DNA from: Coriobacteriia bacterium | Lineage (GTDB): Bacteria; Actinomycetota; Coriobacteriia; Coriobacteriales; UMGS124 | Assembly: GCA_963930185.1 (NCBI GenBank) | Contig: CAWVLT010000016.1 | Coordinates: 128,879 to 192,878, forward strand | DNA: 64,000 bases | Direction: 5' to 3' | Shown: positions 1 through 64,000 of the stretch, piece by piece | How positions within the stretch are numbered: position 1 is the first letter of the stretch | Layout of the letters: the number at the start of each line of letters is the position of its first letter | Notes under the pieces: model-generated | What the model saw: only the letters and a program-made list of their open reading frames with translations | Told to the model about the DNA's origin: nothing | Databases searched by the model: none | Program-made: the position numbers and the translations under genes

Positions 1-600
1 CACCGACATGTGGACGAAGCCCAGAAACGTCCAGCAGTTCATGATGAGGCCGTAGGCAAGCGAGGCGAGAAAGCCGTAGGCAACCACCACGGGCGACCGG
101 TCGCAGAGACGCTCGCCGGGCTGGCCAAGCGGCCTGGGCAGAGGCACGCCAGCGAGCAGTCCGGCGCCGTATCCGGTGAGGCCCCAGGCGTACATCTGCC
201 ACGGCGTCCACGGCCCCTGGCCGAAGAAGAAGTTGGAGGCGAGCGCGGCCAGCGCCCCCACCATGAAGCCGCTGCGCCTGCCAAACACCACCCCGGCGAT
301 CACGGCGATGGCCGTCACCGGCTTGAAGCTGGGAAAGGCGGCGAACAGGATGCGACCGGCGGCGGCCAGTGCGGCGAGCACCGCCACGGGCATGATGTCA
401 CGTAGGCGCGGCGCGCTCGCCTCGTACCGGGCGAAGAAGGCGACGAGCGCCGCGACCACGACGGCGAGCGACAGAAGCGCCGTCTGGTAGATGCCGGCCA
501 GCGCGCAGGCGACGAGGGCGGCCGGCACGCTGAGCAGCGCGACCACCTCGATCGTGACGCCGGCCCATCGAGGAAGCCTCCAGGGTGTCAGCCGACTCAC
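1..600 (-). CDS. ECF transporter substrate-specific (S) component; its 3' end runs off the left edge of the window
   Basis: Absent from the ORF track because there is no in-window stop. My minus-strand translation from GTG 600 (GTGA overlap with the stop of the upstream ATPase) reads VSRLTPWRLPRWAGVTIEVVALLSVPAALVACALAG...FPSFKPVTAIAVIAGVVFGRRSGFMVGALAALASNFFFGQGPWTPWQMYAWGL.... It is a multi-TM hydrophobic protein resembling ECF S components and is the last gene of the riboswitch-ECF operon. Confidence 0.65.
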   Translation of the reverse strand, partial: MSRLTPWRLPRWAGVTIEVVALLSVPAALVACALAGIYQTALLSLAVVVAALVAFFARYEASAPRLRDIMPVAVLAALAAAGRILFAAFPSFKPVTAIAVIAGVVFGRRSGFMVGALAALASNFFFGQGPWTPWQMYAWGLTGYGAGLLAGVPLPRPLGQPGERLCDRSPVVVAYGFLASLAYGLIMNCWTFLGFVHMSV

Positions 601-2132
601 CTGCGGCCCCCTTCCCCGCCCGGCTCGTCGGAACCCCCAAGCAGCTCGAGCAGCGCGCCATAGAAACGCGAGCGGTCCGACGGCCGATACACCATGCTGT
701 GCGCGAAAAACTCCCCCGCCGGCTCGGTGCAGGCGATCTGCCCGTCAAAGACGAGCGACACCACGTCGGCCGCAGCAAGAGCGAAGTCCAGGTCGTGCGT
801 GGCAAGCACCACGGTGCGCCCCTCGCCTGCCAGCCCTCGCAGCATGAGGGCCGTCTGCGCGCGCGACTGGGGGTCGAGGCCCTTGGTCGGCTCGTCAAGC
901 AGAAGGAGCTGCGGGCCGCACAGCATGAGCTTCGCCAGGGCCAGTCTCTGCTGCTGCCCGCCGGAGAGATCGTAAGGGTGGAGTCGCTCGAGACCGGCAA
1001 GGCCAAAGCGCCTGAGCGTGGCGAGTTCGTCATCGGGCGCATACCCGCACCGATCGCGCCACTCGGCAAGCTCCTCGGCCACCGAGTCGCACACGAACAG
1101 CGCCTTGGGGTCCTGCGGGAGATACGCCTGGCTGCCCGCGCAGGAGCTGGACACTCGCCCGCGCTGGGGCCTCAGGATGCCGGCAAGCAGCCTGAGCAGG
1201 GTGGTCTTTCCGCAGCCGTTGCCGCCCACGAACGCGTGCACGCTGCCGCGGGTGACGCGCACATCCACACCACCGAGCACCCAGGGAGCCCCGCGGTCGT
1301 AGCGCACATGCGCGTCGCGACACTCGGCGCAGCACGGGGCCCCAGCCGGGTGCCCGGACGCCTTACGCCAACGCCCGTCAATCGCACGCTCCACCTCGGC
1401 GCGCGTGGCGGAGGGGCAGCTCGGCCCCAGGTCCACGCGCTGAGTCGCGTACGCCTCCACTTCCTCGGGCATATGCGTCGCCATGACCACGGTCACGCCT
1501 AGCTCGCGGTTCACGCGCGAGAGCATGAAGACGAACTCGCGGCAGGCGTTGGGGTCGAGCTGGGCCGTCGGCTCGTCAAGCAGCAGCAGGCGCGGCTGCA
1601 GGGCAAGCGCGCCCGCCAGGTTCACCAGCTGCTTCTGACCGCCCGAGAGCGTCTCGGTCGCCTCGTGCATCCAGGGGCCGATGCCCAGGAAGTGCGCAAC
1701 CTCGGCCACGCGCCGGCGCATCTCGTCCTGCGGCATGCCGAGGTTCTCCAGGCCAAAGGCCAGCTCATGCCACACGCTATCGCACACGATCTGCGCGCCG
1801 GGGTCCTGCATGACAAAGCCTATACCCGCCGCCGACTCGCGTACCGAAAGCGTGCCGGTCTGCCGCCCCCCGTCGACGATGCGCGTGCCGAGCACCTCGA
1901 CCGAACCCTCGCAGCGGCCGACGGGGACGAGCCCGGGCTTGAGTGAGCGCAGAAGCGTCGTCTTTCCGCAGCCCGTGGGCCCCGCCAACACGCAGAACGC
2001 CCCCTGCTCGACCTGCAGGGACACGTTGTCCAGAACTGGCGCCACACCGCCACAGGAGCCGTTGGACACGGCATCGCCGGCCGGGTACCAGAAGGAATAG
2101 CCCTCAACGCTTACGATCGCCAACGCAACCAC
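597..2132 (-). CDS. ECF transporter fused duplicated ATPase (EcfA-EcfA')
   Basis: Two Walker A loops (GPTGCGKTT, GGNGCGKTT), two ABC signatures (LSGGQKQL, LSGGQQQR) and two Walker B motifs (LLLLDEPT twice). The first ~60 codons of the 571-aa track ORF look non-coding. GTG 2132 or TTG 2123 behind GAGGGAG is the likely start and overlaps the ecfT stop. Confidence 0.9.
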   Translation of the reverse strand: MVALAIVSVEGYSFWYPAGDAVSNGSCGGVAPVLDNVSLQVEQGAFCVLAGPTGCGKTTLLRSLKPGLVPVGRCEGSVEVLGTRIVDGGRQTGTLSVRESAAGIGFVMQDPGAQIVCDSVWHELAFGLENLGMPQDEMRRRVAEVAHFLGIGPWMHEATETLSGGQKQLVNLAGALALQPRLLLLDEPTAQLDPNACREFVFMLSRVNRELGVTVVMATHMPEEVEAYATQRVDLGPSCPSATRAEVERAIDGRWRKASGHPAGAPCCAECRDAHVRYDRGAPWVLGGVDVRVTRGSVHAFVGGNGCGKTTLLRLLAGILRPQRGRVSSSCAGSQAYLPQDPKALFVCDSVAEELAEWRDRCGYAPDDELATLRRFGLAGLERLHPYDLSGGQQQRLALAKLMLCGPQLLLLDEPTKGLDPQSRAQTALMLRGLAGEGRTVVLATHDLDFALAAADVVSLVFDGQIACTEPAGEFFAHSMVYRPSDRSRFYGALLELLGGSDEPGGEGGRR

Positions 2133-3058
2133 TCCCTCGCGGCAAGGGCGGGGGCCACGCACATCAGCGCGACGTACGGCAGATAGCCCCACCACACGAT
2201 CAGGGTGCTGAGAGCAGGGTAGAACGCGTACTGCGAGCAGGCGGCGGCGACCAGCGGCACGTTGCCCGCCGCAAGCACGAGGATCACCGCAATCGCGATG
2301 CCGTCGGCACACCCGAAGCGATAGCGGCGATACGTCGTGCGCCGCATGCCGCTCTCGTACCCGCGCGCCCGCATGGCGTCGCCGCGCACCAGGCTGTCCT
2401 CCATGCCCCAGCCCATCAGGACCGAGACCGTGCGCAGCCTGTCACCTGCGGCCTCGCGCCTCGTCGCGGGGGCGGCGGCGCTCATCGCGCGCTGCACGTC
2501 CACCACCGATCTGCCGCGCGTGACAAACTGGGGCACCAGGCGCATCACCTGCGTGATCATGAGACAGACGGTGGGCGCAACGTTGCCGAACAGGGCAAGC
2601 GAGGCGTCGCTGGTCATGACGGCGGCGTAGCTCGAGAACCACAGCAGCACCGACACGAGCATCCCGCCCGAGCACATGCCATAGGCCAGGCCCTCGAGGC
2701 AGACGTCACGGCCCAGGACGCGCACCAGTATCGTGGAGCCCTCGGTGGAGAGCAGCGCGTTCAGGGCCGCCATGAGCAGCCACATCGGCAGCGCCCACGC
2801 AAGCGAGCGCGCCGCCCGGCGCGGCCCGCGCACCACGGCCGCGCAAGCAAGCGCCCCCGCAAGCGACAGCGCCACGTACACCGGCTGCATCGCCGCCATG
2901 GAGAAGCCCACGGCGCAGGCAAGGTAGACAAACGCCACGGCGGGGTGATACGCGGCAAAGGGGCTGGCCCAAAACGACCCGGCGGGCCGGGTGCCTCCCA
3001 GCCCGCCGAGATCGTCATGCTCTTCGGTTCTCCGCGTACGTCGCGCGCGTGACATCAC
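2111..3058 (-). CDS. ecfT: ECF transporter transmembrane (T) component, CbiQ/EcfT family
   Basis: 315-aa polytopic membrane protein with a C-terminal MRARGYESGMRRTTYRRYRF region typical of CbiQ/EcfT. It lies between the lipoprotein gene and the ATPase gene and overlaps the ATPase start. Confidence 0.8.
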   Translation of the reverse strand: MMSRARRTRRTEEHDDLGGLGGTRPAGSFWASPFAAYHPAVAFVYLACAVGFSMAAMQPVYVALSLAGALACAAVVRGPRRAARSLAWALPMWLLMAALNALLSTEGSTILVRVLGRDVCLEGLAYGMCSGGMLVSVLLWFSSYAAVMTSDASLALFGNVAPTVCLMITQVMRLVPQFVTRGRSVVDVQRAMSAAAPATRREAAGDRLRTVSVLMGWGMEDSLVRGDAMRARGYESGMRRTTYRRYRFGCADGIAIAVILVLAAGNVPLVAAACSQYAFYPALSTLIVWWGYLPYVALMCVAPALAAREWLRWRS

Positions 3059-3082
3059 AGGCTCGCATTCGCGGCGCGCGGG

Positions 3083-3874
3083 TTACTCGCCCGTGGAGTA
3101 CGTCCAGGTGACCGAGTCGCCGTCGGCAAGCTCGTAGGCATCGGCCGCGACCATGGCGACCTCGTCGTTGACGTCATAGAGCCAGCCGCTCATCTCGCCA
3201 AAGGCCCCCGCCTCCAGGCCGTCGACGGCCTCGACGTACACGCCGTACTGGCTGTCGCTCGACTGGATGTCCAGACCCGTGGCGACCAGGGCGTCAAAGG
3301 CGTTGGCACCGGCAGGGAGCTCGACCGTGCCCGAGAAGGACACCGAACCGTCAGCCGCGCTCGAGTCGACGGTCACCTCGACGGAGAGCACGTCCTGCGC
3401 GTCGGCGGAGGCTGACGAGGAGGTGCCGTCGGACACAGCGGACTCACCGGCGGCCGAGGAAGAGGCGGCGAAATCCTCGCCACTCGAGAAGGAGGCAGCC
3501 ACACCCGCCCTCGTCACGGTGCCGTCGGCCTCGTCGGCGGCCGAGGCGTCGGCCGATACGGCCTTCTCGGAGGAGGCGGGCTCCTGCGCGCTCTCGTCGG
3601 CGTCCTGCTCGGAGCTTGCGGCGTCGGAGACCGTCGCGGAGGACGAGGCGGCAGGCGCGTCGGCCGTGGTCTGCAGAGCATCCTGCGAGCAGCCGGAGGC
3701 AAAAAGCGCCCCGGTGCCCAGCGCGGCGGCGAGCAACGCGGCGAGCGCGATGCGCAGGGCATTCGCGCAGGCGCCGGAGCGACCGGCGACCGGACGGGCC
3801 GTAGCGGCGGGTTCGACGGCAGATGTGGCGGTGGTCAGAGACTTGTCGTGCAGGGAGGACTTGGTTCCGAACAT
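3083..3874 (-). CDS. Surface lipoprotein with a C-terminal DUF4430 (transcobalamin-like C-terminal) domain
   Basis: ATG 3874 follows GAAAGG; the track ORF start at 3952 lies inside the riboswitch. Signal peptide with lipobox LFASGC. A long Ser/Ala/Asp/Glu-rich linker follows, then VELPAGANAFDALV...YGVYVEAVDGL...SGWLYDVNDE...GDSVTWTYS, which fits the DUF4430 pattern. Confidence 0.75.
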   Translation of the reverse strand: MFGTKSSLHDKSLTTATSAVEPAATARPVAGRSGACANALRIALAALLAAALGTGALFASGCSQDALQTTADAPAASSSATVSDAASSEQDADESAQEPASSEKAVSADASAADEADGTVTRAGVAASFSSGEDFAASSSAAGESAVSDGTSSSASADAQDVLSVEVTVDSSAADGSVSFSGTVELPAGANAFDALVATGLDIQSSDSQYGVYVEAVDGLEAGAFGEMSGWLYDVNDEVAMVAADAYELADGDSVTWTYSTGE

Positions 3875-3889
3875 GCGGACACCTTTCGT

Positions 3890-4060
3890 TCCAGGGCCCT
3901 TACCTTGAGGTGGAGAAGCGATCCGGCTCGTCCGACTGGCGCCTGTGGCCATCGGGCTTACGGTTGCTGGTACAGTCGGGGGTTCTCACCCCGTTCCCTT
4001 GGGCGCCTGGGCACCCGTGCGTCGTGCGCACCATCCACCGGGCCAATGTATGAAGACAGG
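3890..4060 (-). promoter_or_regulatory. Cobalamin (B12) riboswitch leader of the lipoprotein-ECF operon
   Basis: The minus strand reads GGTGCCCAGGCGCCCAAGGGAACGGGGTGAGAACCCCCGACTGTACCAGCAACCGTAAGCCCGATGGCCACAGGCGCCAGTCGGACGAGCCGGAT. It contains the AAGGGAA..GGTGAGAACC..C.G..CC.GCAACCGTAA core, GCCAC and a B12-box-like AGTCGGACGAGCCGG. A downstream CCACCT can pair with the AAGGTG Shine-Dalgarno. A possible extended -10 (TGCTACAAT) sits at 4072-4064. Confidence 0.7.
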
Positions 4061-4181
4061 GGCGATTGTAGCAGCTCGCACAGCACGCGAGCGTCGCAGG
4101 CGAAGGTCACCAGAAAAGCAGACGGGGCCTCTCGGACGGCGGGCACGTGAAAGGCATACCTGCGACAATGCGTATGACGCT

Positions 4182-5444
4182 CTATGTGAGTTGGGCAAGT
4201 GTTGACGTACACAGATGCTCGATCGGGGGGAATAGCCGCTCGCCTAGCTCATCGCCCCCGGGCAGCCGGGCCACATTATCGTGTACGCGATCTGCGTTGC
4301 ATATGATTCTTTCGGCCAAGTTTCCCATCACGTTCAGACACAGCTCCTCATCCAGCTCGTTCTGCTCGGCAAATCGGCGTATGGCCCTTTTGCCTACACG
4401 CCCGAACCGGTTTTCGCCCCCGATGCCCATCGCGGCCCGCGCCTCCATATGGATCAGGCTGTCGTAGGGCAAAATCGAAGCCACATCATACAGCGGAGCA
4501 AGCGATACGCCGCCGTCCGATCCAAGTAGCACCGAGTAATTTTTCGCATGGGCGTCAGAGGCCCCGATAAGGTAGTTGTAGAACAGCATTCCCACGAACG
4601 CGAGAGCTTCCCGAGTGCCGCCGGCCTTGCGGAGAAGAACAAGGATGTCGGCGGCAGCTGGCCCGCCCTCGAATGTGTACTTATGATCGGGCATGACGGA
4701 GAGTGCCTGGCACATATCCTCCTGATGGATTCTCACCACCGTACCATCGGGAAGCGAAAGGCGGTCAAAACGTGAAACGACGATGGCAGGCTCTTCCAGA
4801 AAACGGCAGTAGGCAACATCAGCGCAGGGCAGGCCCACGGTTTTTGCCAACAGCATGCACGCGTATTCGTCAAGAGCCTGATACTTGAGCCTCGTAATAC
4901 CCGGCTTGATGATATGGGTGGTCGCAGCAGATCCCCCGCACTGAAACCACTCTCCCCCAAGACGCCTCAGCGCAAACTTATTCTGTGTGCCCCCCAATGA
5001 CCAATGCTCATCCTCGAGAATCCATGAGGCAATCGCCTCCCGGCTGTTCAGATCACTCAGCCGTGCAGCAATGTCGGCATCGGAAAGCGGAACCAGCGTT
5101 TCGCCTCGATCCAAAAGCTCGGGAGAATCAACCGGGCAGATCTGCACCGCACCCGGGCAATCTAGGCCAATATGTTCAAGCAAGGCAAGGGGATTCTCTC
5201 CCGAAACGCCATACCGCAAACCAAGCCGTCTGCGCGTCTCCCGATCATCAGGAAGCAGTCCGAATAAATAAGGACGGACCTTATCCCGGCCGTACGATTT
5301 GGCAGAGAGCGGCATAGAGAGGGACAGCGGCACTCCCGCATAGTTGGCCTCATATTCAAATGTCTCCTCGCCACGTGCGTCGCGATAGAGGTTTCCCGCC
5401 AGCACGCCGGCAATGTAAACAGCAAGCCGCTTCCGCTCAGACAT
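4182..5444 (-). CDS. hipA: HipA-family Ser/Thr kinase toxin (type II TA)
   Basis: 420 aa. HipA N-terminal coupling region (LAVYIAGVLAGNLYRD...FEYEANY), GGTQNKFAL and the catalytic DAHAKNYSVL motif. It overlaps the upstream HTH gene by 8 nt. Confidence 0.9.
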   Translation of the reverse strand: MSERKRLAVYIAGVLAGNLYRDARGEETFEYEANYAGVPLSLSMPLSAKSYGRDKVRPYLFGLLPDDRETRRRLGLRYGVSGENPLALLEHIGLDCPGAVQICPVDSPELLDRGETLVPLSDADIAARLSDLNSREAIASWILEDEHWSLGGTQNKFALRRLGGEWFQCGGSAATTHIIKPGITRLKYQALDEYACMLLAKTVGLPCADVAYCRFLEEPAIVVSRFDRLSLPDGTVVRIHQEDMCQALSVMPDHKYTFEGGPAAADILVLLRKAGGTREALAFVGMLFYNYLIGASDAHAKNYSVLLGSDGGVSLAPLYDVASILPYDSLIHMEARAAMGIGGENRFGRVGKRAIRRFAEQNELDEELCLNVMGNLAERIICNADRVHDNVARLPGGDELGERLFPPIEHLCTSTLAQLT

Positions 5445-5796
5445 GCACGCCCCCGTCTCGAGGCGCGAACAAAGTCATGTCGATTGCCGACCCCTCCCGT
5501 ACCTGGCCGAGCGCCCTGCGATATGCGTCGCCCTGACAAGTCGCTCTTTGTACGGGAGGAAGTCGCCCATCTAACGACTCACCACCGCTAGCAATAAAAA
5601 GATGGAGGTCAAGCGCATCAAGGACATGCATGAGCTTGTCAAGTTGCACGCCCGTCGCACTACCCGTCTCAAGACGCATGATGAGCTGCCGGGACACTCC
5701 GGCGCTCTCCGCAAGCCCCTCCTGAGTAAGGCCCGACTGCTCACGAGCCATTCGCACGACCTGACCCATTTGACGGGGTATGGCTATCGACTGCAC
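5437..5796 (-). CDS. hipB: HipB-like XRE-family HTH antitoxin
   Basis: 119 aa. The Cro/C1-type HTH reads ARMAREQSGLTQEGLAESAGVSRQLIMRLETG. It lies directly upstream of and overlaps hipA. Confidence 0.85.
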   Translation of the reverse strand: MQSIAIPRQMGQVVRMAREQSGLTQEGLAESAGVSRQLIMRLETGSATGVQLDKLMHVLDALDLHLFIASGGESLDGRLPPVQRATCQGDAYRRALGQVREGSAIDMTLFAPRDGGVHV

Positions 5797-5881
5797 CAGG
5801 CGCCCCCTATGAGTAACAAATATGAGACATTGCGTATTGTACTAAATAAGAGACAGGAGATGCACGACACCTTCACGTGCA

Positions 5882-5992
5882 TCACGACGCCAGATCCCAC
5901 AGCTCGCCCTCAATGAGCTCGGCCCGAACGCCATCGGGCAGTGACCAATAGTCATCCGCGGTCTTGATTGGGTCGGCTTTGGGCACAGGCAT
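5882..5992 (-). pseudogene. N-terminal fragment of a Uma2-family (DUF820) endonuclease
   Basis: Not in the ORF track (36 codons). ATG 5992 behind GGAGGTG gives MPVPKADPIKTADDYWSLPDGVRAELIEGELWDLAS then a stop. This matches the conserved N-terminus of Uma2 proteins, and the rest of the ~190-aa protein is missing. Confidence 0.5.
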
Positions 5993-6238
5993 GGAAACAC
6001 CTCCGAGCGTACAGGGAGCTCGCACTTCTGCTGTCAGTATATACCACACAGCCTATATGCCACGCGATCGTGAGATACCGAGGGAAGCCGCTCAAGCCGC
6101 TCGATGATAATCGCCATGACAAAACGCCCGCGCCGTAGATATGGCCGTGGAGGGCAGCGCATCGCCGCGCCGCCCCCCACGTCTTGTGCTATCTGACACA
6201 TCACGAACCCGCCACGACCACAGCCGGGCTCGGCCCAC

Positions 6239-7741
6239 CTACTCCCAGGGCTCCTCGGCGGCGGCGTTGGTGCCGGCGACGCGACCCATGGTCATTGCGC
6301 TGAGCACGGTGGAGCCGATCGTGGCGTTCCACTCGCACACCAAGCCTGCCGCATACAGGCCGGGGACGGGCTCAAGCGCCGACTCGCCACCCGCGATCAC
6401 CAGCCTAAGGGCCCGCGCGGAGGTGTCGATCTTGACGCCGCCCATGGTGGTTGAGGTGCTCTGGTACATCGCCACGGCATAGAAGGGCCCGACCATCGGC
6501 ACCAGGTACTCGGGGTCGCGACCGAAGTCGGCATCGAAGCCCTGCTCGCACATCTCGTTGTATCGCTCGACCGTCGCAACCAGCGCCTGCGGGTCAAGAC
6601 CCACCTGGGGCGCCAGCTCCTCGAGCGTCTCGGCGTACGCCCAGCCGGTGAGGGGCTGCGCCTCGACAAGAGCCTGGACGTCGGGATTGTCGCCCAGCAG
6701 CAAAATGGGCTGGAAGTCCTGTTCCACGGCCTTTGCCAGAATAGCGCGGTGAGGCATGGGATCGAAGTAGCGCGCCTCCTCGTTGTAGAAGCGCTGCGCG
6801 CCGGCGTCGAGCCACAGGCCGTGCAGGCGGCCGTCGTAGTTCACGTTGACGTAGTTGCCCACCATCATGCCGGCAAGCGTCGTGATCTGCGGGGGCTCGG
6901 CAAGCCGCGTGGTGAAGACGCCCGCACGCTGGGCGATCACGAAGCCGTCACCCGCACAGGCCGGGTGGGAGCCGGGGAACACGTAGCGGTTGCTGGGGCT
7001 CAGGGCAGCCAGCATCTGGGCACTGCCCGACTCGTCGCCGCAGGCCAGAACCACCGCACGGCGCGCCTTCACGCGAATAGCCGTCTCGCCCTGCAGCGCC
7101 TCGACGCCGATGACGCGCCCGCCCTCGTCCTGGATCAGGCCACTGACGATGGTCTCGACCAGGGTCTCGACGCCCTCTTGGGCCGCCACGTCCTGAAGCA
7201 CCTGCATCATGGCTGCGCCCTTGCCCACGACCTGGTGGATGAAGGGCTTGTCGGTGTACCCGAAGCGCGGGGCGGGCTCGGGCTCGAACTCGACGCCCAG
7301 GTCCTCGAGCCAGTCGATCGTCTCGCCGCCATGTTCCGCGTTGAAGCGGCTCACCTCGGGGTCACGCGCGGGATACCAGGCGGAGTTCTCGAAATACCAA
7401 GCCACGGCGTCCTCTACGGTGAGGTCGACACCCGCCGAGGCGGCAATTCGCGAGCCGGCGGCACCAAGGATGCCGTCGCACAGCATGGAGTCGCCACCGG
7501 GCGTCGAGGACTTCTCGAGCACCAGGACCTCGGCCCCTGCACGGGCAGCCTCCACGGCCGCCGAGAACGCCGCTGCGCCACCACCCACGATCACGACGTC
7601 CGCCTCGCGGTCCCAGGCGTCTTGGCCTGTTGCCTCGGTGCCGAGGGCACGGGTGGCACCCATCGAGGCGGCCGCCAGCGCAGTGCCGGCAGCAATGAGC
7701 GAGCGACGCGTACAAGCTGCGTTGATTGACGATGCGGACAT
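6239..7741 (-). CDS. Tat-exported FAD-dependent oxidoreductase, fumarate reductase/flavocytochrome-c flavoprotein family (reductase A)
   Basis: Twin-arginine signal MSASSINAACTRRSLIAAGTALAAASMGATRALG. Dinucleotide fold DVVIVGGGAAAFSAAVEAARAGAEVLVLEK. C-terminal VPGLYAAG motif of FAD_binding_2 enzymes. RBS GAAAGGGGAA. Confidence 0.85.
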   Translation of the reverse strand: MSASSINAACTRRSLIAAGTALAAASMGATRALGTEATGQDAWDREADVVIVGGGAAAFSAAVEAARAGAEVLVLEKSSTPGGDSMLCDGILGAAGSRIAASAGVDLTVEDAVAWYFENSAWYPARDPEVSRFNAEHGGETIDWLEDLGVEFEPEPAPRFGYTDKPFIHQVVGKGAAMMQVLQDVAAQEGVETLVETIVSGLIQDEGGRVIGVEALQGETAIRVKARRAVVLACGDESGSAQMLAALSPSNRYVFPGSHPACAGDGFVIAQRAGVFTTRLAEPPQITTLAGMMVGNYVNVNYDGRLHGLWLDAGAQRFYNEEARYFDPMPHRAILAKAVEQDFQPILLLGDNPDVQALVEAQPLTGWAYAETLEELAPQVGLDPQALVATVERYNEMCEQGFDADFGRDPEYLVPMVGPFYAVAMYQSTSTTMGGVKIDTSARALRLVIAGGESALEPVPGLYAAGLVCEWNATIGSTVLSAMTMGRVAGTNAAAEEPWE

Positions 7742-7953
7742 AGCGTTCCCCTTTCTGCCAGCGCCCGCGGCGGGCGCTCCCCATGCGGCTGACGCCCGCG
7801 ACGAACAGCCCGCGCCACAGGTTGTCCCGAGCGCACGGTCTCGTGATGCGCATAGAACTACCTGCGGCGATGCCTTTTTCGTTGCTCAGCCATCGTTAGC
7901 ATCACGATACGGGAACGCGCTTGGTCTGTCCATTTTGATTATGCGTATGGTAG

Positions 7954-7972
7954 TATAAGGTTGCGCCTTATA
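7954..7972. promoter_or_regulatory. Candidate LysR box in the divergent reductase A / LysR intergenic region
   Basis: TATAAGG-TTGCG-CCTTATA has perfect 7-bp arms and sits about 95 bp upstream of the LysR start, in an AT-richer stretch. Confidence 0.3.
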
Positions 7973-8065
7973 GTCGGCCATGCGGGGCAAAGGATGACGC
8001 CTGCAGCCACAGGCAGCAGGTCAAGGCGGTCAGGGAGGGAGGGCGCGCTCTTGAATGAGGCACAG

Positions 8066-8926
8066 ATGGAGTCGTTGGTGCGCACGATCGATCTCGGCAG
8101 CATCAACGCCGCCGCACGCGAGCTCTTCATCTCTCCCCCGTCGCTGCACCAGCGGCTCGGCACGCTCGAGGCAGAGCTGGGGTGCACGCTGCTCGAGCGC
8201 TGCCCGCGCGGAGTGCGCCCCACCGCGGAGGGCACGCGCATGTACGCCGCCTGCGTCGCATGCCTTGAGCAGCTGGCCGCCGCCCGGCACGACATCGCCA
8301 GGCTGCGAGACGAAAACGCCCTCCATGAGGTGCGCATCGGCGTGACCTGGCGGCCTTCGCTGCACACCTACTACGCCATCGAGGAACTCCACGCCAGCCA
8401 CTCCAACCTGGCCGTCAGCGCAGTGAAGGTTACCGAAAAGCCCCTGGTAAGCGCACTTCTTGATGGGGGCATCGACCTCTTCGAAAGCCCACGGCTCGCT
8501 GAGGACCCCGCAGGCCTCGCCTTCTGGCCGTTCGGCGAGGACGCTTACCGCTGCGTCTGCGGGCCCGACAGCCGCTGGGCAAGTCTCGACTTGGTGACGC
8601 TGCCCATGCTCGAGGGCGTGACGGTCTACGCAGGGTCAGACTACCGGGACTACCGCTCCTATCGCACGTGCGCGGCGGTGCAGCGGCTCTGCGCTCGGGA
8701 CAACTTCAAGGCAACCGCCTTCCCCACCGAGCGCATCGTGGCCGACTGCATGAGCGGTACGGCGGTGGTGCTGTTCCCCAGCAGCCGCGCCAACGACCTG
8801 TGCCCTCCCCTCGTGCACGTCCCCCTCGATATCCCGCTCGCGGAGTTCGGCGCATACACGCGCGAGCGCCCGACGGAAGGCGAGCTGGTGGTGGTCGAGG
8901 CGCTGCGGACGCAGGCTCTCAAATAA
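8066..8926 (+). CDS. LysR-family transcriptional regulator
   Basis: N-terminal wHTH MESLVRTIDLGSINAAARELFISPPSLHQRLGTLEAELGCTLLER plus a substrate-binding domain. ATG 8066 is preceded by GAGG; the track start at 7961 is probably too early. Divergent from reductase A. Confidence 0.85.
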   Translation: MESLVRTIDLGSINAAARELFISPPSLHQRLGTLEAELGCTLLERCPRGVRPTAEGTRMYAACVACLEQLAAARHDIARLRDENALHEVRIGVTWRPSLHTYYAIEELHASHSNLAVSAVKVTEKPLVSALLDGGIDLFESPRLAEDPAGLAFWPFGEDAYRCVCGPDSRWASLDLVTLPMLEGVTVYAGSDYRDYRSYRTCAAVQRLCARDNFKATAFPTERIVADCMSGTAVVLFPSSRANDLCPPLVHVPLDIPLAEFGAYTRERPTEGELVVVEALRTQALK

Positions 8927-9041
8927 GTCATGACAACTCCTCGTCAAACCAGGTCAAGATGATGTTCCGACGGCGTGTCCCTGAAGCCGGCAGTCTCACT
9001 CGGACAATTCACCACCGAGACGACGCGAGCGCAAGTCGCGA

Positions 9042-9461
9042 TCACGACGCCCCGTCTCGCGCCCTTCCAGGTGAAATCGCCACCAGACCCGCACCGTCAG
9101 CACCGCACCGTGCGTCAGAGGCCCCCGCGACCCCCTTCGGGCGATGCTCCTCACCCCACGTACAGAGCTGGTCGAGCACCGACATGAGCGATGAGCCCAG
9201 CTCGGTGAGAGAGTATTCCACCCTTGGAGGGATCTGGGGATACTCCCTGCGCATGATCAGGCCGTCACGCTCGAGCTCCTTGAGGTTGGCCGAGAGAGTG
9301 CGGTCGGCGATGCCGCCAAGGTAGCGGCGCATCTCATTGAAGCGCACCGGCTGAAACTCCATGAGGCAGTACAGGATCACCATCTTGTGCTTGCCCTGGA
9401 TAAGCGACATGGTGTAGCTGTAGCCAGTACCCTCATACCTCGACTCCGAGATGTCACCCAT
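9042..9461 (-). CDS. HxlR-family transcriptional regulator
   Basis: GKHKMVILYCLMEFQPVRFNEMRRYLGGIADRTLSANLKELERDGLIMRREYPQIPPRVEYSLTELG is the HxlR wHTH signature. ATG 9461 sits behind GGAGGAG. Confidence 0.85.
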   Translation of the reverse strand: MGDISESRYEGTGYSYTMSLIQGKHKMVILYCLMEFQPVRFNEMRRYLGGIADRTLSANLKELERDGLIMRREYPQIPPRVEYSLTELGSSLMSVLDQLCTWGEEHRPKGVAGASDARCGADGAGLVAISPGRARDGAS

Positions 9462-9523
9462 CGAGATCTCCTCCGCCCCCCGTCCGCAACCAACCCTGCC
9501 CACGTGGCAAGTACGCTTGCATT

Positions 9524-9542
9524 TAGGTAAGTACCTTACCTA
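9524..9542. promoter_or_regulatory. Candidate HxlR operator
   Basis: TAGGTAAG-TAC-CTTACCTA has perfect 8-bp arms. It lies in the AT-rich divergent region between the HxlR gene and the flavin reductase gene. Confidence 0.35.
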
Positions 9543-9619
9543 TAAATTAGTACTTATCATGACGCATGGATAGAAGGATACTACGAGATGCCATACATCA
9601 TCGCAGAGAAAGGACCACC

Positions 9620-10183
9620 ATGAAAAAGAGCCTCGGGGCCAAGGGCGAGCTGTTCCCGCAGTCGGTGTTCATCATCGCAAGCTACGGTGAGGACGGCACC
9701 CCCAACGCCATGAACGCCGCATGGGCCGGCGAGTGCAACAGCGATGAGATATGCTTCAACATCGGCGACCACCAGTCCACCGACAACATCATCGCCAGAC
9801 GGGCCTTCACCGTGGCGCCAGCAGACGCCGCCCACGTCGTCGAGGCCGACTACTTTGGCATCGCCACCGGCCGCAAGATCAACAAGGCCGAGGCGTCCAG
9901 GCTCACGTTCACCAAGTCCGACCACGTGGACGCCCCGGTGATCGAGGAGTTCCCCCTCACCATGGAGTGCGAGGTCGTGGCCATCCAGGACTGGGAGGAT
10001 GAGAAGCGCGTCGTTGGAAAGATCGTCAACGTGCTCGCCGACGAGTCGATCCTTGACGAACAGGGACGCGTCGACTTCGACAAGATGCGCCCCATCGTCT
10101 ACGATTCCACGCGTCGCGTCTACCGTGTGGTAGGCGAGGAGGTCGGCGGTGCCTGGAAGGCCGGGACGACGCTGATGAAGTAG
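9620..10183 (+). CDS. Flavin reductase-like FMN-binding split-barrel protein (flavoredoxin-like)
   Basis: MKKSLGAKGELFPQSVFIIASYGEDGTPNAMNAAWAGE...FTVAPADAAHVVEADYFGIATGRKINK fits the Flavin_Reduct pattern. ATG 9620 follows GAGAAAGGA. Divergent from the HxlR gene. Confidence 0.8.
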   Translation: MKKSLGAKGELFPQSVFIIASYGEDGTPNAMNAAWAGECNSDEICFNIGDHQSTDNIIARRAFTVAPADAAHVVEADYFGIATGRKINKAEASRLTFTKSDHVDAPVIEEFPLTMECEVVAIQDWEDEKRVVGKIVNVLADESILDEQGRVDFDKMRPIVYDSTRRVYRVVGEEVGGAWKAGTTLMK

Positions 10184-11042
10184 GCACTCGCGCGGGCGCG
10201 CGTCCGGACAAGGCGGGGTCCCGGCGGAGGTCCAGCATCATACGACGGCATCACACGCGACCAGATGACCGCGAGGATTGGACCCCGGCTTCCCGAGCCG
10301 CCTTCAAGGCATGGCTTTCTAGGCATGCATATGATCTGAACATGCCTGTAACGTTCGTCCCCCATGATCCAGCTAGACCTGAAACCTAGGAGCCTTGAAA
10401 GCCATAACCTCCTAGGTTTCCCAGGGAAACCCCGATTTAACCAGCGCCCTGCCCCAGGGTCCTGCGGGCTCCGCTTGACGTCGGAGCACCCCTCATCGCC
10501 GGCCGGGGGCGGCGCCCCCGCCGGCACCACGGGCGTCGGGCCGCAGGCCTCCGGCAACCGTCGAGCGCCTGCGGGCGACCAGCCACTCCACCCCCGAGAC
10601 TCAAGCTCTAAGCCGAACAGCATGGGCTGGCAGGCGCCCATCCGGGGCCTCGATTCTGCGTCGGAGGTTCCTTCGATGTCGGCTCTGATTATATCAAAAT
10701 CGCAGGCAGATATACATATTTTGGATTCTCCGGCACCTGCAAGACGACTGAGATGGGCCAGAGGTAAATCAAAGTTTCCCCAGGTTTTCCTAGGTCGCTT
10801 CCTGGGTTATTTCTCTCAGGGTCTTCCTGACACCGGCCGCGTTAGAAAGAACCTCAGAAGGTTCTGGCAGGAACGAGCGACGGATTGCCCGCAGCGAACA
10901 TGTTAGGATACATTTGAGAGCGCTGCCGCGCGGCGTGACGTTGCCATGCCGACGGCCGGCTGCCGGGACCTCGGCGCATGTCCGTCCGACAGACGTCGCA
11001 AGACAAGCAGGCAAAGTCCGGTCTGCAGAGAAGCAGGTGACC

Positions 11043-11768
<726 letters not shown>

Positions 11769-11815
11769 GACGCACCGGCCGCACGCACCGGGCGCAAAGA
11801 GGAAGGCAGCCTGCG

Positions 11816-14800
11816 ATGACAGACGAGGAATACAGAGGCAAGCACTTCGCGCCCCGCGTGGAGCCAGCCGACGCGACGGGCGACGAGGAGCCGCCCGCAA
11901 GCGAGTGGCACGACGACGTCTGGCCAACCGGCGAGCCGGGCAGTCTGCTCGACGGCGGGCCGCGTCGGGAAGGCGACCCCTCCCTCTCGGACGCCGCCCA
12001 CAAGGACGCGCCCGAGCACCCCGCAGGTTCTGGCAGCTCGAGCCGCCCAAGTCGACGGCACCGCAGGCGCACGCACGCCTTCCGCACGATGGTGCGCCGC
12101 ACCATCACCCTCAACTTCGCCCGCTTCATGGCGGTGTTCGGCATCGTCGCCATCGGTGCCGGCGTCTACGCGGGGCTGCGCATGTTCGTGCCCGACATGT
12201 ACGCCTCGGCGGATGCCTTCTTCGACCGGTACAACCTGGCAGACGTGCAGGTCTCCTCCACCGCCGGCCTCACCGACGATGACCTGGTGGCGATTCGCGA
12301 GTCCCCGGGCGTGCGCGGGGCAGCCGGCTCGCAGTCCTTCGAGATGAGTGTAACGCGCGGCGAGGGCGACGAGGCCGAGACGTTCGAGATCCAGGTGTCC
12401 GCCGTGCAGATGGACGATTACGAGGAGGCGCTCGAGGCGGCTGACGGGCTGGATGGCAACCAGTCCGCCGTGTCGCGCCCCTACCTCGTGGAGGGGCGCC
12501 TGCCACAGGCGGCCGACGAGATCGCCGTCTCCACCGCAGGTGACGGCTATGGCGGCGACATACGCGTGGGCGACGTGCTCACCGTGACCAGCGTGGTGGG
12601 GGCGAACTCGGTCGACGAGGTCCTCTCCGGGCAGACCTTCACCGTCGTGGGCCTGGTCCAGTCGCCCGAATGGCTCTCCCGCTCGACGAGCATCTCGCCC
12701 ACCTCGGGGGCGAGCATCACCAACAACGCCTACATCGACCTGGACGCCACCGCCAACCCCGACACGTACACCACGATATCGGCCACCGTCGAGGCCGCCT
12801 ATGGCCAGATGGCCTTCACCGACGCCTACGACGACGCGGTACGCCCCGTGATCGATGAGCTCAAGGAGCTGGCGCCCGAGCGGGAGCAGGCGCGCTTTGA
12901 CGATCTGCTCGCGCAGGCCGACGATGCCGCCAGCCAGGCGAGCAGCGCCATGGAGCAGGCAAGCGGCGCGCAGGACCAGGCGCAGGCGGGCATCGACGCC
13001 GCCACGCAGGCGCAGACCCAGGCGCGCGAGGCGCTCAACGAGCTTTCCCAGTACGACGAGGAGACCCTGGCAGCGCTGGGCCTCACCGAGCAGCGCGACG
13101 CGGCGCGGCAGGCCTTTAGCCAGGCGAGCGACGCCCTGCTGCAGGCGCAGGACGGCCGCGAGCAGGCCACCGAGGCATACGCCCAGGCGAGCGACGCCTA
13201 CCAGACAGCAGTCTCTGCCCGCGACGACCTGGCAGACCAGGGCGTGCAGCACTGGTACGTGGTGGGACGCGATGCCAGCCCCAGCTGCTATCTCTACAAG
13301 AGCACGGCGCTGCGCATGGAGCGCATCTGCCTCATCTTCCCGGTGTTCTTCTTCCTGGTGGCGGCCTTGGTGTGCCTCACCACCATCAGCCGCATGGTCG
13401 AGACCGACCGCGTGGAGATAGGCACGCTCAAGGCCCTGGGCTACGGGCCGGGGCGCATCGCCTGGAAGTACCTGGCGTTCTCCGGCGCCGCCTCGATCGG
13501 CGGGGCGGTCGTGGGCATCTGCGCGGGCGTCTTCACGCTGCCCATCGCCATCTGGACGCCCTACTCGCGCATGTACATAGACTTCCCCTATCTCATGGGA
13601 TTCCACCAGCCCGACTGCCTCATCGCCCTGGGCGTCTCGGTAGGGCTAGCCCTGCTCACCACGCTGGTGGCCGTGCGCCGCACGCTGCGCGAGTCGGCCG
13701 CGTCCCTCTTGCTGCCGCCCGCTCCCAAGGGAGGCAGGCGCATCATGCTCGAGCATGTGAAGCCCCTGTGGCGGCGCCTCTCCTTCTCGCAGAAGGTCAC
13801 CGCGCGCAACGTCTTTCGCTACAAGAAGCGCATGGTCATGACCATCGTGGGCGTGGCGGGCTGCACGGGGCTGGTGCTCACCGGCTTTGGCATCCAGAAC
13901 AAGCTCGACGGCTTCGTGCAGGCGCAGTACGGCGGCATCTACACCTACGACGTGATGGTGAACTTCGACGCCGACGCCGGCGTCGCGACGTCCGACTCCC
14001 CGCTCACCCAGGCGCTCAATGACGAGCTCGGACCCGAGATGGCCGGCGCGGAAGGACAGGGTACCTCGGACGCCGACGGCGCATGGAGCTACTTCGTCAA
14101 GCAGGCCGCGATCGCTGAGAACCCAGGGGGCGACCCCTCGCGGATCCCCTTCGGCATCGGGGGCAGGCTCGACCAGACCGGAGGCTCGGTGCAGGCCGAG
14201 ATGCGCGACGGCCGCAGCGACCGCGCAAGCGAGGAGGGCTCCGGCATCCTGCGCGACGTGACCGTCTACGTGCCGCAGCACACGGGGCAGGACCTCATCC
14301 TCATCGACGACTACCAGAGCGGCGCGCGCCTGGAGCTCCCACAGGAAGGTGCCGTCATCACCGAACGCCTGGCCGAGCAGCTCATGGTGGGCGTGGGCGA
14401 CAGCATCGGGCTCTCGTTCTCGGCCGATGACGAGCCCGTGAGCGTGCGCGTCACCGGCATCATGCGCAACCTGGTGGGCCACGGCGTGTACATGAGCCCG
14501 CAGGCATATGAGGCCGCCTTTGGCGAGGCGCCCACCTACAACATGGCGCTGGGGCACAACGTCCGCGCTACCGCGCAGGACGAGCTGGTCAGCACCCTTG
14601 CGGAGTCCGACCCTGCCGTGCAAAGCGTGAGCGTTCCCGCCGACGAGTCAGGCCGATACGAGGACATCGCCAAGAGCCTCAACAGCATCGTGCTGATCAT
14701 CCTGGTGGTGTCGGGGCTGCTCGCGTTCATCGTGGTGTACGCACTCACCGAGATCAACATCGAGGAGCGCCGCCGCGAGATCGCCACGCTCAAGGTGCTG

Positions 14801-15079
14801 GGCTTCACCAAGCGCGAGGTGCGCGGCTACGTGTACCGCGAGACCTACCTGCTCGTGGCGATCGGCATCCTGTGCGGCCTGCCCTTTGGCATGTGGCTGT
14901 GCACGTTCGTAATGCGTGCGGCGGAGTTTGACAACGTCATCTTCTTCCGCACGCTCGATCCCGCATGCTACCTGTTCGCGGCCGTGCTCACGGCACTGTT
15001 CGCCTACGTGGTGACCCTGGCGATGCGCAGGCGCCTGGCCAGCATCGACATGGCGAGCTCGCTGAAGTCGGTGGAGTAG
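11816..15079 (+). CDS. Large ABC transporter permease with two FtsX domains and a coiled-coil extracytoplasmic insert
   Basis: About 1087 aa from ATG 11816. An acidic N-terminal tail is followed by TM helices flanking large loops. A Q/A-rich coiled coil occupies about 12880-13230. Two FtsX-type C-terminal modules are present (IGTLKALGY..., IATLKVLGFTKREV...). Follows the ATPase gene. Confidence 0.85.
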   Translation: MTDEEYRGKHFAPRVEPADATGDEEPPASEWHDDVWPTGEPGSLLDGGPRREGDPSLSDAAHKDAPEHPAGSGSSSRPSRRHRRRTHAFRTMVRRTITLNFARFMAVFGIVAIGAGVYAGLRMFVPDMYASADAFFDRYNLADVQVSSTAGLTDDDLVAIRESPGVRGAAGSQSFEMSVTRGEGDEAETFEIQVSAVQMDDYEEALEAADGLDGNQSAVSRPYLVEGRLPQAADEIAVSTAGDGYGGDIRVGDVLTVTSVVGANSVDEVLSGQTFTVVGLVQSPEWLSRSTSISPTSGASITNNAYIDLDATANPDTYTTISATVEAAYGQMAFTDAYDDAVRPVIDELKELAPEREQARFDDLLAQADDAASQASSAMEQASGAQDQAQAGIDAATQAQTQAREALNELSQYDEETLAALGLTEQRDAARQAFSQASDALLQAQDGREQATEAYAQASDAYQTAVSARDDLADQGVQHWYVVGRDASPSCYLYKSTALRMERICLIFPVFFFLVAALVCLTTISRMVETDRVEIGTLKALGYGPGRIAWKYLAFSGAASIGGAVVGICAGVFTLPIAIWTPYSRMYIDFPYLMGFHQPDCLIALGVSVGLALLTTLVAVRRTLRESAASLLLPPAPKGGRRIMLEHVKPLWRRLSFSQKVTARNVFRYKKRMVMTIVGVAGCTGLVLTGFGIQNKLDGFVQAQYGGIYTYDVMVNFDADAGVATSDSPLTQALNDELGPEMAGAEGQGTSDADGAWSYFVKQAAIAENPGGDPSRIPFGIGGRLDQTGGSVQAEMRDGRSDRASEEGSGILRDVTVYVPQHTGQDLILIDDYQSGARLELPQEGAVITERLAEQLMVGVGDSIGLSFSADDEPVSVRVTGIMRNLVGHGVYMSPQAYEAAFGEAPTYNMALGHNVRATAQDELVSTLAESDPAVQSVSVPADESGRYEDIAKSLNSIVLIILVVSGLLAFIVVYALTEINIEERRREIATLKVLGFTKREVRGYVYRETYLLVAIGILCGLPFGMWLCTFVMRAAEFDNVIFFRTLDPACYLFAAVLTALFAYVVTLAMRRRLASIDMASSLKSVE

Positions 15080-15115
15080 CGAGCAGCGTTGCAGCACCCA
15101 GCGAGGCAGGCGGCG

Positions 15116-15177
15116 GGGGCAAATATTCGGTCATTTTGAGGCCTCGAAGTGCCCGAAAGTGTCCGGATATTTGCCCC
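15116..15177. repeat. REP-like imperfect palindrome (family copy 1) after the permease stop
   Basis: GGGGCAAATATTCGGTCA ...26 nt... TGTCCGGATATTTGCCCC, with 16 of 18 arm positions complementary. It shares the TCGGWCA / GTCCGRATA inner arms with the copies at 28302 and 61991. Confidence 0.6.
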
Positions 15178-15258
15178 GAGCATGTTCTACCGAGCGTGTT
15201 CTAACTGCTGCGAGCACGCTTCTCGTTCCCATGGGCACATGATCCCGGGCAGGCGCGC

Positions 15259-16689
15259 CTACCCGAGCCTCCCATAGAGATCATCCAGCGTCACGATGCG
15301 CAGATCATCACGCGCCAGGGCCTTCGCATGCGTCCCCTCGCTCACGTCCCTCTTCGTGAAGAGGGCGTAATAGCACCTGGTGAAACCCTTCAGCAGCGTT
15401 GAGCGATGCTCGAGGGCCTCGATTGCGGCGCTCTCGTCAAACGAATTGCGCCACTTGCACTCGCCGACAAGGACCTTCCTCTCCGCCCTGTTCGCAGCGA
15501 CCACGTCGATGTCGGTCTCTTCTCGGGCCTGGGGGTCATTCCCCCACCACCGTCCAAACTCCAACGCGGCGAACGGGAGCCTGCCGGCGACGCTCTCCCG
15601 GCGAACCCACTGCAGGCACAGGCGTTCGAACTGCCCACCGACATACGTCGCTAACGCCTGTCCCGAAGTCGCATACCCCGCAACCGTGCTACCCGCGCCT
15701 TCCTCGATCGACCCAAGGTACCTGCTCACGAAGCGATACCAGTACGCAAAGAACGGATCCCTGATCTGATACCGTGCGTTGCGTGAGGTCGAGCTCTCTC
15801 CGAGCGGAGCGGTCCTTTCGATTATCCCAAGGGAGACGAGCGTCTTCAGGTACTTGCCGACCGAGTTCGAGTTCACCCCCGCCCGTTCGGCAATCTTCGA
15901 GGGCATGGTATTCCCCGCACCGATTGCATCGAGGATAGAGTTGTACTGCGCAGGCTCGCGAAGCTCCTGGCGCAGCAGCATGAGGGGCTCTTCGTAAAGC
16001 ATCCCCGTGGTGTCAAAGAGAAGCAAGCGCACGTTCTCCTCGTACGTCACCCCCAAGTCAATCTGAGACAGGTAGTACGGCGTTCCGCCAAAGGTGGCAT
16101 AGTAGACCGGTAGCTCCTCGACCGGCACGCCAGGAAGCATGCGAGCGGCGTCAAGATAGTCGAATGGCTTGAGTCGAATCTGCAACGTCCGGCGCCCATA
16201 GAGCGGGCTCTTTCCGCCAAGCACCTCGCTTTCCATGAAGCCCTGGTTGCTTCCGCAAAGAATGAGCTTTACGCTCGTCTGCTTGAACCCGTGATCGATG
16301 GCAGACTGGAGGGCAGATGGCAGGGATGGCTCAGCCTCGGCGGCATAGGGGAACTCATCGAAGACAAAGACAAGAGGGGCAGCCGTCGGCTCGGACTCTA
16401 CCTGCCTGACCACAAATGCAAGGGCATCGTTCCAAGACGAGAAGGCCGGCAGAGAGGACGGCAGTCCAAAAGTAGAGTAGACGGCGTTGCTGAAGAGTTC
16501 GAGGTTCTGGCGAGACGTCTTTTGCTGAGCTGTGAAGTAGAGCGTCCTCTTGTCCTTCACGAACTCGTCGATAAGCGTCGTCTTCCCAACACGACGCCTA
16601 CCGTAGATAACCGCCATCTGGAAATCGCGCTTTGCGTACATGCGGTCGAGCACCGCAAGCTCTTTTTCGCGTCCAACGAACATGGCCAT
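15259..16689 (-). CDS. AAA-type ATPase with C-terminal DUF234 domain (archaeal-ATPase family)
   Basis: MFVGREKELAVLDRMY...MAVIYGRRRVGKTTLIDEF carries the Walker A motif and VFVFDEFPY the Walker B motif. The C-terminal part ends in a nuclease-like EETDIDVVA...VLVGECKW motif typical of DUF234. Confidence 0.8.
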   Translation of the reverse strand: MAMFVGREKELAVLDRMYAKRDFQMAVIYGRRRVGKTTLIDEFVKDKRTLYFTAQQKTSRQNLELFSNAVYSTFGLPSSLPAFSSWNDALAFVVRQVESEPTAAPLVFVFDEFPYAAEAEPSLPSALQSAIDHGFKQTSVKLILCGSNQGFMESEVLGGKSPLYGRRTLQIRLKPFDYLDAARMLPGVPVEELPVYYATFGGTPYYLSQIDLGVTYEENVRLLLFDTTGMLYEEPLMLLRQELREPAQYNSILDAIGAGNTMPSKIAERAGVNSNSVGKYLKTLVSLGIIERTAPLGESSTSRNARYQIRDPFFAYWYRFVSRYLGSIEEGAGSTVAGYATSGQALATYVGGQFERLCLQWVRRESVAGRLPFAALEFGRWWGNDPQAREETDIDVVAANRAERKVLVGECKWRNSFDESAAIEALEHRSTLLKGFTRCYYALFTKRDVSEGTHAKALARDDLRIVTLDDLYGRLG

Positions 16690-16697
16690 CCCATCAA

Positions 16698-16745
16698 CCG
16701 TACCCTACAGTACCGTACTCTAGAGTACGGTACTGTAGGGTACGG
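16698..16745. repeat. Perfect 48-bp palindrome
   Basis: CCGTACCCTACAGTACCGTACTCT|AGAGTACGGTACTGTAGGGTACGG, which I checked base by base to equal its own reverse complement. It contains the LuxR-B stop codon and ends 9 nt before the DUF234 ATPase start codon. Confidence 0.9.
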
Positions 16746-18360
16746 AGTCAAGAGCAGAATGTCCCCGTCCGACGCTAGGCGCCTCCATCGCTACCTGCCT
16801 CAGTTCACCTTGCGCCTCGCCCTGGGCCACGCCTGGCGATTCTCCGCCATCGAACGCCGCCTGCTCCACGAGGTCGATCAGCTCCTGCTGGGAGTGCACG
16901 CCCAGCTTGCGGTAGATGTGCCGCGCATGCGACTTCACGGTGTTGTAGCTCACGGTGAGCATGTCCTGGATGCGCTTGCCGCTGTATCCGTAGGTGAGCA
17001 GGCGCATCACCTCGCGCTCGCGATCGGTCACCCCATGCTCGCCGGCGAGGCGCACGCACGCCCGCTCGATGAGTTCCTCGCGCGAGGGCGCCATCTCGGT
17101 CGCCTGGATCTCGCGGGCCGGCACGACGCCCAGAATGGTCTGCTCGAAGGTGAATCCGCGCAGACCGACCAGCACGTAGGCAAACACGGCAAGGGCAACC
17201 ACGAGGGTCACATGGGAGGCAATGCCGGGATGCGTCCCGACGAGGCCGTTGAACGCATGTCCGCTGTCCGCGCCCGCCAGAAGCCCCAGGCTCTGGGCGA
17301 TGCTCCCACAAGCAAGGACGTAGACCGAGCCAACGGGGTTACGCCGACACAGCGCCGCAAGAGACACCCACAGAAGCACCGAAAAGCCCGCGCTACCCGC
17401 GCCAAGCAGGCCATTGGGCAAAAACTCGGGAACATGCGGCACGGCAATGGTGGCGAGTAGCCCGCCCATCATGAAGACAGCCGCCACAGCGAACAGGCCG
17501 TCTTCTGGCCGGCCCTTCTTGTGGTTCGCAATAAACAGCCACGCCGTGATGAGCGCGAGCACAACAAGTGGCAGCACGGTGGACATGGGCGTGTGTTGGT
17601 CATCGTTGAACGAGAGGGCAAGCCCGTAGGAGCCGGAGAATATGAAGATAAGCACGAACACCTGGTGAAACGGCGCCAGATACGAGCGAGGGTTCGCCAC
17701 GGCAAGATCGGTCACCACCCGGCTGTGCTCGACAAGACCCAGCGTGGGCCGGACGTAGCGCCACAGCAGGACATAGGGCACGATGCCCAGAATCACCGAG
17801 AGCACAAGTGCAACCACATAGCCAGGGACGGGCAGCAGCGTGATCAGCAGCTGGCTCACAAGCATGCTGCACGCCACCGTCACCACGGAGGTACGCTCGG
17901 GAGTGACGACAGCCAGCGCGATCCCAACAAAGTAGAAGACGAGCACGCCACCTGCGGAGCGCAGGACGTGGCCCACCGCCACCAGGATGGGATCGGCCGA
18001 CCACAGCCCCAGGATCAGCAGACCGGCAAGCGTGCCTGCAACGGAGGCGACCAGCGCCGGCCGGGGCCGCAGCGCCGACGGTCGGCGCAGAACAAGCAGG
18101 ATGATCACGAGCCCGAGCAGCGGGTGGACGAGCGTCTGGAACTCGCGGGCAAGCGGGCACACCGCGCTCGTCACGGGAAAGATGGCGTAGTTCAGGACCC
18201 ACGTGCGCAGCTGCGACATCACCAGGGCCAGGCCGCACACGACAGAGGCGGCACCCTGCCCCGCGGCCAAGTCGCGCCACCGCACCCCCACGGCGCCGCG
18301 CCCATCGCCGCCACCATCGGGGCGTCGGTCGTGTCCGTCTCGGGCCTCACCCATCGTCAT
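16720..18360 (-). CDS. Multi-TM LuxR-family transcriptional regulator (LuxR-B)
   Basis: About 10 hydrophobic helices are followed by a C-terminal GerE/LuxR HTH: DREREVMRLLTYGYSGKRIQDMLTVSYNTVKSHARHIYRKLGVHSQQELIDLV. ATG 18360 sits behind GAGGGAGG. Divergent from reductase B. Confidence 0.85.
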   Translation of the reverse strand: MTMGEARDGHDRRPDGGGDGRGAVGVRWRDLAAGQGAASVVCGLALVMSQLRTWVLNYAIFPVTSAVCPLAREFQTLVHPLLGLVIILLVLRRPSALRPRPALVASVAGTLAGLLILGLWSADPILVAVGHVLRSAGGVLVFYFVGIALAVVTPERTSVVTVACSMLVSQLLITLLPVPGYVVALVLSVILGIVPYVLLWRYVRPTLGLVEHSRVVTDLAVANPRSYLAPFHQVFVLIFIFSGSYGLALSFNDDQHTPMSTVLPLVVLALITAWLFIANHKKGRPEDGLFAVAAVFMMGGLLATIAVPHVPEFLPNGLLGAGSAGFSVLLWVSLAALCRRNPVGSVYVLACGSIAQSLGLLAGADSGHAFNGLVGTHPGIASHVTLVVALAVFAYVLVGLRGFTFEQTILGVVPAREIQATEMAPSREELIERACVRLAGEHGVTDREREVMRLLTYGYSGKRIQDMLTVSYNTVKSHARHIYRKLGVHSQQELIDLVEQAAFDGGESPGVAQGEAQGELRQVAMEAPSVGRGHSALDSVPYSTVL

Positions 18361-18691
18361 CAGCCTCCCTCGGCATCCCGCGAAGCACACTATGTCAGCG
18401 CGTCTCCACATGACAAGCATACACAAACCCTCGTGGCAACTGCATAGACAACACCACTACAACACCTTTCACCTGCGAAACCCATAGAAGCCTACCTAGG
18501 GGGTGATGGCCTGGGCGCACCGAACTCGAGTGCCTACCTGCGGGGTGATGACCCATCTCGCGGAGCCGGCGTATTGTGCGACTCGTCACGCCCGGCCGCC
18601 CCGCGTGACTCGCATGCCTGACAGTTCGCATGCGTGCATAGTGGGGCAGTCGAGTTGCACGGGCACGATCAATCCAAGAAAGGAAGCCTGT

Positions 18692-20680
18692 ATGTCTGAG
18701 TCAATCGCTCGCAGGGACTTCGTCAAGGGCGCCGCCGCCGTCACCGGCGCCGCCATGATCGCCGGCAGCGCCACCGTCGCGCTGGCCGAGGAGGCCGCAT
18801 CCTACACCGCCGGCACCTACACCGGCACGGGCGAGGGCGTGGGCACCGTCACCGCCACCGTCACGTTCGACGAGACCAGCATCACCGACGTCCAGATCGA
18901 CGTCTCGGGCGAGACCATCTTCGTGGGTGGCCAGATCGGCGAGGCCCTGCAGGGCTCGTTCATGGACGCCCAGAGCGACCAGATCGACGTCATCGCCGGC
19001 TGCACCATGACCTGCTACGGCGCCATGAAGGCCGTCAAGAGCTGCATCGCCCAGGCCAAGGGCGAGACCTTGCCCGAGGTGCCCACCTTCTCGATGGGCA
19101 GCGACGAGGACTGGCTGGGCGAGGAGCCCCAGATCGACGAGGCCCAGATCGCCGAGACCTGGGACACCGACATCCTGATCGTGGGCGCCGGCAACGCCGG
19201 CATGGCCGCTGCGGCCTACGCCGCCGAGAACGGCCTGAACTTCCGCGTCATCGACACCTACAACTCGCCGCAGGACACCCGTCACTGGTTCGGCGCTGTT
19301 GACTCCGCCGCCGCCCAAGCCGCCGGCTGCGAGCCCATGAACCGCCACAAGCTGCTCTCCGAGATCAGCCGCTACGCCTCGGGCAAGTGCAACCAGAGCG
19401 TCGTGAAGACCTGGATCAACGAGTCCGCCGCCCTGTACGACTTCGTCGCAGGCATCCTGGAGAACGACCCCTACAACTACACCTGCACGTTCACCAGCGG
19501 CGAGGCCGCCCGCTGGCCCGACGAGTGCAGCGAGGACAACACCGTCTACATGTTCCCCGAGATGGAGCACACCTACGTCGGCTCCGAGAAGGCGCGCAAC
19601 GTCGTGTTCCAGGAGGTCGTGGAGAAGGACGGCTACTCCGTCGACTTCAACACCACCCTGGTGAAGCTCGAGAAGAACGACGAGGGCCGCGTTACCGGCA
19701 TCATCGCCCAGAACATCCTGACCGGTGACCTCATCCGCATCAACGCCGCCTCCGGCGTGATCCTGGCATGCGGCGGCTACGAGGGCAACCCCTACATGAT
19801 GCAGCAGCTCGACCCCGAGAGCACCAGCGTCATCACCTGCACCAACGCCGCCCCTCGCTGCCGCGGCGTGGGCATCCGCGCGGCCATCTGGGCCGGTGCC
19901 GCTATGGACAAGGAGCCCGCGACGATGATCTTCGACCGCGGCCTGGTGGCCCCGGACGTGAATGCCGGCTACGTCGACAACGAGAAGGCCTTCGCCGGCA
20001 AGGACTGGCCGGGCACCCTCAAGCAGTTCAACTCCGGCACCCAGCCCTTCCTCAAGGTGAACCGCAACGGCGAGCGCTTCGCCAACGAGAGCAGCCCCTA
20101 CAACGACATCCTCTACGCAGGCGGCAACCAGCCCGGCGGCGTGTACTGCCAGGTCTTTGACGCCAACTACTACGAGGACGTGCTGCGCTTCTACACCATC
20201 GGCTGCTCGGCCGGCTCCCAGCAGGAAGGCGCCATGGAGAACAGCCTGGCCACCTACGAGCCGCAGGGCCTGGTGATGAAGGCCGACACCATCGAGGAGC
20301 TGGCCGAGAAGCTGGGCTTCGAGGGCGAGGCCAAGGACAACTTCCTGGCCACCGTCGAGCGCTACAACGAGCTCTTCGACGCGCAGGACGACGAGGACTT
20401 CGGCAAGCCCGCCATCCGCCTCTCGGAGATCCGCACCGCGCCGTTCTACGGCTGCTGGCTGGGCGGCTCGCTGCTGTGCACGATGCAGGGCATCGCCATC
20501 AACGGCGACTGTCAGGCGCTTGACAACGACCGCGCGCCCATCGAGGGCCTCTACGTCGTGGGCAACAACGCCGGCGGCATGTTCTCGGGCAACTACCCCT
20601 GCCTGATGCCCGGCCTGCGCTGCGGCAGCGCCCAGGTGCAGGGCATCCACGCCGTCAAGGTGCTCGGCGGCCTGGCGTAA
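18692..20680 (+). CDS. Tat-exported flavoprotein reductase with N-terminal FMN_bind domain plus FAD_binding_2 domain (reductase B; UrdA-like architecture)
   Basis: ATG 18692 follows AAGAAAGGAAG. Tat signal MSESIARRDFVKGAAAVTGAAMIAGSATVALA. FMN_bind-like YTAGTYTGTGEG...IDVIAGCTMTCYGAMKAV. FAD fold DILIVGAGNAGMAAAAYAAENG. C-terminal IEGLYVVGNNAGG. Confidence 0.85.
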   Translation: MSESIARRDFVKGAAAVTGAAMIAGSATVALAEEAASYTAGTYTGTGEGVGTVTATVTFDETSITDVQIDVSGETIFVGGQIGEALQGSFMDAQSDQIDVIAGCTMTCYGAMKAVKSCIAQAKGETLPEVPTFSMGSDEDWLGEEPQIDEAQIAETWDTDILIVGAGNAGMAAAAYAAENGLNFRVIDTYNSPQDTRHWFGAVDSAAAQAAGCEPMNRHKLLSEISRYASGKCNQSVVKTWINESAALYDFVAGILENDPYNYTCTFTSGEAARWPDECSEDNTVYMFPEMEHTYVGSEKARNVVFQEVVEKDGYSVDFNTTLVKLEKNDEGRVTGIIAQNILTGDLIRINAASGVILACGGYEGNPYMMQQLDPESTSVITCTNAAPRCRGVGIRAAIWAGAAMDKEPATMIFDRGLVAPDVNAGYVDNEKAFAGKDWPGTLKQFNSGTQPFLKVNRNGERFANESSPYNDILYAGGNQPGGVYCQVFDANYYEDVLRFYTIGCSAGSQQEGAMENSLATYEPQGLVMKADTIEELAEKLGFEGEAKDNFLATVERYNELFDAQDDEDFGKPAIRLSEIRTAPFYGCWLGGSLLCTMQGIAINGDCQALDNDRAPIEGLYVVGNNAGGMFSGNYPCLMPGLRCGSAQVQGIHAVKVLGGLA

Positions 20681-20754
20681 GATCCGAGGCAACAAGGCGC
20701 CAGCCCCAAGCAAGGCCACGGCAACAAGGTGCCGGCATAAGAGCGCTGCAACCG

Positions 20755-20787
20755 GGAGGGCCCGTCGCAAAACGCGGCGGGCCCTCC
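20755..20787 (+). terminator. GC-rich hairpin downstream of reductase B
   Basis: GGAGGGCCCGTCGC-AAAAC-GCGGCGGGCCCTCC has 13 of 14 arm positions paired and is followed by TGCCTTTAC. The T-tract is weak. Confidence 0.45.
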
Positions 20788-20940
20788 TGCCTTTACGTCT
20801 GCCGCAAAGCCGACCGCGTTGTGGAGCCGGTCACACCACGGAGACGATCAGACCACAAGCCCGACCGCAAGGTCCAACCACGGGGCTTCTCGGCTTGGGA
20901 TCCCCTTCGCTTGCCTGGCTTGCGACGAAACGGCGAGATA

Positions 20941-21129
20941 TATCCAGAAAAAGGGGGATCGGACTGCATCGAGACGGGCGATGCGCGACCGGCGAAAGGG
21001 TATGTTTGGATAACGTCCATCGGCATACGCTTCCTACCTGCACTTTCTCTAGCCAGCACGCGGGATGTGTTACAAATCCCCGAGCTTGGGACGAGTTCCA
21101 GTGCAGTCCGATCCCCCTTTTTCTGGATA
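20941..21129. repeat. Perfect 28-bp inverted repeat pair around a 133-bp spacer (MITE-like or long hairpin)
   Basis: TATCCAGAAAAAGGGGGATCGGACTGCA at 20941-20968 is exactly complementary to TGCAGTCCGATCCCCCTTTTTCTGGATA at 21102-21129. It lies in the 850-bp convergent gap between reductases B and C. Confidence 0.8.
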
Positions 21130-21529
21130 CATCGGCCGAGTTCGCCGCACGGGGCATGGCGCGGCATGCCCCAACGTTTCTCTGGAGCGTCAATCTGCCT
21201 CTCGCGCATGCCCCTCTTCGTTAAAGAGCGCGCCATGGCACCTTTCCGTGCCCAGCAGCACCGCTCCTACGAATATAGCATCCTTGGGCACGGGGTTAGA
21301 CCGGCCTCCGTACCATCCGGAACACATGACCAACAGTCAGGATGAAAACGGCGATCCCGTCAAACTCAAGGCATATAACGTCCCGAAAGAGACATCCCAT
21401 GTCCGAGATTTGGCAGGATCACCAAGCTTGCGAAACCATTTATTTAGTAGAGCCAAACCATTTACTAGAGCCATGGGCCGCCGTAAAGGAGCGTCAGCGA
21501 CACGCAGCGGCACCGAGGGTTACAGGCCA

Positions 21530-23182
21530 TTACGCCTTAAGGTCATCTCCGGCGGGCACGTAGCCGGTGCCGTCGCCCATAACAGACTCAACGATGTCAT
21601 CGATCGCAAAACGCGCACCCACGGCAGCAAAGCTCTGCTGCGAGCCAACGGCGACCAACACATCGTACATATAGCCATACAGTCCGCCTGCATCGCTACC
21701 ACAGGCATAGAGACCCTTAATGGCGCTGCCTTCGGGCGTTAGAACACGGCTGCGCTCGTCAACACGCAAGCCACCGATCGTAGTCATGAACACCGGGGTG
21801 GTCTTGACGCCGTAGAACGGGGCAGCCTTAACGGGAATGAGGTACTTCGGGTCCTTGAGGAAGTCGGAGTCGTAGCCGGCGTCACACAGCTCATTGTAGT
21901 GATCGACCGTGTCCTTGAGGGCGACCGGGTCAAGGCCCATCTGCTCAGCAAGCTCCTCGATGGTGTCGGCCTTCCAGACCTTGAATTCGTCACCCTGGAC
22001 GTAGCCCTCAACGAGCTCCATGCCGTCGGGGAAGGGAGTACCCACGGGAGCGTCTCCCGAGCACTCGCAGATGATGCCTTCGCACTGCTGCTTGAGGAAG
22101 TCGGTGTCCAGGATGTTGTAGCTTGCAACCTGGGTCGAGCGGCTCTCGCCATAGGCGACGAAGCTGTCTACGAGCCCCTCGCTGGTGAAGCGCTTGGCGC
22201 TCTCGTTAACCCAAAGCGTGGGGACGATGCCGACCAGGCAGCGAACGGGATGGGCCTCCTCGACGCGCTTGCCAGAAACCTCACTGTAGTCCGCCATGAC
22301 CGCACCGAGACGGAAGGTGTCGGCACCGGCAGCCATACCCATCAGGATGCAATCGCCGTCACGGCCGGGAGTGCCCTTCCAGGAGGTATAACCAGCGGAG
22401 AGATCCTCCTCTTCCTCGGAGATGAACCTCCAGCCGGTGTAAGTGTTCACCATCTCACGGTTACAGGGATAGCCGCCCGAGCACATAATGACGGCCTTTG
22501 TGTTGAACTGGACGCCCCTGCCGTCTTTGTCCGTAGCAATGACGCCGGCAACGGATCCATCCTCGGCCATAAGGAGCTGCTTGGCGGGCATCTCGGTATA
22601 GATCTGGGCGCCAGCAGCCTGGGCAGCCTCGGCGATGATAGCGCAGTGTCCGCCACGCTCAGTGTAGACATGCCAAGTAGGAACGACGCCCCAGCTCGAG
22701 CGGATGCCGCTGAAAGTCACGCCGTGATCCATGAGCCAGTCCACGGTGTCTCCGGCATGCTCGAGCCAACGACGGCAGATGCGTGGGTTGTTGGACCAGT
22801 GACCAAACTCCTCGATCTGCTGGAAGTAAGAGTCGGTGTCGTCGTCATATCCCTCCTCGAGCTGAAGTCTGGACATGCAACCGAACATGCCCTCGGCAGT
22901 GGCGGAGGTGCCGCCGATGTAGCCGAGCTTTTCGATCAGTGCGACGTTGAGACCGGCCTCCGCACCGGCGAGCGCGGCGCACAACCCAGACATGCCGGCA
23001 CCAATGATAACGACGTCGCATTCAATGGTCTGCTCGACCACAATCTGCTCCTCGGTGGGTTGGACAGCCTCCTCAGCACCCGCGAACCTGACCATGCCGG
23101 CCGCCTGAGTGCACAGCGCGGCAGCACCTGCCGCCGAGACAGCACCCTTCAAGAATGTACGGCGGTTCATGTCAGCAACCAT
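21530..23182 (-). CDS. Tat-exported FAD-dependent oxidoreductase, fumarate reductase family (reductase C)
   Basis: MVADMNRRTFLKGAVSAAGAAALCTQAAG (Tat signal); DVVIIGAGMSGLCAALAGAEAGLNVALIEK; C-terminal IKGLYACGSDAGG. RBS GAAAGGGG. GC is visibly lower than in neighbouring genes. Confidence 0.85.
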   Translation of the reverse strand: MVADMNRRTFLKGAVSAAGAAALCTQAAGMVRFAGAEEAVQPTEEQIVVEQTIECDVVIIGAGMSGLCAALAGAEAGLNVALIEKLGYIGGTSATAEGMFGCMSRLQLEEGYDDDTDSYFQQIEEFGHWSNNPRICRRWLEHAGDTVDWLMDHGVTFSGIRSSWGVVPTWHVYTERGGHCAIIAEAAQAAGAQIYTEMPAKQLLMAEDGSVAGVIATDKDGRGVQFNTKAVIMCSGGYPCNREMVNTYTGWRFISEEEEDLSAGYTSWKGTPGRDGDCILMGMAAGADTFRLGAVMADYSEVSGKRVEEAHPVRCLVGIVPTLWVNESAKRFTSEGLVDSFVAYGESRSTQVASYNILDTDFLKQQCEGIICECSGDAPVGTPFPDGMELVEGYVQGDEFKVWKADTIEELAEQMGLDPVALKDTVDHYNELCDAGYDSDFLKDPKYLIPVKAAPFYGVKTTPVFMTTIGGLRVDERSRVLTPEGSAIKGLYACGSDAGGLYGYMYDVLVAVGSQQSFAAVGARFAIDDIVESVMGDGTGYVPAGDDLKA

Positions 23183-23455
23183 GATAAAGCCCCTTTCTGC
23201 ATGCCTTCCATTTACTCTAATGTAGCCCGTTGCGCCCTCGCGAGAAGCACAGACACGTCAGGCGTCCTTCACGCCTGTCTCTGCGCCTTGCTCTCCCATC
23301 GAGTGTCCGAAGCATCGAGCACGAGTCGAATACTAGGCACACAGACCCAACCTCGAACAGCACATGCAGAAGGTGATCGGCATCCCATGAATCAGGTGAT
23401 TTCAAAGAAATGGCTGGCAGATTGCTTGATGCTCCTGACAAAGCTCCCCAGGGAG

Positions 23456-24964
23456 CTAGATCGGGGCATCACTGGCATTGGAGCCCGAAGCTGGGTCAGG
23501 GTCAGGGTCAGGGTCAAGACCGTTCTCGCCTCCTTCGACCATATCGATGAGCTGTTGTCGCGTGTGAACCTTTAACTTCGCATAGATATGCTTGATGTGA
23601 GATGCGACGGTGTTCAGGGAGATGACGAGCTCGTCACGAATGAACGGAGCGCTCCTTCCCTTGACGAGAAGGGCCAGTATTTCCGTCTCACGTGGAGAGA
23701 GTCCATACGCGCGTGCAACCACCCCAAGGCGTTCTTCGAATACGCGGCGCTCATCCTCGGCCCTAGCCCCTTCATCAAGTTGGTTCCTGTCTTCGGCGCC
23801 GTCGAGTGCCTCCTTCGCTCCCCCATCTCGATTCGCCCCGCGCGCAGCAACGAGCGCAAGCGCGAATAGCAAGGCAAGCAGAACGATGCAGGACATGGCA
23901 TTAAACGATGGCGGGTCGTTCCGGGAAACACCCTCGGCCCAAAAACCCAAAGACAGCCCAATGAGACCGCTCGCATGATTTATGAGCCAGATTACGCCAA
24001 AGGTAAACGCCGCATTGCCAAACCCCCGCCCAACAAGACTGGCCGCATACAGAATCAGGAGGTACTGGCATAGCAACATAAGAGCGAAAGCAACGGCTCC
24101 CGCCAGTGACGGGGAGAGCCCGAGCCCGCACGCGACGACCGTCGCCACCAAGAAAGCCGAGGTGATTGTGCATATCGATCCGACGGAAAACCCCTCCGCA
24201 AATCGCATGAAGCCGACAAGAGCTACGATAAAGAGCAGGAGGCCGGCAAGCAATGTGATGTCCAAACCTGAACTCATGGAAGGAAGCACCACATGGTAGT
24301 TGATCAAATAGTACAAAATGGCGATTGGACCTCCAAGGCAGACAACCATTCGAGCCACGAACTTCGCAGTGAGGTCTATAGGGGCATGCTCGGTACGATC
24401 CGTTTCGCCATCATCCAGCTGCGAGACCCGCCCGAGGGCAAGCACGTACAGAATGCTTGCAACCGGGGCAAGCACCACGAGGATGAAACGACGGGCAGCA
24501 GCCGGAACGGAAAGGGCCACCGCAATCACCAGCGCCTGCGTCGTCGCAGAGGCAATTGCCGTTCGCTCGCCCATCTCTGTATCAAGTGCCGAATAGACGT
24601 CACCCCAGCTCACCCATAGCCATGCATTGGCGAGACTTGCCATCACCATCCCGCCGACAACCGCAAGGGGGCGTGACGCCAACAAGACAAGGAGCGACCC
24701 TATCGCGTTCACGAAACCGGCAGCCAAAGAAAGCGCCTCTCTGTGGGAGATCAAGTCCCGTTTATGGCTGGCAATCACAATTGCCAAAGTGCCCAGCGCA
24801 ACCGTGAGTGACGACACAATGCTGAGCAGAGGAAGACCGGGAGCCAGGCCGCTCAGGACAAAGTCATCGCCCCTGATGTAAAACATGCAAATTGACCATG
24901 CCTCAAGCAGACCATACCCGAGATAAGGAAAATAGACTGACAACCTCATACGCCACGTCCCCAT
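23456..24964 (-). CDS. Multi-TM LuxR-family transcriptional regulator (LuxR-C)
   Basis: A polytopic membrane domain is followed by LSPRETEILALLVKGRSAPFIRDELVISLNTVASHIKHIYAKLKVHTRQQLIDMV. The start is uncertain (ATG 24964 or 24949). It sits upstream of reductase C on the same strand. Confidence 0.8.
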   Translation of the reverse strand: MGTWRMRLSVYFPYLGYGLLEAWSICMFYIRGDDFVLSGLAPGLPLLSIVSSLTVALGTLAIVIASHKRDLISHREALSLAAGFVNAIGSLLVLLASRPLAVVGGMVMASLANAWLWVSWGDVYSALDTEMGERTAIASATTQALVIAVALSVPAAARRFILVVLAPVASILYVLALGRVSQLDDGETDRTEHAPIDLTAKFVARMVVCLGGPIAILYYLINYHVVLPSMSSGLDITLLAGLLLFIVALVGFMRFAEGFSVGSICTITSAFLVATVVACGLGLSPSLAGAVAFALMLLCQYLLILYAASLVGRGFGNAAFTFGVIWLINHASGLIGLSLGFWAEGVSRNDPPSFNAMSCIVLLALLFALALVAARGANRDGGAKEALDGAEDRNQLDEGARAEDERRVFEERLGVVARAYGLSPRETEILALLVKGRSAPFIRDELVISLNTVASHIKHIYAKLKVHTRQQLIDMVEGGENGLDPDPDPDPASGSNASDAPI

Positions 24965-25193
24965 ATCAGTGCCACACGCGTCCGACACGTCGATACATCC
25001 AGTGACACAATAGTGCCACTGAAACAGGATGTCACACAATTCCCTGAGCAACTCGATACGCCTGTATTTGGCGGACACGAACTTCGTCCCCCAAGAATCC
25101 CATATCTGCTATTGTTACGGTACAAACCCGGCCGATGCGCCGCCAGAGCCCAAACCGGACAGCCGCCGTCTCCCGCAAAGGCCAGGTCGCCCA

Positions 25194-26590
25194 ATGACAA
25201 CCCCGCACGTGAGCATCGAACAGCCAGGCACGTCATTCGTCCACAGGGCAAGGCGCGCCCGCTTCGCCCTGGCCGCGCTGGGATTCACCCTGTTCTACTC
25301 GGTCGCGGTCATCTTCTTCTACTACGAATGGCTGTTCACGACGGGATCCCCCGTCGACCCACTCGCATACGGCGCCACGCTTAACGTCACGTTGCTGCTG
25401 GCAGCGCTGGCCGAGCAGCAAATCCTCCCTCGCCTCAAGGACGGGCGCGCCCTGCTTGCGGTCGGCGGCGCGGCGTATCTCCTCGCCTGCTGTCTGCTCG
25501 TTGCGTCGGGCAACGGGGCGCGCGTCGCCGTCGTGTGCGCGGCCGGGGCATGCGCGGGCGTGGGTGCGGCGCTACTCGCCTCGCTTTGGCTCGACAGGCT
25601 CGGCTGCCTCTCCAACCGCGAGCCCGCCTACGTGCTGGGAATCGCGTCGCTGGCCAGCATCCCCATATCGGTGCTTGTGGGCCTTGCTCCCCTCTTCCCC
25701 ATGGCCGCCGCATGCGTCCTGCTGCTTGCCGGGTCATGCGCCTTACTCGTCAAGCTCGGAGCGGCAGGCGCCCTTGATATGGAAGGCGCACAAAGAGGGG
25801 CGGTACGAGACACGCACACAGAAACGCAGGCTGGAGAGCAGGCAGAAGGGCAGATCGGAGTGCCAGCCGTCGGTACCGCGGCCCCCGACGTCCCCGCGCA
25901 GGAACGGCAAGGCGCGGGAACAAGCCCCTGGTCGCGCCTCGTCGTGCCGCTAGCGTACGTACGTGGCCATCCTCTCGTTTGTGTACGGAACGCTCGATGA
26001 CGTGGCCATGACCACCTCAGTCACCTCTCCGGACGACTCGGGCATCGTCTCCCAGGTCTGCAGCCTCGTGACCGTGGCCGTGTTTCTCGCCTACGTGCAC
26101 TTCGACGGCCATCGGTACGCGACCCTCCTCAACGTCGCTGTGGGCATCGTGGCCACCGGGCTCATCTTCCTGCCGTTCCTCGGATACAGCTATAACCTGC
26201 TGCTCATGGTGCTCACCCACATCGGCTGGGAGCTATCGCTGCTCGTGTCGTACGCGCTTGCCGTGGAGGTCGCCCGCGGCGATCGACGTCGCCTTCTCGG
26301 CGTGGGCGCGCTGGTGTTCGCGGCCCCGCGCCCGTTCGTCATCGCCGGATCGGCCGTCGTCAACCTCATCGCCGGCACGGGCTCCCGAGATGGCGGCGCA
26401 GGTTCGGCTGCCGGCAACCTCGAGTTCGCCCACATGGTCGTCATCGCCTGCGTGCTGCTCTACGTGACCATGCTCGCCATCTGGCTGCTCACGAATCGCG
26501 AGAAACGCAGGGCCGAGCGAGACCTTGCCCGTCGCGACGAGGTCATCCGTCGCTTCGTCACCGCACGCGACGACCTCTACGCCCTAGCAT
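25194..26590 (+). pseudogene. Decayed multi-TM LuxR-type regulator (LuxR-D): frameshifted and lacking the HTH domain
   Basis: The membrane domain is split between track ORFs 25029-26000 and 25963-26799. Removing one GTAC of the GTACGTAC at 25955-25962 restores ...VVPLAYVAILSFVYGTLDD.... No GerE HTH follows the last TM/linker (..RRDEVIRRFVTARDDLYALACEL). Confidence 0.65.
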
Positions 26591-26653
26591 GCGAGTTGCA
26601 ACGACACCGCGCGCATCGCCGCACCGGCGCTCGAGCAGATCCCCCAGCGCATC

Positions 26654-28273
26654 GTGGAGACGCAGGGCCTGGGCGTCAACACGGTGGCAGGCGCCACATT
26701 CACCTCGATCGGCATCGTCAACGCCGTGGCGGACTGCGTCGAGCAGGCCGGCGGGTCGTCGGACGAGCTGTTCTCCACCGGCAAGCCCCAGCCCAATGAT
26801 GCGGTTGAGGAGCTCGAGGCCGACGTCGTGGTCGTGGGCGCCGGCGCGGCCGGCATGGGCGCCGCCATCGCGGCGGCGCAGCAGGGTGCCAGCGTCATCG
26901 TGTTTGAGAAGAACGCCAACATCGGCGGCAACTGCCTGGTGTCGGGCGGCTACCTCGAGTACATCACCGCGCCGGACGACGCCCGCCCCGAGATGACCGA
27001 GGCGCTCGACCGCTACGTGGAGGAGGTGCTCGCCAGCGACCTGGTGACCTCCACCGACCCTGACCTGGTGGAGCAGGTGCTTCAGCAGTACGAGGACCAC
27101 AAGGCATCGGGCTCGACCAAGCTCTTCGACTCGCCCGAGTTCTACGCGCTCGACTACACGGCGACCTCCGGCGAGGGCCTGACCCCGGCCGACTACCTGC
27201 CCGTCGGCTACAACATCGCCGAACTCAACGGCTGGATGACCGACCTGGGCTTCGAGTGGGCCACGCCCACCCACGAGATCACCGGCCACCTCTATCCCCG
27301 CTGGTCAAATCCCACCGAGGGCAACGCGGGCGAGGGGTACTTCGACTTCTTCGACCGCGTGCTCGCAGACGACACCCTGCAGGTCAGCGTGTACCTGGCG
27401 ACGCCGGCAACCTCGCTCGTCACCGAGGGCGGCGCGGTGAGCGGCGTGAACGCCCAGGCGGCAGACGGCACCATCTACGTCATCCGCGCGCCCAAGGTCA
27501 TCCTTGCAAGTGGCGGTTTCTCCGGTAGCCCCGACCTGCTGCGCCAGTACAACACGCAGTGGAGCTATCCGGAGGGTAACATCCCCACGACCAACGTCAA
27601 CGGCCACACGGGTGACGGCATCAAGATGGCAACCGAGCTGGGAGCCGCGACCGTCGACATGGGCAACCAGATGCTCTTCCCGCTCAACGAGCCGACCACC
27701 TATTCCGCCGACTACGTGTCGGGCACCTTCGCCGACAGCCCGCTCATCAACAAGGAGGGCAAGCGGTTCGTCGACGAGACCTGCGACCGCTTCACCATGG
27801 CGGCGGCGCTCATGGAGCAGACCGACAACCTGTGCTACATGGTGAGCGACGCGGCGAGCACCTACGTGATGCCCTCGACCCCCGGCGAGGAGTCGCTCAT
27901 CGAGCACGGCCGGCTCTACCGCGCCGACACCCTCGAGGAGCTTGCTGAGCAGATCGGCGTGCCTGCCGACGCGTTCGTTGCCGAGATCGAGCGCTACAAC
28001 GGCTTCTGCGACGCCGGGCAGGACGATGACTTTGGCCGCTACCTCTTTGACGAGCTGAGCCCCGTGCGCGAGGCGCCCTTCTACGCCTCGCCCGCGACGT
28101 GGGCCGCACACATCACCATCGGCGGCCTGGTGACCGACGAGAACTTCCAGGTGCTCACCGAAGCGGGCGACGCCATCGAAGGGCTGTATGCGGCCGGCGA
28201 GGTGCGCAACGGCATCTGCGGCGTGAGCAGCATTGCCGACGGTATGGCGGCAGGCAAGATCCCGCTGGCGTAA
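26654..28273 (+). pseudogene. 5'-truncated flavoprotein reductase (reductase D): signal peptide and first half of the FMN_bind domain are missing
   Basis: The frame opens after TAG 26585 as HASCNDTARIAAPALEQIPQRIVETQGLGVNTVAGATFTSIGIVNAVADCVEQAG, which is the C-terminal half of an FMN_bind domain. An intact FAD domain follows (DVVVVGAGAAGMGAAIAAAQQGASVIVFEK ... IEGLYAAGE). There is no Tat signal and no ATG; the only possible start is GTG 26654. It could still yield a cytoplasmic protein. Confidence 0.55.
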
Positions 28274-28301
28274 GCCGGGAGGCGGCCAGAGCGCAGACAA
28301 A

Positions 28302-28371
28302 GGGCGGCAGACTGCATACTTTCGGACATCTTCAGCGCCTAGAATGTCCGGATACATGCAGTCTGCCGCCC
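28302..28371. repeat. REP-like imperfect palindrome (family copy 2) after the reductase D stop
   Basis: GGGCGGCAGACTGCATACTTTCGGACAT ...14 nt... ATGTCCGGATACATGCAGTCTGCCGCCC. The outer 16 bp are perfectly complementary. Confidence 0.65.
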
Positions 28372-28478
28372 ATAGCTACGCAGTGCCAGAATCGCGCGTA
28401 ATGCACGCCCCGCACATTCCACGCAAGCAAAAACTATCCCGTCGGCCTTAAAATACGAGAAGATACCGCCGGGAATGG

Positions 28479-30245
28479 ATGGGGCACATGCAAGAGAAGC
28501 AAACAGGTCAAGAGGAGCGGAGAAACCAGAGCGACGCGTCACAAGACGTGTGCCGCAGCCCTCGTGTGCAGCGTCCTAAACAAGCAGATCAGCTAGCGCG
28601 GAAAGACGCAAGTACCCTCCAGAAACTCACAGGCGACCTCAAGCAGCTGCGTCTGCGCCATCTGGGATTCGCCTTCTTCTTCGCGTGGATGTCGATGTTC
28701 ATGCATGGACCCCAGCTCATCCTTGGCACCTGGGACGGCAGTGCGCAACCCATGATGACGGAGCACGCCTCGTTTGTCCCCCTTGCCACGCTGACCGTCG
28801 CGTCGGCGCTCACCATGCTGTTCTACGGCATCGCGAGGAACGTCCGTCCGCCGATAAGCCTGCGCAGGAGCACTCGGGCTTCCGCATCCGCCCTGATCAT
28901 CATCGGGACAGTCCTCAGCAGCCTGAGCATTGCGACTGGCATGTGGATCGCCAATCTTCTGCCTCTCCCAGCCAGCAGCGCGTCGCTCATCGCATCCGCC
29001 ATGGCATCGGCAGCCTCGGCGATAGCCGGCGTCGGCATGGCCAAGACCATGGTGATGTGGGGCGAGTTCTACGGCTGCATTGGCTCTCGGAGAGCTTCGG
29101 TATACATCTGCGCGTCGGTGTTCCTCTCCTCTGCGCTCTACTACCTCACCGCCTATCTGTCACCCATCCCCAGACTCGTTGCCATATGCCTGTATCCCGT
29201 GCTCTCGATGGCCCTGCTCACAAAGAACCAGCCTGAGATAGACATCTGGTACTCCGGCTCGCTGGGCCAGGAGGGCGGGGCCGGCACCTCCGACCCAAAC
29301 GGGCCACGTCGCAACCCCCTGCCCACAAAGATTCTCGTGTGCGCGGCGCTGTACGGCGCGGTTTCGGGTCTGGTCGCAGGCTCCTCGCTCATCTTTGACG
29401 CCGCGGCGGGCGTCACCGACAGCCCACAGGCCCAGCAAGCCAGCAGCATCGACCCCATCGCGGGAATGGTGGTGGCGGTCCTGCTTCTTCTGGGCATCGC
29501 CCTGTTTGGAAGCAGCATCGATCGAGGCTTCACCTACCGGCCGACGATCCTCATCATGGTGGTGGGCTGCGCCCTCCTGCCCTTTGCCGGGGGACTCCAC
29601 GGCCAGATCGCAACGGCAATCGTCGGCGGGGGCTACATGTTCTTCTACGCGCTCTCGTGGATCCTGTACTCAGACATTGCCTACCGGGCGAAAATTCCCG
29701 GCCACCGGGTCTTCTCCTGGGGCCGCGTGGCGGGAGCGGGAGGGTATGCCGCCGGCATGGCGGTCAGCGCCGCATGCTCGCGGATGCTTGGCTTCGAGGT
29801 ATTCACCCCCACGCTTGTAGCGTTCATAACCATGGGACTGCTCGTGCTCACCGCAGTCTTCGTCCTTGACGAGAAGGACGTGCTCAGCGGCTGGGGAAAG
29901 CTCAAAGATATCAGTCCAGAAAAGGCGGGTCAGCAGGCATCCGATCGCGTCTGCGATGCAAATAAGCGTCAGGAAAGCCCGAATGCCGTAATCTCCCGTG
30001 CATTCGCTGACCAGCAGCTCACCAAGCGAGAGTGCGAGATTCTCATTCACCTGCTCAAGGGCCGCAGCCTCCCACGCATCGGCGAGGACCTGGGCATCGC
30101 CTATACGACTGTGAACAGCCACGTCGCCAGCATCTATGCAAAGTGCGGGGTCCACTCTCGCCAGGAACTCATCGACATGGCAGAGGCCCTTGTCGAACAA
30201 ACGAGTGACGAATTATACGAGACGAGGTGCCAGTCGGCCTCATAG
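28479..30245 (+). CDS. Multi-TM LuxR-family transcriptional regulator (LuxR-E)
   Basis: A polytopic membrane domain is followed by LTKRECEILIHLLKGRSLPRIGEDLGIAYTTVNSHVASIYAKCGVHSRQELIDMA. Upstream of reductase E on the same strand. Exact start uncertain. Confidence 0.85.
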   Translation: MGHMQEKQTGQEERRNQSDASQDVCRSPRVQRPKQADQLARKDASTLQKLTGDLKQLRLRHLGFAFFFAWMSMFMHGPQLILGTWDGSAQPMMTEHASFVPLATLTVASALTMLFYGIARNVRPPISLRRSTRASASALIIIGTVLSSLSIATGMWIANLLPLPASSASLIASAMASAASAIAGVGMAKTMVMWGEFYGCIGSRRASVYICASVFLSSALYYLTAYLSPIPRLVAICLYPVLSMALLTKNQPEIDIWYSGSLGQEGGAGTSDPNGPRRNPLPTKILVCAALYGAVSGLVAGSSLIFDAAAGVTDSPQAQQASSIDPIAGMVVAVLLLLGIALFGSSIDRGFTYRPTILIMVVGCALLPFAGGLHGQIATAIVGGGYMFFYALSWILYSDIAYRAKIPGHRVFSWGRVAGAGGYAAGMAVSAACSRMLGFEVFTPTLVAFITMGLLVLTAVFVLDEKDVLSGWGKLKDISPEKAGQQASDRVCDANKRQESPNAVISRAFADQQLTKRECEILIHLLKGRSLPRIGEDLGIAYTTVNSHVASIYAKCGVHSRQELIDMAEALVEQTSDELYETRCQSAS

Positions 30246-30432
30246 GTTTCATACGAGCGTCCCATCTAACCCAGGCGCGCCAGACAGCTCCGCGCATGGA
30301 GGCAAAATCGTATGCTTCATACCATCCGCTGCGGGCTATCGTGCGTTTCAATTGTCTTTGCACGCAGGCCGACGCGGAACGCCGAAAGCACCGCAAGCCG
30401 CCTGCAATCCAAAGACTGAAAGGGGACCGATC

Positions 30433-31953
30433 ATGAGCACCACTTGCACGCGCCGCGACCTCGTCGCCGGCGGAGCGGCTTGCGCCCTCGGCACCGCCGC
30501 CCTCACGATGGCAGGCAACGCACTCGCAGAGGAAAGCGCCACCAGCCCCGACATCACGTGGGACATGGAGGCCGATCTCGTCGTCGTTGGCTCGGGCGGT
30601 GGCGTCGCCGGTGCCATCACGGCCGCCGAGGCTGGCCTTGAGGTCATCGTTCTTGAGAAGCTCGACATCCTGGGCGGCTCTTGCGCCATGCACAGCGGCG
30701 TCGTGGCCTGTGGTGGCGGCACGTCGCTGCAGCAGGAAGCTGGCATCGAGGATACGCCTGAGCAGTACTTCGACTATCTGATGGCATGCGCCAAGGGACA
30801 GGCCAACGAGGCACTCGTCAAGGCGATCGCCAACGAGGTGCCCCAGAACTTCGAGTGGCTGCGTGGCCTGGGCGTTCCCTTCACCACCGAGTGGTTGTAT
30901 TACACCGGTCCGGAAGAGGAGCCCTACTGCACGGCCGTGACTCCCGCCGTCAAGCACGGAGCCCAGTGCCCGCCCGATGAGGAGCACCCGCTCACCGGCC
31001 CGGTCATCCACGGGTACGTGATCGACGAGGCCGAGGCCCAGGGCGTCCAGATCATCCCCGGCACGGCCGCGAAGCACCTCATCACCAACGAGGCCGGCGA
31101 GGTCATCGGCGTGATCGCCGACCAGGGTGGCACCGCGATCAATGTCAAGGCACGCAAGGGCGTCATCCTCAACGCGGGTGGCATGTGCAACAACCCCGAG
31201 ATGCTCGCCCAATACATGCGCTTCGGCGCGATGCGCATCGCGGCAGGCACGCAGGGCGCCACGGGCGACGGCATCAAGATGGGTCAGGAGATCGGCGCCG
31301 ACGTGGTGAACATGCACGAGTCGCTCGTCTCGCTCAACACCCCCGTCGACTTTGGCACCACGACACGCGGCAAGCCTCGTGATTGCTTCCCCAGCATCCT
31401 GGTCAACAAGTACGGCCAGCGTTTCGTGAACGAGGACTACCACTCCGACACCGTTGGCAAGCTTGCCCAAGGGCAGGAAGACGGCTACGTCTATCAGATC
31501 TTCGACACCGTGGGCTACGAATCGGCGGCCGAGGCCGACCGCGAGGCACTTGCCCAGGCCGACACCATCGAGGAGCTTGCCGAGCAGCTTGGCATCCAGG
31601 CAAGCGGACTCGCCGCCACCCTGGAGCAGTGGAACGCAAGCGCCGCCAACGGCGAGGATCCCATGTTCGGCAAGACGGGTGGCACCGTCGCCCCGCTGAA
31701 CCCGCCGTTCTATGGCCAGCAGGTGTGGGCATACGCCTTGGTTGCTCACTTCGGCGGCCTCAAGGTCAATGAGAAGTGCAACGTCATCAACGTCTTTGGC
31801 GAGCCGATCCCTCGCCTGTACGCCTGCGGCATCGACGCCGGCGGCTGGATGGGCCGTCAGTATCCCGGCAGCGGCACGGCCGTGGGTGGCTCCTACTCGA
31901 TGGCGCGCATTGCCGCACGTGAGATCATCGCGCTGGAAAGCTGGGAGGCGTAA
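30433..31953 (+). CDS. Tat-exported FAD-dependent oxidoreductase, fumarate reductase family (reductase E)
   Basis: ATG 30433 follows GAAAGGGGA. MSTTCTRRDLVAGGAACALGTAALTMAGNALA (Tat signal); DLVVVGSGGGVAGAITAAEAGLEVIVLEK; C-terminal IPRLYACGIDAGG. The 99-codon extension in the track ORF overlaps LuxR-E and looks non-coding. Confidence 0.85.
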   Translation: MSTTCTRRDLVAGGAACALGTAALTMAGNALAEESATSPDITWDMEADLVVVGSGGGVAGAITAAEAGLEVIVLEKLDILGGSCAMHSGVVACGGGTSLQQEAGIEDTPEQYFDYLMACAKGQANEALVKAIANEVPQNFEWLRGLGVPFTTEWLYYTGPEEEPYCTAVTPAVKHGAQCPPDEEHPLTGPVIHGYVIDEAEAQGVQIIPGTAAKHLITNEAGEVIGVIADQGGTAINVKARKGVILNAGGMCNNPEMLAQYMRFGAMRIAAGTQGATGDGIKMGQEIGADVVNMHESLVSLNTPVDFGTTTRGKPRDCFPSILVNKYGQRFVNEDYHSDTVGKLAQGQEDGYVYQIFDTVGYESAAEADREALAQADTIEELAEQLGIQASGLAATLEQWNASAANGEDPMFGKTGGTVAPLNPPFYGQQVWAYALVAHFGGLKVNEKCNVINVFGEPIPRLYACGIDAGGWMGRQYPGSGTAVGGSYSMARIAAREIIALESWEA

Positions 31954-32052
31954 GGGGGCGTCGGCGCCCCCGAGTTCAAGCCACTGATTACGGCGAGCAG
32001 GGTCAGGCACGCGGGTGAGGCAAGGTGCCCATCAACCGGCCCGAAACACACG

Positions 32053-32089
32053 GGGGGCGGTTTCCGGGGATTACCCGGGAACCGCCCCC
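32053..32089. terminator. Hairpin between convergent reductase E and SBP1 (possible bidirectional terminator)
   Basis: GGGGGCGGTTTCCGGG-GATTA-CCCGGGAACCGCCCCC has one mismatch in 16 bp. There is no clean T-tract on either side. Confidence 0.45.
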
Positions 32090-32140
32090 GTCGTGCTCTA
32101 TCGCAGCATCGCCGTTATGGCATCAGGCCATCAGAAACCC

Positions 32141-33751
32141 CTACGCCTGCCACTCGGCGTAGGTCCACTCCTCCCAGCCCCACTTGTCGGTGCCGTCGTT
32201 GGGCACGTTGACGAGGTTGGCGGCGTAGCCGTCGTACAGCGTGCTGTTGCACAGCGGCAGGTAGGGCAGGTCCTGGGCCAGGATGGCCTGGGCCTGCTTG
32301 TAGAGCTCCTGGCGCTGGGCGTCGTCGGCCGTGGCGTTGGCCTGCTGGCACAGCTCGTCGAACTCCGGGTTGCTGTAGCTGCCGTAATTCGAGGCAAAGC
32401 CGGTACCCAGGCAGCGCATCAGGGCGTAGGCGTCCGGGCCCATGAAGCCGCTCTGCAGCTCGATGTCAAAGTCCTTCTGCAGAGTCACCTTGTCAGAGAA
32501 GGCGTTGACCTCCGACATGATGACCTCGCAGGGCAGGCCGATCTGGGTCATCGAGTCGGCAATGAGCTTGGCGCACTCGTCGTAGCCGTTGCCCGAGAAG
32601 GCGTCCAGCGTGAAGCCGGTGATGTAGTTGCCGTCGGCGTCGGCCACGTAGCCGGCGTCCTCCAGCACCTTCTTGGCGCCCTCGGGGTCGTAGGCCGGGG
32701 CCACGTCCACGCTGTTGGAATAGTCGGCATACAGCGAGGGGTAGAAGGCGACCTCGGGGGCCTGCAGGCCGGAGAAGGCCTTGGCCGACAGGGCGTCGCG
32801 GTCGATGCACATGGCGATGGCGCGGCGCACGTTCACGTCGTCCAGGTGGCGCTCGGTGCGCGTGAGGTTGAAGATGATGCGCGCGGGCGAGGGATAGTTG
32901 TTCGGGACGACCTTGAGCGAGGGCTCGGCCTGCAGCTGGGCCACGCTGGCCGTCGGGATGGTCTGCAGGTAGTCCACCTCGGCGTTGATCAGGGCCTGCA
33001 CGCTCGTGGCGTCATCGGAGATGATGGAGTAGACCAGATTCTTGATGGCCGGGACGTGGTAGTACTCCTCGTTAGCCACCAGCGTGATGGACTGGCCCTG
33101 GCGATACTCGCCCAAGCGATAGGGGCCCGAGGTCACGGGAGTGCCCATGAGCTGGGCCGCGTCGTTGTCCATCCAGTCGACGCCCTCGACGTTGTAGATG
33201 TGCTCGGGCAGGATGAAGCCCGCGTACCAGCCGATCACGCTCACGATGGACATGTCGGGCTGGGCCATGTTGAAGACCACGGTGTAGTCGTCGGGCGCCT
33301 CGAAGCTTTCCACCGTCTGCAGGTTGGCGCTCAGGTAGTAGGCCGGGTTGTCCTTGATAGTCTGGAACGTGTACACCACGTCAGCCGAGGTCAAGGGTTC
33401 GCCGTCGCTCCACTTGAGGTCCTGGCGCAGGTGGAAGGTGATGGTCAGGCCGTCCTCGGAGGTCTCCCAGCTCTCGGCGGCGTCGGGGATGGCCTTCTTG
33501 GAGGCGTCGAGCTTGGTCAGGCGGTGGAACATGTTCTGGCACATGGCGTACGCGTTGTCGTCGGCCGTGGTAGAGGGGCACCAGCTCATGGGATCGCCGG
33601 TGTGCTTGATGATGACCGTGCTGCTCGCCTCGTCGGCGGCGAGCACCTGGCCGGGCCTGATTCCCGCAATTGCCAGCGCCGCAACGCCGGCCACGCCCAG
33701 CCCAACGAACTCGCGGCGCGAAAGACTTCTGTTTGTCTGCTCGTTCTCCAT
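32141..33751 (-). CDS. Family-5 (peptide/nickel/opine type) ABC substrate-binding protein with Tat-type signal (SBP1)
   Basis: ATG 33751 follows GAAGAAGGAG. MENEQTNRSLSRREFVGLGVAGVAALAIAGIRPGQVLAADE, followed by an SBP_bac_5-like body (..AESWETSEDGLTITFHLRQDLKWSDGEPLTSADVVYTF..). No permease or ATPase genes are adjacent. Confidence 0.85.
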   Translation of the reverse strand: MENEQTNRSLSRREFVGLGVAGVAALAIAGIRPGQVLAADEASSTVIIKHTGDPMSWCPSTTADDNAYAMCQNMFHRLTKLDASKKAIPDAAESWETSEDGLTITFHLRQDLKWSDGEPLTSADVVYTFQTIKDNPAYYLSANLQTVESFEAPDDYTVVFNMAQPDMSIVSVIGWYAGFILPEHIYNVEGVDWMDNDAAQLMGTPVTSGPYRLGEYRQGQSITLVANEEYYHVPAIKNLVYSIISDDATSVQALINAEVDYLQTIPTASVAQLQAEPSLKVVPNNYPSPARIIFNLTRTERHLDDVNVRRAIAMCIDRDALSAKAFSGLQAPEVAFYPSLYADYSNSVDVAPAYDPEGAKKVLEDAGYVADADGNYITGFTLDAFSGNGYDECAKLIADSMTQIGLPCEVIMSEVNAFSDKVTLQKDFDIELQSGFMGPDAYALMRCLGTGFASNYGSYSNPEFDELCQQANATADDAQRQELYKQAQAILAQDLPYLPLCNSTLYDGYAANLVNVPNDGTDKWGWEEWTYAEWQA

Positions 33752-33917
33752 GCTTGGCAACTCCTTCTTCTCTGCTCGCGGCCTTGCGTCCGCAATCTCT
33801 CGGCCCACGGCCGCCAGGCCCGCGCCGCCCACGCACGCGCCCACGCACACCAATCCGGCTGATTGCGAAAGACGCGGCTCATAAGCGGGGCAGGCTCGGT
33901 CCGCCTCCCGGCCTCCC

Positions 33918-33955
33918 AGAAAAGCAGAAGGGGACGCACCAGGCGGCGCGTCCCC
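33918..33955 (-). terminator. Rho-independent terminator between SBP2 and SBP1
   Basis: The minus strand reads GGGGACGC-GCCGCCTGGT-GCGTCCCC followed by TTCTGCTTTTCT. Confidence 0.6.
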
Positions 33956-34130
33956 TCGGCTTGCTGTAGCATGATACGACTTTAACGGTAGGAATTGCGG
34001 CGAGAACCGCCTGCCGTCGCAACCCACGCGCCGTCATCATAGAACCGCGAGCCAACCGGCCAGCAGAGCGGTCACGACCCAGACCGGCAGGCGCTGACCC
34101 GCAGCCTGGACACGTCCGGCGCTCGGTGCC

Positions 34131-35741
34131 CTACGCCTGCCACTCGGCGTAGGTCCACTCCTGCCAGCCCCACTTGTCGGTGCCGTCGTTGGGCACGTTG
34201 ATGAGGTTGGCGGCGTAGCCGTCATAGCTCATGCTCGCGCACAGCGGCAGGTAGGGCAGGTCCTGGGACAGGATGGTCTGGGCCTGCTTGTAGAGCTCGG
34301 CGCGCTGGGCGTCGTCGCCCGTGGAGTTGGCCTGGGTGCACAGCTCGTCGAACTCGGGGTTGCTGTAGCCGCCGTAGTTGGAGCCGAAGCCCGTGCCAAA
34401 GCAGCGCATGAGCGCATATGCGTCCGGGCCCATGAAGCCGGTCTGCAGCTCGATGTCGAAGTCGCGCTGCTGCGACACCTTGTCGCTCCAGGCGCTGGGC
34501 TCGGAGATGATGACCTCGCACTGCAGGCCGATCTCGCTCATCGAGGAGGCGATGAGCTTGGCGCACTCGTCGTAACCATTGCCGGAGAACGCGTCGATGG
34601 TAAGGCCGGTGATGTAGTTGCCGTCGGCGTCCGCGGTGTAGCCGGCGTCCTCGAGGACCTTCTTGGCGCCCTCGGGATCATAGGCCGGGGCCACGTCCAC
34701 GTCGTTGGAGTACTCGGCGTACAGCGAGGGGTAGAAGTGGGTCTCGGGCGGCATGATGCCGGAGTAGGCCTTGGCCGACAGCGCGTCGCGGTCGATGCAC
34801 ATGGCGATGGCGCGGCGCACGTTCACGTCATCGAGGTGACGCTCGGTGCGGGTGAGGTTGAAGATCATGCGCGCGGGCGAGGGGTACTCGTTGGGCACGA
34901 CCTTGAGCGAGGGCTCGGCCTGCAGCTGGGCCACGTTGGGCGTGGGCAGCGTGTCGCGGTAGTCGATCTCGGCGTTGAGCAGGGCCTGGACCGCCGTCGA
35001 GTCGTCGCTGATGATGGAGTAGATAAGCGTCTTGATGGCCGGCACGTGGTAGTACTCTTCGTTGGCCACCAGCGTGATGGACTGGCCCTGGACGTACTCG
35101 GCCAGCTTGTAGGGGCCAGAGGTCACGGGGATGTTCGTGACCAGGCCAGCCTCGTTGTCCATCCAGCTCACGCCCTCCACGTCATAGATGTGCTTGGGCA
35201 GGATGAAGCCAGCGTACCAGCCAATGGTACTCACGATGGACATGTCGGGCTGGGCCATGTGGAAGACCAGCGTGTAGTCGTCCAGGACCTCGAAGCTCTC
35301 AACCGTCTGCAGGTTGGCGCTCAGGTAGTACTCGGGCGTGTCACGGATGGTCTGGAACGTGTAGGCGGCATCCTCGGCCGTCAGCGGCTCGCCGTCCGTC
35401 CACTTGAGGTCCTGGCGCAGGTGGAAGGTGATGGTCAGGCCGTCATCGGAGGTCTCCCAGCTCTCGGCGGCGTCGGGGATGGCCTTCTTGGAGGCGTCGA
35501 GCTTGGTGAGGCGGTGGAACATGTTCTGGACCATGTTGTAGGAGCCGTCGTCGGCGATGGTCGACGGGCACCAGCTCTTGGGATCGGTCTTGGCGGACAC
35601 GATGACCGTGCTGCTCGCCTCGTCGGCGGCAAGCACCTGGCCGGGCTTGACGCCGGCCACGGCGAGGCCGGCGAGCGCGGCGGCGGACAGACCGACGAAC
35701 TCGCGGCGAGAGAGCCCTTCCTGACTCTGCAGTTCCTTCAT
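34131..35741 (-). CDS. Family-5 ABC substrate-binding protein with Tat-type signal (SBP2, paralog of SBP1)
   Basis: ATG 35741 follows AAAGGAGAAAG. MKELQSQEGLSRREFVGLSAAALAGLAVAGVKPGQVLAADE. Collinear with and highly similar to SBP1. Confidence 0.85.
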   Translation of the reverse strand: MKELQSQEGLSRREFVGLSAAALAGLAVAGVKPGQVLAADEASSTVIVSAKTDPKSWCPSTIADDGSYNMVQNMFHRLTKLDASKKAIPDAAESWETSDDGLTITFHLRQDLKWTDGEPLTAEDAAYTFQTIRDTPEYYLSANLQTVESFEVLDDYTLVFHMAQPDMSIVSTIGWYAGFILPKHIYDVEGVSWMDNEAGLVTNIPVTSGPYKLAEYVQGQSITLVANEEYYHVPAIKTLIYSIISDDSTAVQALLNAEIDYRDTLPTPNVAQLQAEPSLKVVPNEYPSPARMIFNLTRTERHLDDVNVRRAIAMCIDRDALSAKAYSGIMPPETHFYPSLYAEYSNDVDVAPAYDPEGAKKVLEDAGYTADADGNYITGLTIDAFSGNGYDECAKLIASSMSEIGLQCEVIISEPSAWSDKVSQQRDFDIELQTGFMGPDAYALMRCFGTGFGSNYGGYSNPEFDELCTQANSTGDDAQRAELYKQAQTILSQDLPYLPLCASMSYDGYAANLINVPNDGTDKWGWQEWTYAEWQA

Positions 35742-36309
35742 GCTACTTTCTCCTTTGTGTCGCATGGACATGCCTAGGACGTGCCTCGCGCGCCCGATCC
35801 GCCCAACGGGCCAACCACCCACACTCGAACGGTGGCACCAAGGGGCGGACAGGGCGAACACCAATAGCAGGCACCGTCCATTGTAGGCCATTCCGCACCG
35901 TATCGATTAATGAACCTGAAATAGCATGTACCTTTCTTTTCACACTGGCACGCCAACTTACTCATCAAACCAGCAGCCTACGGACATAATCAGCGAGCTG
36001 GAACAGAACACGCTATTTCTTAGGAAATATTGTTATATAGGACGTGGCCCGAGCAGCTTGCCGTGCGCAGGCAATAGGTACGACGATCGTGCAGGGCCAT
36101 ACGCCGACAGAGTTTGCGCATCCCTGATAGCACGGGCGGGTGTTACCATATGGCGAAGTGGAGGCGTTAGGCGTTGTCGCGCCGTAGGGTGCCGCCGATT
36201 GGGCATGTAGGGCAGCAAACGCGCGGGCTGGCCCTGCAGGGCGATCCCAGGTGAGACGACCGCACGACCGTGAGGCAATCGCGCGTTGATCGCACATCAG
36301 GAGGCCGCG

Positions 36310-37383
36310 ATGGATGAGGCTCAGACCAGTACATACCCGCCCGCGTGTTCGACGGCACGCCCGTGCACCCCCAACGCCACGCATGCACCCGATGCAAATG
36401 AGACGAAGAGTGTGACCAGACGGGAGTTCTCCCTACCCTCGGCCGACGGCGCGACCACGATCAAGGGCGACCTCTGGCTGCCAGACGAGCGTCCGACACC
36501 CGCCCGGGCCATCGTCCAACTCGTCCACGGCATGGCCGAGCACATCGGACGCTATGACGAGTTCGCCCGCCATCTGGCCTCGCTCGGGTACGTCGTGGCG
36601 GGACACGACCACTTGGGACACGGACGCAGCGTCGATTCGCCCGAGTCCTGGGGCGTGCTGGAGCCAAACGCCGGGGCCGAGCACCTCATCGCCGACGTCG
36701 AGCAGGTGCGCTCCATGCTCGACAAGCGCTTCGGGAACATGCCGCACGTGATGTTCGGGCACTCGATGGGGTCGTTCGTGCTGCGCGCCTTCTTGGGTAT
36801 GCATGGCAACGGCCTCGCAGGCGCCATCGTCTGCGCAACCGGCTGGCAGCCCGGGGCGGCCCTGGCGTTCGGCCGCGCGGCCACGACCGTCATCGGCAAA
36901 ACGCTCGGGTGGAGCCACCGCCCGCGCCTTGTCGACGGGATGGCAATTGGGGCCTACGCGCGCAGGTTCGCGTCCGAGGAGGGAGGCAGGCTCGCGTGGA
37001 TCTCGCGGGATCCGGCGACGCATCGCGCGTACGAGGCCGACCCCGCCTGCGGGTTCACCTTCTCGGCGGCAGCATACCACGAGCTGTTCAGGCTCATCGG
37101 CATGGCGCAGGACCCAAAGATCGTGCGCGGCATGCCCGCAAACATGCCCGTCCTGCTGATCTCGGGCACGGCCGACCCGGTTGGCTCAATGGGGCGCGCA
37201 ACCCCCAAGGTCGCCGACCTCATGCGCGCGTGCGGCGTGCGCGACGTCGAGGTAACGATGTACCCGGGCGCACGCCACGAGCTGCTCAATGAGACGAACC
37301 GCATCCAGGTCATGGCCGACATAACCAGCTGGCTCGCACAAAAGAGCATTTCCCAGGCGAACACCAAGGAGAACCAGCGATGA
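36310..37383 (+). CDS. Alpha/beta hydrolase (lysophospholipase / monoacylglycerol lipase-like)
   Basis: ATG 36310 follows AGGAGG. HG oxyanion motif (VQLVHGMAEH), nucleophile elbow GHSMGS and a C-terminal His region (YPGARHELLNE). The stop overlaps the glpK start (ATGA). Confidence 0.8.
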   Translation: MDEAQTSTYPPACSTARPCTPNATHAPDANETKSVTRREFSLPSADGATTIKGDLWLPDERPTPARAIVQLVHGMAEHIGRYDEFARHLASLGYVVAGHDHLGHGRSVDSPESWGVLEPNAGAEHLIADVEQVRSMLDKRFGNMPHVMFGHSMGSFVLRAFLGMHGNGLAGAIVCATGWQPGAALAFGRAATTVIGKTLGWSHRPRLVDGMAIGAYARRFASEEGGRLAWISRDPATHRAYEADPACGFTFSAAAYHELFRLIGMAQDPKIVRGMPANMPVLLISGTADPVGSMGRATPKVADLMRACGVRDVEVTMYPGARHELLNETNRIQVMADITSWLAQKSISQANTKENQR

Positions 37384-38939
37384 TGACGACAACGGGAACA
37401 CACTCGACACGGGATGCGAGCTCCGAGCCCTCCTGCGCGCAGGGCATACACAACACCAACGCCACCTACGTGCTCGCGCTCGACTCGGGCACCACGTCGG
37501 TACGCTCCATCCTGTTCGACGCCGCGGGGCAACCCGTCGCCCAGGCGTCCCAGCCGATAACCCAGCACTATCCCCAGCCCGGCTGGGTCGAGCATGACGC
37601 GCGCGAGATCCTGGCCAAGCAGGTCTCCACCATATCGGAGGTGCAGTTCGCCAGCGGCATCTACTCGGATCGCATCGCCGCCGTCGGGATCACCAACCAG
37701 CGCGAGACGACCGTGGTGTGGGATCGTCGCACCGGCGACCCGCTGTGCAACGCCATCTGCTGGCAGTGCCGCAGGACCGAACCCATGATCGCCGATCTCG
37801 CACGCCGCGGGCTCTCGGAGATGATCACCGGCAAGACCGGGCTCATCCCCGACCCGTACTTCTCGGCCAGCAAGATCGCCTGGATCCTCGACAACGTCCC
37901 CGGCGCCCGCACGAAGGCAAAGGCGGGGGACCTGTTGTTCGGGACGGTGGACAGCTGGCTTGTCTGGAGCCTGACCGCAGGCGCCGTGCACGCCACCGAC
38001 CGCACCAACGCCAGCCGCACGATGCTCTACAACATCCACGAGCTCGCGTGGGACGAGGAGCTGCTCGACCTGTTTGACATACCGGCCTCGATGCTGCCCG
38101 AGGTGCTGCCCTCGCGCGCGGACTTTGGGCACGTGGCCGGCGAGATCATGACGGCTCGCCCGCCGATAACGGGGGTGGCCGGCGACCAGCAGGCCTCTCT
38201 GTTCGGCCACTGCTGCTTTGAGCCCGGCGAGACCAAGGCCACCTACGGCACGGGATGCTTCATCCTCATGAACACCGGCGCCACCCCGGTGCGCTCGGAA
38301 AACGGCCTGCTCACCACCATCATCGCAACACCTGATGACACGGTCGAGTACGCGCTCGAGGGATCGGTTTTCAACGCCGGGTCGGTCGTGCAATGGCTGC
38401 GCGACGACCTGGAGCTGGTGCGTACCGCCGAGGAGACCGAGGAGCTCGCCCTGTCGGTGCCCGACACCTGCGGCGTGCACCTGGTGCCGGCGTTCACCGG
38501 CCTGGGCGCCCCGTGGTGGGACGCCAACGCCCGCGGCCTGGTGAGCGGGCTCACGCGCGGCTGCACGCGCGCCCATCTGGTACGCGCGGCGCTGGAAGGC
38601 ATCGCCTACCAGGTCAGCGACATCGCAGAGGCCATGCAGCGCGACGCTGGCTGCAAACTGGGGCGCCTGGCCGTAGACGGGGGCGGCTCGCGCAACCGCT
38701 TCACCATGCAGTGGCAGGCCAACCTGCTCGACTGCCCCGTTGTCTGCGCCCGCACCAGCGAGACGACCGCCCTCGGCGCGGCCTACCTCGCCGGACTGGG
38801 CGTAGGGTACTGGGAAGGTCTCGCCCAGCTACGCGAGCAGGCGGGATCGGGCGAGCGATTTGACCCGCAGATGACACCCACGGATCGTATCGAAGTCCTG
38901 GCGGGCTGGCACGCCGCACTCGTGCGGACGCGTGGGTGA
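37380..38939 (+). CDS. glpK: Glycerol kinase
   Basis: FGGY kinase hallmarks: YVLALDSGTTSVRS, PQPGWVEHDAREI, FGTVDSWLVWSLT..HATDRTNASRTMLYNI, GDQQASLFG, VDGGGSRNRFTMQWQANLL. Confidence 0.92.
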   Translation: MMTTTGTHSTRDASSEPSCAQGIHNTNATYVLALDSGTTSVRSILFDAAGQPVAQASQPITQHYPQPGWVEHDAREILAKQVSTISEVQFASGIYSDRIAAVGITNQRETTVVWDRRTGDPLCNAICWQCRRTEPMIADLARRGLSEMITGKTGLIPDPYFSASKIAWILDNVPGARTKAKAGDLLFGTVDSWLVWSLTAGAVHATDRTNASRTMLYNIHELAWDEELLDLFDIPASMLPEVLPSRADFGHVAGEIMTARPPITGVAGDQQASLFGHCCFEPGETKATYGTGCFILMNTGATPVRSENGLLTTIIATPDDTVEYALEGSVFNAGSVVQWLRDDLELVRTAEETEELALSVPDTCGVHLVPAFTGLGAPWWDANARGLVSGLTRGCTRAHLVRAALEGIAYQVSDIAEAMQRDAGCKLGRLAVDGGGSRNRFTMQWQANLLDCPVVCARTSETTALGAAYLAGLGVGYWEGLAQLREQAGSGERFDPQMTPTDRIEVLAGWHAALVRTRG

Positions 38940-39021
38940 AACTAGCAGAGGATTGGGCTCGGCAAAAGAAGCACCCCCGCACAATGCGACAACCCCGCGC
39001 TCACTCCACGTAGCCTACGAA

Positions 39022-40380
39022 TCAGCCCTTCGAAAGGAACCACTTCCAAGCAGGAACGACGTGCACGACCCCCGTGTCGGTCTGTACGTCACCCTCCTCG
39101 GCAAGCGTAACGAGGATCGACGAGTCGAGGCTCGTTTCGCCCATTGCCCTCTCGAGATTGCCCATTTCGCTACGATACTTCGCCGAAAACGCACCCCGAA
39201 CGCCCTCGCGGTCGGCCCCGCTTTCCACGGCAACTTGGATAAGCTCGTATTCCGCCCCGAGAATGACATCTCCAACAACAAAATCGACTTCCGGGCATCG
39301 GGCAGAACTATAGCGCGAGATAACCCTGTCACGATTTGCCGCATACCTTCTTTTCAGCTCCATGAAGACCGCCGTCTCGAGGCGCTGCCCGAGGTCGACA
39401 TGACTCGCCGGCGCCACGGCAAGCGAAAGTCCCTGGTCGACTGAATAAATCTTGTAAGCTGACTTTGGGTTGTCCCGAATCGAGAGGCAGTAGTCACAGA
39501 CCTTAAAGGCGAGATGGGCATCCTCAAAGTCATCAAGCAGCGCATATGCAGCGTCGTTTGACACGGATATACCTGCGCTTCTCATGATGCCTATCTGTTT
39601 GTTTACCGAAAACTTCAAGCCAGTTGACCTCAAGGCGCCTAGGGCAAGTCGACGCCCCACACGAAAAGACGCAGTGCCGAAACGTTCAAGGACGTCCTTC
39701 GTTACGATCTCATCGGCATACGCCTGCAATAATCTCACCCTAGTTGTCGGGTCAAGATCTTGAACCGCAGGAAACCCGCCCACATCGAGATAGGAGTCGA
39801 ACGCCCTGCTAAGCGCCGCAGCCTTTCGCGAGCTGTATACGCCCCTGGAGCTTCGCGTGTCAACACGGTGAAAATCACAGAACTCAGCAAAGTCCAGCGG
39901 CCACACCTCCGTTGCCAGAGATCTCCCGCGCAACCGTGTGGGGATGTCCGTCGAAAGTAGCCTAGATGACGAACCCGTCAGCACAAGCGTCACGTTGTTC
40001 TGCTCAGCAACACGACGCACGAACAGATCCCAGCCAGGCATCTCCTGTATTTCGTCAAAAAACAGGTAGCACCCGTTTTCCGCTTCGGGCACTAAGGCAT
40101 AATACGCATCGAGAACGCTTGCCGCTGTACCTGCGTCCGGCTCTCCGAGGCGATCGTCGTCAAATGGAAAATAGAATGCCAGGCTTCTCGGTAGGCCGTT
40201 TTTCACCAGCCCGTCCATAAGCTGAAACAGATGGAATGTCTTCCCGCAACGACGCACGCCGATCAGAGTGGTGATCATGTTACGCCTTTGCGGGGTAGGC
40301 AGCGATCCGATCACCGGCTTTCGCGGAACATATGACGGGAGCTCGTACTCGAGATATTCCGCCACAAGCGACTCATGCAA
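39022..40380 (-). CDS. AAA-family ATPase with DUF4143 domain
   Basis: Walker A region LIGVRRCGKTF and Walker B region LFFDEIQEMPGW. The C-terminal region ends in a PD-(D/E)xK-like ...EVDFVVGD...YELIQV... as in AAA_14/DUF4143 proteins. GC is visibly lower (about 55% on hand-counted lines). Confidence 0.8.
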   Translation of the reverse strand: MHESLVAEYLEYELPSYVPRKPVIGSLPTPQRRNMITTLIGVRRCGKTFHLFQLMDGLVKNGLPRSLAFYFPFDDDRLGEPDAGTAASVLDAYYALVPEAENGCYLFFDEIQEMPGWDLFVRRVAEQNNVTLVLTGSSSRLLSTDIPTRLRGRSLATEVWPLDFAEFCDFHRVDTRSSRGVYSSRKAAALSRAFDSYLDVGGFPAVQDLDPTTRVRLLQAYADEIVTKDVLERFGTASFRVGRRLALGALRSTGLKFSVNKQIGIMRSAGISVSNDAAYALLDDFEDAHLAFKVCDYCLSIRDNPKSAYKIYSVDQGLSLAVAPASHVDLGQRLETAVFMELKRRYAANRDRVISRYSSARCPEVDFVVGDVILGAEYELIQVAVESGADREGVRGAFSAKYRSEMGNLERAMGETSLDSSILVTLAEEGDVQTDTGVVHVVPAWKWFLSKG

Positions 40381-40542
40381 ATTTGTCTCCTCTTCTCCTA
40401 AATTCGTATAAGATTATATCATTTCTTCTTCGAGCTTCGGAGAAGTATCGTCTATTGACAGGCCTTTCTTCCCCATGATATGCGTCATGCTGACTCGCGT
40501 CCTCCCCGAATGCACGCTCAGCAAAGCGATCGACCGCAGCCC

Positions 40543-41349
40543 CTAGCCGGCCGTCCTCGCCAACAGGGCAAAAACCGCCCAGAGCAGTGCATACAACGTC
40601 GGCTGGTGAACTAGGTATACGACAAGCGAGCGCCGCCCAAGCCACTCGAGCGGACGACTTACGCTCGGCAGTAGATGCGGCAGCAGCCCGCGATCGCGCA
40701 CGAGACAGTGCAGGAAATATCCCGCCACGAACAGAAAGCCCCACGGGATGAGCCCGTAATAGTCTGTGGAATAAAAGCCCAGCTCGGGAAATCCCAGATA
40801 GGTGGTCAGAAGGTTGGCATAGAGCGCATCGGGCAGCTCGAGCAGCACCAGATCACCCACGCCGAGATACCCGTGACGTGCACCTTTGGTCAGCACGAAG
40901 AGCAAGAGGCTCGCCACAAGCCCAACGACGGCGTTGCATCGCCTGAGCAGCGGGTCGGCAAGTCGGACAAGCACCATGCAGGACCCGATGAGCGTGAGCA
41001 CGCCAAACACCACGCGGTCCTGCGGCATCACCACAAGCGTCACGCCCGTGATCAGCATCCCGGCCGCAAACACGACTGCGCCGCGCTTGAGCGCATGGCG
41101 GCTCAGTGGCTGGCAGAACCCCGAAAGCAGAATGAAGGCGCACCCCGTGGCCTGCTGCCACAGGTCGACCGCGATCGAATCGAACCACGGCCAGTCCATG
41201 CCAAACAGGTACGTAGCATCCCACGCGGCGTGATACGCGACCATGCTCACGAGCGCAAGCCCACGCAGTGCGTCCAGGAGCGCATAGCGCGTCGAACTCT
41301 TGGTCTCGTCCAAATGATCACCGCCCGCCGCTAGGAGAAGCCATATCAT
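40543..41349 (-). CDS. DUF1624 / heparan-alpha-glucosaminide N-acetyltransferase-like membrane protein
   Basis: RYALLDALRGLALVSMVAYHAAWDATYLFGMDWPWF is the characteristic N-terminal motif. Polytopic, 268 aa. Confidence 0.7.
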   Translation of the reverse strand: MIWLLLAAGGDHLDETKSSTRYALLDALRGLALVSMVAYHAAWDATYLFGMDWPWFDSIAVDLWQQATGCAFILLSGFCQPLSRHALKRGAVVFAAGMLITGVTLVVMPQDRVVFGVLTLIGSCMVLVRLADPLLRRCNAVVGLVASLLLFVLTKGARHGYLGVGDLVLLELPDALYANLLTTYLGFPELGFYSTDYYGLIPWGFLFVAGYFLHCLVRDRGLLPHLLPSVSRPLEWLGRRSLVVYLVHQPTLYALLWAVFALLARTAG

Positions 41350-41461
41350 ACGCCCTGCCGCATGCCACGCACGTAAGCGGTCCGCAAAATCAACCGAACC
41401 GCCTCGGCAGCGTCAGCGATGCGCCGCCAGGCCATCGCACCAGAACACCCCGCAGCACCCT

Positions 41462-41702
41462 CGCGCGCCAAAATCTCCCTGCGATGGACAAAGTTTTCGG
41501 TTGGGAGAAGATCCGTCGAGGCATCCGGCCGCCCACGTCGTTCTCAGAACACAAAAGTGTTACGAATCTATCAGCTAGAAGCTATTTTCGCAGATAATTG
41601 GCCAAAATCGTAACACTGCCACAATTCGTCGGATCGGAAGCCAAAAACAGAAGTTTCTCCCAACCGCAATATTTGTCCCGCGGAAAAGAATTTTGGCGCG
41701 CG
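41462..41702. repeat. About 240-bp long-hairpin repeat element, copy A (MITE-like)
   Basis: The termini CGCGCGCCAAAATCTCCCTGCGATGGACAAAGTTTTCGGTTGGGAG and CTCCCAACCGCAATATTTGTCCCGCGGAAAAGAATTTTGGCGCGCG form imperfect inverted repeats. A second copy with near-identical termini is at 45472-45712. It has an internal hairpin AGTGTTACGA/TCGTAACACT. Confidence 0.7.
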
Positions 41703-41768
41703 AGCCGCCTTGCGAACCGTCCTGCACCACAATATGGGTCACCACCAGAAGCCTAGGCCGAGGACTCG

Positions 41769-41813
41769 CAAAACAAAGGGCGACCAGGCCGGAAGGCCCC
41801 AGCCCAGTCGCCC
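41769..41813 (-). terminator. Rho-independent terminator after SBP3
   Basis: The minus strand reads GGGCGAC-(22-nt loop with an inner GGCC/GGCC hairpin)-GTCGCCC followed by TTTGTTTTG. Confidence 0.6.
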
Positions 41814-41889
41814 GTTGCCGCGCTCAGAACACAACGCTCACACCATGCCGCATGAATCGCAGGTATGGCGGTTGTTCCGGCTGCCCCGC

Positions 41890-43533
41890 CTACGCGCTCC
41901 ACTCCGCGAAGGTCCATTCCTCCTTGCCCCACTGCCCCGCACCGTCAGATCCGGTATTGACGAGACCAGCGGCATAGGCATAGTAGATCGACCACGTGGC
42001 CAGCGGTAGATACGGCAGGTCCTCGGCAAGGATCGCCTGCGCCTGGCGATACAGCTCGGCGCGCTCGGCGTCGTCGCCAGTCGCATTGGCCTGGTTGCAC
42101 AGGTCATCGAACTCGGGGTTGCTATAGAAGCCGTAGTTCGACGCGAAGTCCGTGCCCAGGCGCGACATCATGGCATACGCATCCGGGCCCATGAACCCCG
42201 CCTGGAGCTCGATGTCGAAGTCTCGCTGGACGCTCACCTTGTCGGACCAGGCGTTCATCTCCGACATGTTGACCTCGCACTGCAGGCCAATGGCATCCAT
42301 GTTGGAAGCGAGCAGCCTGGACACCTGCTCGTACTCGGTACCCGAGAAGGCGTCGATCGTGAAGCCAGTGATGAAGTAGCCGTTCTCGTCGGCCACGTAC
42401 CCGGAGTCCTCGAGCAGCTTGCGCGCGCCTTCGGGATCGTAGGCGGGAGCGACGTCCTCCTGGTTGGAGTACTCGCCGGCAATGGTAGGATAGAACGCCA
42501 CCTCGGGCACCGAAACGCCGCCCAGGGCCTTCTCGCATATGGCCTCGCGGTCGATGCACATCGCTATCGCGCGACGAACGTTCACGTCGTCCAGATGGCG
42601 CTCCGTGCGATTCAGGTTGAAGATGATGCGATACGGCGAGGGGTCCTGCTGTAGCACCATGCGGATGTTGGGATCTGCAAGCACGCTGTCGATGTAGGCG
42701 GACGGAACCTTCTTGAGCAGGTCGGTCTCGCCGTTCTGCAATGCCTGCACCGCCGTGGAGTCGTCGGTGATGATGGAGTAGATGAGGTTGGGAATCGCCG
42801 GCACATGCCAGTAGTTCTCGTTGGCAACCAGGCTGATGGACTGGCCGGGCACGTACTCGCTCAGCTTGTAAGGACCCGAGGTCACGGGCGTGTTGACGAG
42901 CTGCGCCGCGTCGTTGTTCTCCCAGAGCACACCCTCGACGTCGTAGATGTGCTTGGGCATGATGAAGCACGCATACCATGCCAGCGTACCCACGAGCGAC
43001 ATGTCGGGGGCGTTGAGGTTGATGACGAAGGTGTAGTCGTCCGGGGCCTCGAAGCTCGCCACGTTCTGCAGGTTGGCACTGACATAGCACTCGGGGTGGT
43101 CCTTGATGTACTGGAAGGTGTACACCGCATCCTGGGCAGTCAGTGGCTCGCCGTCAGACCACACGAGATCCTGACGCAGGTGGTAGGTGATGGCCAGGGC
43201 GTCATCGGAGGTCTCCCAGCTCTCGGCCGCATCAGGCACGACCTGCGAGTTCACGTCAAGCTTGGCCAGGCGGTTGAACATGTTCTGGACGATGGGCCAG
43301 GCGTTGTCATCGGCAAGGACATCGGGGCACCACGATGCCGGGTCACCGGTCTGCGTCACGATGACGGTGTCCCCGCCGTCGGCAAACGCGACGTTTGCCA
43401 TGCCCGGCCCCGACGCGATCCCGGCCGCCCCGGCGGCCGCAAGACTGGCCGCACCCATCAGGCCGACAAACTCACGACGAGAGACCTCTCCCATGCCGGC
43501 GAGCCTCTTGGCGCTGTCCTTCATGCTGTTCAT
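41890..43533 (-). CDS. Family-5 ABC substrate-binding protein with Tat-type signal (SBP3)
   Basis: MNSMKDSAKRLAGMGEVSRREFVGLMGAASLAAAGAAGIASG. The body is collinear with SBP1, SBP2 and SBP4. RBS AAGGAAGGGGA. Confidence 0.85.
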   Translation of the reverse strand: MNSMKDSAKRLAGMGEVSRREFVGLMGAASLAAAGAAGIASGPGMANVAFADGGDTVIVTQTGDPASWCPDVLADDNAWPIVQNMFNRLAKLDVNSQVVPDAAESWETSDDALAITYHLRQDLVWSDGEPLTAQDAVYTFQYIKDHPECYVSANLQNVASFEAPDDYTFVINLNAPDMSLVGTLAWYACFIMPKHIYDVEGVLWENNDAAQLVNTPVTSGPYKLSEYVPGQSISLVANENYWHVPAIPNLIYSIITDDSTAVQALQNGETDLLKKVPSAYIDSVLADPNIRMVLQQDPSPYRIIFNLNRTERHLDDVNVRRAIAMCIDREAICEKALGGVSVPEVAFYPTIAGEYSNQEDVAPAYDPEGARKLLEDSGYVADENGYFITGFTIDAFSGTEYEQVSRLLASNMDAIGLQCEVNMSEMNAWSDKVSVQRDFDIELQAGFMGPDAYAMMSRLGTDFASNYGFYSNPEFDDLCNQANATGDDAERAELYRQAQAILAEDLPYLPLATWSIYYAYAAGLVNTGSDGAGQWGKEEWTFAEWSA

Positions 43534-43570
43534 GGCGTCCCCTTCCTTTTGCTTCCTACACGATGGGCTC

Positions 43571-45085
43571 CTACGCGATGTCGTGGGTACGAACGTAATC
43601 GGCGACGAGCAGGCCGCAGGCCAGCTGCACCGTCACGAGCTTCTTGATGGGTATGACCTCGTAGTCGATCTTGGACTCAAGAAGCCGGCAGATCTCCCCG
43701 TGATGCGCGAGCGCCGTGTCGCGCGCGGCCTCGAGGGCACAGCGGGCCGCATGCTCGTCCGGCCGCTCCCCTGCGGGCCCGACAGCGCCAGCACACCGGT
43801 CGGCGCCGTCCCCGCCGACATCCGACGGAGACGCTCCCAGCTTGGCGAGCTCAACCTCGCACGCGCGTGCGACCTGAGCCGCAGCGCGCGCCTTGAAGAG
43901 GCGGCGCACCAGCAGGTTGTCGAATTCGTCCGCCACGGTGGCCGGCTGGGCATACTCGGGGTTCTCCCGCACCATCGCACGTGTGGAATCGTCGACCTCA
44001 CGCCCCAGAAACTCCTCAGTGACATGGGCAAAGCCGTTATCCGCGCCCATGAGATGCCGAACCGGCTCGTACGCCGCGCGGATACGCTCGGTGTCCCGCT
44101 CCTCCTCGTCCAGGCGCTCGAGCATCACGTCGCACTTCGTGCGCCCCGTGGGGGTCAAGTCGCCAATCTGCTCGCTATAGAAGTAGGGAATCTCGTTGAT
44201 GAACCCAACGGCCTGCCCGTCTGCACATGCGTAGTCAAAGCTCGCCGCACCCGAGTCGATAGCCTGGGCCGGATCGCCGCCCGGCTCGCCATACCGCTCG
44301 AGATAGTCGTACTGGTCGCGCACCGAGAGCGCCCGGTACAGCGCCGGCGCCCAGCGCTCGGCATAGGGCACCTCCGCCTCGCCCAGGTGCAGGTCGAGGC
44401 CCTGGTCGGCGACGATGGCACGCATCTCCTCCCAGATCTCGGGGGTCCTGTGCGTCTCGTACCAGTACACGCCACCGAAGCTCGAGTTATGCAGCGAGTA
44501 GACGAACCGCGGCCTGACGGCATCGACCAGGGCCATGACCGCACGCGTCTCGGGCAGCGGCGCGTCGAAGTGCAGCGTCTTGTAGTCGATGGGGAATGTC
44601 CACTCAACCTGGTCGTAGAAGGCAGGGCGATAGATGTTACGCGAGTAGTTAGTGAGATTGAACGGCCCCTTGAGCCAGGTGTTGAGCTCAAGCGAGTCGG
44701 CGTCCCATGCCTTGACGAAGTACCAAGTGTAGCCGAGCTCGCGGCGCAGGTCGGCGTCTGCGGCCAGACAGCGGGACAGATGCTCAATGAGCATTGCGCC
44801 GATTGGCTCGTTGGGATGCGGCACGCCCAGCAGCAGGGCCGCGGGACGCTGGGGATCGGGCAGGGGGATGCCCTCGCCCGCAGACGCGCCCGAAGCGCCG
44901 CGTGGCTCGCCGACACGCAGGCACAGCAGCGGCCTGCCTTTGCGCGTGGCGCCGACCTCGAAGAGCGTGACCGTGTCGGGAAATTCGGCGGCAAGCGCAC
45001 GGCTGCTCTCGTCAAGCTCGTCAGGCGAAAGAAACACCTGGTAATCGGGAATCGTATCGATGACCTCTTGATAGATTCGCTTCAC
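43571..45085 (-). CDS. Cytosolic M14-like zinc carboxypeptidase/amidase paralog 1
   Basis: GTG 45085 follows GGGGAGG. No signal peptide. GATRKGRPLLCLRVG...LLLGVPHPNEPIG (HxxE), NYSRNIYRP, PLPETRAVMALV, YSLHNSSFGGVYWY (second zinc His). A helical C-terminal extension follows. Confidence 0.7.
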   Translation of the reverse strand: MKRIYQEVIDTIPDYQVFLSPDELDESSRALAAEFPDTVTLFEVGATRKGRPLLCLRVGEPRGASGASAGEGIPLPDPQRPAALLLGVPHPNEPIGAMLIEHLSRCLAADADLRRELGYTWYFVKAWDADSLELNTWLKGPFNLTNYSRNIYRPAFYDQVEWTFPIDYKTLHFDAPLPETRAVMALVDAVRPRFVYSLHNSSFGGVYWYETHRTPEIWEEMRAIVADQGLDLHLGEAEVPYAERWAPALYRALSVRDQYDYLERYGEPGGDPAQAIDSGAASFDYACADGQAVGFINEIPYFYSEQIGDLTPTGRTKCDVMLERLDEEERDTERIRAAYEPVRHLMGADNGFAHVTEEFLGREVDDSTRAMVRENPEYAQPATVADEFDNLLVRRLFKARAAAQVARACEVELAKLGASPSDVGGDGADRCAGAVGPAGERPDEHAARCALEAARDTALAHHGEICRLLESKIDYEVIPIKKLVTVQLACGLLVADYVRTHDIA

Positions 45086-45471
45086 GATGACCTCCCCAGA
45101 TCAGACGTCAGGCCGCCCTCACGCGCCACGAGGAGGCGCGTCGCGTGTCCGAACGTAGGCACACAGCGTAGGTGCACAGCGCGCAGCCATTGCGTATCAG
45201 CGGGCCCCAACGTGCCTGGCCCCGCGAGGTGCCCCCGGGCGTGTTTTCAGTCAGCCTAAGCGCTTGCGAAGCACCAAATGTTACCAGTAAGAAAACATCC
45301 GGCCAGTGGCGATACCGCATCGGTTTCCGCGCAATCCAATGACGTCCTCAAAGCGGTCACGGGTAGTGGCGCACGCGTACGCGACGCGCACGCAGGCGGC
45401 AAGCGCGCAAGTGGCATGCCGCCCTCGCAAGAACCTCTTGGTCGGCGTGCCGAAACGCGTCGCGATGCCTT

Positions 45472-45712
45472 CGCGCGCCAAAATTTCCCTACGATGGACA
45501 AAGTTTTCGGTTGTGAGGTAGTTTGTCGAGGATGTCAGCTTCTAGGATCGGCCTCGGAGCCCCCAAGACATCGTGAACTAGGTAACTTAAGATCATTTCC
45601 GCTGGTCATCGCTGCAGGCTTGGCATTGCCAGTATTCGTCAGGTCGAACCCTCCGAAACGAAGTCCCTCACAACCGCAATATCTGTCCCGCGGACAAGAA
45701 TTTTGGCGCGCG
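45472..45712. repeat. About 240-bp long-hairpin repeat element, copy B (MITE-like)
   Basis: The termini CGCGCGCCAAAATTTCCCTACGATGGACAAAGTTTTCGGTTGTGAGG and CCTCACAACCGCAATATCTGTCCCGCGGACAAGAATTTTGGCGCGCG match copy A at most positions. The central ~150 bp has diverged. Confidence 0.7.
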
Positions 45713-45769
45713 GACATTGGCGAGATCCCCCACGGGCCATCCAGCAATGAGTCCACCAAGTATGCCAGC

Positions 45770-45818
45770 AACAAAAAGCGGGCGGCGGAACCGGTTGAAC
45801 TCGGTTCTGCCGCCCGCC
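45770..45818 (-). terminator. Rho-independent terminator after SBP4
   Basis: The minus strand reads GCGGGCGGCAGAACCG-AGTTCAA-CCGGTTCCGCCCGCCGC followed by TTTTTGTTG. Confidence 0.65.
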
Positions 45819-45925
45819 TCACGTGCTCACATGCGCGGCGCATTAGGCGATCTTGCCAGCGCCGTCAAGTAGGTGCACGACGCAGCCGCGCACACGTCGC
45901 CGCGCCAACGCTCGCACTGCAACGC

Positions 45926-47545
45926 CTACTCGGTCCACTCCGCGTAGGTCCACTCCACGCCGGCCCACTTGCCGGCACCATCGGCGCCGGTGTTGATGAG
46001 GCCGGCGGCGTAGGCATCGTTGTAAAGTGCCGAGACGATGTTCACGTAGGGCAGGTCCTGCGAGAGGATGGTCTGCGCCTGACGGTACAGCTCGGCGCGC
46101 TTGTCATCGTCGGCCGTGGCGTTGGCCTCCTCGCACAGCTCGTCGAACTCGGGGTTGCTGTAGCTGCCGTAGTTGGAGGCAACGCCGGTACCCCAGCGCA
46201 GCTTCAGGGCGTAGGCGTCCGGACCGAGGAAACCGCTCTGGATCTCGATGTCAAAGTCGTGCTGCTGGCCAACCTTGTCACTCCAGGCATTCATCTCAGA
46301 GAGAACGACCTCGCAGGGCAGACCGATGGCAGTCATCTCGGCGGCGATGAGCTTAGCGCACTCCTCGTTGCCGGTGCTCGAGAAGGTATCGATGGTGAAG
46401 CCGGTGATGTAGTTGCCGTTTTCGTCAGGAGTATAGCCGGCCTCCTCCAGAACGGCCTTGGCGCCCTCGGGATCGTAGGCGGGAGCCACGTCCTCGGTGT
46501 TGGACCACACGCCCCACTGGGCGGGATAGAAGGCGACCTCAGGCGGGTTGATGCCACCGAACGCCTTGGCCGAGATGTCATCGCGGTTCACGCACATGCA
46601 GATGGCGCGACGCACGGCCGGGTCGTCGAGGTGACGCTCGGTGCGCAGCGTGTTGAAGATCATGCGCGTGGGCGTCTGGTCGGGACGCTCGACGATGCGC
46701 AGCGACGGGTCGGCCTTGACCTGCTCGACGCTAGGCGTAGGCACGTTGAGCAGCACGTCGATCTCGGCATTGAGCAGGGCCTGAACGGCCGTGGTGTCAT
46801 CGGTGATGATGGAGTAGATCAGGTGCTTGATGGCCGGCACGTGGAAGTACTCCTCGTTGGCCTCCAGCTCGATGCTCTGGCCCTGGGTGTAGCCAACCAC
46901 CTTGAAGGGGCCGGAGGTCACGGGGATGTTGGTGAGCAGGGAGTTCTCGTTGTCGTTCCACTCCACGCCCTCGACGTCGTAGATGTGCTTGGGCATGATA
47001 AAGCCGGCATACCAGCCAATGGTGCTGATCATCGACATGTCGGGCTTCACCAGGTTGAAGACCACGGTGTAGTCGTCGGGGGCCTCGAAGGTGTCGACGT
47101 TGGTCATCGTGGTGTGCAGGTAGCACTGGGCGTTGTCCTTGATGCCCTGGAACGTGAAGACTACGTCCTCGGAGGTCAGGGGCTCGCCGTCGGTCCACTT
47201 GAGGTCCTGGCGCAGGTGGAAGGTGATGGTCAGGCCGTCATCGGAGACGTCCCAGCTCTCGGCGGCGTCGGGGATGCAGCTGCGCGTCACGTCGAGCTTG
47301 GTGAGGCGATGGTAGATGTTCTGCATCGCGTAGTAGCCGTTGTCATCGGGCGTCACGTCGGGGCACCAGCCCTGCGGGTCGCCACCGGCCTGTAGGATGA
47401 CGGTGTCGTTACCGGCGGCCAGGGCGGTCTGGCCGTTGAAGCTGATGAAGCTCGCGCCGGCCAGAGAGACGCCGGCGGCCAGGGCGGCCTTGACGAGCTG
47501 ACGACGGGTGATGCCGTCGACCATCTCAGCGTTCTTGATGTCCAT
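45926..47545 (-). CDS. Family-5 ABC substrate-binding protein with Tat-type signal (SBP4)
   Basis: ATG 47545 follows GAGGAGGG. MDIKNAEMVDGITRRQLVKAALAAGVSLAGASF. The body is collinear with the other three SBPs. Confidence 0.85.
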   Translation of the reverse strand: MDIKNAEMVDGITRRQLVKAALAAGVSLAGASFISFNGQTALAAGNDTVILQAGGDPQGWCPDVTPDDNGYYAMQNIYHRLTKLDVTRSCIPDAAESWDVSDDGLTITFHLRQDLKWTDGEPLTSEDVVFTFQGIKDNAQCYLHTTMTNVDTFEAPDDYTVVFNLVKPDMSMISTIGWYAGFIMPKHIYDVEGVEWNDNENSLLTNIPVTSGPFKVVGYTQGQSIELEANEEYFHVPAIKHLIYSIITDDTTAVQALLNAEIDVLLNVPTPSVEQVKADPSLRIVERPDQTPTRMIFNTLRTERHLDDPAVRRAICMCVNRDDISAKAFGGINPPEVAFYPAQWGVWSNTEDVAPAYDPEGAKAVLEEAGYTPDENGNYITGFTIDTFSSTGNEECAKLIAAEMTAIGLPCEVVLSEMNAWSDKVGQQHDFDIEIQSGFLGPDAYALKLRWGTGVASNYGSYSNPEFDELCEEANATADDDKRAELYRQAQTILSQDLPYVNIVSALYNDAYAAGLINTGADGAGKWAGVEWTYAEWTE

Positions 47546-47694
47546 AGCAGTCCCTCCTCTTATCTTGGGCACGGCCCTATGCCGTTGCCTCGTCTTATGT
47601 GGGCGGGCGACGCGCCTTGATGCCGGCGCATGTGCGCGCCACATGCACGCAACGCCACCCACCCACGGATGACCATGTTCTCGAGCGACGCCCT

Positions 47695-49116
47695 CTACAG
47701 GTCGTGATGACGCACGTAGTCGGCCTCGAGCAGGCCGCAGGCAAGCTGGATGGTCACCAGCTTCTTGATCGGGATGACCTGATAGTCGATCTCCTGCTCA
47801 AGCTGCTCGCACAGGGCGTCGCGACGCGCGGCCGCGGTGTCGCGAACCTGCTCGAGCGTGGCACGCTTCTCGGCGTTCTGCTCCCCGGCGGCATCCATGC
47901 GGGCAAGCTCACTTTCGCAGGCGCGCACCAGCAGCGTGATGGTGCGGCCGGCAAAGAACTTGCGCAGCTGTAGGCTGTCGAACGCCTCGGCCACCGTGGC
48001 CGGCTTGGCAAAGTCGGGGTTCTCGCGCACCATGGCACGGGTGGCGTCGTCCATGCCGCCACCACGCGTGAACTCGGTGAACGCGCGCAGGAAGTGGTCG
48101 GTCGGGTCGATGAGCGGGCTCACCTGCTCCAGAAGCTCGCGCATCTTGGAGAACTCCGCCTCGCGCTCGTCCAGGCCCTGCAGAGCGACGTCGCAGCGCG
48201 TGCGATCGATGGGCGACTTGTCACGGATGCGCTCATCAAAGAAGTAGGGCATCTCATTGACGAACTCGAAGCTGCCGTAGCGCGTGAGAGCATAGTCGGA
48301 GCTCGACGTGCCGGCCGAGATGTTGGCTGCCGGGTCGCCCTTGCCATACTTTTCCTGATAGTCGTACTTGTCGACCGTGGTGAGCAGCTTGTAGAGGGCC
48401 GGCGCCCACTCCTCGGCGTAGGGGGCCTCCGGCTCGCCCAGGTGCAGCGGCAGGTCCTGCTCCTCGACGATGGCGCGCATCTCCTCCCAGATCTCCGGCG
48501 TCTTGTGGGTCTGGTACCAGTAGACGCCGCCGAAGCCCGAGTTGTGCAGCGAGTACATGAAGCGCGGCTTGACCTTGTCGATGAGCGCCATCATGGCCTC
48601 GGTCTCGGGCAGCGGCTCGTGGAAGTGCAGCGTCTTGTAGTCGATGGGGAACGTCCACTCGACCTGCTCATAGCTTGCCGGGCGGAAGAAGTTGCGCGTG
48701 TAGTTGCTCAGCGTGAACGGCCCCTTGATCCAGGTGTTGAGGGCCAGCGAGTCGGCGTCCCAGGCCTTCACGAAGTACCAGGTGTAGCCCAGCTCGTCGC
48801 GCAGCTCCTTGTCGGAGGCAAGCCAGCGAGAGAGATGCTCGATGAGCATGCAGCCGATGGGCTCGTTGGGGTGCGGCACGCCCATCACCAGCGCGGTGGG
48901 GCGCCTCTCGCCCTCGGGCAGGTCGGCAGGCTCGGGGTCGCCCACCTTCAGGCACAGCAGCTCGCGGCCCTCGCGCGTGTGACCTATGGGAAAGATCTCC
49001 ACGACCTCGGGGAACTCGGCTGCCAGCGCGCGGCTGCTCTCGTCGAGCTCGTCGGGGGTGAGGAACACCTGATAGTCGGGGATGGTGTCCACGACCTTCT
49101 GGTAGATCGGCTTCAT
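47695..49116 (-). CDS. Cytosolic M14-like zinc carboxypeptidase/amidase paralog 2
   Basis: ATG 49116. GHTREGRELLCLKVG...LVMGVPHPNEPIG, NYTRNFFRP, PLPETEAMMALI, YSLHNSGFGGVYWY. It shares the C-terminal tail of paralogs 1 and 3. Confidence 0.7.
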   Translation of the reverse strand: MKPIYQKVVDTIPDYQVFLTPDELDESSRALAAEFPEVVEIFPIGHTREGRELLCLKVGDPEPADLPEGERRPTALVMGVPHPNEPIGCMLIEHLSRWLASDKELRDELGYTWYFVKAWDADSLALNTWIKGPFTLSNYTRNFFRPASYEQVEWTFPIDYKTLHFHEPLPETEAMMALIDKVKPRFMYSLHNSGFGGVYWYQTHKTPEIWEEMRAIVEEQDLPLHLGEPEAPYAEEWAPALYKLLTTVDKYDYQEKYGKGDPAANISAGTSSSDYALTRYGSFEFVNEMPYFFDERIRDKSPIDRTRCDVALQGLDEREAEFSKMRELLEQVSPLIDPTDHFLRAFTEFTRGGGMDDATRAMVRENPDFAKPATVAEAFDSLQLRKFFAGRTITLLVRACESELARMDAAGEQNAEKRATLEQVRDTAAARRDALCEQLEQEIDYQVIPIKKLVTIQLACGLLEADYVRHHDL

Positions 49117-49145
49117 GTGATGCAGCGTCCTTTCTGTTTGTCCAC

Positions 49146-49185
49146 CGCGTGCCCGTCTCGCCTTCACATGCGAGACGGGCACGCG
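49146..49185 (-). terminator. Perfect 16-bp-stem hairpin between M14 paralogs 3 and 2
   Basis: CGCGTGCCCGTCTCGC-CTTCACAT-GCGAGACGGGCACGCG. There is no T-tract, so it may be an RNA-processing, stability or attenuation element rather than a full terminator. Confidence 0.4.
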
Positions 49186-49204
49186 AGGGGGCGAGTCCGC
49201 GTGA

Positions 49205-50605
49205 TTAGAAGTGGTCGCGCACGTACTCGGCCATCATGAGGCCGCAGGAGAGCTGGATGGTCACGAGCTTCTTGATCGGGACCACCTGGTAGTCAAACGA
49301 CTCCTCCAGCTCGGCGGCGAGCTTCTCGTAGGCCGGCTTGGCGGCCGCCAGGGCCTTCTCGAGGGCGGCGCGCTTCTCGGGGTTGTCCTCGCCCGACTCG
49401 TCCATCGCGGCGAGCTCGCTTTCGTTGGCGCGCACCAGCATGCCAAACGAGAGCAGCTTGTAGAACTTGGTGACGAGCAGGTTGTCGAACACCTGCGCCA
49501 CGGTGGCGGGCTCGGCAAAGGCCGGGTCCTCGGCGATCATCTTGCGCGTGGCGTCGTCGGAGCTGTCGCGGGTGAACGCCTGGATTGCCAGCATGAACGG
49601 GTTCTCGGCATCCATGTACTGCTGGGAGATGGCGAGGGTGTCGCGCAGGAAGGCGCTCGTCTCCTTGCCCCAGTCCAGGCTCTCGGTCACCACGTCGCGG
49701 CGGATACGCTCGGTGGGCGACTGGTCGTCGATGCGCGGGTCGTAGAAGTAGGGCAGCTCGGTGAGGAAGGTGAACGAGTTGTACTTCTTGGCGGAGTAGC
49801 CACCCGAGCAGTCACCGCAGACGATGGCCTCCGCCGGGTCCTTGTCCGGGTCGCCGTACTTCTCCAGGTAGTCGTATTCCTGCTCGATGCCCAGCTCCTC
49901 GTAGACCGCCGGCGCCCACAGCACGCAGTAGGGGGCCTCGGGCTCGCCCAGGTTGAGCGGCACGCCCTGGTCGATGGCGACCTCGCGCATGGCGTCCCAG
50001 ATCTCGGGCGTCTTCTTGGACTGGTACCAGTACACCCCGCCGAAGCCGGCGTTGTGCAGCGAGTAGATGAAGGCGGGCTTGATCTCGTCGATCAGGTCCT
50101 TCATGGCCGTGGTCTCGGGCAGCGGCGCGTCAAAGTGCAGCGTCTTGTAGTCGATGGGCCACGTCCAGTCCACCTGCTTGAAGCCCGCCGGGCGGAAGAA
50201 GTTGCGCGAGTAGTTGGTGATGGTGAAGGGGCCCTTGAGCCAGCCCTTGTTGAGCTCCAGGGAGTCGGCGTCCCAGTTCTTGACGATGTACCAGGTGTAG
50301 CCAAGCTCCTCGCGCAGCTCGGCGTCTGCGGCCAGGCAGCGGGAGAAGTGCTCGGCGAGCATGGTGCCGATGGGCTCGTTAGGGTGCGGCGTGCCAAAGA
50401 CGAGGGCGTTCTTGGGACCGTTGCCTATCTTGAGGCACAGCAGCGGCCGATCCTTGCGGGTGCGCCCGATCTCGAAGAGCTCCACCGTCTCGGGGAACTC
50501 GGCGGCAAGCGCACGGCTGCTCTCGTCGAGCTCGTCGGGGGTGAGGAACACCTTGTAGTCGGGGATGGTGTCAATGACCTTCTGGAACACGGGCTTGAGT
50601 GCCAT
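49205..50605 (-). CDS. Cytosolic M14-like zinc carboxypeptidase/amidase paralog 3
   Basis: ATG 50605 follows AAGGAGG. GRTRKDRPLLCLKIG...LVFGTPHPNEPIG, NYSRNFFRP, PLPETTAMKDLI, YSLHNAGFGGVYWY. Confidence 0.7.
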   Translation of the reverse strand: MALKPVFQKVIDTIPDYKVFLTPDELDESSRALAAEFPETVELFEIGRTRKDRPLLCLKIGNGPKNALVFGTPHPNEPIGTMLAEHFSRCLAADAELREELGYTWYIVKNWDADSLELNKGWLKGPFTITNYSRNFFRPAGFKQVDWTWPIDYKTLHFDAPLPETTAMKDLIDEIKPAFIYSLHNAGFGGVYWYQSKKTPEIWDAMREVAIDQGVPLNLGEPEAPYCVLWAPAVYEELGIEQEYDYLEKYGDPDKDPAEAIVCGDCSGGYSAKKYNSFTFLTELPYFYDPRIDDQSPTERIRRDVVTESLDWGKETSAFLRDTLAISQQYMDAENPFMLAIQAFTRDSSDDATRKMIAEDPAFAEPATVAQVFDNLLVTKFYKLLSFGMLVRANESELAAMDESGEDNPEKRAALEKALAAAKPAYEKLAAELEESFDYQVVPIKKLVTIQLSCGLMMAEYVRDHF

Positions 50606-50657
50606 GGACGTCCTCCTTTGAACATGCACCGATGTAAAAACGCAATGTAAAACGTAT

Positions 50658-50695
50658 ACAAAGGGGCCACGCGCCCATGTGGGCTACGTGGCCCC
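50658..50695 (-). terminator. Terminator-like hairpin between dppF-like gene and M14 paralog 3
   Basis: The minus strand reads GGGGCCACG-(15-nt loop)-CGTGGCCCC followed by TTTGTATACGTTTTACATTGCGTTTTTAC. Confidence 0.55.
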
Positions 50696-50705
50696 GAGGT
50701 TCCAG

Positions 50706-51765
<1,060 letters not shown>

Positions 51766-51788
<23 letters not shown>

Positions 51789-52863
51789 CGCTGTCTCCTC
51801 CCTCGTACAGCCAGCACTTCACGGTGCGGCCATTCTCGAAATTCACGACGGGCGGCCGCTGCTCGCGGCAGCGCTGCGTGGCACGCGGGCAGCGCGGGGC
51901 GAACGGGCAGCCAGGCTGTTCCTCGGCGAGGTCGGGAAGGAAGCCGGGGATGGACTTGAGCTGGGTGATCTCGCCCTTAAGCGAGGGGAACGAGGCCAGC
52001 AGGCCCTGCGAGTAGGGGTGCTTGGGGTCCTTGAGCACGTCGCGGACCTTGCCGCACTCCATGATCTCGCCCGCGTACATGACGGCCACGTCGCTGCACG
52101 AGGCGGCGACGACCGACATGTCGTGCGTGATCATGATGCGCGTGGTGTGCAGCTTCTCCTCCAGGCCCTTGACCTCCTCGAGGATCTGGCTCTGCGTCAC
52201 CACGTCAAGCGCGGTGGTGGCCTCGTCGAACACCAGCAGGTCAGGCTGGTGCATCAGGCTGATGGCGATGGCCACGCGCTGCAGCATGCCGCCCGACATC
52301 TCGTGCGGGTAGAGGTTGTACACGCGCTCGGGCAGGTTCACCAGGCGCAGGAGCTCCACCATGCGGGCGCGGATCTCCTCCTTGGTGGCCTTGGGCTCGT
52401 GCACGCGGTAGATGTCCTCGACCTGCGTGGAGATGCGGTGCACCGGCGAAAGCGCGTTCATCGCCTTCTGGAACACGATGGAGATGTCGGTCCAGCGCAG
52501 CTGGTTCATGCGCGTGTCGTCAATGGCGAGCAGGTCCTCACCCTTGAAGAGGGCCTCGCCGGTGACCTCGGAGTGCTTGGGGTCGAGCAGGCGCAGGATG
52601 CCCATGGCAAGCGTCGACTTGCCCGAGCCCGACTCGCCCACGATGCCCAGCGACTCGCCCGGCATGAGGGTGAACGAGGCATCGCGCACCGCATGGACAC
52701 GCTTGCCGCTGCGCCCGATGTAAGTGACGTTGACGTCATGCGCCTCAAGCAGGGGTTGCTTGCCGGTGTCCTTGCCGGCGGCCATCTGCTCGACTGCTAC
52801 TTGCTCCTGGGCGACAGGCGTTGCCTGCTGCTCCTGGGTCAATCCCTGAGTGTCCTGGGACAT
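51766..52863 (-). CDS. Oligopeptide/dipeptide ABC transporter ATP-binding protein (DppD/OppD-like)
   Basis: Walker A GESGSGKST, MSGGMLQRVAIAISL and LVFDEATTALD. The C-terminal extension reads GCPFAPRCPRATQRC. Confidence 0.9.
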
Positions 52864-52865
52864 GG

Positions 52866-53744
52866 CTATCTCCTCCCCTTACGCCGGGGGTCAAGCACGT
52901 GGTTCAGGCCATCGCCCAGCAGATAGAACGTGAGCACCGTAATGACGATCGCGACGCCGGCGAACACCGAGATCCACCAGGCCGTGGTGATGTAGCTCTT
53001 GCCGTTGTAGATCATCTGGCCCCAGCTGATGATGTTGGGGTCGCCCAGGCCCAGGAACGACAGGCCCGCCTCGGTGAGGATGGCGCCCGACATGCCCAGC
53101 GTGGTGTTGGCGATGACCGGGAAGATGCCGTTGGGGATGATGTACTTGACGAGGATCTGCGCCTTGCTCTCGCCCATGGCCGTGGCGGCGCGCACGAACG
53201 TGCGCTGACGCAGCGACAGCGCCTGGGCCCTCATGAGTCGTGCGTTACTCGGCCATGTGGTGAGTCCGATGCAGATCATCACGTTGGTGATGTTGCTGCC
53301 GAACAGGGCCACGACCAAAAGGATCAGGAAGAACGAGGGGATCATCATGAAGATGTTGATGATCTCGGACACCACGGTGTCGACCTTGCCGCCGAAGAAG
53401 CCGGCGATGCCGCCCACGATGACGCCGATGCAGGCGGAGATCAGCGCCGAGACCAGGGCGACCGACAGCGACGTCCTGGTGCCGCGGATGATCATGCTCA
53501 GGATGTCCTGACCTAGGTTGTTGGTGCCCAGGACGTGCGTGATCTCGTCGCCGTTCTGGTCGGTGCCGACCTCGCCGGGCGCGGCGAGGACGTCATTGCC
53601 ATAGTGGTAGGGGTTGTCCGGCTCGATGACGGGAGCCGTGATCACGATGAACAGCAGGAACAACAGCAGGATGACGCCGGCTGCAAGCTGTCGATCGCTG
53701 AAGATTGTCTTGAAGAATCTCGTTATCGTCTTCATCTGCTGCAC
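52866..53744 (-). CDS. ABC peptide transporter permease (DppC/OppC-like)
   Basis: 292 aa with 6 TM helices and an EAA-type loop (MRAQALSLRQRTFVRAATAMGES). Confidence 0.88.
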   Translation of the reverse strand: MQQMKTITRFFKTIFSDRQLAAGVILLLFLLFIVITAPVIEPDNPYHYGNDVLAAPGEVGTDQNGDEITHVLGTNNLGQDILSMIIRGTRTSLSVALVSALISACIGVIVGGIAGFFGGKVDTVVSEIINIFMMIPSFFLILLVVALFGSNITNVMICIGLTTWPSNARLMRAQALSLRQRTFVRAATAMGESKAQILVKYIIPNGIFPVIANTTLGMSGAILTEAGLSFLGLGDPNIISWGQMIYNGKSYITTAWWISVFAGVAIVITVLTFYLLGDGLNHVLDPRRKGRR

Positions 53745-53751
53745 CTAACCA

Positions 53752-54717
53752 TCACTCGTAGCGGATACGGGGGTCAAGCGCCGCGTACACGAGGTCGACG
53801 ATCAGCATGACGACAGCGACGCAAATGCTCATGACCAGGTAGATTCCCATCAGGGTGGGATAGTCGCGCTGGTTGATGGCGGTCAGCACCAGGCGGCCCA
53901 TGCCCGGCCAGGAGAACACCGTCTCGATCAGGGTGACGCCGGTGATGAGGTAGGCCATGCCGATGCCGAACATCGTGACCGTGGGCAGGATGGCGTTACG
54001 CAGGACGTACTTGCCGTAGATGCGCTTCTCGGGCATGCCCGTGGCGCGCAGGGTAGTGACGAAGTCCTCGTTCATGACCTGCAGCATCGAGGACTTCGCG
54101 ATACGGAAGTACTCGGGGATCAGCACGATGACCAGCGTGATGACCGGCAGGACCATGTGCTTGGCGACGTCTAGGACGTACTCCATGCCCTGGTAGTTGG
54201 CGCGCGCCGTGGTCATGCCGTAGCTGGGCAGCCAGCCGAGCATCGAGGAGAACAGGATGATGAGCATAAGGCCCAGCCAGAAGGAGGGCAGCGAGCTCGC
54301 CACGTACGCGCCGCCCGACATGCCGAAGTCGAAGGGGCCGCCCTCGCGCTTGGCCGCGCGCACGCCCGCGAGCGTTCCGAGGATCGCCGCGATGAGGTAC
54401 GAGGTGAAGCCGAGCAGCAGCGTGGCGCCCACGCGCTCGCCGATCATGTCGGTGACCGGGCGGTTATACATGTAGGAGTCGCCCAGGTCGCCCGTGACGG
54501 CAGTGCCGAGGTACTTGCCGAACTGTACGATGAGCGGCTGATCCAGACCGTACTTCTGCTCGAGAGCCGCGCGCATCGCCGGGTCATCGGTGTTGGGACC
54601 CATCAGGGCGGTCACCGGATCGCCGGGCGCTGCGTGAATGATGACGAAATTGATGGCAAACACGGCAAGTACCGTGAGGATGCCAGAGAATATTCGCCGT
54701 ATCACGTATCTCTTCAT
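53752..54717 (-). CDS. ABC peptide transporter permease (DppB/OppB-like)
   Basis: ATG 54717. MKRYVIRRIFSGILTVLAVFAINFVIIHAAPGDPV is the classic N-terminus. The EAA loop reads EDFVTTLRATGMPEKRI. Confidence 0.88.
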   Translation of the reverse strand: MKRYVIRRIFSGILTVLAVFAINFVIIHAAPGDPVTALMGPNTDDPAMRAALEQKYGLDQPLIVQFGKYLGTAVTGDLGDSYMYNRPVTDMIGERVGATLLLGFTSYLIAAILGTLAGVRAAKREGGPFDFGMSGGAYVASSLPSFWLGLMLIILFSSMLGWLPSYGMTTARANYQGMEYVLDVAKHMVLPVITLVIVLIPEYFRIAKSSMLQVMNEDFVTTLRATGMPEKRIYGKYVLRNAILPTVTMFGIGMAYLITGVTLIETVFSWPGMGRLVLTAINQRDYPTLMGIYLVMSICVAVVMLIVDLVYAALDPRIRYE

Positions 54718-54745
54718 GGCCTCACTCTCCCAACCTCTTCCCTTC

Positions 54746-54770
54746 CGTGTCACGTTCCTGACGTGTCACG
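54746..54770. promoter_or_regulatory. Direct repeat CGTGTCACG x2 in the dppB leader/promoter
   Basis: CGTGTCACG occurs at 54746-54754 and 54762-54770 (16-bp period), 29-53 nt upstream of the dppB-like start codon. Confidence 0.3.
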
Positions 54771-55045
54771 ATCCGTTGTGCCACGACCGTCAGGACGCGC
54801 CACCGTATGTAAGCGCTAAGTATGCGCCAAAAAGTGCGCCGTTGACCGTTTAGAAACATAGCGTTTACCAAACGGGAGAGACGGACGGCTGTTTTTGGGC
54901 GGTATTCGGCCCAAGGCTGGTCTATTGATATATACTTGCGCATCGCGCGCCGCAGGTCGCACCGCGCTAGGGGGATCCGCGGCGCATCCGTGCGGCCGCT
55001 ACGGCCCGAGCCTCAAACCCAGACCTGCGCAGAAAGGCGCCCGAC

Positions 55046-56392
55046 ATGCGCTTCGGCATCATCCACGCATCCATGTTCCGCACCTACCTTGGCTACGTCA
55101 TCCCCTCCATGGTGGCGCTCATGCTCTCGAGCGTGTTCATCATCCTGGACGGCGTGTTCGTGGGCCATGCCGTGGGCGACGCCGGCCTTGCGGGCATCAA
55201 CGTGGCCTACCCGCTCATCACCTGCGTGAACGCCATCGCCATGGGCGTGGGCATGGGCGGCGCCGTCATCTCGTCGGTCGAGCGAGGCCGCGGCAACGAC
55301 GCCGCCACCGCGCAGGCGACGGGCAACGTCTTCTTCGTGCTGCTGCTCGCCGGGATCCCGCTGGCCATCCTCATGGCGGTGTTCGCCCGGCCCCTGTGCG
55401 CCCTGATGGGCGGGTCGGGCCAGACGCTCACCGAGGCCACGCACTTCGTGCAGACCATGGCCATCGGTACGCCGTTCCAGGTGCTCTCGCTGGGCAGCAT
55501 CGCCCTTGTGCGCAATCGCGGGGACGTGCGCTACGCCATGGTGGTGCAGCTCATCGCCACCTGCATCAACATCGTGCTCGACTTCCTCTACGTCTTTGAG
55601 CTGGACTTCGGCATTCGCGGCGCCGCCCTGGCAACCATCACCGGGCAGATCTTCTCGTTCTGCGCCTACGTGTTCTACTTCACGCGCAAGCAGCACCGCT
55701 TCCCCCTGAGCGCGCTGCGGCCCAATCGCCCGCTGCTCGCACACATGTTCAAGCTGGGCCTTGCGCCCTTTGGGCTGACCCTTCTGCCCGACGTAACCAC
55801 CGTCGTGGTGAACATCAACGCCAACGCCGTGGGCGGCGAGACCGCCGTCGCCGCCTACGCCGCCATCTCGTACGTGGCGTTCATCGTGCTCATGCTCATG
55901 CAGGGCATCGCCGACGGCAGCCAGCCGCTCATCAGCCTGTGCCACGGCAAGGGCGAGCGCGAAACGGTAGCACGCCTGCGCAACACCAACTACCTGGTCG
56001 CAGGTGGCCTGGGCCTTGTCGGCCTGGCGGCCATGGTGCTGCTCAGGGGCCAGGTGCCCGCCCTGTTCGGCGCATCGCAGACGACGGCGGACATCATCGC
56101 CTTCGCCCTGCCCGTCTACTCGCTGGCGTTCGTGTTCTACGGCATCACGCACGCCAGCATGTCGTACTTCTACGCCACCGACAACGCCCGGGCCTCCAGC
56201 ATCCTGGTGTACGGCGAGGCGGTGCTGGTGGTTGCCATCGTCACCGGCATGACGTTTGCGCTGGGCATCAACGGCACGTGGGCGTCCATCGTGGTGGTGC
56301 AGGTGATCCTGTGCGCCATGGCGGCCGCGGAGCTGTGGGTGGTCACCAGGGCGCAGGCAGCGCGCAGGTTGGCCGATTCGCACAGGGTGTGA
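55046..56392 (+). CDS. MATE-family efflux transporter
   Basis: 448 aa with 12 TM helices. The N-terminus FRTYLGYVIPSMVALMLSSVFIILDGVFVGHAVGDAGLAGINVAYP is typical of MatE proteins. Confidence 0.88.
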   Translation: MRFGIIHASMFRTYLGYVIPSMVALMLSSVFIILDGVFVGHAVGDAGLAGINVAYPLITCVNAIAMGVGMGGAVISSVERGRGNDAATAQATGNVFFVLLLAGIPLAILMAVFARPLCALMGGSGQTLTEATHFVQTMAIGTPFQVLSLGSIALVRNRGDVRYAMVVQLIATCINIVLDFLYVFELDFGIRGAALATITGQIFSFCAYVFYFTRKQHRFPLSALRPNRPLLAHMFKLGLAPFGLTLLPDVTTVVVNINANAVGGETAVAAYAAISYVAFIVLMLMQGIADGSQPLISLCHGKGERETVARLRNTNYLVAGGLGLVGLAAMVLLRGQVPALFGASQTTADIIAFALPVYSLAFVFYGITHASMSYFYATDNARASSILVYGEAVLVVAIVTGMTFALGINGTWASIVVVQVILCAMAAAELWVVTRAQAARRLADSHRV

Positions 56393-57108
56393 GGAATACA
56401 GGCGCTAGGATATGGGCGATGGGATACGGGCGACGGGCCAGATCCGAGGCCACACCGGGGACAGGTAAGCTGCGAACTGGGGCGCCGGTATGCTGGGGTG
56501 CCGGCATGCTTGCGTGCCGGCGTTCTGGTGGGTAGCGAGCAGGCCGATGGCGACGAGCGGGCCGACGGGCAGTCGAGAAGTTGCCCGCACCTCTATCTTG
56601 CACGGAAAAACGGGCCCGTATGGAAAGAAATGGCACTTTGGAACGAGTCTACTGCGAGCCTACTGTTTTGGTAGGATTATTTAATTATGGGATCAGTGCA
56701 TCCGGTATGAACATTCGCTAGCCTGACCTAAAGGTAGTTTGTCAGACTCCCCCTTTGTCTTGCCTTGACGCATTCCAACTCGTTCCAAAGCCCGAAAACT
56801 TTCCAGATGGGCATCGTTTTGCGTGCAAGTTCTTACATGCGAGTCCTTTCATGCAAGTTCATCTGGTTGTCATCTGGTCACATGGCTTGCCCCTTCACCA
56901 TCCCTTGCCGCCCGCCGTACCCCGCCGCGCCCCGCCTGCCGCACCCCACCAGCCATGCTTTGGTTTGCCCACCACGCCCCACCCCCACGCTACACTTTGC
57001 CGCTGACCCCCTACGCTTCCCGGGACTTCGCTTTGAGCTTTGCCCATCTTTCGTGAATCTGGCCTCACAAGCCCGCTTCCCTGGTATGCAGCTCGATTTT
57101 TTAGGTAC

Positions 57109-57127
57109 TAATTTAGATGCTAAATTA
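57109..57127. promoter_or_regulatory. Candidate MarR operator
   Basis: TAATTTAG-ATG-CTAAATTA has perfect 8-bp arms. It sits in the only AT-rich stretch upstream of the MarR/ABC exporter operon, about 150 bp from the start. Confidence 0.3.
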
Positions 57128-57275
57128 AATAGGCACCCGAGTGTGCTCTTCGCGCGTCCACCAACATGCGCATGAGCGCGAATGCACGTACATGGATAAG
57201 GAGCATCAACCCAGATCCGCAAGCGACATGCCGGCGCGGCGCACTCGTGGCAACCGGAGATGAGAGGGAGGTCAC

Positions 57276-57785
57276 ATGCGGCAGGACACCGAAAGCCCGC
57301 CCACCGAAATGGCAACCGACGAAGCCTACGCCGACGAAGCGTACGAGCACTTCAAGCACGAACTGCACGGCATGTTCCGCAGCATCCGCAAAGGCCACAG
57401 CGCCCCTCCTCTGCGGCTCGGCGACCTGACCCCGGCGGAGTCCGAGGTGGTCATGGCCATCTCCCATGCCGAGGCGCACGGGATGGAGGTGCGTCCCGGT
57501 CTGCTCGCCCATATGGCGAGCACCACGCCCAGTGCCCTGTCGCAGACGCTCAAGGCGCTCGAGCAGAAAGGGCACGTCGTACGCACGCGCCTGGGAACCG
57601 ACTCTCGCGGGGTGGTGCTTGATCTCACGGAGAGCGGCCGCGCCCTCGCCGGGGAGGGAGAGCGTATGCGAGACTCCTACTTCAGGAGCCTCTTCGCCTT
57701 CCTTGGCAAGGAGGACGCAGGTGAGCTGCTGCGCATCATGGGGCGCGTGGCATCGTTCGTGACAGAGAACAGAAAGGAGAAGTAG
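57276..57785 (+). CDS. MarR-family transcriptional regulator
   Basis: LTPAESEVVMAISHAE...LAHMASTTPSALSQTLKALEQKGHVVRTRLGTDSRGVVLDLTESG is the MarR wHTH. RBS GAGAGGGAGG. First gene of the exporter operon. Confidence 0.85.
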   Translation: MRQDTESPPTEMATDEAYADEAYEHFKHELHGMFRSIRKGHSAPPLRLGDLTPAESEVVMAISHAEAHGMEVRPGLLAHMASTTPSALSQTLKALEQKGHVVRTRLGTDSRGVVLDLTESGRALAGEGERMRDSYFRSLFAFLGKEDAGELLRIMGRVASFVTENRKEK

Positions 57786-57787
57786 CC

Positions 57788-60004
57788 GTGCGCATACTGC
57801 GGTATCTAAAGATGGCGCCGGTGGCGGCCGTGCTCATCGTGTGCCTGCTCATAGTGCAGGCGTTCACCGACCTGGCGCTGCCGCACTACACCTCCGACAT
57901 CGTGGATGTGGGCATCCAGCAGTCGGGCATCGAGCACGCCGCCGTGGAGGAAATGAGCGCGGGCACCTTCGAGCTCGCATGCATGATGGCCTCCGAGGAT
58001 GACGAAGCCGTGCTGCGCGGCGCCTACCAGCAAGGCGAGGACGGCAACTACTACCTGCAAGATCACGCCCGCAAGGACCTGGAGGCGCTCGACGAGATCG
58101 TGGCGCTGCCGCTGATCGTCGCGCACTACGGTGACCAGATCCCCGGGCTCGACCTCGAGCAGATGCGTCAGGCATACCAGAGCGGCGCCCTGACCAAGGA
58201 CGACATCGCCCAGGCGATCGACCGGCTGATGGCCCAGGCCGACGATGGGCAGGCCGAGGGCCAAGCCGGCGGCCAGGCGTCCCAGGCGACCGGCGGCTCC
58301 GTCACGATCAGCGACGCCCTCATCGACCAGCAGGCGATCGCCGCGGCAAAGGCGGAATACGAGGCGGTGGGCTATGACGTGGACGGCCTGCAGATGCGCT
58401 ACCTGCTGCGCGTGGGCGCTATCATGCTGGGCATCGCCGCGCTGGGTATGGTCGCCGCGATCGCGGTGGGCTTCCTCGCGTCACGCGCCGCGGCCAAGAT
58501 CGGCCGCACGCTACGCGCGCGGCTGTTCGAGCGGGTGGTGAACTTCTCCGACGCCGAGGTGCAGGGCTTCTCGGCCGCCTCGCTCATCACGCGCGGCACC
58601 AACGACATCCAGCAGATCCAGATGGTAACCACCATGGTGCTGCGCATGGTGCTCTACGCGCCCATCCTGGCGATCGGCGGCATCGTCATGGTGTCGACGA
58701 CCAACGTGTCCATGAGCTGGATCATCGTGCTGGCCGTGATCTGCCTGTTCATCCTCATCGGCATCCTCATGGCGCTGGCCATGCCCAAGTTCAAGATCAT
58801 GCAGAGGCTCGTGGACCGCGTGAACCTAGTGGCCCGCGAGATGCTCACCGGCCTGCCCGTCATCCGCGCGTTCGATCGGCAGGAGTTCGAGGCCGCGCGC
58901 TTTGACGGCGCCAACACCGACCTCATGCGCACGCAGCTGTTCACCAACCGCGTCATGACGTTCATGATGCCGGCGATGATGCTCATCATGAACGGCGTGA
59001 GCGTGCTCATCGTGTGGGTGGGCGGCCACTACATCGACAGCGGCACCATCCAGACGGGCGACATGATCGCGTTCATCACCTACTCGATGGTCATCATCAT
59101 GTCGTTCCTCATCATCGGCATGATGTCGATCATGCTGCCCCGCGCCGACGTGGCGGCCGGGCGCATCGACGAGGTGCTCGCCACCGAGTCGAGCATCCAC
59201 GACCCCGTCTCCCCGCGTGACGGCGAGCTCGCCCGCACCGGCGGCGCCGAGGTGTCGTTCAACGACGTCACGTTTGCCTATGCGCAGGCAGACGTCGAGG
59301 CGGCCCTGGCGCACGTCGACTTCACCGTGAAGCCAGGCACCACCTGCGCCATCGTGGGATCGACCGGCTCGGGCAAGTCGACCGTCATCAAGCTCATCGA
59401 GCGCTTCTACGACGTGTCGGCGGGCTCGGTCACCATCGACGGCATCGACGTGCGCGACCTTTCTCAGCACGCGCTGCGCTCGGTCGTCGCCTACGTACCC
59501 CAGCAGGCGTTCCTGTTCTCCGGCACCATCGCGAGCAACATCGCCTACGCTAACGAGGACATGGGCGCCGAGCGCATCGAGCGAGCCGCCGCGATAGCCC
59601 AGGCCGCCGACTTCGTCGAGGCCAAGCCCGAAGGGTACGACTCCCCCATCGCCCAGGGAGGCACCAACGTCTCGGGCGGACAGCGCCAGCGCCTGTGCAT
59701 CGCACGCGCGCTTGCCGCCGATGCGCGCGTGCTGCTGTTCGACGACAGCTTCTCGGCCCTCGACTACAAGACTGACGCAGCGCTTCGCCAGGCGCTGCGC
59801 CGCGAGCTCGGTGACAAGACCGTGATCATCGTGGCCCAGCGCATCTCCACCGTGCTGGACGCCGACCAGATCATCGTGCTAGACGACGGCCGCATGGTGG
59901 GCAAGGGCACCCACGCCGAGCTCATGGAGAGCTGCGAGGAGTACCGGGAGATCGCCTATTCGCAGCTGTCGGAGGAGGAACTGAAGGGAGGCGATGCCGC
60001 ATGA
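57788..60004 (+). CDS. ABC exporter, fused permease/ATPase subunit 1 (heterodimeric multidrug-type)
   Basis: GTG start. A 6-TM domain with an unusually long first extracytoplasmic loop (about 150 aa) is followed by an NBD: GSTGSGKST, VSGGQRQRLCIARAL, LLFDDSFSALD. Confidence 0.88.
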   Translation: MRILRYLKMAPVAAVLIVCLLIVQAFTDLALPHYTSDIVDVGIQQSGIEHAAVEEMSAGTFELACMMASEDDEAVLRGAYQQGEDGNYYLQDHARKDLEALDEIVALPLIVAHYGDQIPGLDLEQMRQAYQSGALTKDDIAQAIDRLMAQADDGQAEGQAGGQASQATGGSVTISDALIDQQAIAAAKAEYEAVGYDVDGLQMRYLLRVGAIMLGIAALGMVAAIAVGFLASRAAAKIGRTLRARLFERVVNFSDAEVQGFSAASLITRGTNDIQQIQMVTTMVLRMVLYAPILAIGGIVMVSTTNVSMSWIIVLAVICLFILIGILMALAMPKFKIMQRLVDRVNLVAREMLTGLPVIRAFDRQEFEAARFDGANTDLMRTQLFTNRVMTFMMPAMMLIMNGVSVLIVWVGGHYIDSGTIQTGDMIAFITYSMVIIMSFLIIGMMSIMLPRADVAAGRIDEVLATESSIHDPVSPRDGELARTGGAEVSFNDVTFAYAQADVEAALAHVDFTVKPGTTCAIVGSTGSGKSTVIKLIERFYDVSAGSVTIDGIDVRDLSQHALRSVVAYVPQQAFLFSGTIASNIAYANEDMGAERIERAAAIAQAADFVEAKPEGYDSPIAQGGTNVSGGQRQRLCIARALAADARVLLFDDSFSALDYKTDAALRQALRRELGDKTVIIVAQRISTVLDADQIIVLDDGRMVGKGTHAELMESCEEYREIAYSQLSEEELKGGDAA

Positions 60005-61932
60005 GCCGCAAGGACACCATGACCGACGCGCCCGCGTCGGACACCGCGCGCGACACCGCCGGCATGCCGCCACGCCGCCCGCGCGGCATGGGGCACGGCC
60101 CCGGCATGGGCCACGGGCCAGGCATGGCCATGGCCGGCGTGAAGGCAAAGGACTTCAAGGGCACGACCAGGCGCCTCTTTGCGTTCATGGGACGCTTCAA
60201 GGTCCCCTTCATCATCGCCATCGTGTTCGCCATAGGCTCCACGGTGTTCAGCATCATCGGGCCCAAGGTACTCTCGCAGGCCACGACCGAGCTGTTCGAG
60301 GGCATCGCGGCCAAGATCGGCGGCACCGGCGACATCGACTTCGGGGCGGTGGGCGTGATCCTGCTCACCACGCTGGCCCTCTACGGCGTGAGCGCGGTCT
60401 GCTCGTTCGTACAGGGATGGATGATGACCTCGGTCTCGCAGCGCATGTGCTACCAGCTGCGCCGTGACATCGCCGAGAAGATCGACCGCGTACCCATGGG
60501 ATACTTCGAGCGCACCTCGGTGGGCGACACGCTCTCGCGCATAACCAACGACGTGGACTCGCTGGGCCAGAGCCTCAACCAGGGCGTCACGCAGCTCATC
60601 ACGAGCGCGGCCACGATCGTCGGCGTGCTGGTGATGATGCTGACCATCAACCCGCTCATGACGCTGGTGACGCTGGTCATCGTGCCGGTGTCGGTCGTGT
60701 TGGTAAGCGTCATCGTCAAGCGGTCGCAGAGGTACTTCCGCCAGCAGCAGGCCATGCTGGGCGCCATCAACGGCCAGGTGGAGGAGACGTTCTCCGGCCA
60801 GGCGGTGGTGCGGGCGTTCTGCCAGGAGGGACGCGCCGTCGAGCGCTTTGGCCAGGATAACGAGCGCCTCTACGAGGCTGGCTGGAAGTCGCAGTTCCTC
60901 TCCGGCCTCATGATGCCGGTCATGAACTTCGTGAGCAACGCCGGCTACGTGGCGGTGGCGGTGCTGGGCAGCTTCTTCGCCGTGCGCGGCGTCATCACCG
61001 TGGGCGACATCCAGGCGTTCATCCAGTACGTCAAGAACTTCACGCAGCCCATAACCCAGCTCGCCCAGGTGTCCAACATCCTGCAGCTCATGGCCGCCTC
61101 GGCCGAGCGCATCTTCGAGTTCCTCGACGCTCCCGAAGAGCAGGCCGAGCTGCCCGCCGCGACCACCGACGGCATCTCCTGCGACGTGGAGTTCGACCAC
61201 GTGAGCTTTGGCTACACGCCCGAGAAGACCGTCATCGGCGACTTCTCTGCCAGGGTGCGCGAGGGGCAGACCGTGGCGCTTGTGGGCCCCACGGGCGCCG
61301 GCAAGACCACCATGGTGAAGCTGCTCATGCGCTTCTACGACGTGAACGGCGGTGCCATCCGCATCGGCGGGCACGACGTGCGCGACTTTGCCCGCAACGA
61401 CCTGCGCAGCCTGTTTGGCATGGTGCTGCAGGACACGTGGCTGTTCAAGGGCACCATCCGCGAGAACATCCGCTACGGCAAGCTCGACGCCACCGACGAG
61501 GAGGTGGAGGCCGCGGCCAAGGCAGCTTACGCTCACCACTTCATCAGCACGCTGCCGCACGGCTACGACACCGAGATCAACGAGGACGCGAGCAACATCA
61601 GCCAGGGCCAACGCCAGCTGCTCACCATAGCCCGCGCCATCCTGGCCGACCGGCGCATGCTCATCCTGGACGAGGCCACCTCCAGCGTTGACACGCGCAC
61701 CGAGGAGCGTATCCAGAAGGCCATGGACAACCTGATGGCGGGACGCACGTCGTTTGTGATCGCACATCGCCTCTCGACGATCCGCTCGGCCGACCTGATC
61801 CTGGTGATCCGCGACGGCGACATCGTGGAGCAGGGCACCCACGACGAGCTGCTCGAGGTCGGCGGCTTCTACGCCGACCTGTATCACAGCCAGTTCGCCA
61901 AGGAAGGCGAGCTGGGGGTAGACGAGGAGTAG
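60001..61932 (+). CDS. ABC exporter, fused permease/ATPase subunit 2
   Basis: 4-nt overlap with subunit 1. A 6-TM domain is followed by an NBD: GPTGAGKTT, ISQGQRQLLTIARAI, LILDEATSSVD. Confidence 0.88.
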   Translation: MSRKDTMTDAPASDTARDTAGMPPRRPRGMGHGPGMGHGPGMAMAGVKAKDFKGTTRRLFAFMGRFKVPFIIAIVFAIGSTVFSIIGPKVLSQATTELFEGIAAKIGGTGDIDFGAVGVILLTTLALYGVSAVCSFVQGWMMTSVSQRMCYQLRRDIAEKIDRVPMGYFERTSVGDTLSRITNDVDSLGQSLNQGVTQLITSAATIVGVLVMMLTINPLMTLVTLVIVPVSVVLVSVIVKRSQRYFRQQQAMLGAINGQVEETFSGQAVVRAFCQEGRAVERFGQDNERLYEAGWKSQFLSGLMMPVMNFVSNAGYVAVAVLGSFFAVRGVITVGDIQAFIQYVKNFTQPITQLAQVSNILQLMAASAERIFEFLDAPEEQAELPAATTDGISCDVEFDHVSFGYTPEKTVIGDFSARVREGQTVALVGPTGAGKTTMVKLLMRFYDVNGGAIRIGGHDVRDFARNDLRSLFGMVLQDTWLFKGTIRENIRYGKLDATDEEVEAAAKAAYAHHFISTLPHGYDTEINEDASNISQGQRQLLTIARAILADRRMLILDEATSSVDTRTEERIQKAMDNLMAGRTSFVIAHRLSTIRSADLILVIRDGDIVEQGTHDELLEVGGFYADLYHSQFAKEGELGVDEE

Positions 61933-61990
61933 GTGCCGCCGGCACGGCACGCTCGATAGGCCCATCACGCTCGACAGCAGACGGACAGAA

Positions 61991-62069
61991 AGGCGCAGAG
62001 TGCACGATCTCGGACAGTTGAGGCGAAATATCGCCCGCTTTACGTCCGAATATATGCACTCTGCGCCCT
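61991..62069. repeat. REP-like imperfect palindrome (family copy 3) after the ABC exporter stop
   Basis: AGGCGCAGAGTGCACGATCTCGGACAG ...24 nt (inner hairpin GGCGAAATATCGCC)... ACGTCCGAATATATGCACTCTGCGCCCT. Confidence 0.6.
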
Positions 62070-62156
62070 CATCCCGCGCTCCGCTGAGTCCCTTTGGGCG
62101 CAAACGGTGGTACCCTCTTGCATGACATCGCAGCAGAGGCCCGAAGGAAGCCACCC

Positions 62157-63128
62157 ATGTCGTCGTTTGTCTGGAACCGCACACTGCTCATCGCCAACCC
62201 CGCCGCGCAAAGCGGGCGGGGCGCGCAGGGGGCCTGCGACGTGGAGCGTGCGCTGCACGGCCGACCCGCCGGCAAAAACGCCCCGACCGAGCTGGAGGTC
62301 GTGCTCACTGAAGGGCCCGGGCATGCGGTCGAGATCACCGCACAGCGCGGTGGCAGCTACGACACCGTCGTCTCCCTCGGCGGTGACGGCATCATCCACG
62401 AGGTCGTGAATGGCCTCATGCGCATTCCGACGGACCAGCGTCCCTGCCTGGCCGTGGTCCCGCTCGGGTCGGGCAACGACTTCGCCCGCACGCTTGGCAT
62501 GCCGCGCAAACGTCCCATGCGTGCGCTCGACGCCATTGTAGGTGGCGTGCGCCGGCGGCTCGACCTGGGCCGCGCCAACGGGACCTATTTCATGCAGACC
62601 CTCTCATTCGGGCTCGACGCCGCTATCGCCCTCGCCACGATGGAGCGGCGCGCCAAAAACGGCGCACATGGAACGCGCCTGTTCGCGGCCACGGGGTTCG
62701 ACGTGCTCTCCCGCAACCGAGAGCCGTTTGCCTATCGGGCCGAGCTTGAGGTCGTCGACGCAGACGGGACAATCCGCGTTGAGTGCATCAACGGCGAGGA
62801 GATCGTCTTCGCGATGCAGGTGGGCCCCACCTACGGCGGCGGCTTTCGCATCTGCCCCAAGGCCTCGCCGACTGACGGCCTGCTCGACGTGTGCCGGTCG
62901 GTCAAGCTGCCCTCGATCCCGCGCACACTCGCCCTGTTCTCGCTCGCGCGCCTTGGCCTGCACGCCCGGTCTAGTGTCGTGAGGTTCGCGCGGGTCAGGC
63001 GGCTGAGCATCGAGTTCGAGCGCACAGTCCCCTGCCAGGTCGACGGGGAGCGGCTCGATGGGATCGACGGCACGCGCTTCGAGGTCACGTCGATTCCCGC
63101 GGCCCTCGAAGTGGTGTGCGAGAGATAG
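62157..63128 (+). CDS. Diacylglycerol kinase-family lipid kinase (YegS/BmrU-like)
   Basis: ATG 62157 follows GAAGGAAG. LLIANPAAQSGRG...TVVSLGGDGIIHEVVNGL...AVVPLGSGNDFAR is the DAGK catalytic-domain signature. Confidence 0.85.
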   Translation: MSSFVWNRTLLIANPAAQSGRGAQGACDVERALHGRPAGKNAPTELEVVLTEGPGHAVEITAQRGGSYDTVVSLGGDGIIHEVVNGLMRIPTDQRPCLAVVPLGSGNDFARTLGMPRKRPMRALDAIVGGVRRRLDLGRANGTYFMQTLSFGLDAAIALATMERRAKNGAHGTRLFAATGFDVLSRNREPFAYRAELEVVDADGTIRVECINGEEIVFAMQVGPTYGGGFRICPKASPTDGLLDVCRSVKLPSIPRTLALFSLARLGLHARSSVVRFARVRRLSIEFERTVPCQVDGERLDGIDGTRFEVTSIPAALEVVCER

Positions 63129-63322
63129 CCACCATGAGGGCCTACTTTTCGCACGCAGCACAACACAACGCCATAATGGCAAAAAAGCGCGACCGCCAAA
63201 ACATGGACAGCGAGGTCTTGCCTGCTGTTACCGTAAGCAACGCATAGGCACAAGAACCATACATGCAGACCCGGGACATCCCATCTCACAGGGATGCCCC
63301 AAGCTCCACGTGGAAAGAATCG

Positions 63323-63688
63323 TTAGAGAGAGATCTTCCCAGCATCGAGTAATCCCTGATGCACGGCTTGGGCGTCTCTTTCACTTAGAGACCCCAACAT
63401 GGGAGACATCTCAACATCAGAGACATCCACCTCCACCGTCTTGGAGCATCGAGCAGTCGATGGCTTGGTAAGCCCCTCGCTCCGCCAATCTTCGAGCCAG
63501 ACCTCTCCCGGGTATTCCCGGCGAGGGCCGTGACCCGTTGCTTTTATCAGCAGGACAACAGCGACCGTCTCGTCAACAGCACCCACTATGACGGGGCGTT
63601 CTTTATAGGTGCCGGGCCTCTCCTCATACTCGAACGCCAGACGTCTTACCTGATAGGGCGCAATGGGGTTATTCGTCATCGCCGTCAT
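63323..63688 (-). CDS. PemK/MazF-like toxin (putative)
   Basis: YQVRRLAFEYEERPGTYKERPVIVGAVDETVAVVLLIKATGH...YPGEVWLEDWRSEGLTKPSTARCSKTVEVDVSDV...GSLSERD follows the MazF/PemK fold pattern (K.RP..V, ..T.., GL.K.S....). It overlaps the antitoxin stop. Start is ATG 63688 or 63679. Confidence 0.5.
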   Translation of the reverse strand: MTAMTNNPIAPYQVRRLAFEYEERPGTYKERPVIVGAVDETVAVVLLIKATGHGPRREYPGEVWLEDWRSEGLTKPSTARCSKTVEVDVSDVEMSPMLGSLSERDAQAVHQGLLDAGKISL

Positions 63689-63929
63689 CCCAATCCGCAG
63701 GAAACACGAGTCGGCCGTCAACCTTTCGAGCGTGGGGCGATGCATTTGGGATAATTTTAACGGACTCATCACGACGCTCTGCATACAAGGCGAACGGAAC
63801 GCGCCCCTGGATGACGAGTTGCCTCAGCGCGAGATTGAGATACGAGTTGATGCTCAGGCCGATCGATTCGAGCAATGGTGACACCTCGTCACGCAGCTTT
63901 TCGTCATACCGTATCGTTGTCGTGGGCAT
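63669..63929 (-). CDS. RelB/DinJ-family antitoxin
   Basis: ATG 63929 follows GGAGG. MPTTTIRYDEKLRDEVSPLLESIGLSINSYLNLALRQLVIQGRVPFAL is the ribbon-helix-helix DinJ N-terminus. The C-terminal tail is acidic. Confidence 0.7.
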   Translation of the reverse strand: MPTTTIRYDEKLRDEVSPLLESIGLSINSYLNLALRQLVIQGRVPFALYAERRDESVKIIPNASPHARKVDGRLVFPADWDDGDDE

Positions 63930-64000
63930 ATCGACCTCCAATGATCTTCATTATGACTCGATTAGGGCTTCAATATGACTTCTTATTGACTTCATAATAG

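Follow-up and report, generated by a model that had tools for sequence, protein, structure and literature searches.

The segment 6239..31953 of the window (the whole stretch of DNA analysed, 64,000 nucleotides) probably contains five modules (four intact, one dead) of a kind known from Eggerthellaceae, a respiratory flavin reductase paired with an adjacent regulator; this description includes an inducible, respiratory role carried over from E. lenta. In every intact module the encoded reductase is a soluble FAD enzyme that belongs to the fumarate-reductase superfamily and carries a twin-arginine (Tat) signal. The five reductases, A to E, appear to be old paralogues with differing active sites, which should differ in their substrates. 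Substrate-inducible modules for extracytoplasmic acceptors were already put forward in Dong et al. 2022 (PMC9734109) and Little et al. (10.1101/2022.12.26.521950): the interpretation is a published model, not a new one, and the layout is genetically validated for E. lenta.

A domain profile search of the open reading frames recovered the five PF00890 (FAD_binding_2) genes that a sequence-only reading had claimed for these 26 kb. Their E-values run from 1e-33 to 8e-55, with scores far over the gathering score, and chance is excluded as a source of the matches. GC3 is 0.75-0.94 across genes A-E, as in coding DNA. Taking the E. lenta count of 65 PF00890 genes per genome (Little et al., supplementary table), an assumed genome of ~3.6 Mb and uniform spacing, ~0.46 such genes are expected per 26 kb versus 5 observed; the local enrichment is therefore real. 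PF00890 is absent from the remainder of the window (32-64 kb). The array is interrupted: between the A-LysR pair and the B-E cluster lie ~7.8 kb of unrelated genes (8927-16719; HxlR, flavin reductase, MacB-type ABC exporter and an ATPase_2/DUF234 gene).

Table 1 Features of the reductase array, in window positions.
Feature	Position	Strand	Evidence
Reductase A, Tat-signal flavoprotein, 500 aa	6239..7741	-	FAD_binding_2 only, PF00890 E = 1e-50
LysR-type regulator	7961..8926	+	PF00126 HTH_1 E = 3e-16; PF03466 LysR_substrate 28.3 bits vs cut-off 28
LuxR_B, polytopic membrane LuxR/GerE regulator, divergent from B	16720..18426	-	PF00196 GerE E = 3e-15, residues 467-519
Reductase B, Tat signal + FMN_bind + FAD_binding_2, 662 aa	18692..20680 (ORF 18503-20680)	+	PF00890 E = 1e-33
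Reductase C, Tat-signal flavoprotein, 550 aa	21530..23182	-	PF00890 E = 1e-51; TAT_signal E = 2e-4
LuxR_C, polytopic membrane LuxR/GerE regulator	23456..25078	-	PF00196 GerE E = 1e-14, residues 460-514
LuxR_D remnant, membrane domain only	25194..26595	+	tblastn with intact orthologues L005, L006
Deletion junction ...GCATGCGAG/TTGCAACGAC...	26592..26597 (break 26594/26595)	+	blastn vs L011, L012
Reductase D remnant	26594..28273 (ORF 26654-28273, 539 codons)	+	PF00890 E = 1e-50; FMN_bind last 24 positions only
LuxR_E, polytopic membrane LuxR/GerE regulator	28479..30245	+	PF00196 GerE E = 2.5e-15, residues 513-568
Reductase E, Tat-signal flavoprotein, 506 aa	30433..31953 (ORF 30136-31953)	+	PF00890 E = 8e-55

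Clear Tat signals had been claimed in four reductases, and twin-arginine motifs are read in A (TRRSLI), B (ARRDFVKG), C (NRRTFLKG) and E (TRRDLV); D is without any. Reductase A begins with MSASSINAACTRRSLIAAG..., its ATG preceded by the Shine-Dalgarno (SD) sequence GAAAGGGG, and C begins with MVADMNRRTFLKG. The true starts of B and E were set by the Tat motif together with an SD sequence: the start of B reads MSESIARRDFVKG (SD GAAAGGAAG) and that of E reads MSTTCTRRDLVAGG, following the SD GAAAGGGG. The B gene itself, at 662 aa, is also called in metagenome contigs, and the exact E protein is found in a public collection. The TAT_signal match of B is weak; its PF04205 FMN_bind domain scores 29 bits.

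Every reductase has a regulator as its immediate neighbour, which is either divergent or precedes it directly in the same orientation: a LysR at A, a GerE LuxR at B, C and E, and a decayed LuxR at D. The one-regulator-per-enzyme layout first seen in the bare sequence is thereby recovered, down to its orientations. A and the LysR gene diverge from a shared intergenic region of 219 bp, inside which lies a palindrome of 9+9 nt (7760-7778); B, on the plus strand, diverges from LuxR_B on the minus strand, whose probable start is the ATG at 18360, preceded by a GGGAGG SD; C and E each lie downstream of a multi-TM LuxR on their own strand, LuxR_C being 273 bp and LuxR_E 187 bp upstream. These three LuxRs are, as had also been claimed, polytopic membrane proteins fused to a C-terminal GerE HTH, with about 8-13 hydrophobic segments (LuxR_B 11-13, LuxR_C 10-11, LuxR_E 8-10) by a crude Kyte-Doolittle hydropathy script, not a dedicated topology predictor. 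Similarity among them is confined to the HTH region (36-42% over ~100 aa) and their sensor domains are unalignable, the pattern reported for the TM-LuxR family of E. lenta (Dong et al. 2022, PMC9734109). Scans of the array for promoter and terminator consensus sequences stayed at chance level, and no operator was definable.

Pairwise identity among reductases A-E is 24-31%. The paralogues had been said to align by eye only at the FAD fold and at LYA.G: their divergence holds, and the motif is present in A, C, D and E but not in B (LYVVG). Five units of the same architecture in 26 kb might suggest a recent tandem duplication of one reductase-regulator unit, a reading rejected on the low identity and of negligible probability. 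The sensor domains, as noted, cannot be aligned; two domain architectures, two regulator families and mixed orientations are present; and D orthologues occupy unrelated contexts in other genera.

None of the five enzymes retains the C-terminal carboxylate-binding Arg (GANRLGG) that fumarate and urocanate reductases have. At the corresponding Fcc3/UrdA position (Fcc3 R544/545), the residue is Ala in A, Tyr in B, C and E, and Ser or a gap in D. The HHTMGG motif has mostly lost its His, and in D an Arg still aligns with the one that serves as proton donor. All five stay below the NCBIfam equivalog cut-offs: the KstD and TcuA models match each of them at such lower scores, and the best matches of C and E are vinyl phenol reductase (285 bits vs cut-off 600) and PRK07121.1-3 (255 bits vs cut-off 481), respectively. 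We read none of A-E as a fumarate or urocanate reductase. According to Little et al., the two arginines are confined to the UrdA clade, and three other clades have Tyr at that position. The flavinylation site of B, AGCT, is non-canonical relative to [S/T]GA[S/T].

Among solved structures, A is best matched by Shewanella Fcc3 (1D4D, 1.5e-39) and E by 4AT0 (1.1e-54, aligned end to end). UrdA (6T85) matches A, C, D and E at E = 5e-26 to 8e-43, while B did not reach the 1e-10 cut-off against it. Of the two relatives named beforehand, UrdA thus stands for these four enzymes and Cgr2 at superfamily level only. Reductases A-E are ~25-35% identical to anything characterised.

Judged by its lesions, module D is dead, a recent pseudogene pair. 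The decayed LuxR described upstream of D corresponds to two hydrophobic ORFs (25029-26000 and 25963-26799) in which a Pfam search found no domain and no GerE. Intact orthologues L005 (496 aa) and L006 (493 aa) match the remnant by tblastn in two frames, with a frameshift near 25960, and the matches end at residue 426/424, equivalent to window 26595; the final ~70 codons, comprising the GerE HTH, are gone. Sister-strain contigs with undeleted DNA are 91-98% identical to the window, and against them the deletion measures 741 bp (L011) or 751 bp (L012). By blastn, window 25152-26595 corresponds to L011 804-2244 and window 26594-28400 to L011 2986-4791; likewise, window 26363-26595 corresponds to L012 1-236 and window 26597-28398 to L012 988-2789. 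A GerE ORF of L011 lies precisely inside the DNA missing from the window. The identical junction occurs in the independent assemblies L001 and L002 (99.93-99.95% identity, single HSP).

A single ~0.74-kb deletion fused the LuxR_D sensor gene, itself also frameshifted, out of frame to reductase D. Lost with it were the DNA-binding domain of the regulator, the intergenic region, the Tat signal of the reductase and half of its FMN-binding domain. Because the deletion truncated the 5' end of D, the absent Tat signal is a real loss, beyond a failure to see one clearly. In other genera, D orthologues with 61-69% identity measure ~600-640 aa, counted from the methionine of the Tat motif, and they have the Tat motif, a LAGC lipobox and the whole FMN_bind domain. 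An intact copy of D from the same species (P0013, 663 aa) covers the missing Tat signal and first half of FMN_bind, and at least one sister strain retains an intact reductase D. To all appearances, the module before the deletion was the same type of unit, with an UrdA-like FMN_bind plus FAD enzyme.

Between the D remnant and the intact copy, pN/pS is 0.13, and the loss is therefore recent. It is highly improbable that the remnant still works, as a cytoplasmic enzyme from GTG 26654 or with the truncated sensor as a decoy. The 539-codon frame is indeed intact, with a GC3 of 0.92, but it begins mid-FMN_bind without a Tat signal, no SD was found before GTG 26654, and the promoter region is absent. 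The low pN/pS would be expected anyway if the deletion is recent. In addition, the conserved Asp beside the flavinylation site has become Asn, and other lesions hit module D in a sister strain.

Does each regulator serve its own neighbour? In E. lenta, 50 of 83 membrane-spanning LuxRs lie next to flavin enzymes; these 50 adjacencies were counted and none was tested (Dong et al. 2022, PMC9734109). Little et al. count 64 reductase genes neighbouring transmembrane regulators there, and report that reductase induction is substrate-specific and predicts enzyme specificity. It is unlikely that adjacency here is a by-product of dense gene families, with each regulator controlling other or several reductases. 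The 83 TM-LuxRs and 65 PF00890 genes of E. lenta would produce some adjacency anyway; against this, all five reductases here have an immediate regulator neighbour in an orientation suited to control. The pairing of LuxR_D and D orthologues, the former immediately upstream, also recurs at 5 of 7 related loci from other genera (in Gordonibacter faecis, Eggerthellaceae 24-137 and MAGs of Adlercreutzia, Enterorhabdus and Raoultibacter) although the surrounding genes differ, which supports a functional coupling of the pair. When DadR, HcdR or CadR, all 12-TM LuxRs, is knocked out, the neighbouring reductase loses its substrate-specific induction; complementation likewise shows substrate-specific activation, and all three tested TM-LuxRs control the co-localised enzyme without cross-regulation, even if hcdR is not directly beside hcdh (PMC9734109). 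Since related cinnamates cross-induce several reductases (Little et al.), 'private' regulation need not be strict. The earlier proposal of one inducible module per electron acceptor is partly supported, in that it agrees with the homologous E. lenta pairs and with the conserved LuxR_D-D pairing; it is restricted by only four modules being intact, and the idea had been published.

By analogy with E. lenta, the membrane domain of the LuxR would detect a particular small molecule, at the membrane or within it; in response, the C-terminal HTH would activate the neighbouring reductase promoter. The reductase, folded and FAD-loaded, would be exported by the Tat system to the outer face of the membrane, as in the E. 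lenta systems, where it would take electrons from the respiratory chain and reduce the sensed molecule, most likely at a C=C bond in conjugation with a carbonyl or aryl group. The electron route in B would lead through its own FMN domain, probably ApbE-flavinylated; for A, C and E the electron partners would be encoded elsewhere. The array encodes no electron-donor partner (cytochrome, ApbE or quinol dehydrogenase), and so we infer the respiratory link. The putative function of the modules is carried over from relatives sharing only domain architecture. Signal-peptide PF00890 enzymes are respiratory reductases in the account of Little et al.

It is quite improbable that A-E are instead catabolic or detoxifying dehydrogenases or oxidoreductases, akin to ketosteroid or tricarballylate dehydrogenases, with regulators that run a catabolic or stress response. 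PF00890 does also include KstD, TcuA and NadB, and this reading draws on the sub-cut-off KstD/TcuA matches of all five, on the best solved relative of E being a dehydrogenase (4AT0, 1e-54) and on the missing electron-transfer partner nearby. Yet four of the five enzymes carry Tat signals, and both B and the ancestral D bear an extracytosolic FMN_bind electron-entry domain. Eggerthellaceae are strict anaerobes and are not known to have an acceptor for a periplasmic-side dehydrogenase. Little et al. remark that those members of the superfamily whose roles are clearly non-respiratory reside in the cytosol and have no signal peptide.

By its closest matches, E belongs to the PRK07121 / Δ4-(5α)-ketosteroid-dehydrogenase-like branch. 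In the C-terminal GGY-ASG segment it has the same Tyr and Ser as 4AT0, the 3-ketosteroid Δ4-(5α)-dehydrogenase of Rhodococcus jostii; unlike 4AT0, it has a Tat signal and an anaerobic host, and therefore would run reductively. Residue roles in this dehydrogenase were reportedly described by van Oosterwijk and co-workers in 2012. Tyr-319 of 4AT0 is presumably the third catalytic residue; E has His there, and Tyr one position earlier.

The reductases are by sequence of the same fold family as Shewanella UrdA (6T85-6T88) and flavocytochrome c3 (1D4D, 1QJD, 1QO8), with E = 1e-16 to 8e-43. B and the ancestral D share the FMN_bind plus FAD_binding_2 architecture of UrdA; unlike the flavocytochrome c3 fumarate reductase and UrdA set, A-E have no haem domain. 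The Cgr1/Cgr2 cardiac glycoside reductase system of E. lenta likewise has a Tat-exported PF00890 flavoprotein with a LuxR-type regulator in its cluster. Cgr2 reduces an α,β-unsaturated carbonyl, needs [4Fe-4S] clusters and works with the co-transcribed multihaem cytochrome Cgr1; it occurs only in cgr+ E. lenta, and even its nearest homologues are <28% identical (Koppel et al. 2018, PMC5953540). The ORFs here include no CxxCH-rich one.

The regulators resemble the 10-12-TM LuxR-type proteins DadR, HcdR and CadR (PMC9734109) in their C-terminal PF00196 HTH, N-terminal polytopic membrane domain of roughly 10-13 hydrophobic segments, unalignable sensor domains between paralogues, immediately adjacent Tat-exported reductase gene and Coriobacteriia host. 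A LysR may take part as well, as DadS does in E. lenta. In contrast, DadR, HcdR and CadR control molybdopterin catechol dehydroxylases, whereas the LuxRs here adjoin flavin reductases, and LuxR_D has lost its HTH. Unlike UrdA in the set of Little et al. (10.1101/2022.12.26.521950), which comes from different species, none of the five enzymes has a complete two-arginine active site. The array is nevertheless like the Eggerthellaceae flavin reductase arsenal described there (UrdA, IrdA, CrdA-D): PF00890 enzymes with a signal peptide and a neighbouring transmembrane regulator, deep paralogy (<26-32% identity between clades), and Tyr in place of Arg in B, C and E.

All five reductase genes, A to E, lie within 6239-31953 and encode a PF00890 FAD_binding_2 domain that scores 117-187 bits against a Pfam cut-off of 20.4, with E-values from 1e-33 to 8e-55. 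This is what the sequence-only reading had proposed for the region. The window has a GC content of ~0.64 and is rich enough in GC for long spurious open reading frames to be common; the ORFs retained before the Pfam scan were those with coding-type GC3. Twin-arginine signals, expected in four of the enzymes, are present in A, B, C and E, where the translations show a hydrophobic stretch after each RR motif. Pfam TAT_signal matches were obtained for B and C, both of them weak. From the position of the Tat motif and the Shine-Dalgarno sequence (GAAAGGGG or GAAAGGAAG in these genes, 6-9 nt upstream of the start), the real starts of B and E are 18692 and 30433; public assemblies likewise call proteins of 662 aa and 506 aa.

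Two architectures coexist in the array: FMN_bind followed by the FAD domain (B and D), and the FAD domain only (A, C and E). In B, the PF04205 FMN_bind domain (29 bits, cut-off 22) follows the signal and precedes the FAD domain. The five paralogues are as diverged as first described, with pairwise identities of 24-31%, which rules out a recent tandem duplication as the origin of the array.

Reductase genes, regulators and surrounding features (GerE scores refer to PF00196, cut-off 23.5 bits)
Feature	Position	Strand	Remarks
HipA-like kinase toxin	within 4182-5796	-	HipA_C + Couple_hipA, 420 aa
Small HTH_31/HTH_3 ORF	5437-5796		precedes HipA-like gene
Reductase A	6239-7741	-	PF00890, no FMN_bind; RR motif TRRSLI
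LysR gene	7961-8926	+	divergent from A
HxlR-family regulator	9042-9503	-	divergent from Flavin_Reduct gene
Flavin_Reduct-domain protein	9566-10183	+	
ATPase_2/DUF234 gene	15259-16689	-	archaeal-type ATPase with winged helix
LuxR_B	16720-18426	-	divergent from B; GerE 55.8 bits
Reductase B (ORF)	18503-20680	+	PF00890 + PF04205 FMN_bind; RR motif ARRDFVKG
Non-coding gap	20681-21529		849 bp, between convergent B and C
Hairpin	20755-20787		GC-rich, 14-bp stem, past B stop
Reductase C	21530-23182	-	PF00890, no FMN_bind; RR motif NRRTFLKG
LuxR_C	23456-25078	-	273 bp upstream of C, same strand; GerE 53.9 bits
Reductase D	26654-28273	+	PF00890; no signal
LuxR_E	28479-30245	+	187 bp upstream of E; GerE 56.3 bits
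Reductase E (ORF)	30136-31953	+	PF00890, no FMN_bind; RR motif TRRDLV
Peptide-uptake island	32141-54753	-	Pfam only
SBP_bac_5 paralogues (n=4)	32141-34027, 34131-35891, 41890-43533, 45926-47662	-	Pfam
M14 carboxypeptidase-like paralogues (n=3)	43571-45085, 47695-49182, 49205-50629	-	Pfam
Opp/Dpp-type ABC transporter	50706-54753	-	Pfam

Every reductase adjoins a regulator gene, and gene positions and strands agree with the arrangement read initially: A divergent from a LysR gene, B divergent from a LuxR gene, C and E each downstream of one. In the membrane regulators LuxR_B, LuxR_C and LuxR_E, the GerE HTH is C-terminal, behind hydrophobic segments. Two crude Kyte-Doolittle scans, which do not predict topology, counted 11 and 13 such segments in LuxR_B, 10 and 11 in LuxR_C, and 8 and 10 in LuxR_E, numbers consistent with the 10-12-TM LuxR family. 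Likeness among these proteins is confined to the region around the HTH. Over 16-32.5 kb, scan counts of sigma-70 promoters and intrinsic terminators equalled those of shuffled controls; short inverted repeats are present in the intergenic regions, and we claim no operator among them. The ATPase_2/DUF234 gene begins 30 bp past the LuxR_B stop on the same strand, hence is probably co-transcribed with the sensor; the same pairing is found in L001 and L002, two metagenome contigs matching the window.

The description of five reductases with their regulators thus stands, though not their contiguity: an HxlR regulator, a flavin reductase, a MacB-type ABC exporter and the ATPase_2/DUF234 gene split the A-LysR pair from the B-E cluster. 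The HxlR/Flavin_Reduct pair (9042-10183) is a separate small redox module outside the reductase array. Before A, the HipA-like kinase and the HTH ORF form a hipBA-type toxin-antitoxin pair, located in the window's lowest-GC stretch (0.58). On the other side, the array is followed by the peptide-uptake island, and across the other 32 kb of the window Pfam found no further reductase gene. Searching the non-coding gaps with tblastn, including the one between B and C, returned no gene remnants, and Rfam gave no match over the whole window. In L001 and L002, which are long-read assemblies, gene E and the MacB-type permease are broken (L001 1228-2750 and 18104-21365); both are whole in the window. 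These contigs are 99.9% identical to the window and differ from it by 8-9 small indels over 21.6 kb, so the breaks are most likely assembly indel errors.

A recent deletion has made the D pair a pseudogene, while a sister strain keeps an intact allele. The D ORF starts within FMN_bind, of which only profile positions 54-77 of 77 remain (Pfam), and has neither a signal nor a Shine-Dalgarno sequence. Longer members occur within its 90%-identity cluster, among them P0013, an intact same-species allele of 663 aa with MSRRTLVG and a full FMN_bind; P0013 keeps its N-terminal secretion signal, which D lacks here because it was deleted. When orthologues were aligned to the window by tblastn, the LuxR alignment stopped at residue 426 of 496 (window 26595) and the reductase alignment started at residue 83 of 641 (window 26594), in a frame other than that of LuxR. 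Two sister-strain contigs that carry such longer members retain the missing DNA: by blastn, 741 bp of L011 (2245-2985) and 751 bp of L012 (237-987) are absent from the window, between flanks 91-98% identical. The junction reads GCATGCGAG|TTGCAACGAC, with a microhomology of at most 2 nt. The regulator beside D had been called decayed, correctly: the LuxR_D remnant changes frame near 25960 and gives no GerE match in Pfam, its HTH being in the deleted DNA, which in L011 carries an ORF with a GerE match.

An assembly artefact of the window is ruled out by the independent metagenome assemblies L001 and L002, which are 99.93-99.95% identical to the window over 21.6 kb in one HSP and have the same junction. 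The D remnant and the intact allele differ at 48 synonymous and 20 non-synonymous sites, a pN/pS of 0.13, so most of the divergence is older than the loss and the deletion itself is recent. L011 (logan:ERR11834846 contig) has frame changes of its own, which affect LuxR_D as well as the two ends of D (~1970-2029, 2854 and ~4452-4485); they differ from those of the window and suggest an independent decay of module D, though short-read assembly errors may also account for them.

Elsewhere the D pair has been co-inherited across genera. The closest relatives of D in the genome-contig scan, 61-69% identical, come from Gordonibacter faecis, Eggerthellaceae 24-137, an Adlercreutzia MAG, Enterorhabdus, Raoultibacter timonensis and Eggerthella sinensis. 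These orthologues are ~600-640 aa long, counted from the methionine before the Tat motif, and have both this motif and a whole FMN_bind. Five of the seven loci have an intact LuxR gene immediately upstream; the two complete ORFs read are 496 aa (L005) and 493 aa (L006) long. A LAGC lipobox follows the Tat motif directly in the orthologues of G. faecis, R. timonensis and E. sinensis (L004, L008 and L009), with G-GGC at its place in L005 and L006; P0013 is without the lipobox cysteine (…LLGAKAMAASA…). The sequence suggests that the lipobox-bearing orthologues are Tat-exported lipoproteins.

None of the five reductases reaches any equivalog or subfamily cut-off of NCBIfam, therefore no function is assignable; the best ratios are those of C to vinyl phenol reductase (285 of 600 bits) and of E to PRK07121.1-3 (255 of 481 bits). 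Among solved structures, A, B and C match best the Shewanella flavocytochrome c3 (Fcc3) fumarate reductases (1.5e-39, 1e-16 and 9.5e-32, respectively). The kinship with urocanate reductase UrdA suggested by the sequence-only reading holds for A and C, which also match 6T85, and for the intact D allele, whose closest structure it is (7.7e-43); for B the match misses the 1e-10 cut-off. The closest structure to E is 4AT0, the Rhodococcus 3-ketosteroid Δ4-(5α)-dehydrogenase (1.1e-54).

Active-site residues were compared pairwise and by aligning the C-terminal segments with MAFFT. At the position of the carboxylate-clamp arginine (GANRLGG of Fcc3 and UrdA), A has alanine, D serine or a gap, and B, C and E tyrosine, as does 4AT0. 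For the proton-donor arginine, D has an aligned residue (DETCDRF against EELERRD), E has histidine or serine, and A is ambiguous. Little et al. (10.1101/2022.12.26.521950) report that conservation of both arginines is limited to the clade with UrdA, and that tyrosine occupies the clamp position in three others, cinnamate reductases included. As the clamp arginine is replaced in all five, none is a fumarate or urocanate reductase, and the UrdA-type two-arginine active site is rejected for the whole array.

ApbE flavinylation of FMN_bind, at the motif [S/T]GA[S/T], constitutes an electron entry point (review PMC10979944). The corresponding site in B is VIAGCTMT (window ~19170-19200, residues ~160-170), that is AGCT against the consensus; the intact D allele has AGAT, and the D orthologues TGAT. 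Pfam scans found no apbE gene in the window, the CxxCH motif that would mark a cytochrome partner occurs at most once per ORF in 5-33 kb, and the array has no cytochrome, ApbE or quinol dehydrogenase genes. The genes for the electron donors of A, C and E must therefore lie elsewhere.

The structural match of E, taken with the roles of catalytic residues in 4AT0, provides a weak steroid or enone lead. One could extend it to a Tat-exported reductive counterpart of the 3-ketosteroid Δ4-(5α)-dehydrogenase, an extracytoplasmic, respiration-linked reductase under the control of the membrane sensor LuxR_E, acting on Δ4-3-keto steroids, bile acids or some comparable cyclic enone; the array, with the strain-specific death of D, would then reflect within-species turnover of modules that transform host metabolites. 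We consider this extended reading very improbable.

To the domain content, export signals, regulator adjacency and orientation, and cross-genus conservation of one pair observed here, homologues would add a mode of action. By analogy with those of E. lenta, each membrane LuxR would activate the adjoining reductase upon that enzyme's substrate, and the exported PF00890 enzymes would serve as respiratory reductases, as in other Eggerthellaceae. If this model is true, the window holds four more sensor-reductase pairs of the gut-type Eggerthellaceae 'reductase arsenal', each a ready-made biosensor and enzyme for some dietary, host or drug molecule. Through the adjoining regulator, the substrate could be sought by screening compounds for induction. 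The dead D beside intact sister-strain alleles is a small case of how gains and losses between strains let carriers of one species differ in the drugs and metabolites they transform. The architecture, regulator family and induction logic are already published and current understanding is unchanged; added here are the exact gene boundaries, the two architectures, the active-site classes and the demonstrated deletion pseudogene D.

Among known systems, the array is not of the Cgr2 type: by its published description, that enzyme has a co-transcribed NapC/NirT-type cytochrome, Cgr1, as its partner and no homologue that exceeds 28% identity (PMC5953540), and 5-33 kb contains no multi-CxxCH ORF. With the UrdA and Listeria FrdA-type ApbE-flavinylated reductases, B shares FMN_bind, but its site is AGCT. 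The 12-TM LuxR proteins DadR, HcdR and CadR of E. lenta were deleted and complemented by Dong et al. 2022 (PMC9734109); each activates its co-localised reductase upon the substrate, with no cross-regulation. Strain DSM 2243 has 83 TM-LuxRs, 50 of them adjoining flavin-dependent enzymes, and their sensor domains are less than 20% identical (PMC9734109). The PF00196 HTH of this 10-12-TM family is common to LuxR_B, LuxR_C and LuxR_E, whereas the LuxR_D remnant lacks it. Signal-peptide PF00890 enzymes of Eggerthellaceae are respiratory reductases (Little et al., 10.1101/2022.12.26.521950), and E. lenta has 65 PF00890 genes; A-E all share the domain, and A, B, C and E the signal, which D has lost. 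The array is a genome feature typical of Eggerthellaceae and already explained there.

Follow-up and report, generated by a model that had tools for sequence, protein, structure and literature searches.

In an uncultured, gut-type member of the Coriobacteriia related to Eggerthellaceae, a non-coding sequence able to fold into one long hairpin lies just beyond the terminator of an SBP_bac_5 gene, and a similar sequence recurs some 4 kb away. We asked what kind of element this is, and whether its copies arose by separate insertion or by duplication of the genes beside them. The analysis covered a contig stretch of 64,000 nucleotides, referred to here as the window, which is rich in FAD-dependent reductases with LuxR-type regulators. 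The closest named homologues of its MatE protein are ~50–53% identical and come from Raoultibacter, Gordonibacter, and Eggerthella, and a "Coriobacteriia bacterium" MAG encodes one at 70% identity.

Architecture of the hairpin elements

Copy A was delimited by inverted-repeat search, hairpin folds, and an arm HMM as a 245-bp foldback element at positions 41460–41704, with no strand assigned. Column-by-column comparison of the arms resolved the left arm (41460–41509) into an outer block, CTCGCGCGCCAAAAT, an 11-nt mismatched stretch, GGACAAA, a 6-nt mismatched stretch, and GGTTGGGAGAA. The right arm (41655–41704) was located by inverted-repeat search, which gave two arms of 50 nt each with 78% complementarity. 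Between them lies a variable core of 145 nt (41510–41654), with a GC content of ~0.48 against ~0.62–0.65 around it, and with an inner inverted repeat, AGTGTTACGA...TCGTAACACT. Copy B, at 45472–45712, is built in the same way; the same search returned arms of 55 nt each (45472–45526 and 45658–45712), 75% complementary and separated by a core of 131 nt. In the two copies, core GC is ~0.48–0.52, again compared with ~0.62–0.65 in the surroundings. Each arm is bipartite, with CGCGCGCCAAAAT... as its outer and GGACAAAGTTTTCGGTTGGGAG as its inner block. The end motif reads CTCGCGCGCCAAAAT...GGACAAAG, and the element termini are CTCGCGCG / CTTGCACG.

The two copies are 87% identical across their arms and 59% identical across their cores. 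An earlier, sequence-only reading of this DNA had proposed an inverted-repeat element of ~240 bp forming one long hairpin, with a second copy at 45472–45712 that has similar termini and a diverged center. Both proposals are borne out by our data. The same reading described the arms as imperfect inverted repeats of ~45 nt, which is correct in kind and slightly short in length, the measured arms being 50–55 nt. Folding of copy A gave −102 kcal/mol on the plus strand (z = −7.3) and −110 kcal/mol on the minus strand (z = −6.3), and the minus strand of copy B gave −95.7 kcal/mol (z = −4.2). For both copies, none of the dinucleotide shuffles was equally stable, and each forms a single long hairpin beyond what shuffled sequence attains. 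The arm HMM matched the arms of copy A with E = 1e-17 to 1e-19. Taken over the window, the elements are 229–245 bp long, with terminal inverted repeats of 48–55 nt that are 75–83% complementary. The ORFs that cross them differ between copies, which indicates that they have no coding capacity.

Genomic context and further copies

Along the minus strand, the order is ABC ATPase, M14_C, M14_B, SBP_B, terminator, B, M14_A, SBP_A, terminator, A, and a DUF1624/HGSNAT-like gene. By Pfam, the minus-strand genes upstream of element A (41890–45085) are an M14 peptidase (43571–45085) and an SBP_bac_5 gene (41890–43533), and those upstream of element B (45926–49182) are likewise an M14 peptidase (47695–49182) and an SBP_bac_5 gene (45926–47662). 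Each SBP gene is followed by an intrinsic terminator on the same strand. The SBP_A terminator occupies 41769–41813, with its stem at 41813–41778 and a U-tract running to ~41769. The SBP_B terminator, at 45769–45817 (stem ~45817–45778), was missed by the consensus scan and was identified from its fold (−46.3 kcal/mol, z = −7, then UUUUUGUUG) and U-tract. The distance between the U-tract end and the element is ~64 nt at A and ~55 nt at B, and the order given in the earlier reading, namely SBP stop, terminator, ~60 nt, and element, holds at both loci.

The window contains four SBP_bac_5 and three M14 carboxypeptidase genes (32141–35891 and 41890–50629), which are mutually 56–76% identical, and more paralogous SBP_bac_5/M14 arrays occur on other contigs and in related species (L144; L145). 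For the DUF1624/HGSNAT-like gene downstream of A (40543–41349, minus strand), no homologues at 58–99% identity were found. Its nearest named relatives are in Firmicutes and Bacteroidales MAGs, which suggests that the gene was acquired horizontally.

The sequence-only reading had also stated that the DNA between terminator and element is unrelated at the two loci, and that this speaks for independent insertion and against segmental duplication. The first part agrees with our alignments. Similarity between the A and B flanks from stop codon to element was not significant (p = 0.29, local alignment against 2000 shuffles), and neither was that between the terminator-to-element spacers alone (p = 0.35). 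Similarity of the downstream flanks was marginal (p = 0.053), and the local alignment of the two cores was significant (p = 0.0015). The second part fails on the age of the genes. SBP_A and SBP_B are 59% identical as proteins and 52% identical at four-fold sites, and the corresponding values for M14_A and M14_B are 64% and 58%; these paralogs are old, with synonymous sites near saturation. Neutral intergenic DNA of equal age would be unalignable anyway, and unrelated flanks are therefore weak evidence against duplication.

Elements A and B are, in addition, in register within two adjacent paralogous modules, with spacings of 4036 (SBP), 4055 (M14), and 4010 (element). The simplest history for this pair is a tandem duplication of the entire M14-SBP-terminator-element unit. 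Separate insertion is favored in part and opposed in part: a third copy elsewhere and the similarity of cores whose flanks are dissimilar speak for it, and the register of A and B speaks against it. Core similarity without flank similarity fits elements that are younger than their surroundings, or a core that is constrained. Put more broadly, the choice is between constraint on the entire element and gene duplicates that predate the elements. The old M14-SBP duplication may have brought A and B with it, or each module may have acquired its element on its own.

The third copy, C, lies at 7443–7673 of contig L144 (contig_4223), which derives from the same sample as ERZ28758157 contig_4225. Its arms are 49 nt long, 80% complementary, and 133 nt apart. 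Its neighbors are an M14 gene on one side and two SBP genes on the other, 62–76% identical to their window counterparts. It lies 60–62 nt past an intrinsic terminator, and the asymmetry of the inner arm block places it in the orientation opposite to the flanking genes. All three copies thus lie 55–64 nt past an intrinsic terminator, and their spacers have no significant similarity. An HMM made from the arms of A, B, and C matched all six arms with E = 1e-15 to 1e-19. As copy C is on another contig and in another gene context, in-register duplication leaves it unexplained. The apparent association of A, B, and C with M14/SBP clusters is biased, because copy C was found through an SBP query.

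Two more elements of the window share the architecture. E4 (56597–56829, no strand assigned) is 233 bp long, with 52-nt arms that are 75% complementary and 129 nt apart (z = −5.9). It lies 205 nt past the MatE stop and has the 11-mer CCGAAAACTTT in the corresponding part of its arm, by a pattern fitted post hoc. E1 (20921–21149, no strand assigned) is 229 bp long, with 48-nt arms that are 83% complementary and 133 nt apart (z = −9.5), and is located between convergent reductase genes. The HMM made from A, B, and C alone detected neither, and we therefore list E4 as a probable distant relative and E1 as related through its architecture only. No other inverted repeats comparable to A, B, E1, and E4 were present in the window. 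The three related copies and the two elements of like architecture come from ~86 kb, counting the window plus L144 if the latter is conspecific. With these additions, the proposal that the hairpin is a repeated non-coding element and not a one-off stands.

A second conspecific assembly (ENA ERZ28758157 contig_4225; L008, L009) contains A, B, and E4 in the same places and the same orientation, almost unchanged, and comparison of the two conspecific assemblies revealed no empty sites for any of them. E1 is situated inside a 4.6-kb LuxR plus reductase segment that is absent from the conspecific contig L146, ~180 nt from the breakpoint, and its absence from L146 is seen only as part of this larger difference. 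The segment (~16770–21330, corresponding to 6835–7100 of L146) comprises a LuxR-type regulator (16720–18426), an FMN_bind plus FAD_binding_2 reductase (18503–20680), and E1, and the L146 genes on either side are 96–97% identical to those of the window. It is a strain-variable accessory reductase cassette.

In related species, long hairpins lie downstream of MatE, as E4 does, at 11542–11794 of L141 and ~11427–11686 of L138 (MAG GCA_018368455.1). Their arms consist of two or three 26-nt units with 41-nt spacing. An HMM search found no sequence homology between these elements and E4, and what they have in common is architecture and position. Of the four species compared, three have such an element downstream of MatE and one, L142, lacks it, the MatE proteins of the related species being ~70% identical. 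In L138, a separate 151-bp hairpin (9538–9688) is found upstream of MatE, with ends GGCCAGGAATC...GATTCCTGGCC that resemble the CTGGCAGGAATC units of the MatE-downstream element.

Beyond these genomes, pattern searches returned nothing that we regard as a further member. The pattern GCGCCAAAATN{9,13}GGACAN8GGTTG had seven single matches in 185,579 species-representative genomes, a set that does not include the source species; the matches were in unrelated phyla and approximately equal to the number expected by chance. The pattern CCGAAAACTTTN{0,2}CCAN{9,13}TTTTG had at least 120 matches in JGI metagenomes and 8 in IMG/VR, and none of those listed had a matching second arm; the best second-arm complementarity among the listed matches was 53%, compared with 72–74% in true elements. 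Two more patterns run against IMG/VR gave 0 matches and 7 single matches, the latter judged to be chance. The plasmid and phage collections held no blastn match to the elements, and in Rfam no family overlapped any element, either at the gathering score or at E ≤ 5. A literature search for descriptions of such repeat families in Coriobacteriia found none, and the family is, as far as these searches show, undescribed in this class.

Mobile element or cis-acting hairpin

The explanation that we favor, without quite calling it probable, is a lineage-specific family of MITE-like foldback elements, whose bipartite arms serve as ends for an enzyme encoded elsewhere and whose copies are tolerated just beyond terminators. 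The family is repeated, non-coding, and intergenic near terminators, with terminal inverted repeats, hairpin potential, and arms that are better conserved than cores. From these features we infer mobility, a trans-acting enzyme, and a target preference. The arms, with two binding blocks per end, would be recognized by an enzyme, a transposase or recombinase, whose gene lies elsewhere in the genome, and copies would settle in "safe" DNA ~55–64 bp past intrinsic terminators. Matched ends would keep the elements movable, which would hold the arms conserved and complementary while the cores drift. The inner arm block (GACAAA...TTGGGA) is loosely like TnsB binding sites in Tn7 ends, a resemblance to which we give no weight.

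In support of the MITE-like explanation, there are three clearly related copies in two gene contexts on two contigs. Elements of like architecture (E1, E4, and those of L138 and L141) occur in the lineage, and species differ in whether they have the MatE-downstream element. The terminator-proximal position of A, B, and C, arms that are 87% identical between A and B beside cores at 59% and flanking four-fold sites at 52–58%, core similarity without flank similarity, and the paired arm changes described below count on the same side. Prokaryotic MITEs are shorter than 500 bp, have terminal inverted repeats, are AT-richer than the genome, are intergenic, and form stable stem-loops (PMC10969869). 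The direct repeats at their flanks erode as copies age, and in type II MITEs conservation is confined to the ends (PMC10969869). Examples are Coxiella QMITE2, with a core of 113–145 bp, and Geobacter Chunjie, at 178–235 bp (PMC10969869). The elements described here resemble QMITE2, Chunjie, and the Correia elements of Neisseria in being small, non-coding, and intergenic, with an AT-richer variable core and a long stem-loop, and they resemble type II MITEs in that the ends are better conserved than the interior.

Several observations sit poorly with a MITE-like family. Typical MITE terminal repeats are 4–30 bp (PMC10969869) and more perfect, whereas the arms here are ~50 nt, bipartite, and 75–80% matched, with mismatched stretches that are conserved. 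No flanking direct repeat of at least 5 nt was present outside the element when boundaries were varied by ±8 nt, so the target-site duplication that the sequence-only reading had suggested looking for was not found. The terminal CGCGCG is self-complementary and is therefore indistinguishable from a duplicated target. As that reading had stated, no transposase is encoded in the window: among ~40 ORFs compared with Pfam, of which a few had no match at all, there was no transposase, integrase, or resolvase domain. Unlike for established MITEs, neither a partner insertion sequence (in the window or in plasmid and phage collections) nor polymorphism of the transposition type was seen, A, B, and E4 being present in both assemblies compared, and the clearly related copies number three. 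The chance-level matches of the arm pattern in the species-representative genomes also weigh on this side. The in-register pair A and B is explained by duplication without mobility, and the position of A, B, and C in M14/SBP clusters could reflect a locus-specific function. We know of no MITE family with a counterpart to the position ~60 nt past terminators.

Other extragenic repeats offer partial parallels. ERIC/IRU elements and REPINs are also extragenic imperfect palindromes that form long hairpins, often near gene 3′ ends, and that conserve structure more than sequence. They are smaller (ERIC ~127 bp, REPINs ~100 bp) and belong to Proteobacteria. REP units are short palindromes with a RAYT transposase, whereas the present elements have arm blocks without self-complementarity, and the window has no RAYT or IS200-like gene and no Y1-transposase domain.

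A possible alternative, on balance an unlikely one, is that the hairpin is a functional cis element, part of an ancestral M14-SBP-terminator-element module, duplicated with that module and kept for the peptide-uptake and peptidase clusters. It could act as a hairpin in RNA, within a 3′ end made by read-through or within a long 5′ leader (an RNase III site, stabilizer, extra terminator, or insulator), or as a symmetric region for protein binding in front of the following gene. Such a role would account for A and B lying in register at ~4-kb spacing in paralogous modules, for the presence of A, B, and C in M14/SBP clusters, and for arms that are 87% conserved beside genes with 52–58% identity at four-fold sites. 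The recurrence of an element behind MatE in three species with MatE proteins ~70% identical, and the lack of signs of mobility, point the same way.

Paired changes in the arms also fit a cis function. Among A, B, and C, 5 of 53 arm pairs have changed on both sides and still pair, compared with 0–2 in slid controls, and the arm covariation score was 0.107, against 0.074 ± 0.019 in shuffles, of which 24 of 500 equalled it. Judged from these three independent sequences, the data are suggestive of maintained complementarity, although template-switch repair in quasi-palindromes could give the same pattern of paired changes without any function.

Against a cis function, copy C occupies another relative position, between M14 and SBP, and is turned opposite to its neighbors, and the related M14/SBP cluster on L145 carries no element. 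E1 is flanked by two convergent 3′ ends, a setting in which a promoter or leader makes no sense, and such a role therefore cannot suit every member. Sigma-70-like promoter sites were absent from A, B, and E1, and E4 had one weak match at chance level. The wobble-type mismatches of the arms showed no strand bias (all p ≥ 0.077), which fits a symmetric element acting at the DNA level. We had considered that the strand matching the genes folds better and has more G-U pairs; this was dropped, as copy C and the L138 and L141 elements reverse the tendency and the wobble count is unbiased. Finally, the A/B/C group, E1, and E4 are too different to be recognized by one DNA-binding protein, and no Rfam family was matched even at the relaxed threshold.

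It is improbable that the arms enclose an inverton, in which a recombinase encoded elsewhere would flip the 131–145-bp core and so switch the downstream gene on or off. Gut-bacterial invertible promoters have inverted repeats flanking a short segment upstream of operons. The elements resemble them in that, at A, B, C, and E4, inverted repeats surround a lower-GC segment of ~140 bp with an operon downstream, a size within the ~130–230 bp seen for invertons, and several loci of one architecture would be expected for a single global invertase. The core orientation of A, B, and E4, however, is identical in both conspecific assemblies, the window encodes no recombinase, and the promoter that such a switch needs was lacking as described above. 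Compared with those of invertons, the arms are far longer and less perfect, being matched at only 75–83%, E1 has no gene to drive, and a literature search for invertons in Eggerthella turned up nothing relevant.

We give similarly little credence to the idea that the hairpins serve an undescribed system by which DNA is placed or exchanged ~55–64 bp past terminators or, equivalently, that they are the borders of accessory modules (M14-SBP and LuxR-reductase). If true, it would help to explain the growth of large paralogous arrays in Eggerthellaceae-type genomes.

Least credible is an attC-like role, in which the hairpins would end gene cassettes (M14-SBP; LuxR plus reductase) and be substrates of a recombinase that shuffles accessory genes: a gene module is followed by a hairpin twice in tandem, structure and mismatched (unpaired) stretches are conserved between copies while sequence varies, and E1 lies ~180 nt inside one end of a segment missing from a conspecific contig, but E1 does not abut the breakpoint, no integrase is found nearby, the elements are 230–245 bp as opposed to 57–141 bp for attC, they lack the GTTRRRY boxes (R/L boxes) typical of attC, and the modules are 59–64% identical paralogs, not shuffled cassettes. 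To our knowledge, integrons are not typical of this phylum.

Should the MITE-like family prove mobile, it would mark genome plasticity in a lineage of gut bacteria with large paralogous reductase and transporter arrays, would be a likely cause of MAG assembly breaks, and, through its placement ~60 nt past terminators, would point to an unusual target choice. A conserved cis element would instead add a new motif, regulatory or structural, linked to peptide-uptake clusters. The practical value is modest under either reading.

Other hairpins and putative regulatory features of the window

A second, shorter family of hairpins, ~62–76 bp in length, is present at 15116–15177, 28302–28371, and 61992–62067, in each case ~30–60 nt past a stop codon. 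Their stems share the motif ...TCGGAC / GTCCGRATAYATGCA..., and this genome may carry them as a REP-like or terminator-type repeat. A perfect 48-bp palindrome (16698–16745; CCGTACCCTACAGTACCGTACTCT / AGAGTACGGTACTGTAGGGTACGG) lies just upstream of an ATPase_2/DUF234 gene (15259–16689, minus strand). The conspecific contig L146 has it in almost unchanged form, and the palindrome resembles an operator.

At 3938–4007 on the minus strand, a match to the AdoCbl-II (B12) riboswitch scored 32.4 bits (E = 0.001), against a gathering score of 36.5. It extends ~15 nt into the annotated 5′ end of a DUF4430 gene (3083–3952, minus strand) and is probably a real riboswitch. Close by, at 4182–5444 on the minus strand, is a gene for a HipA-family toxin kinase with HipA_C and Couple_hipA domains.
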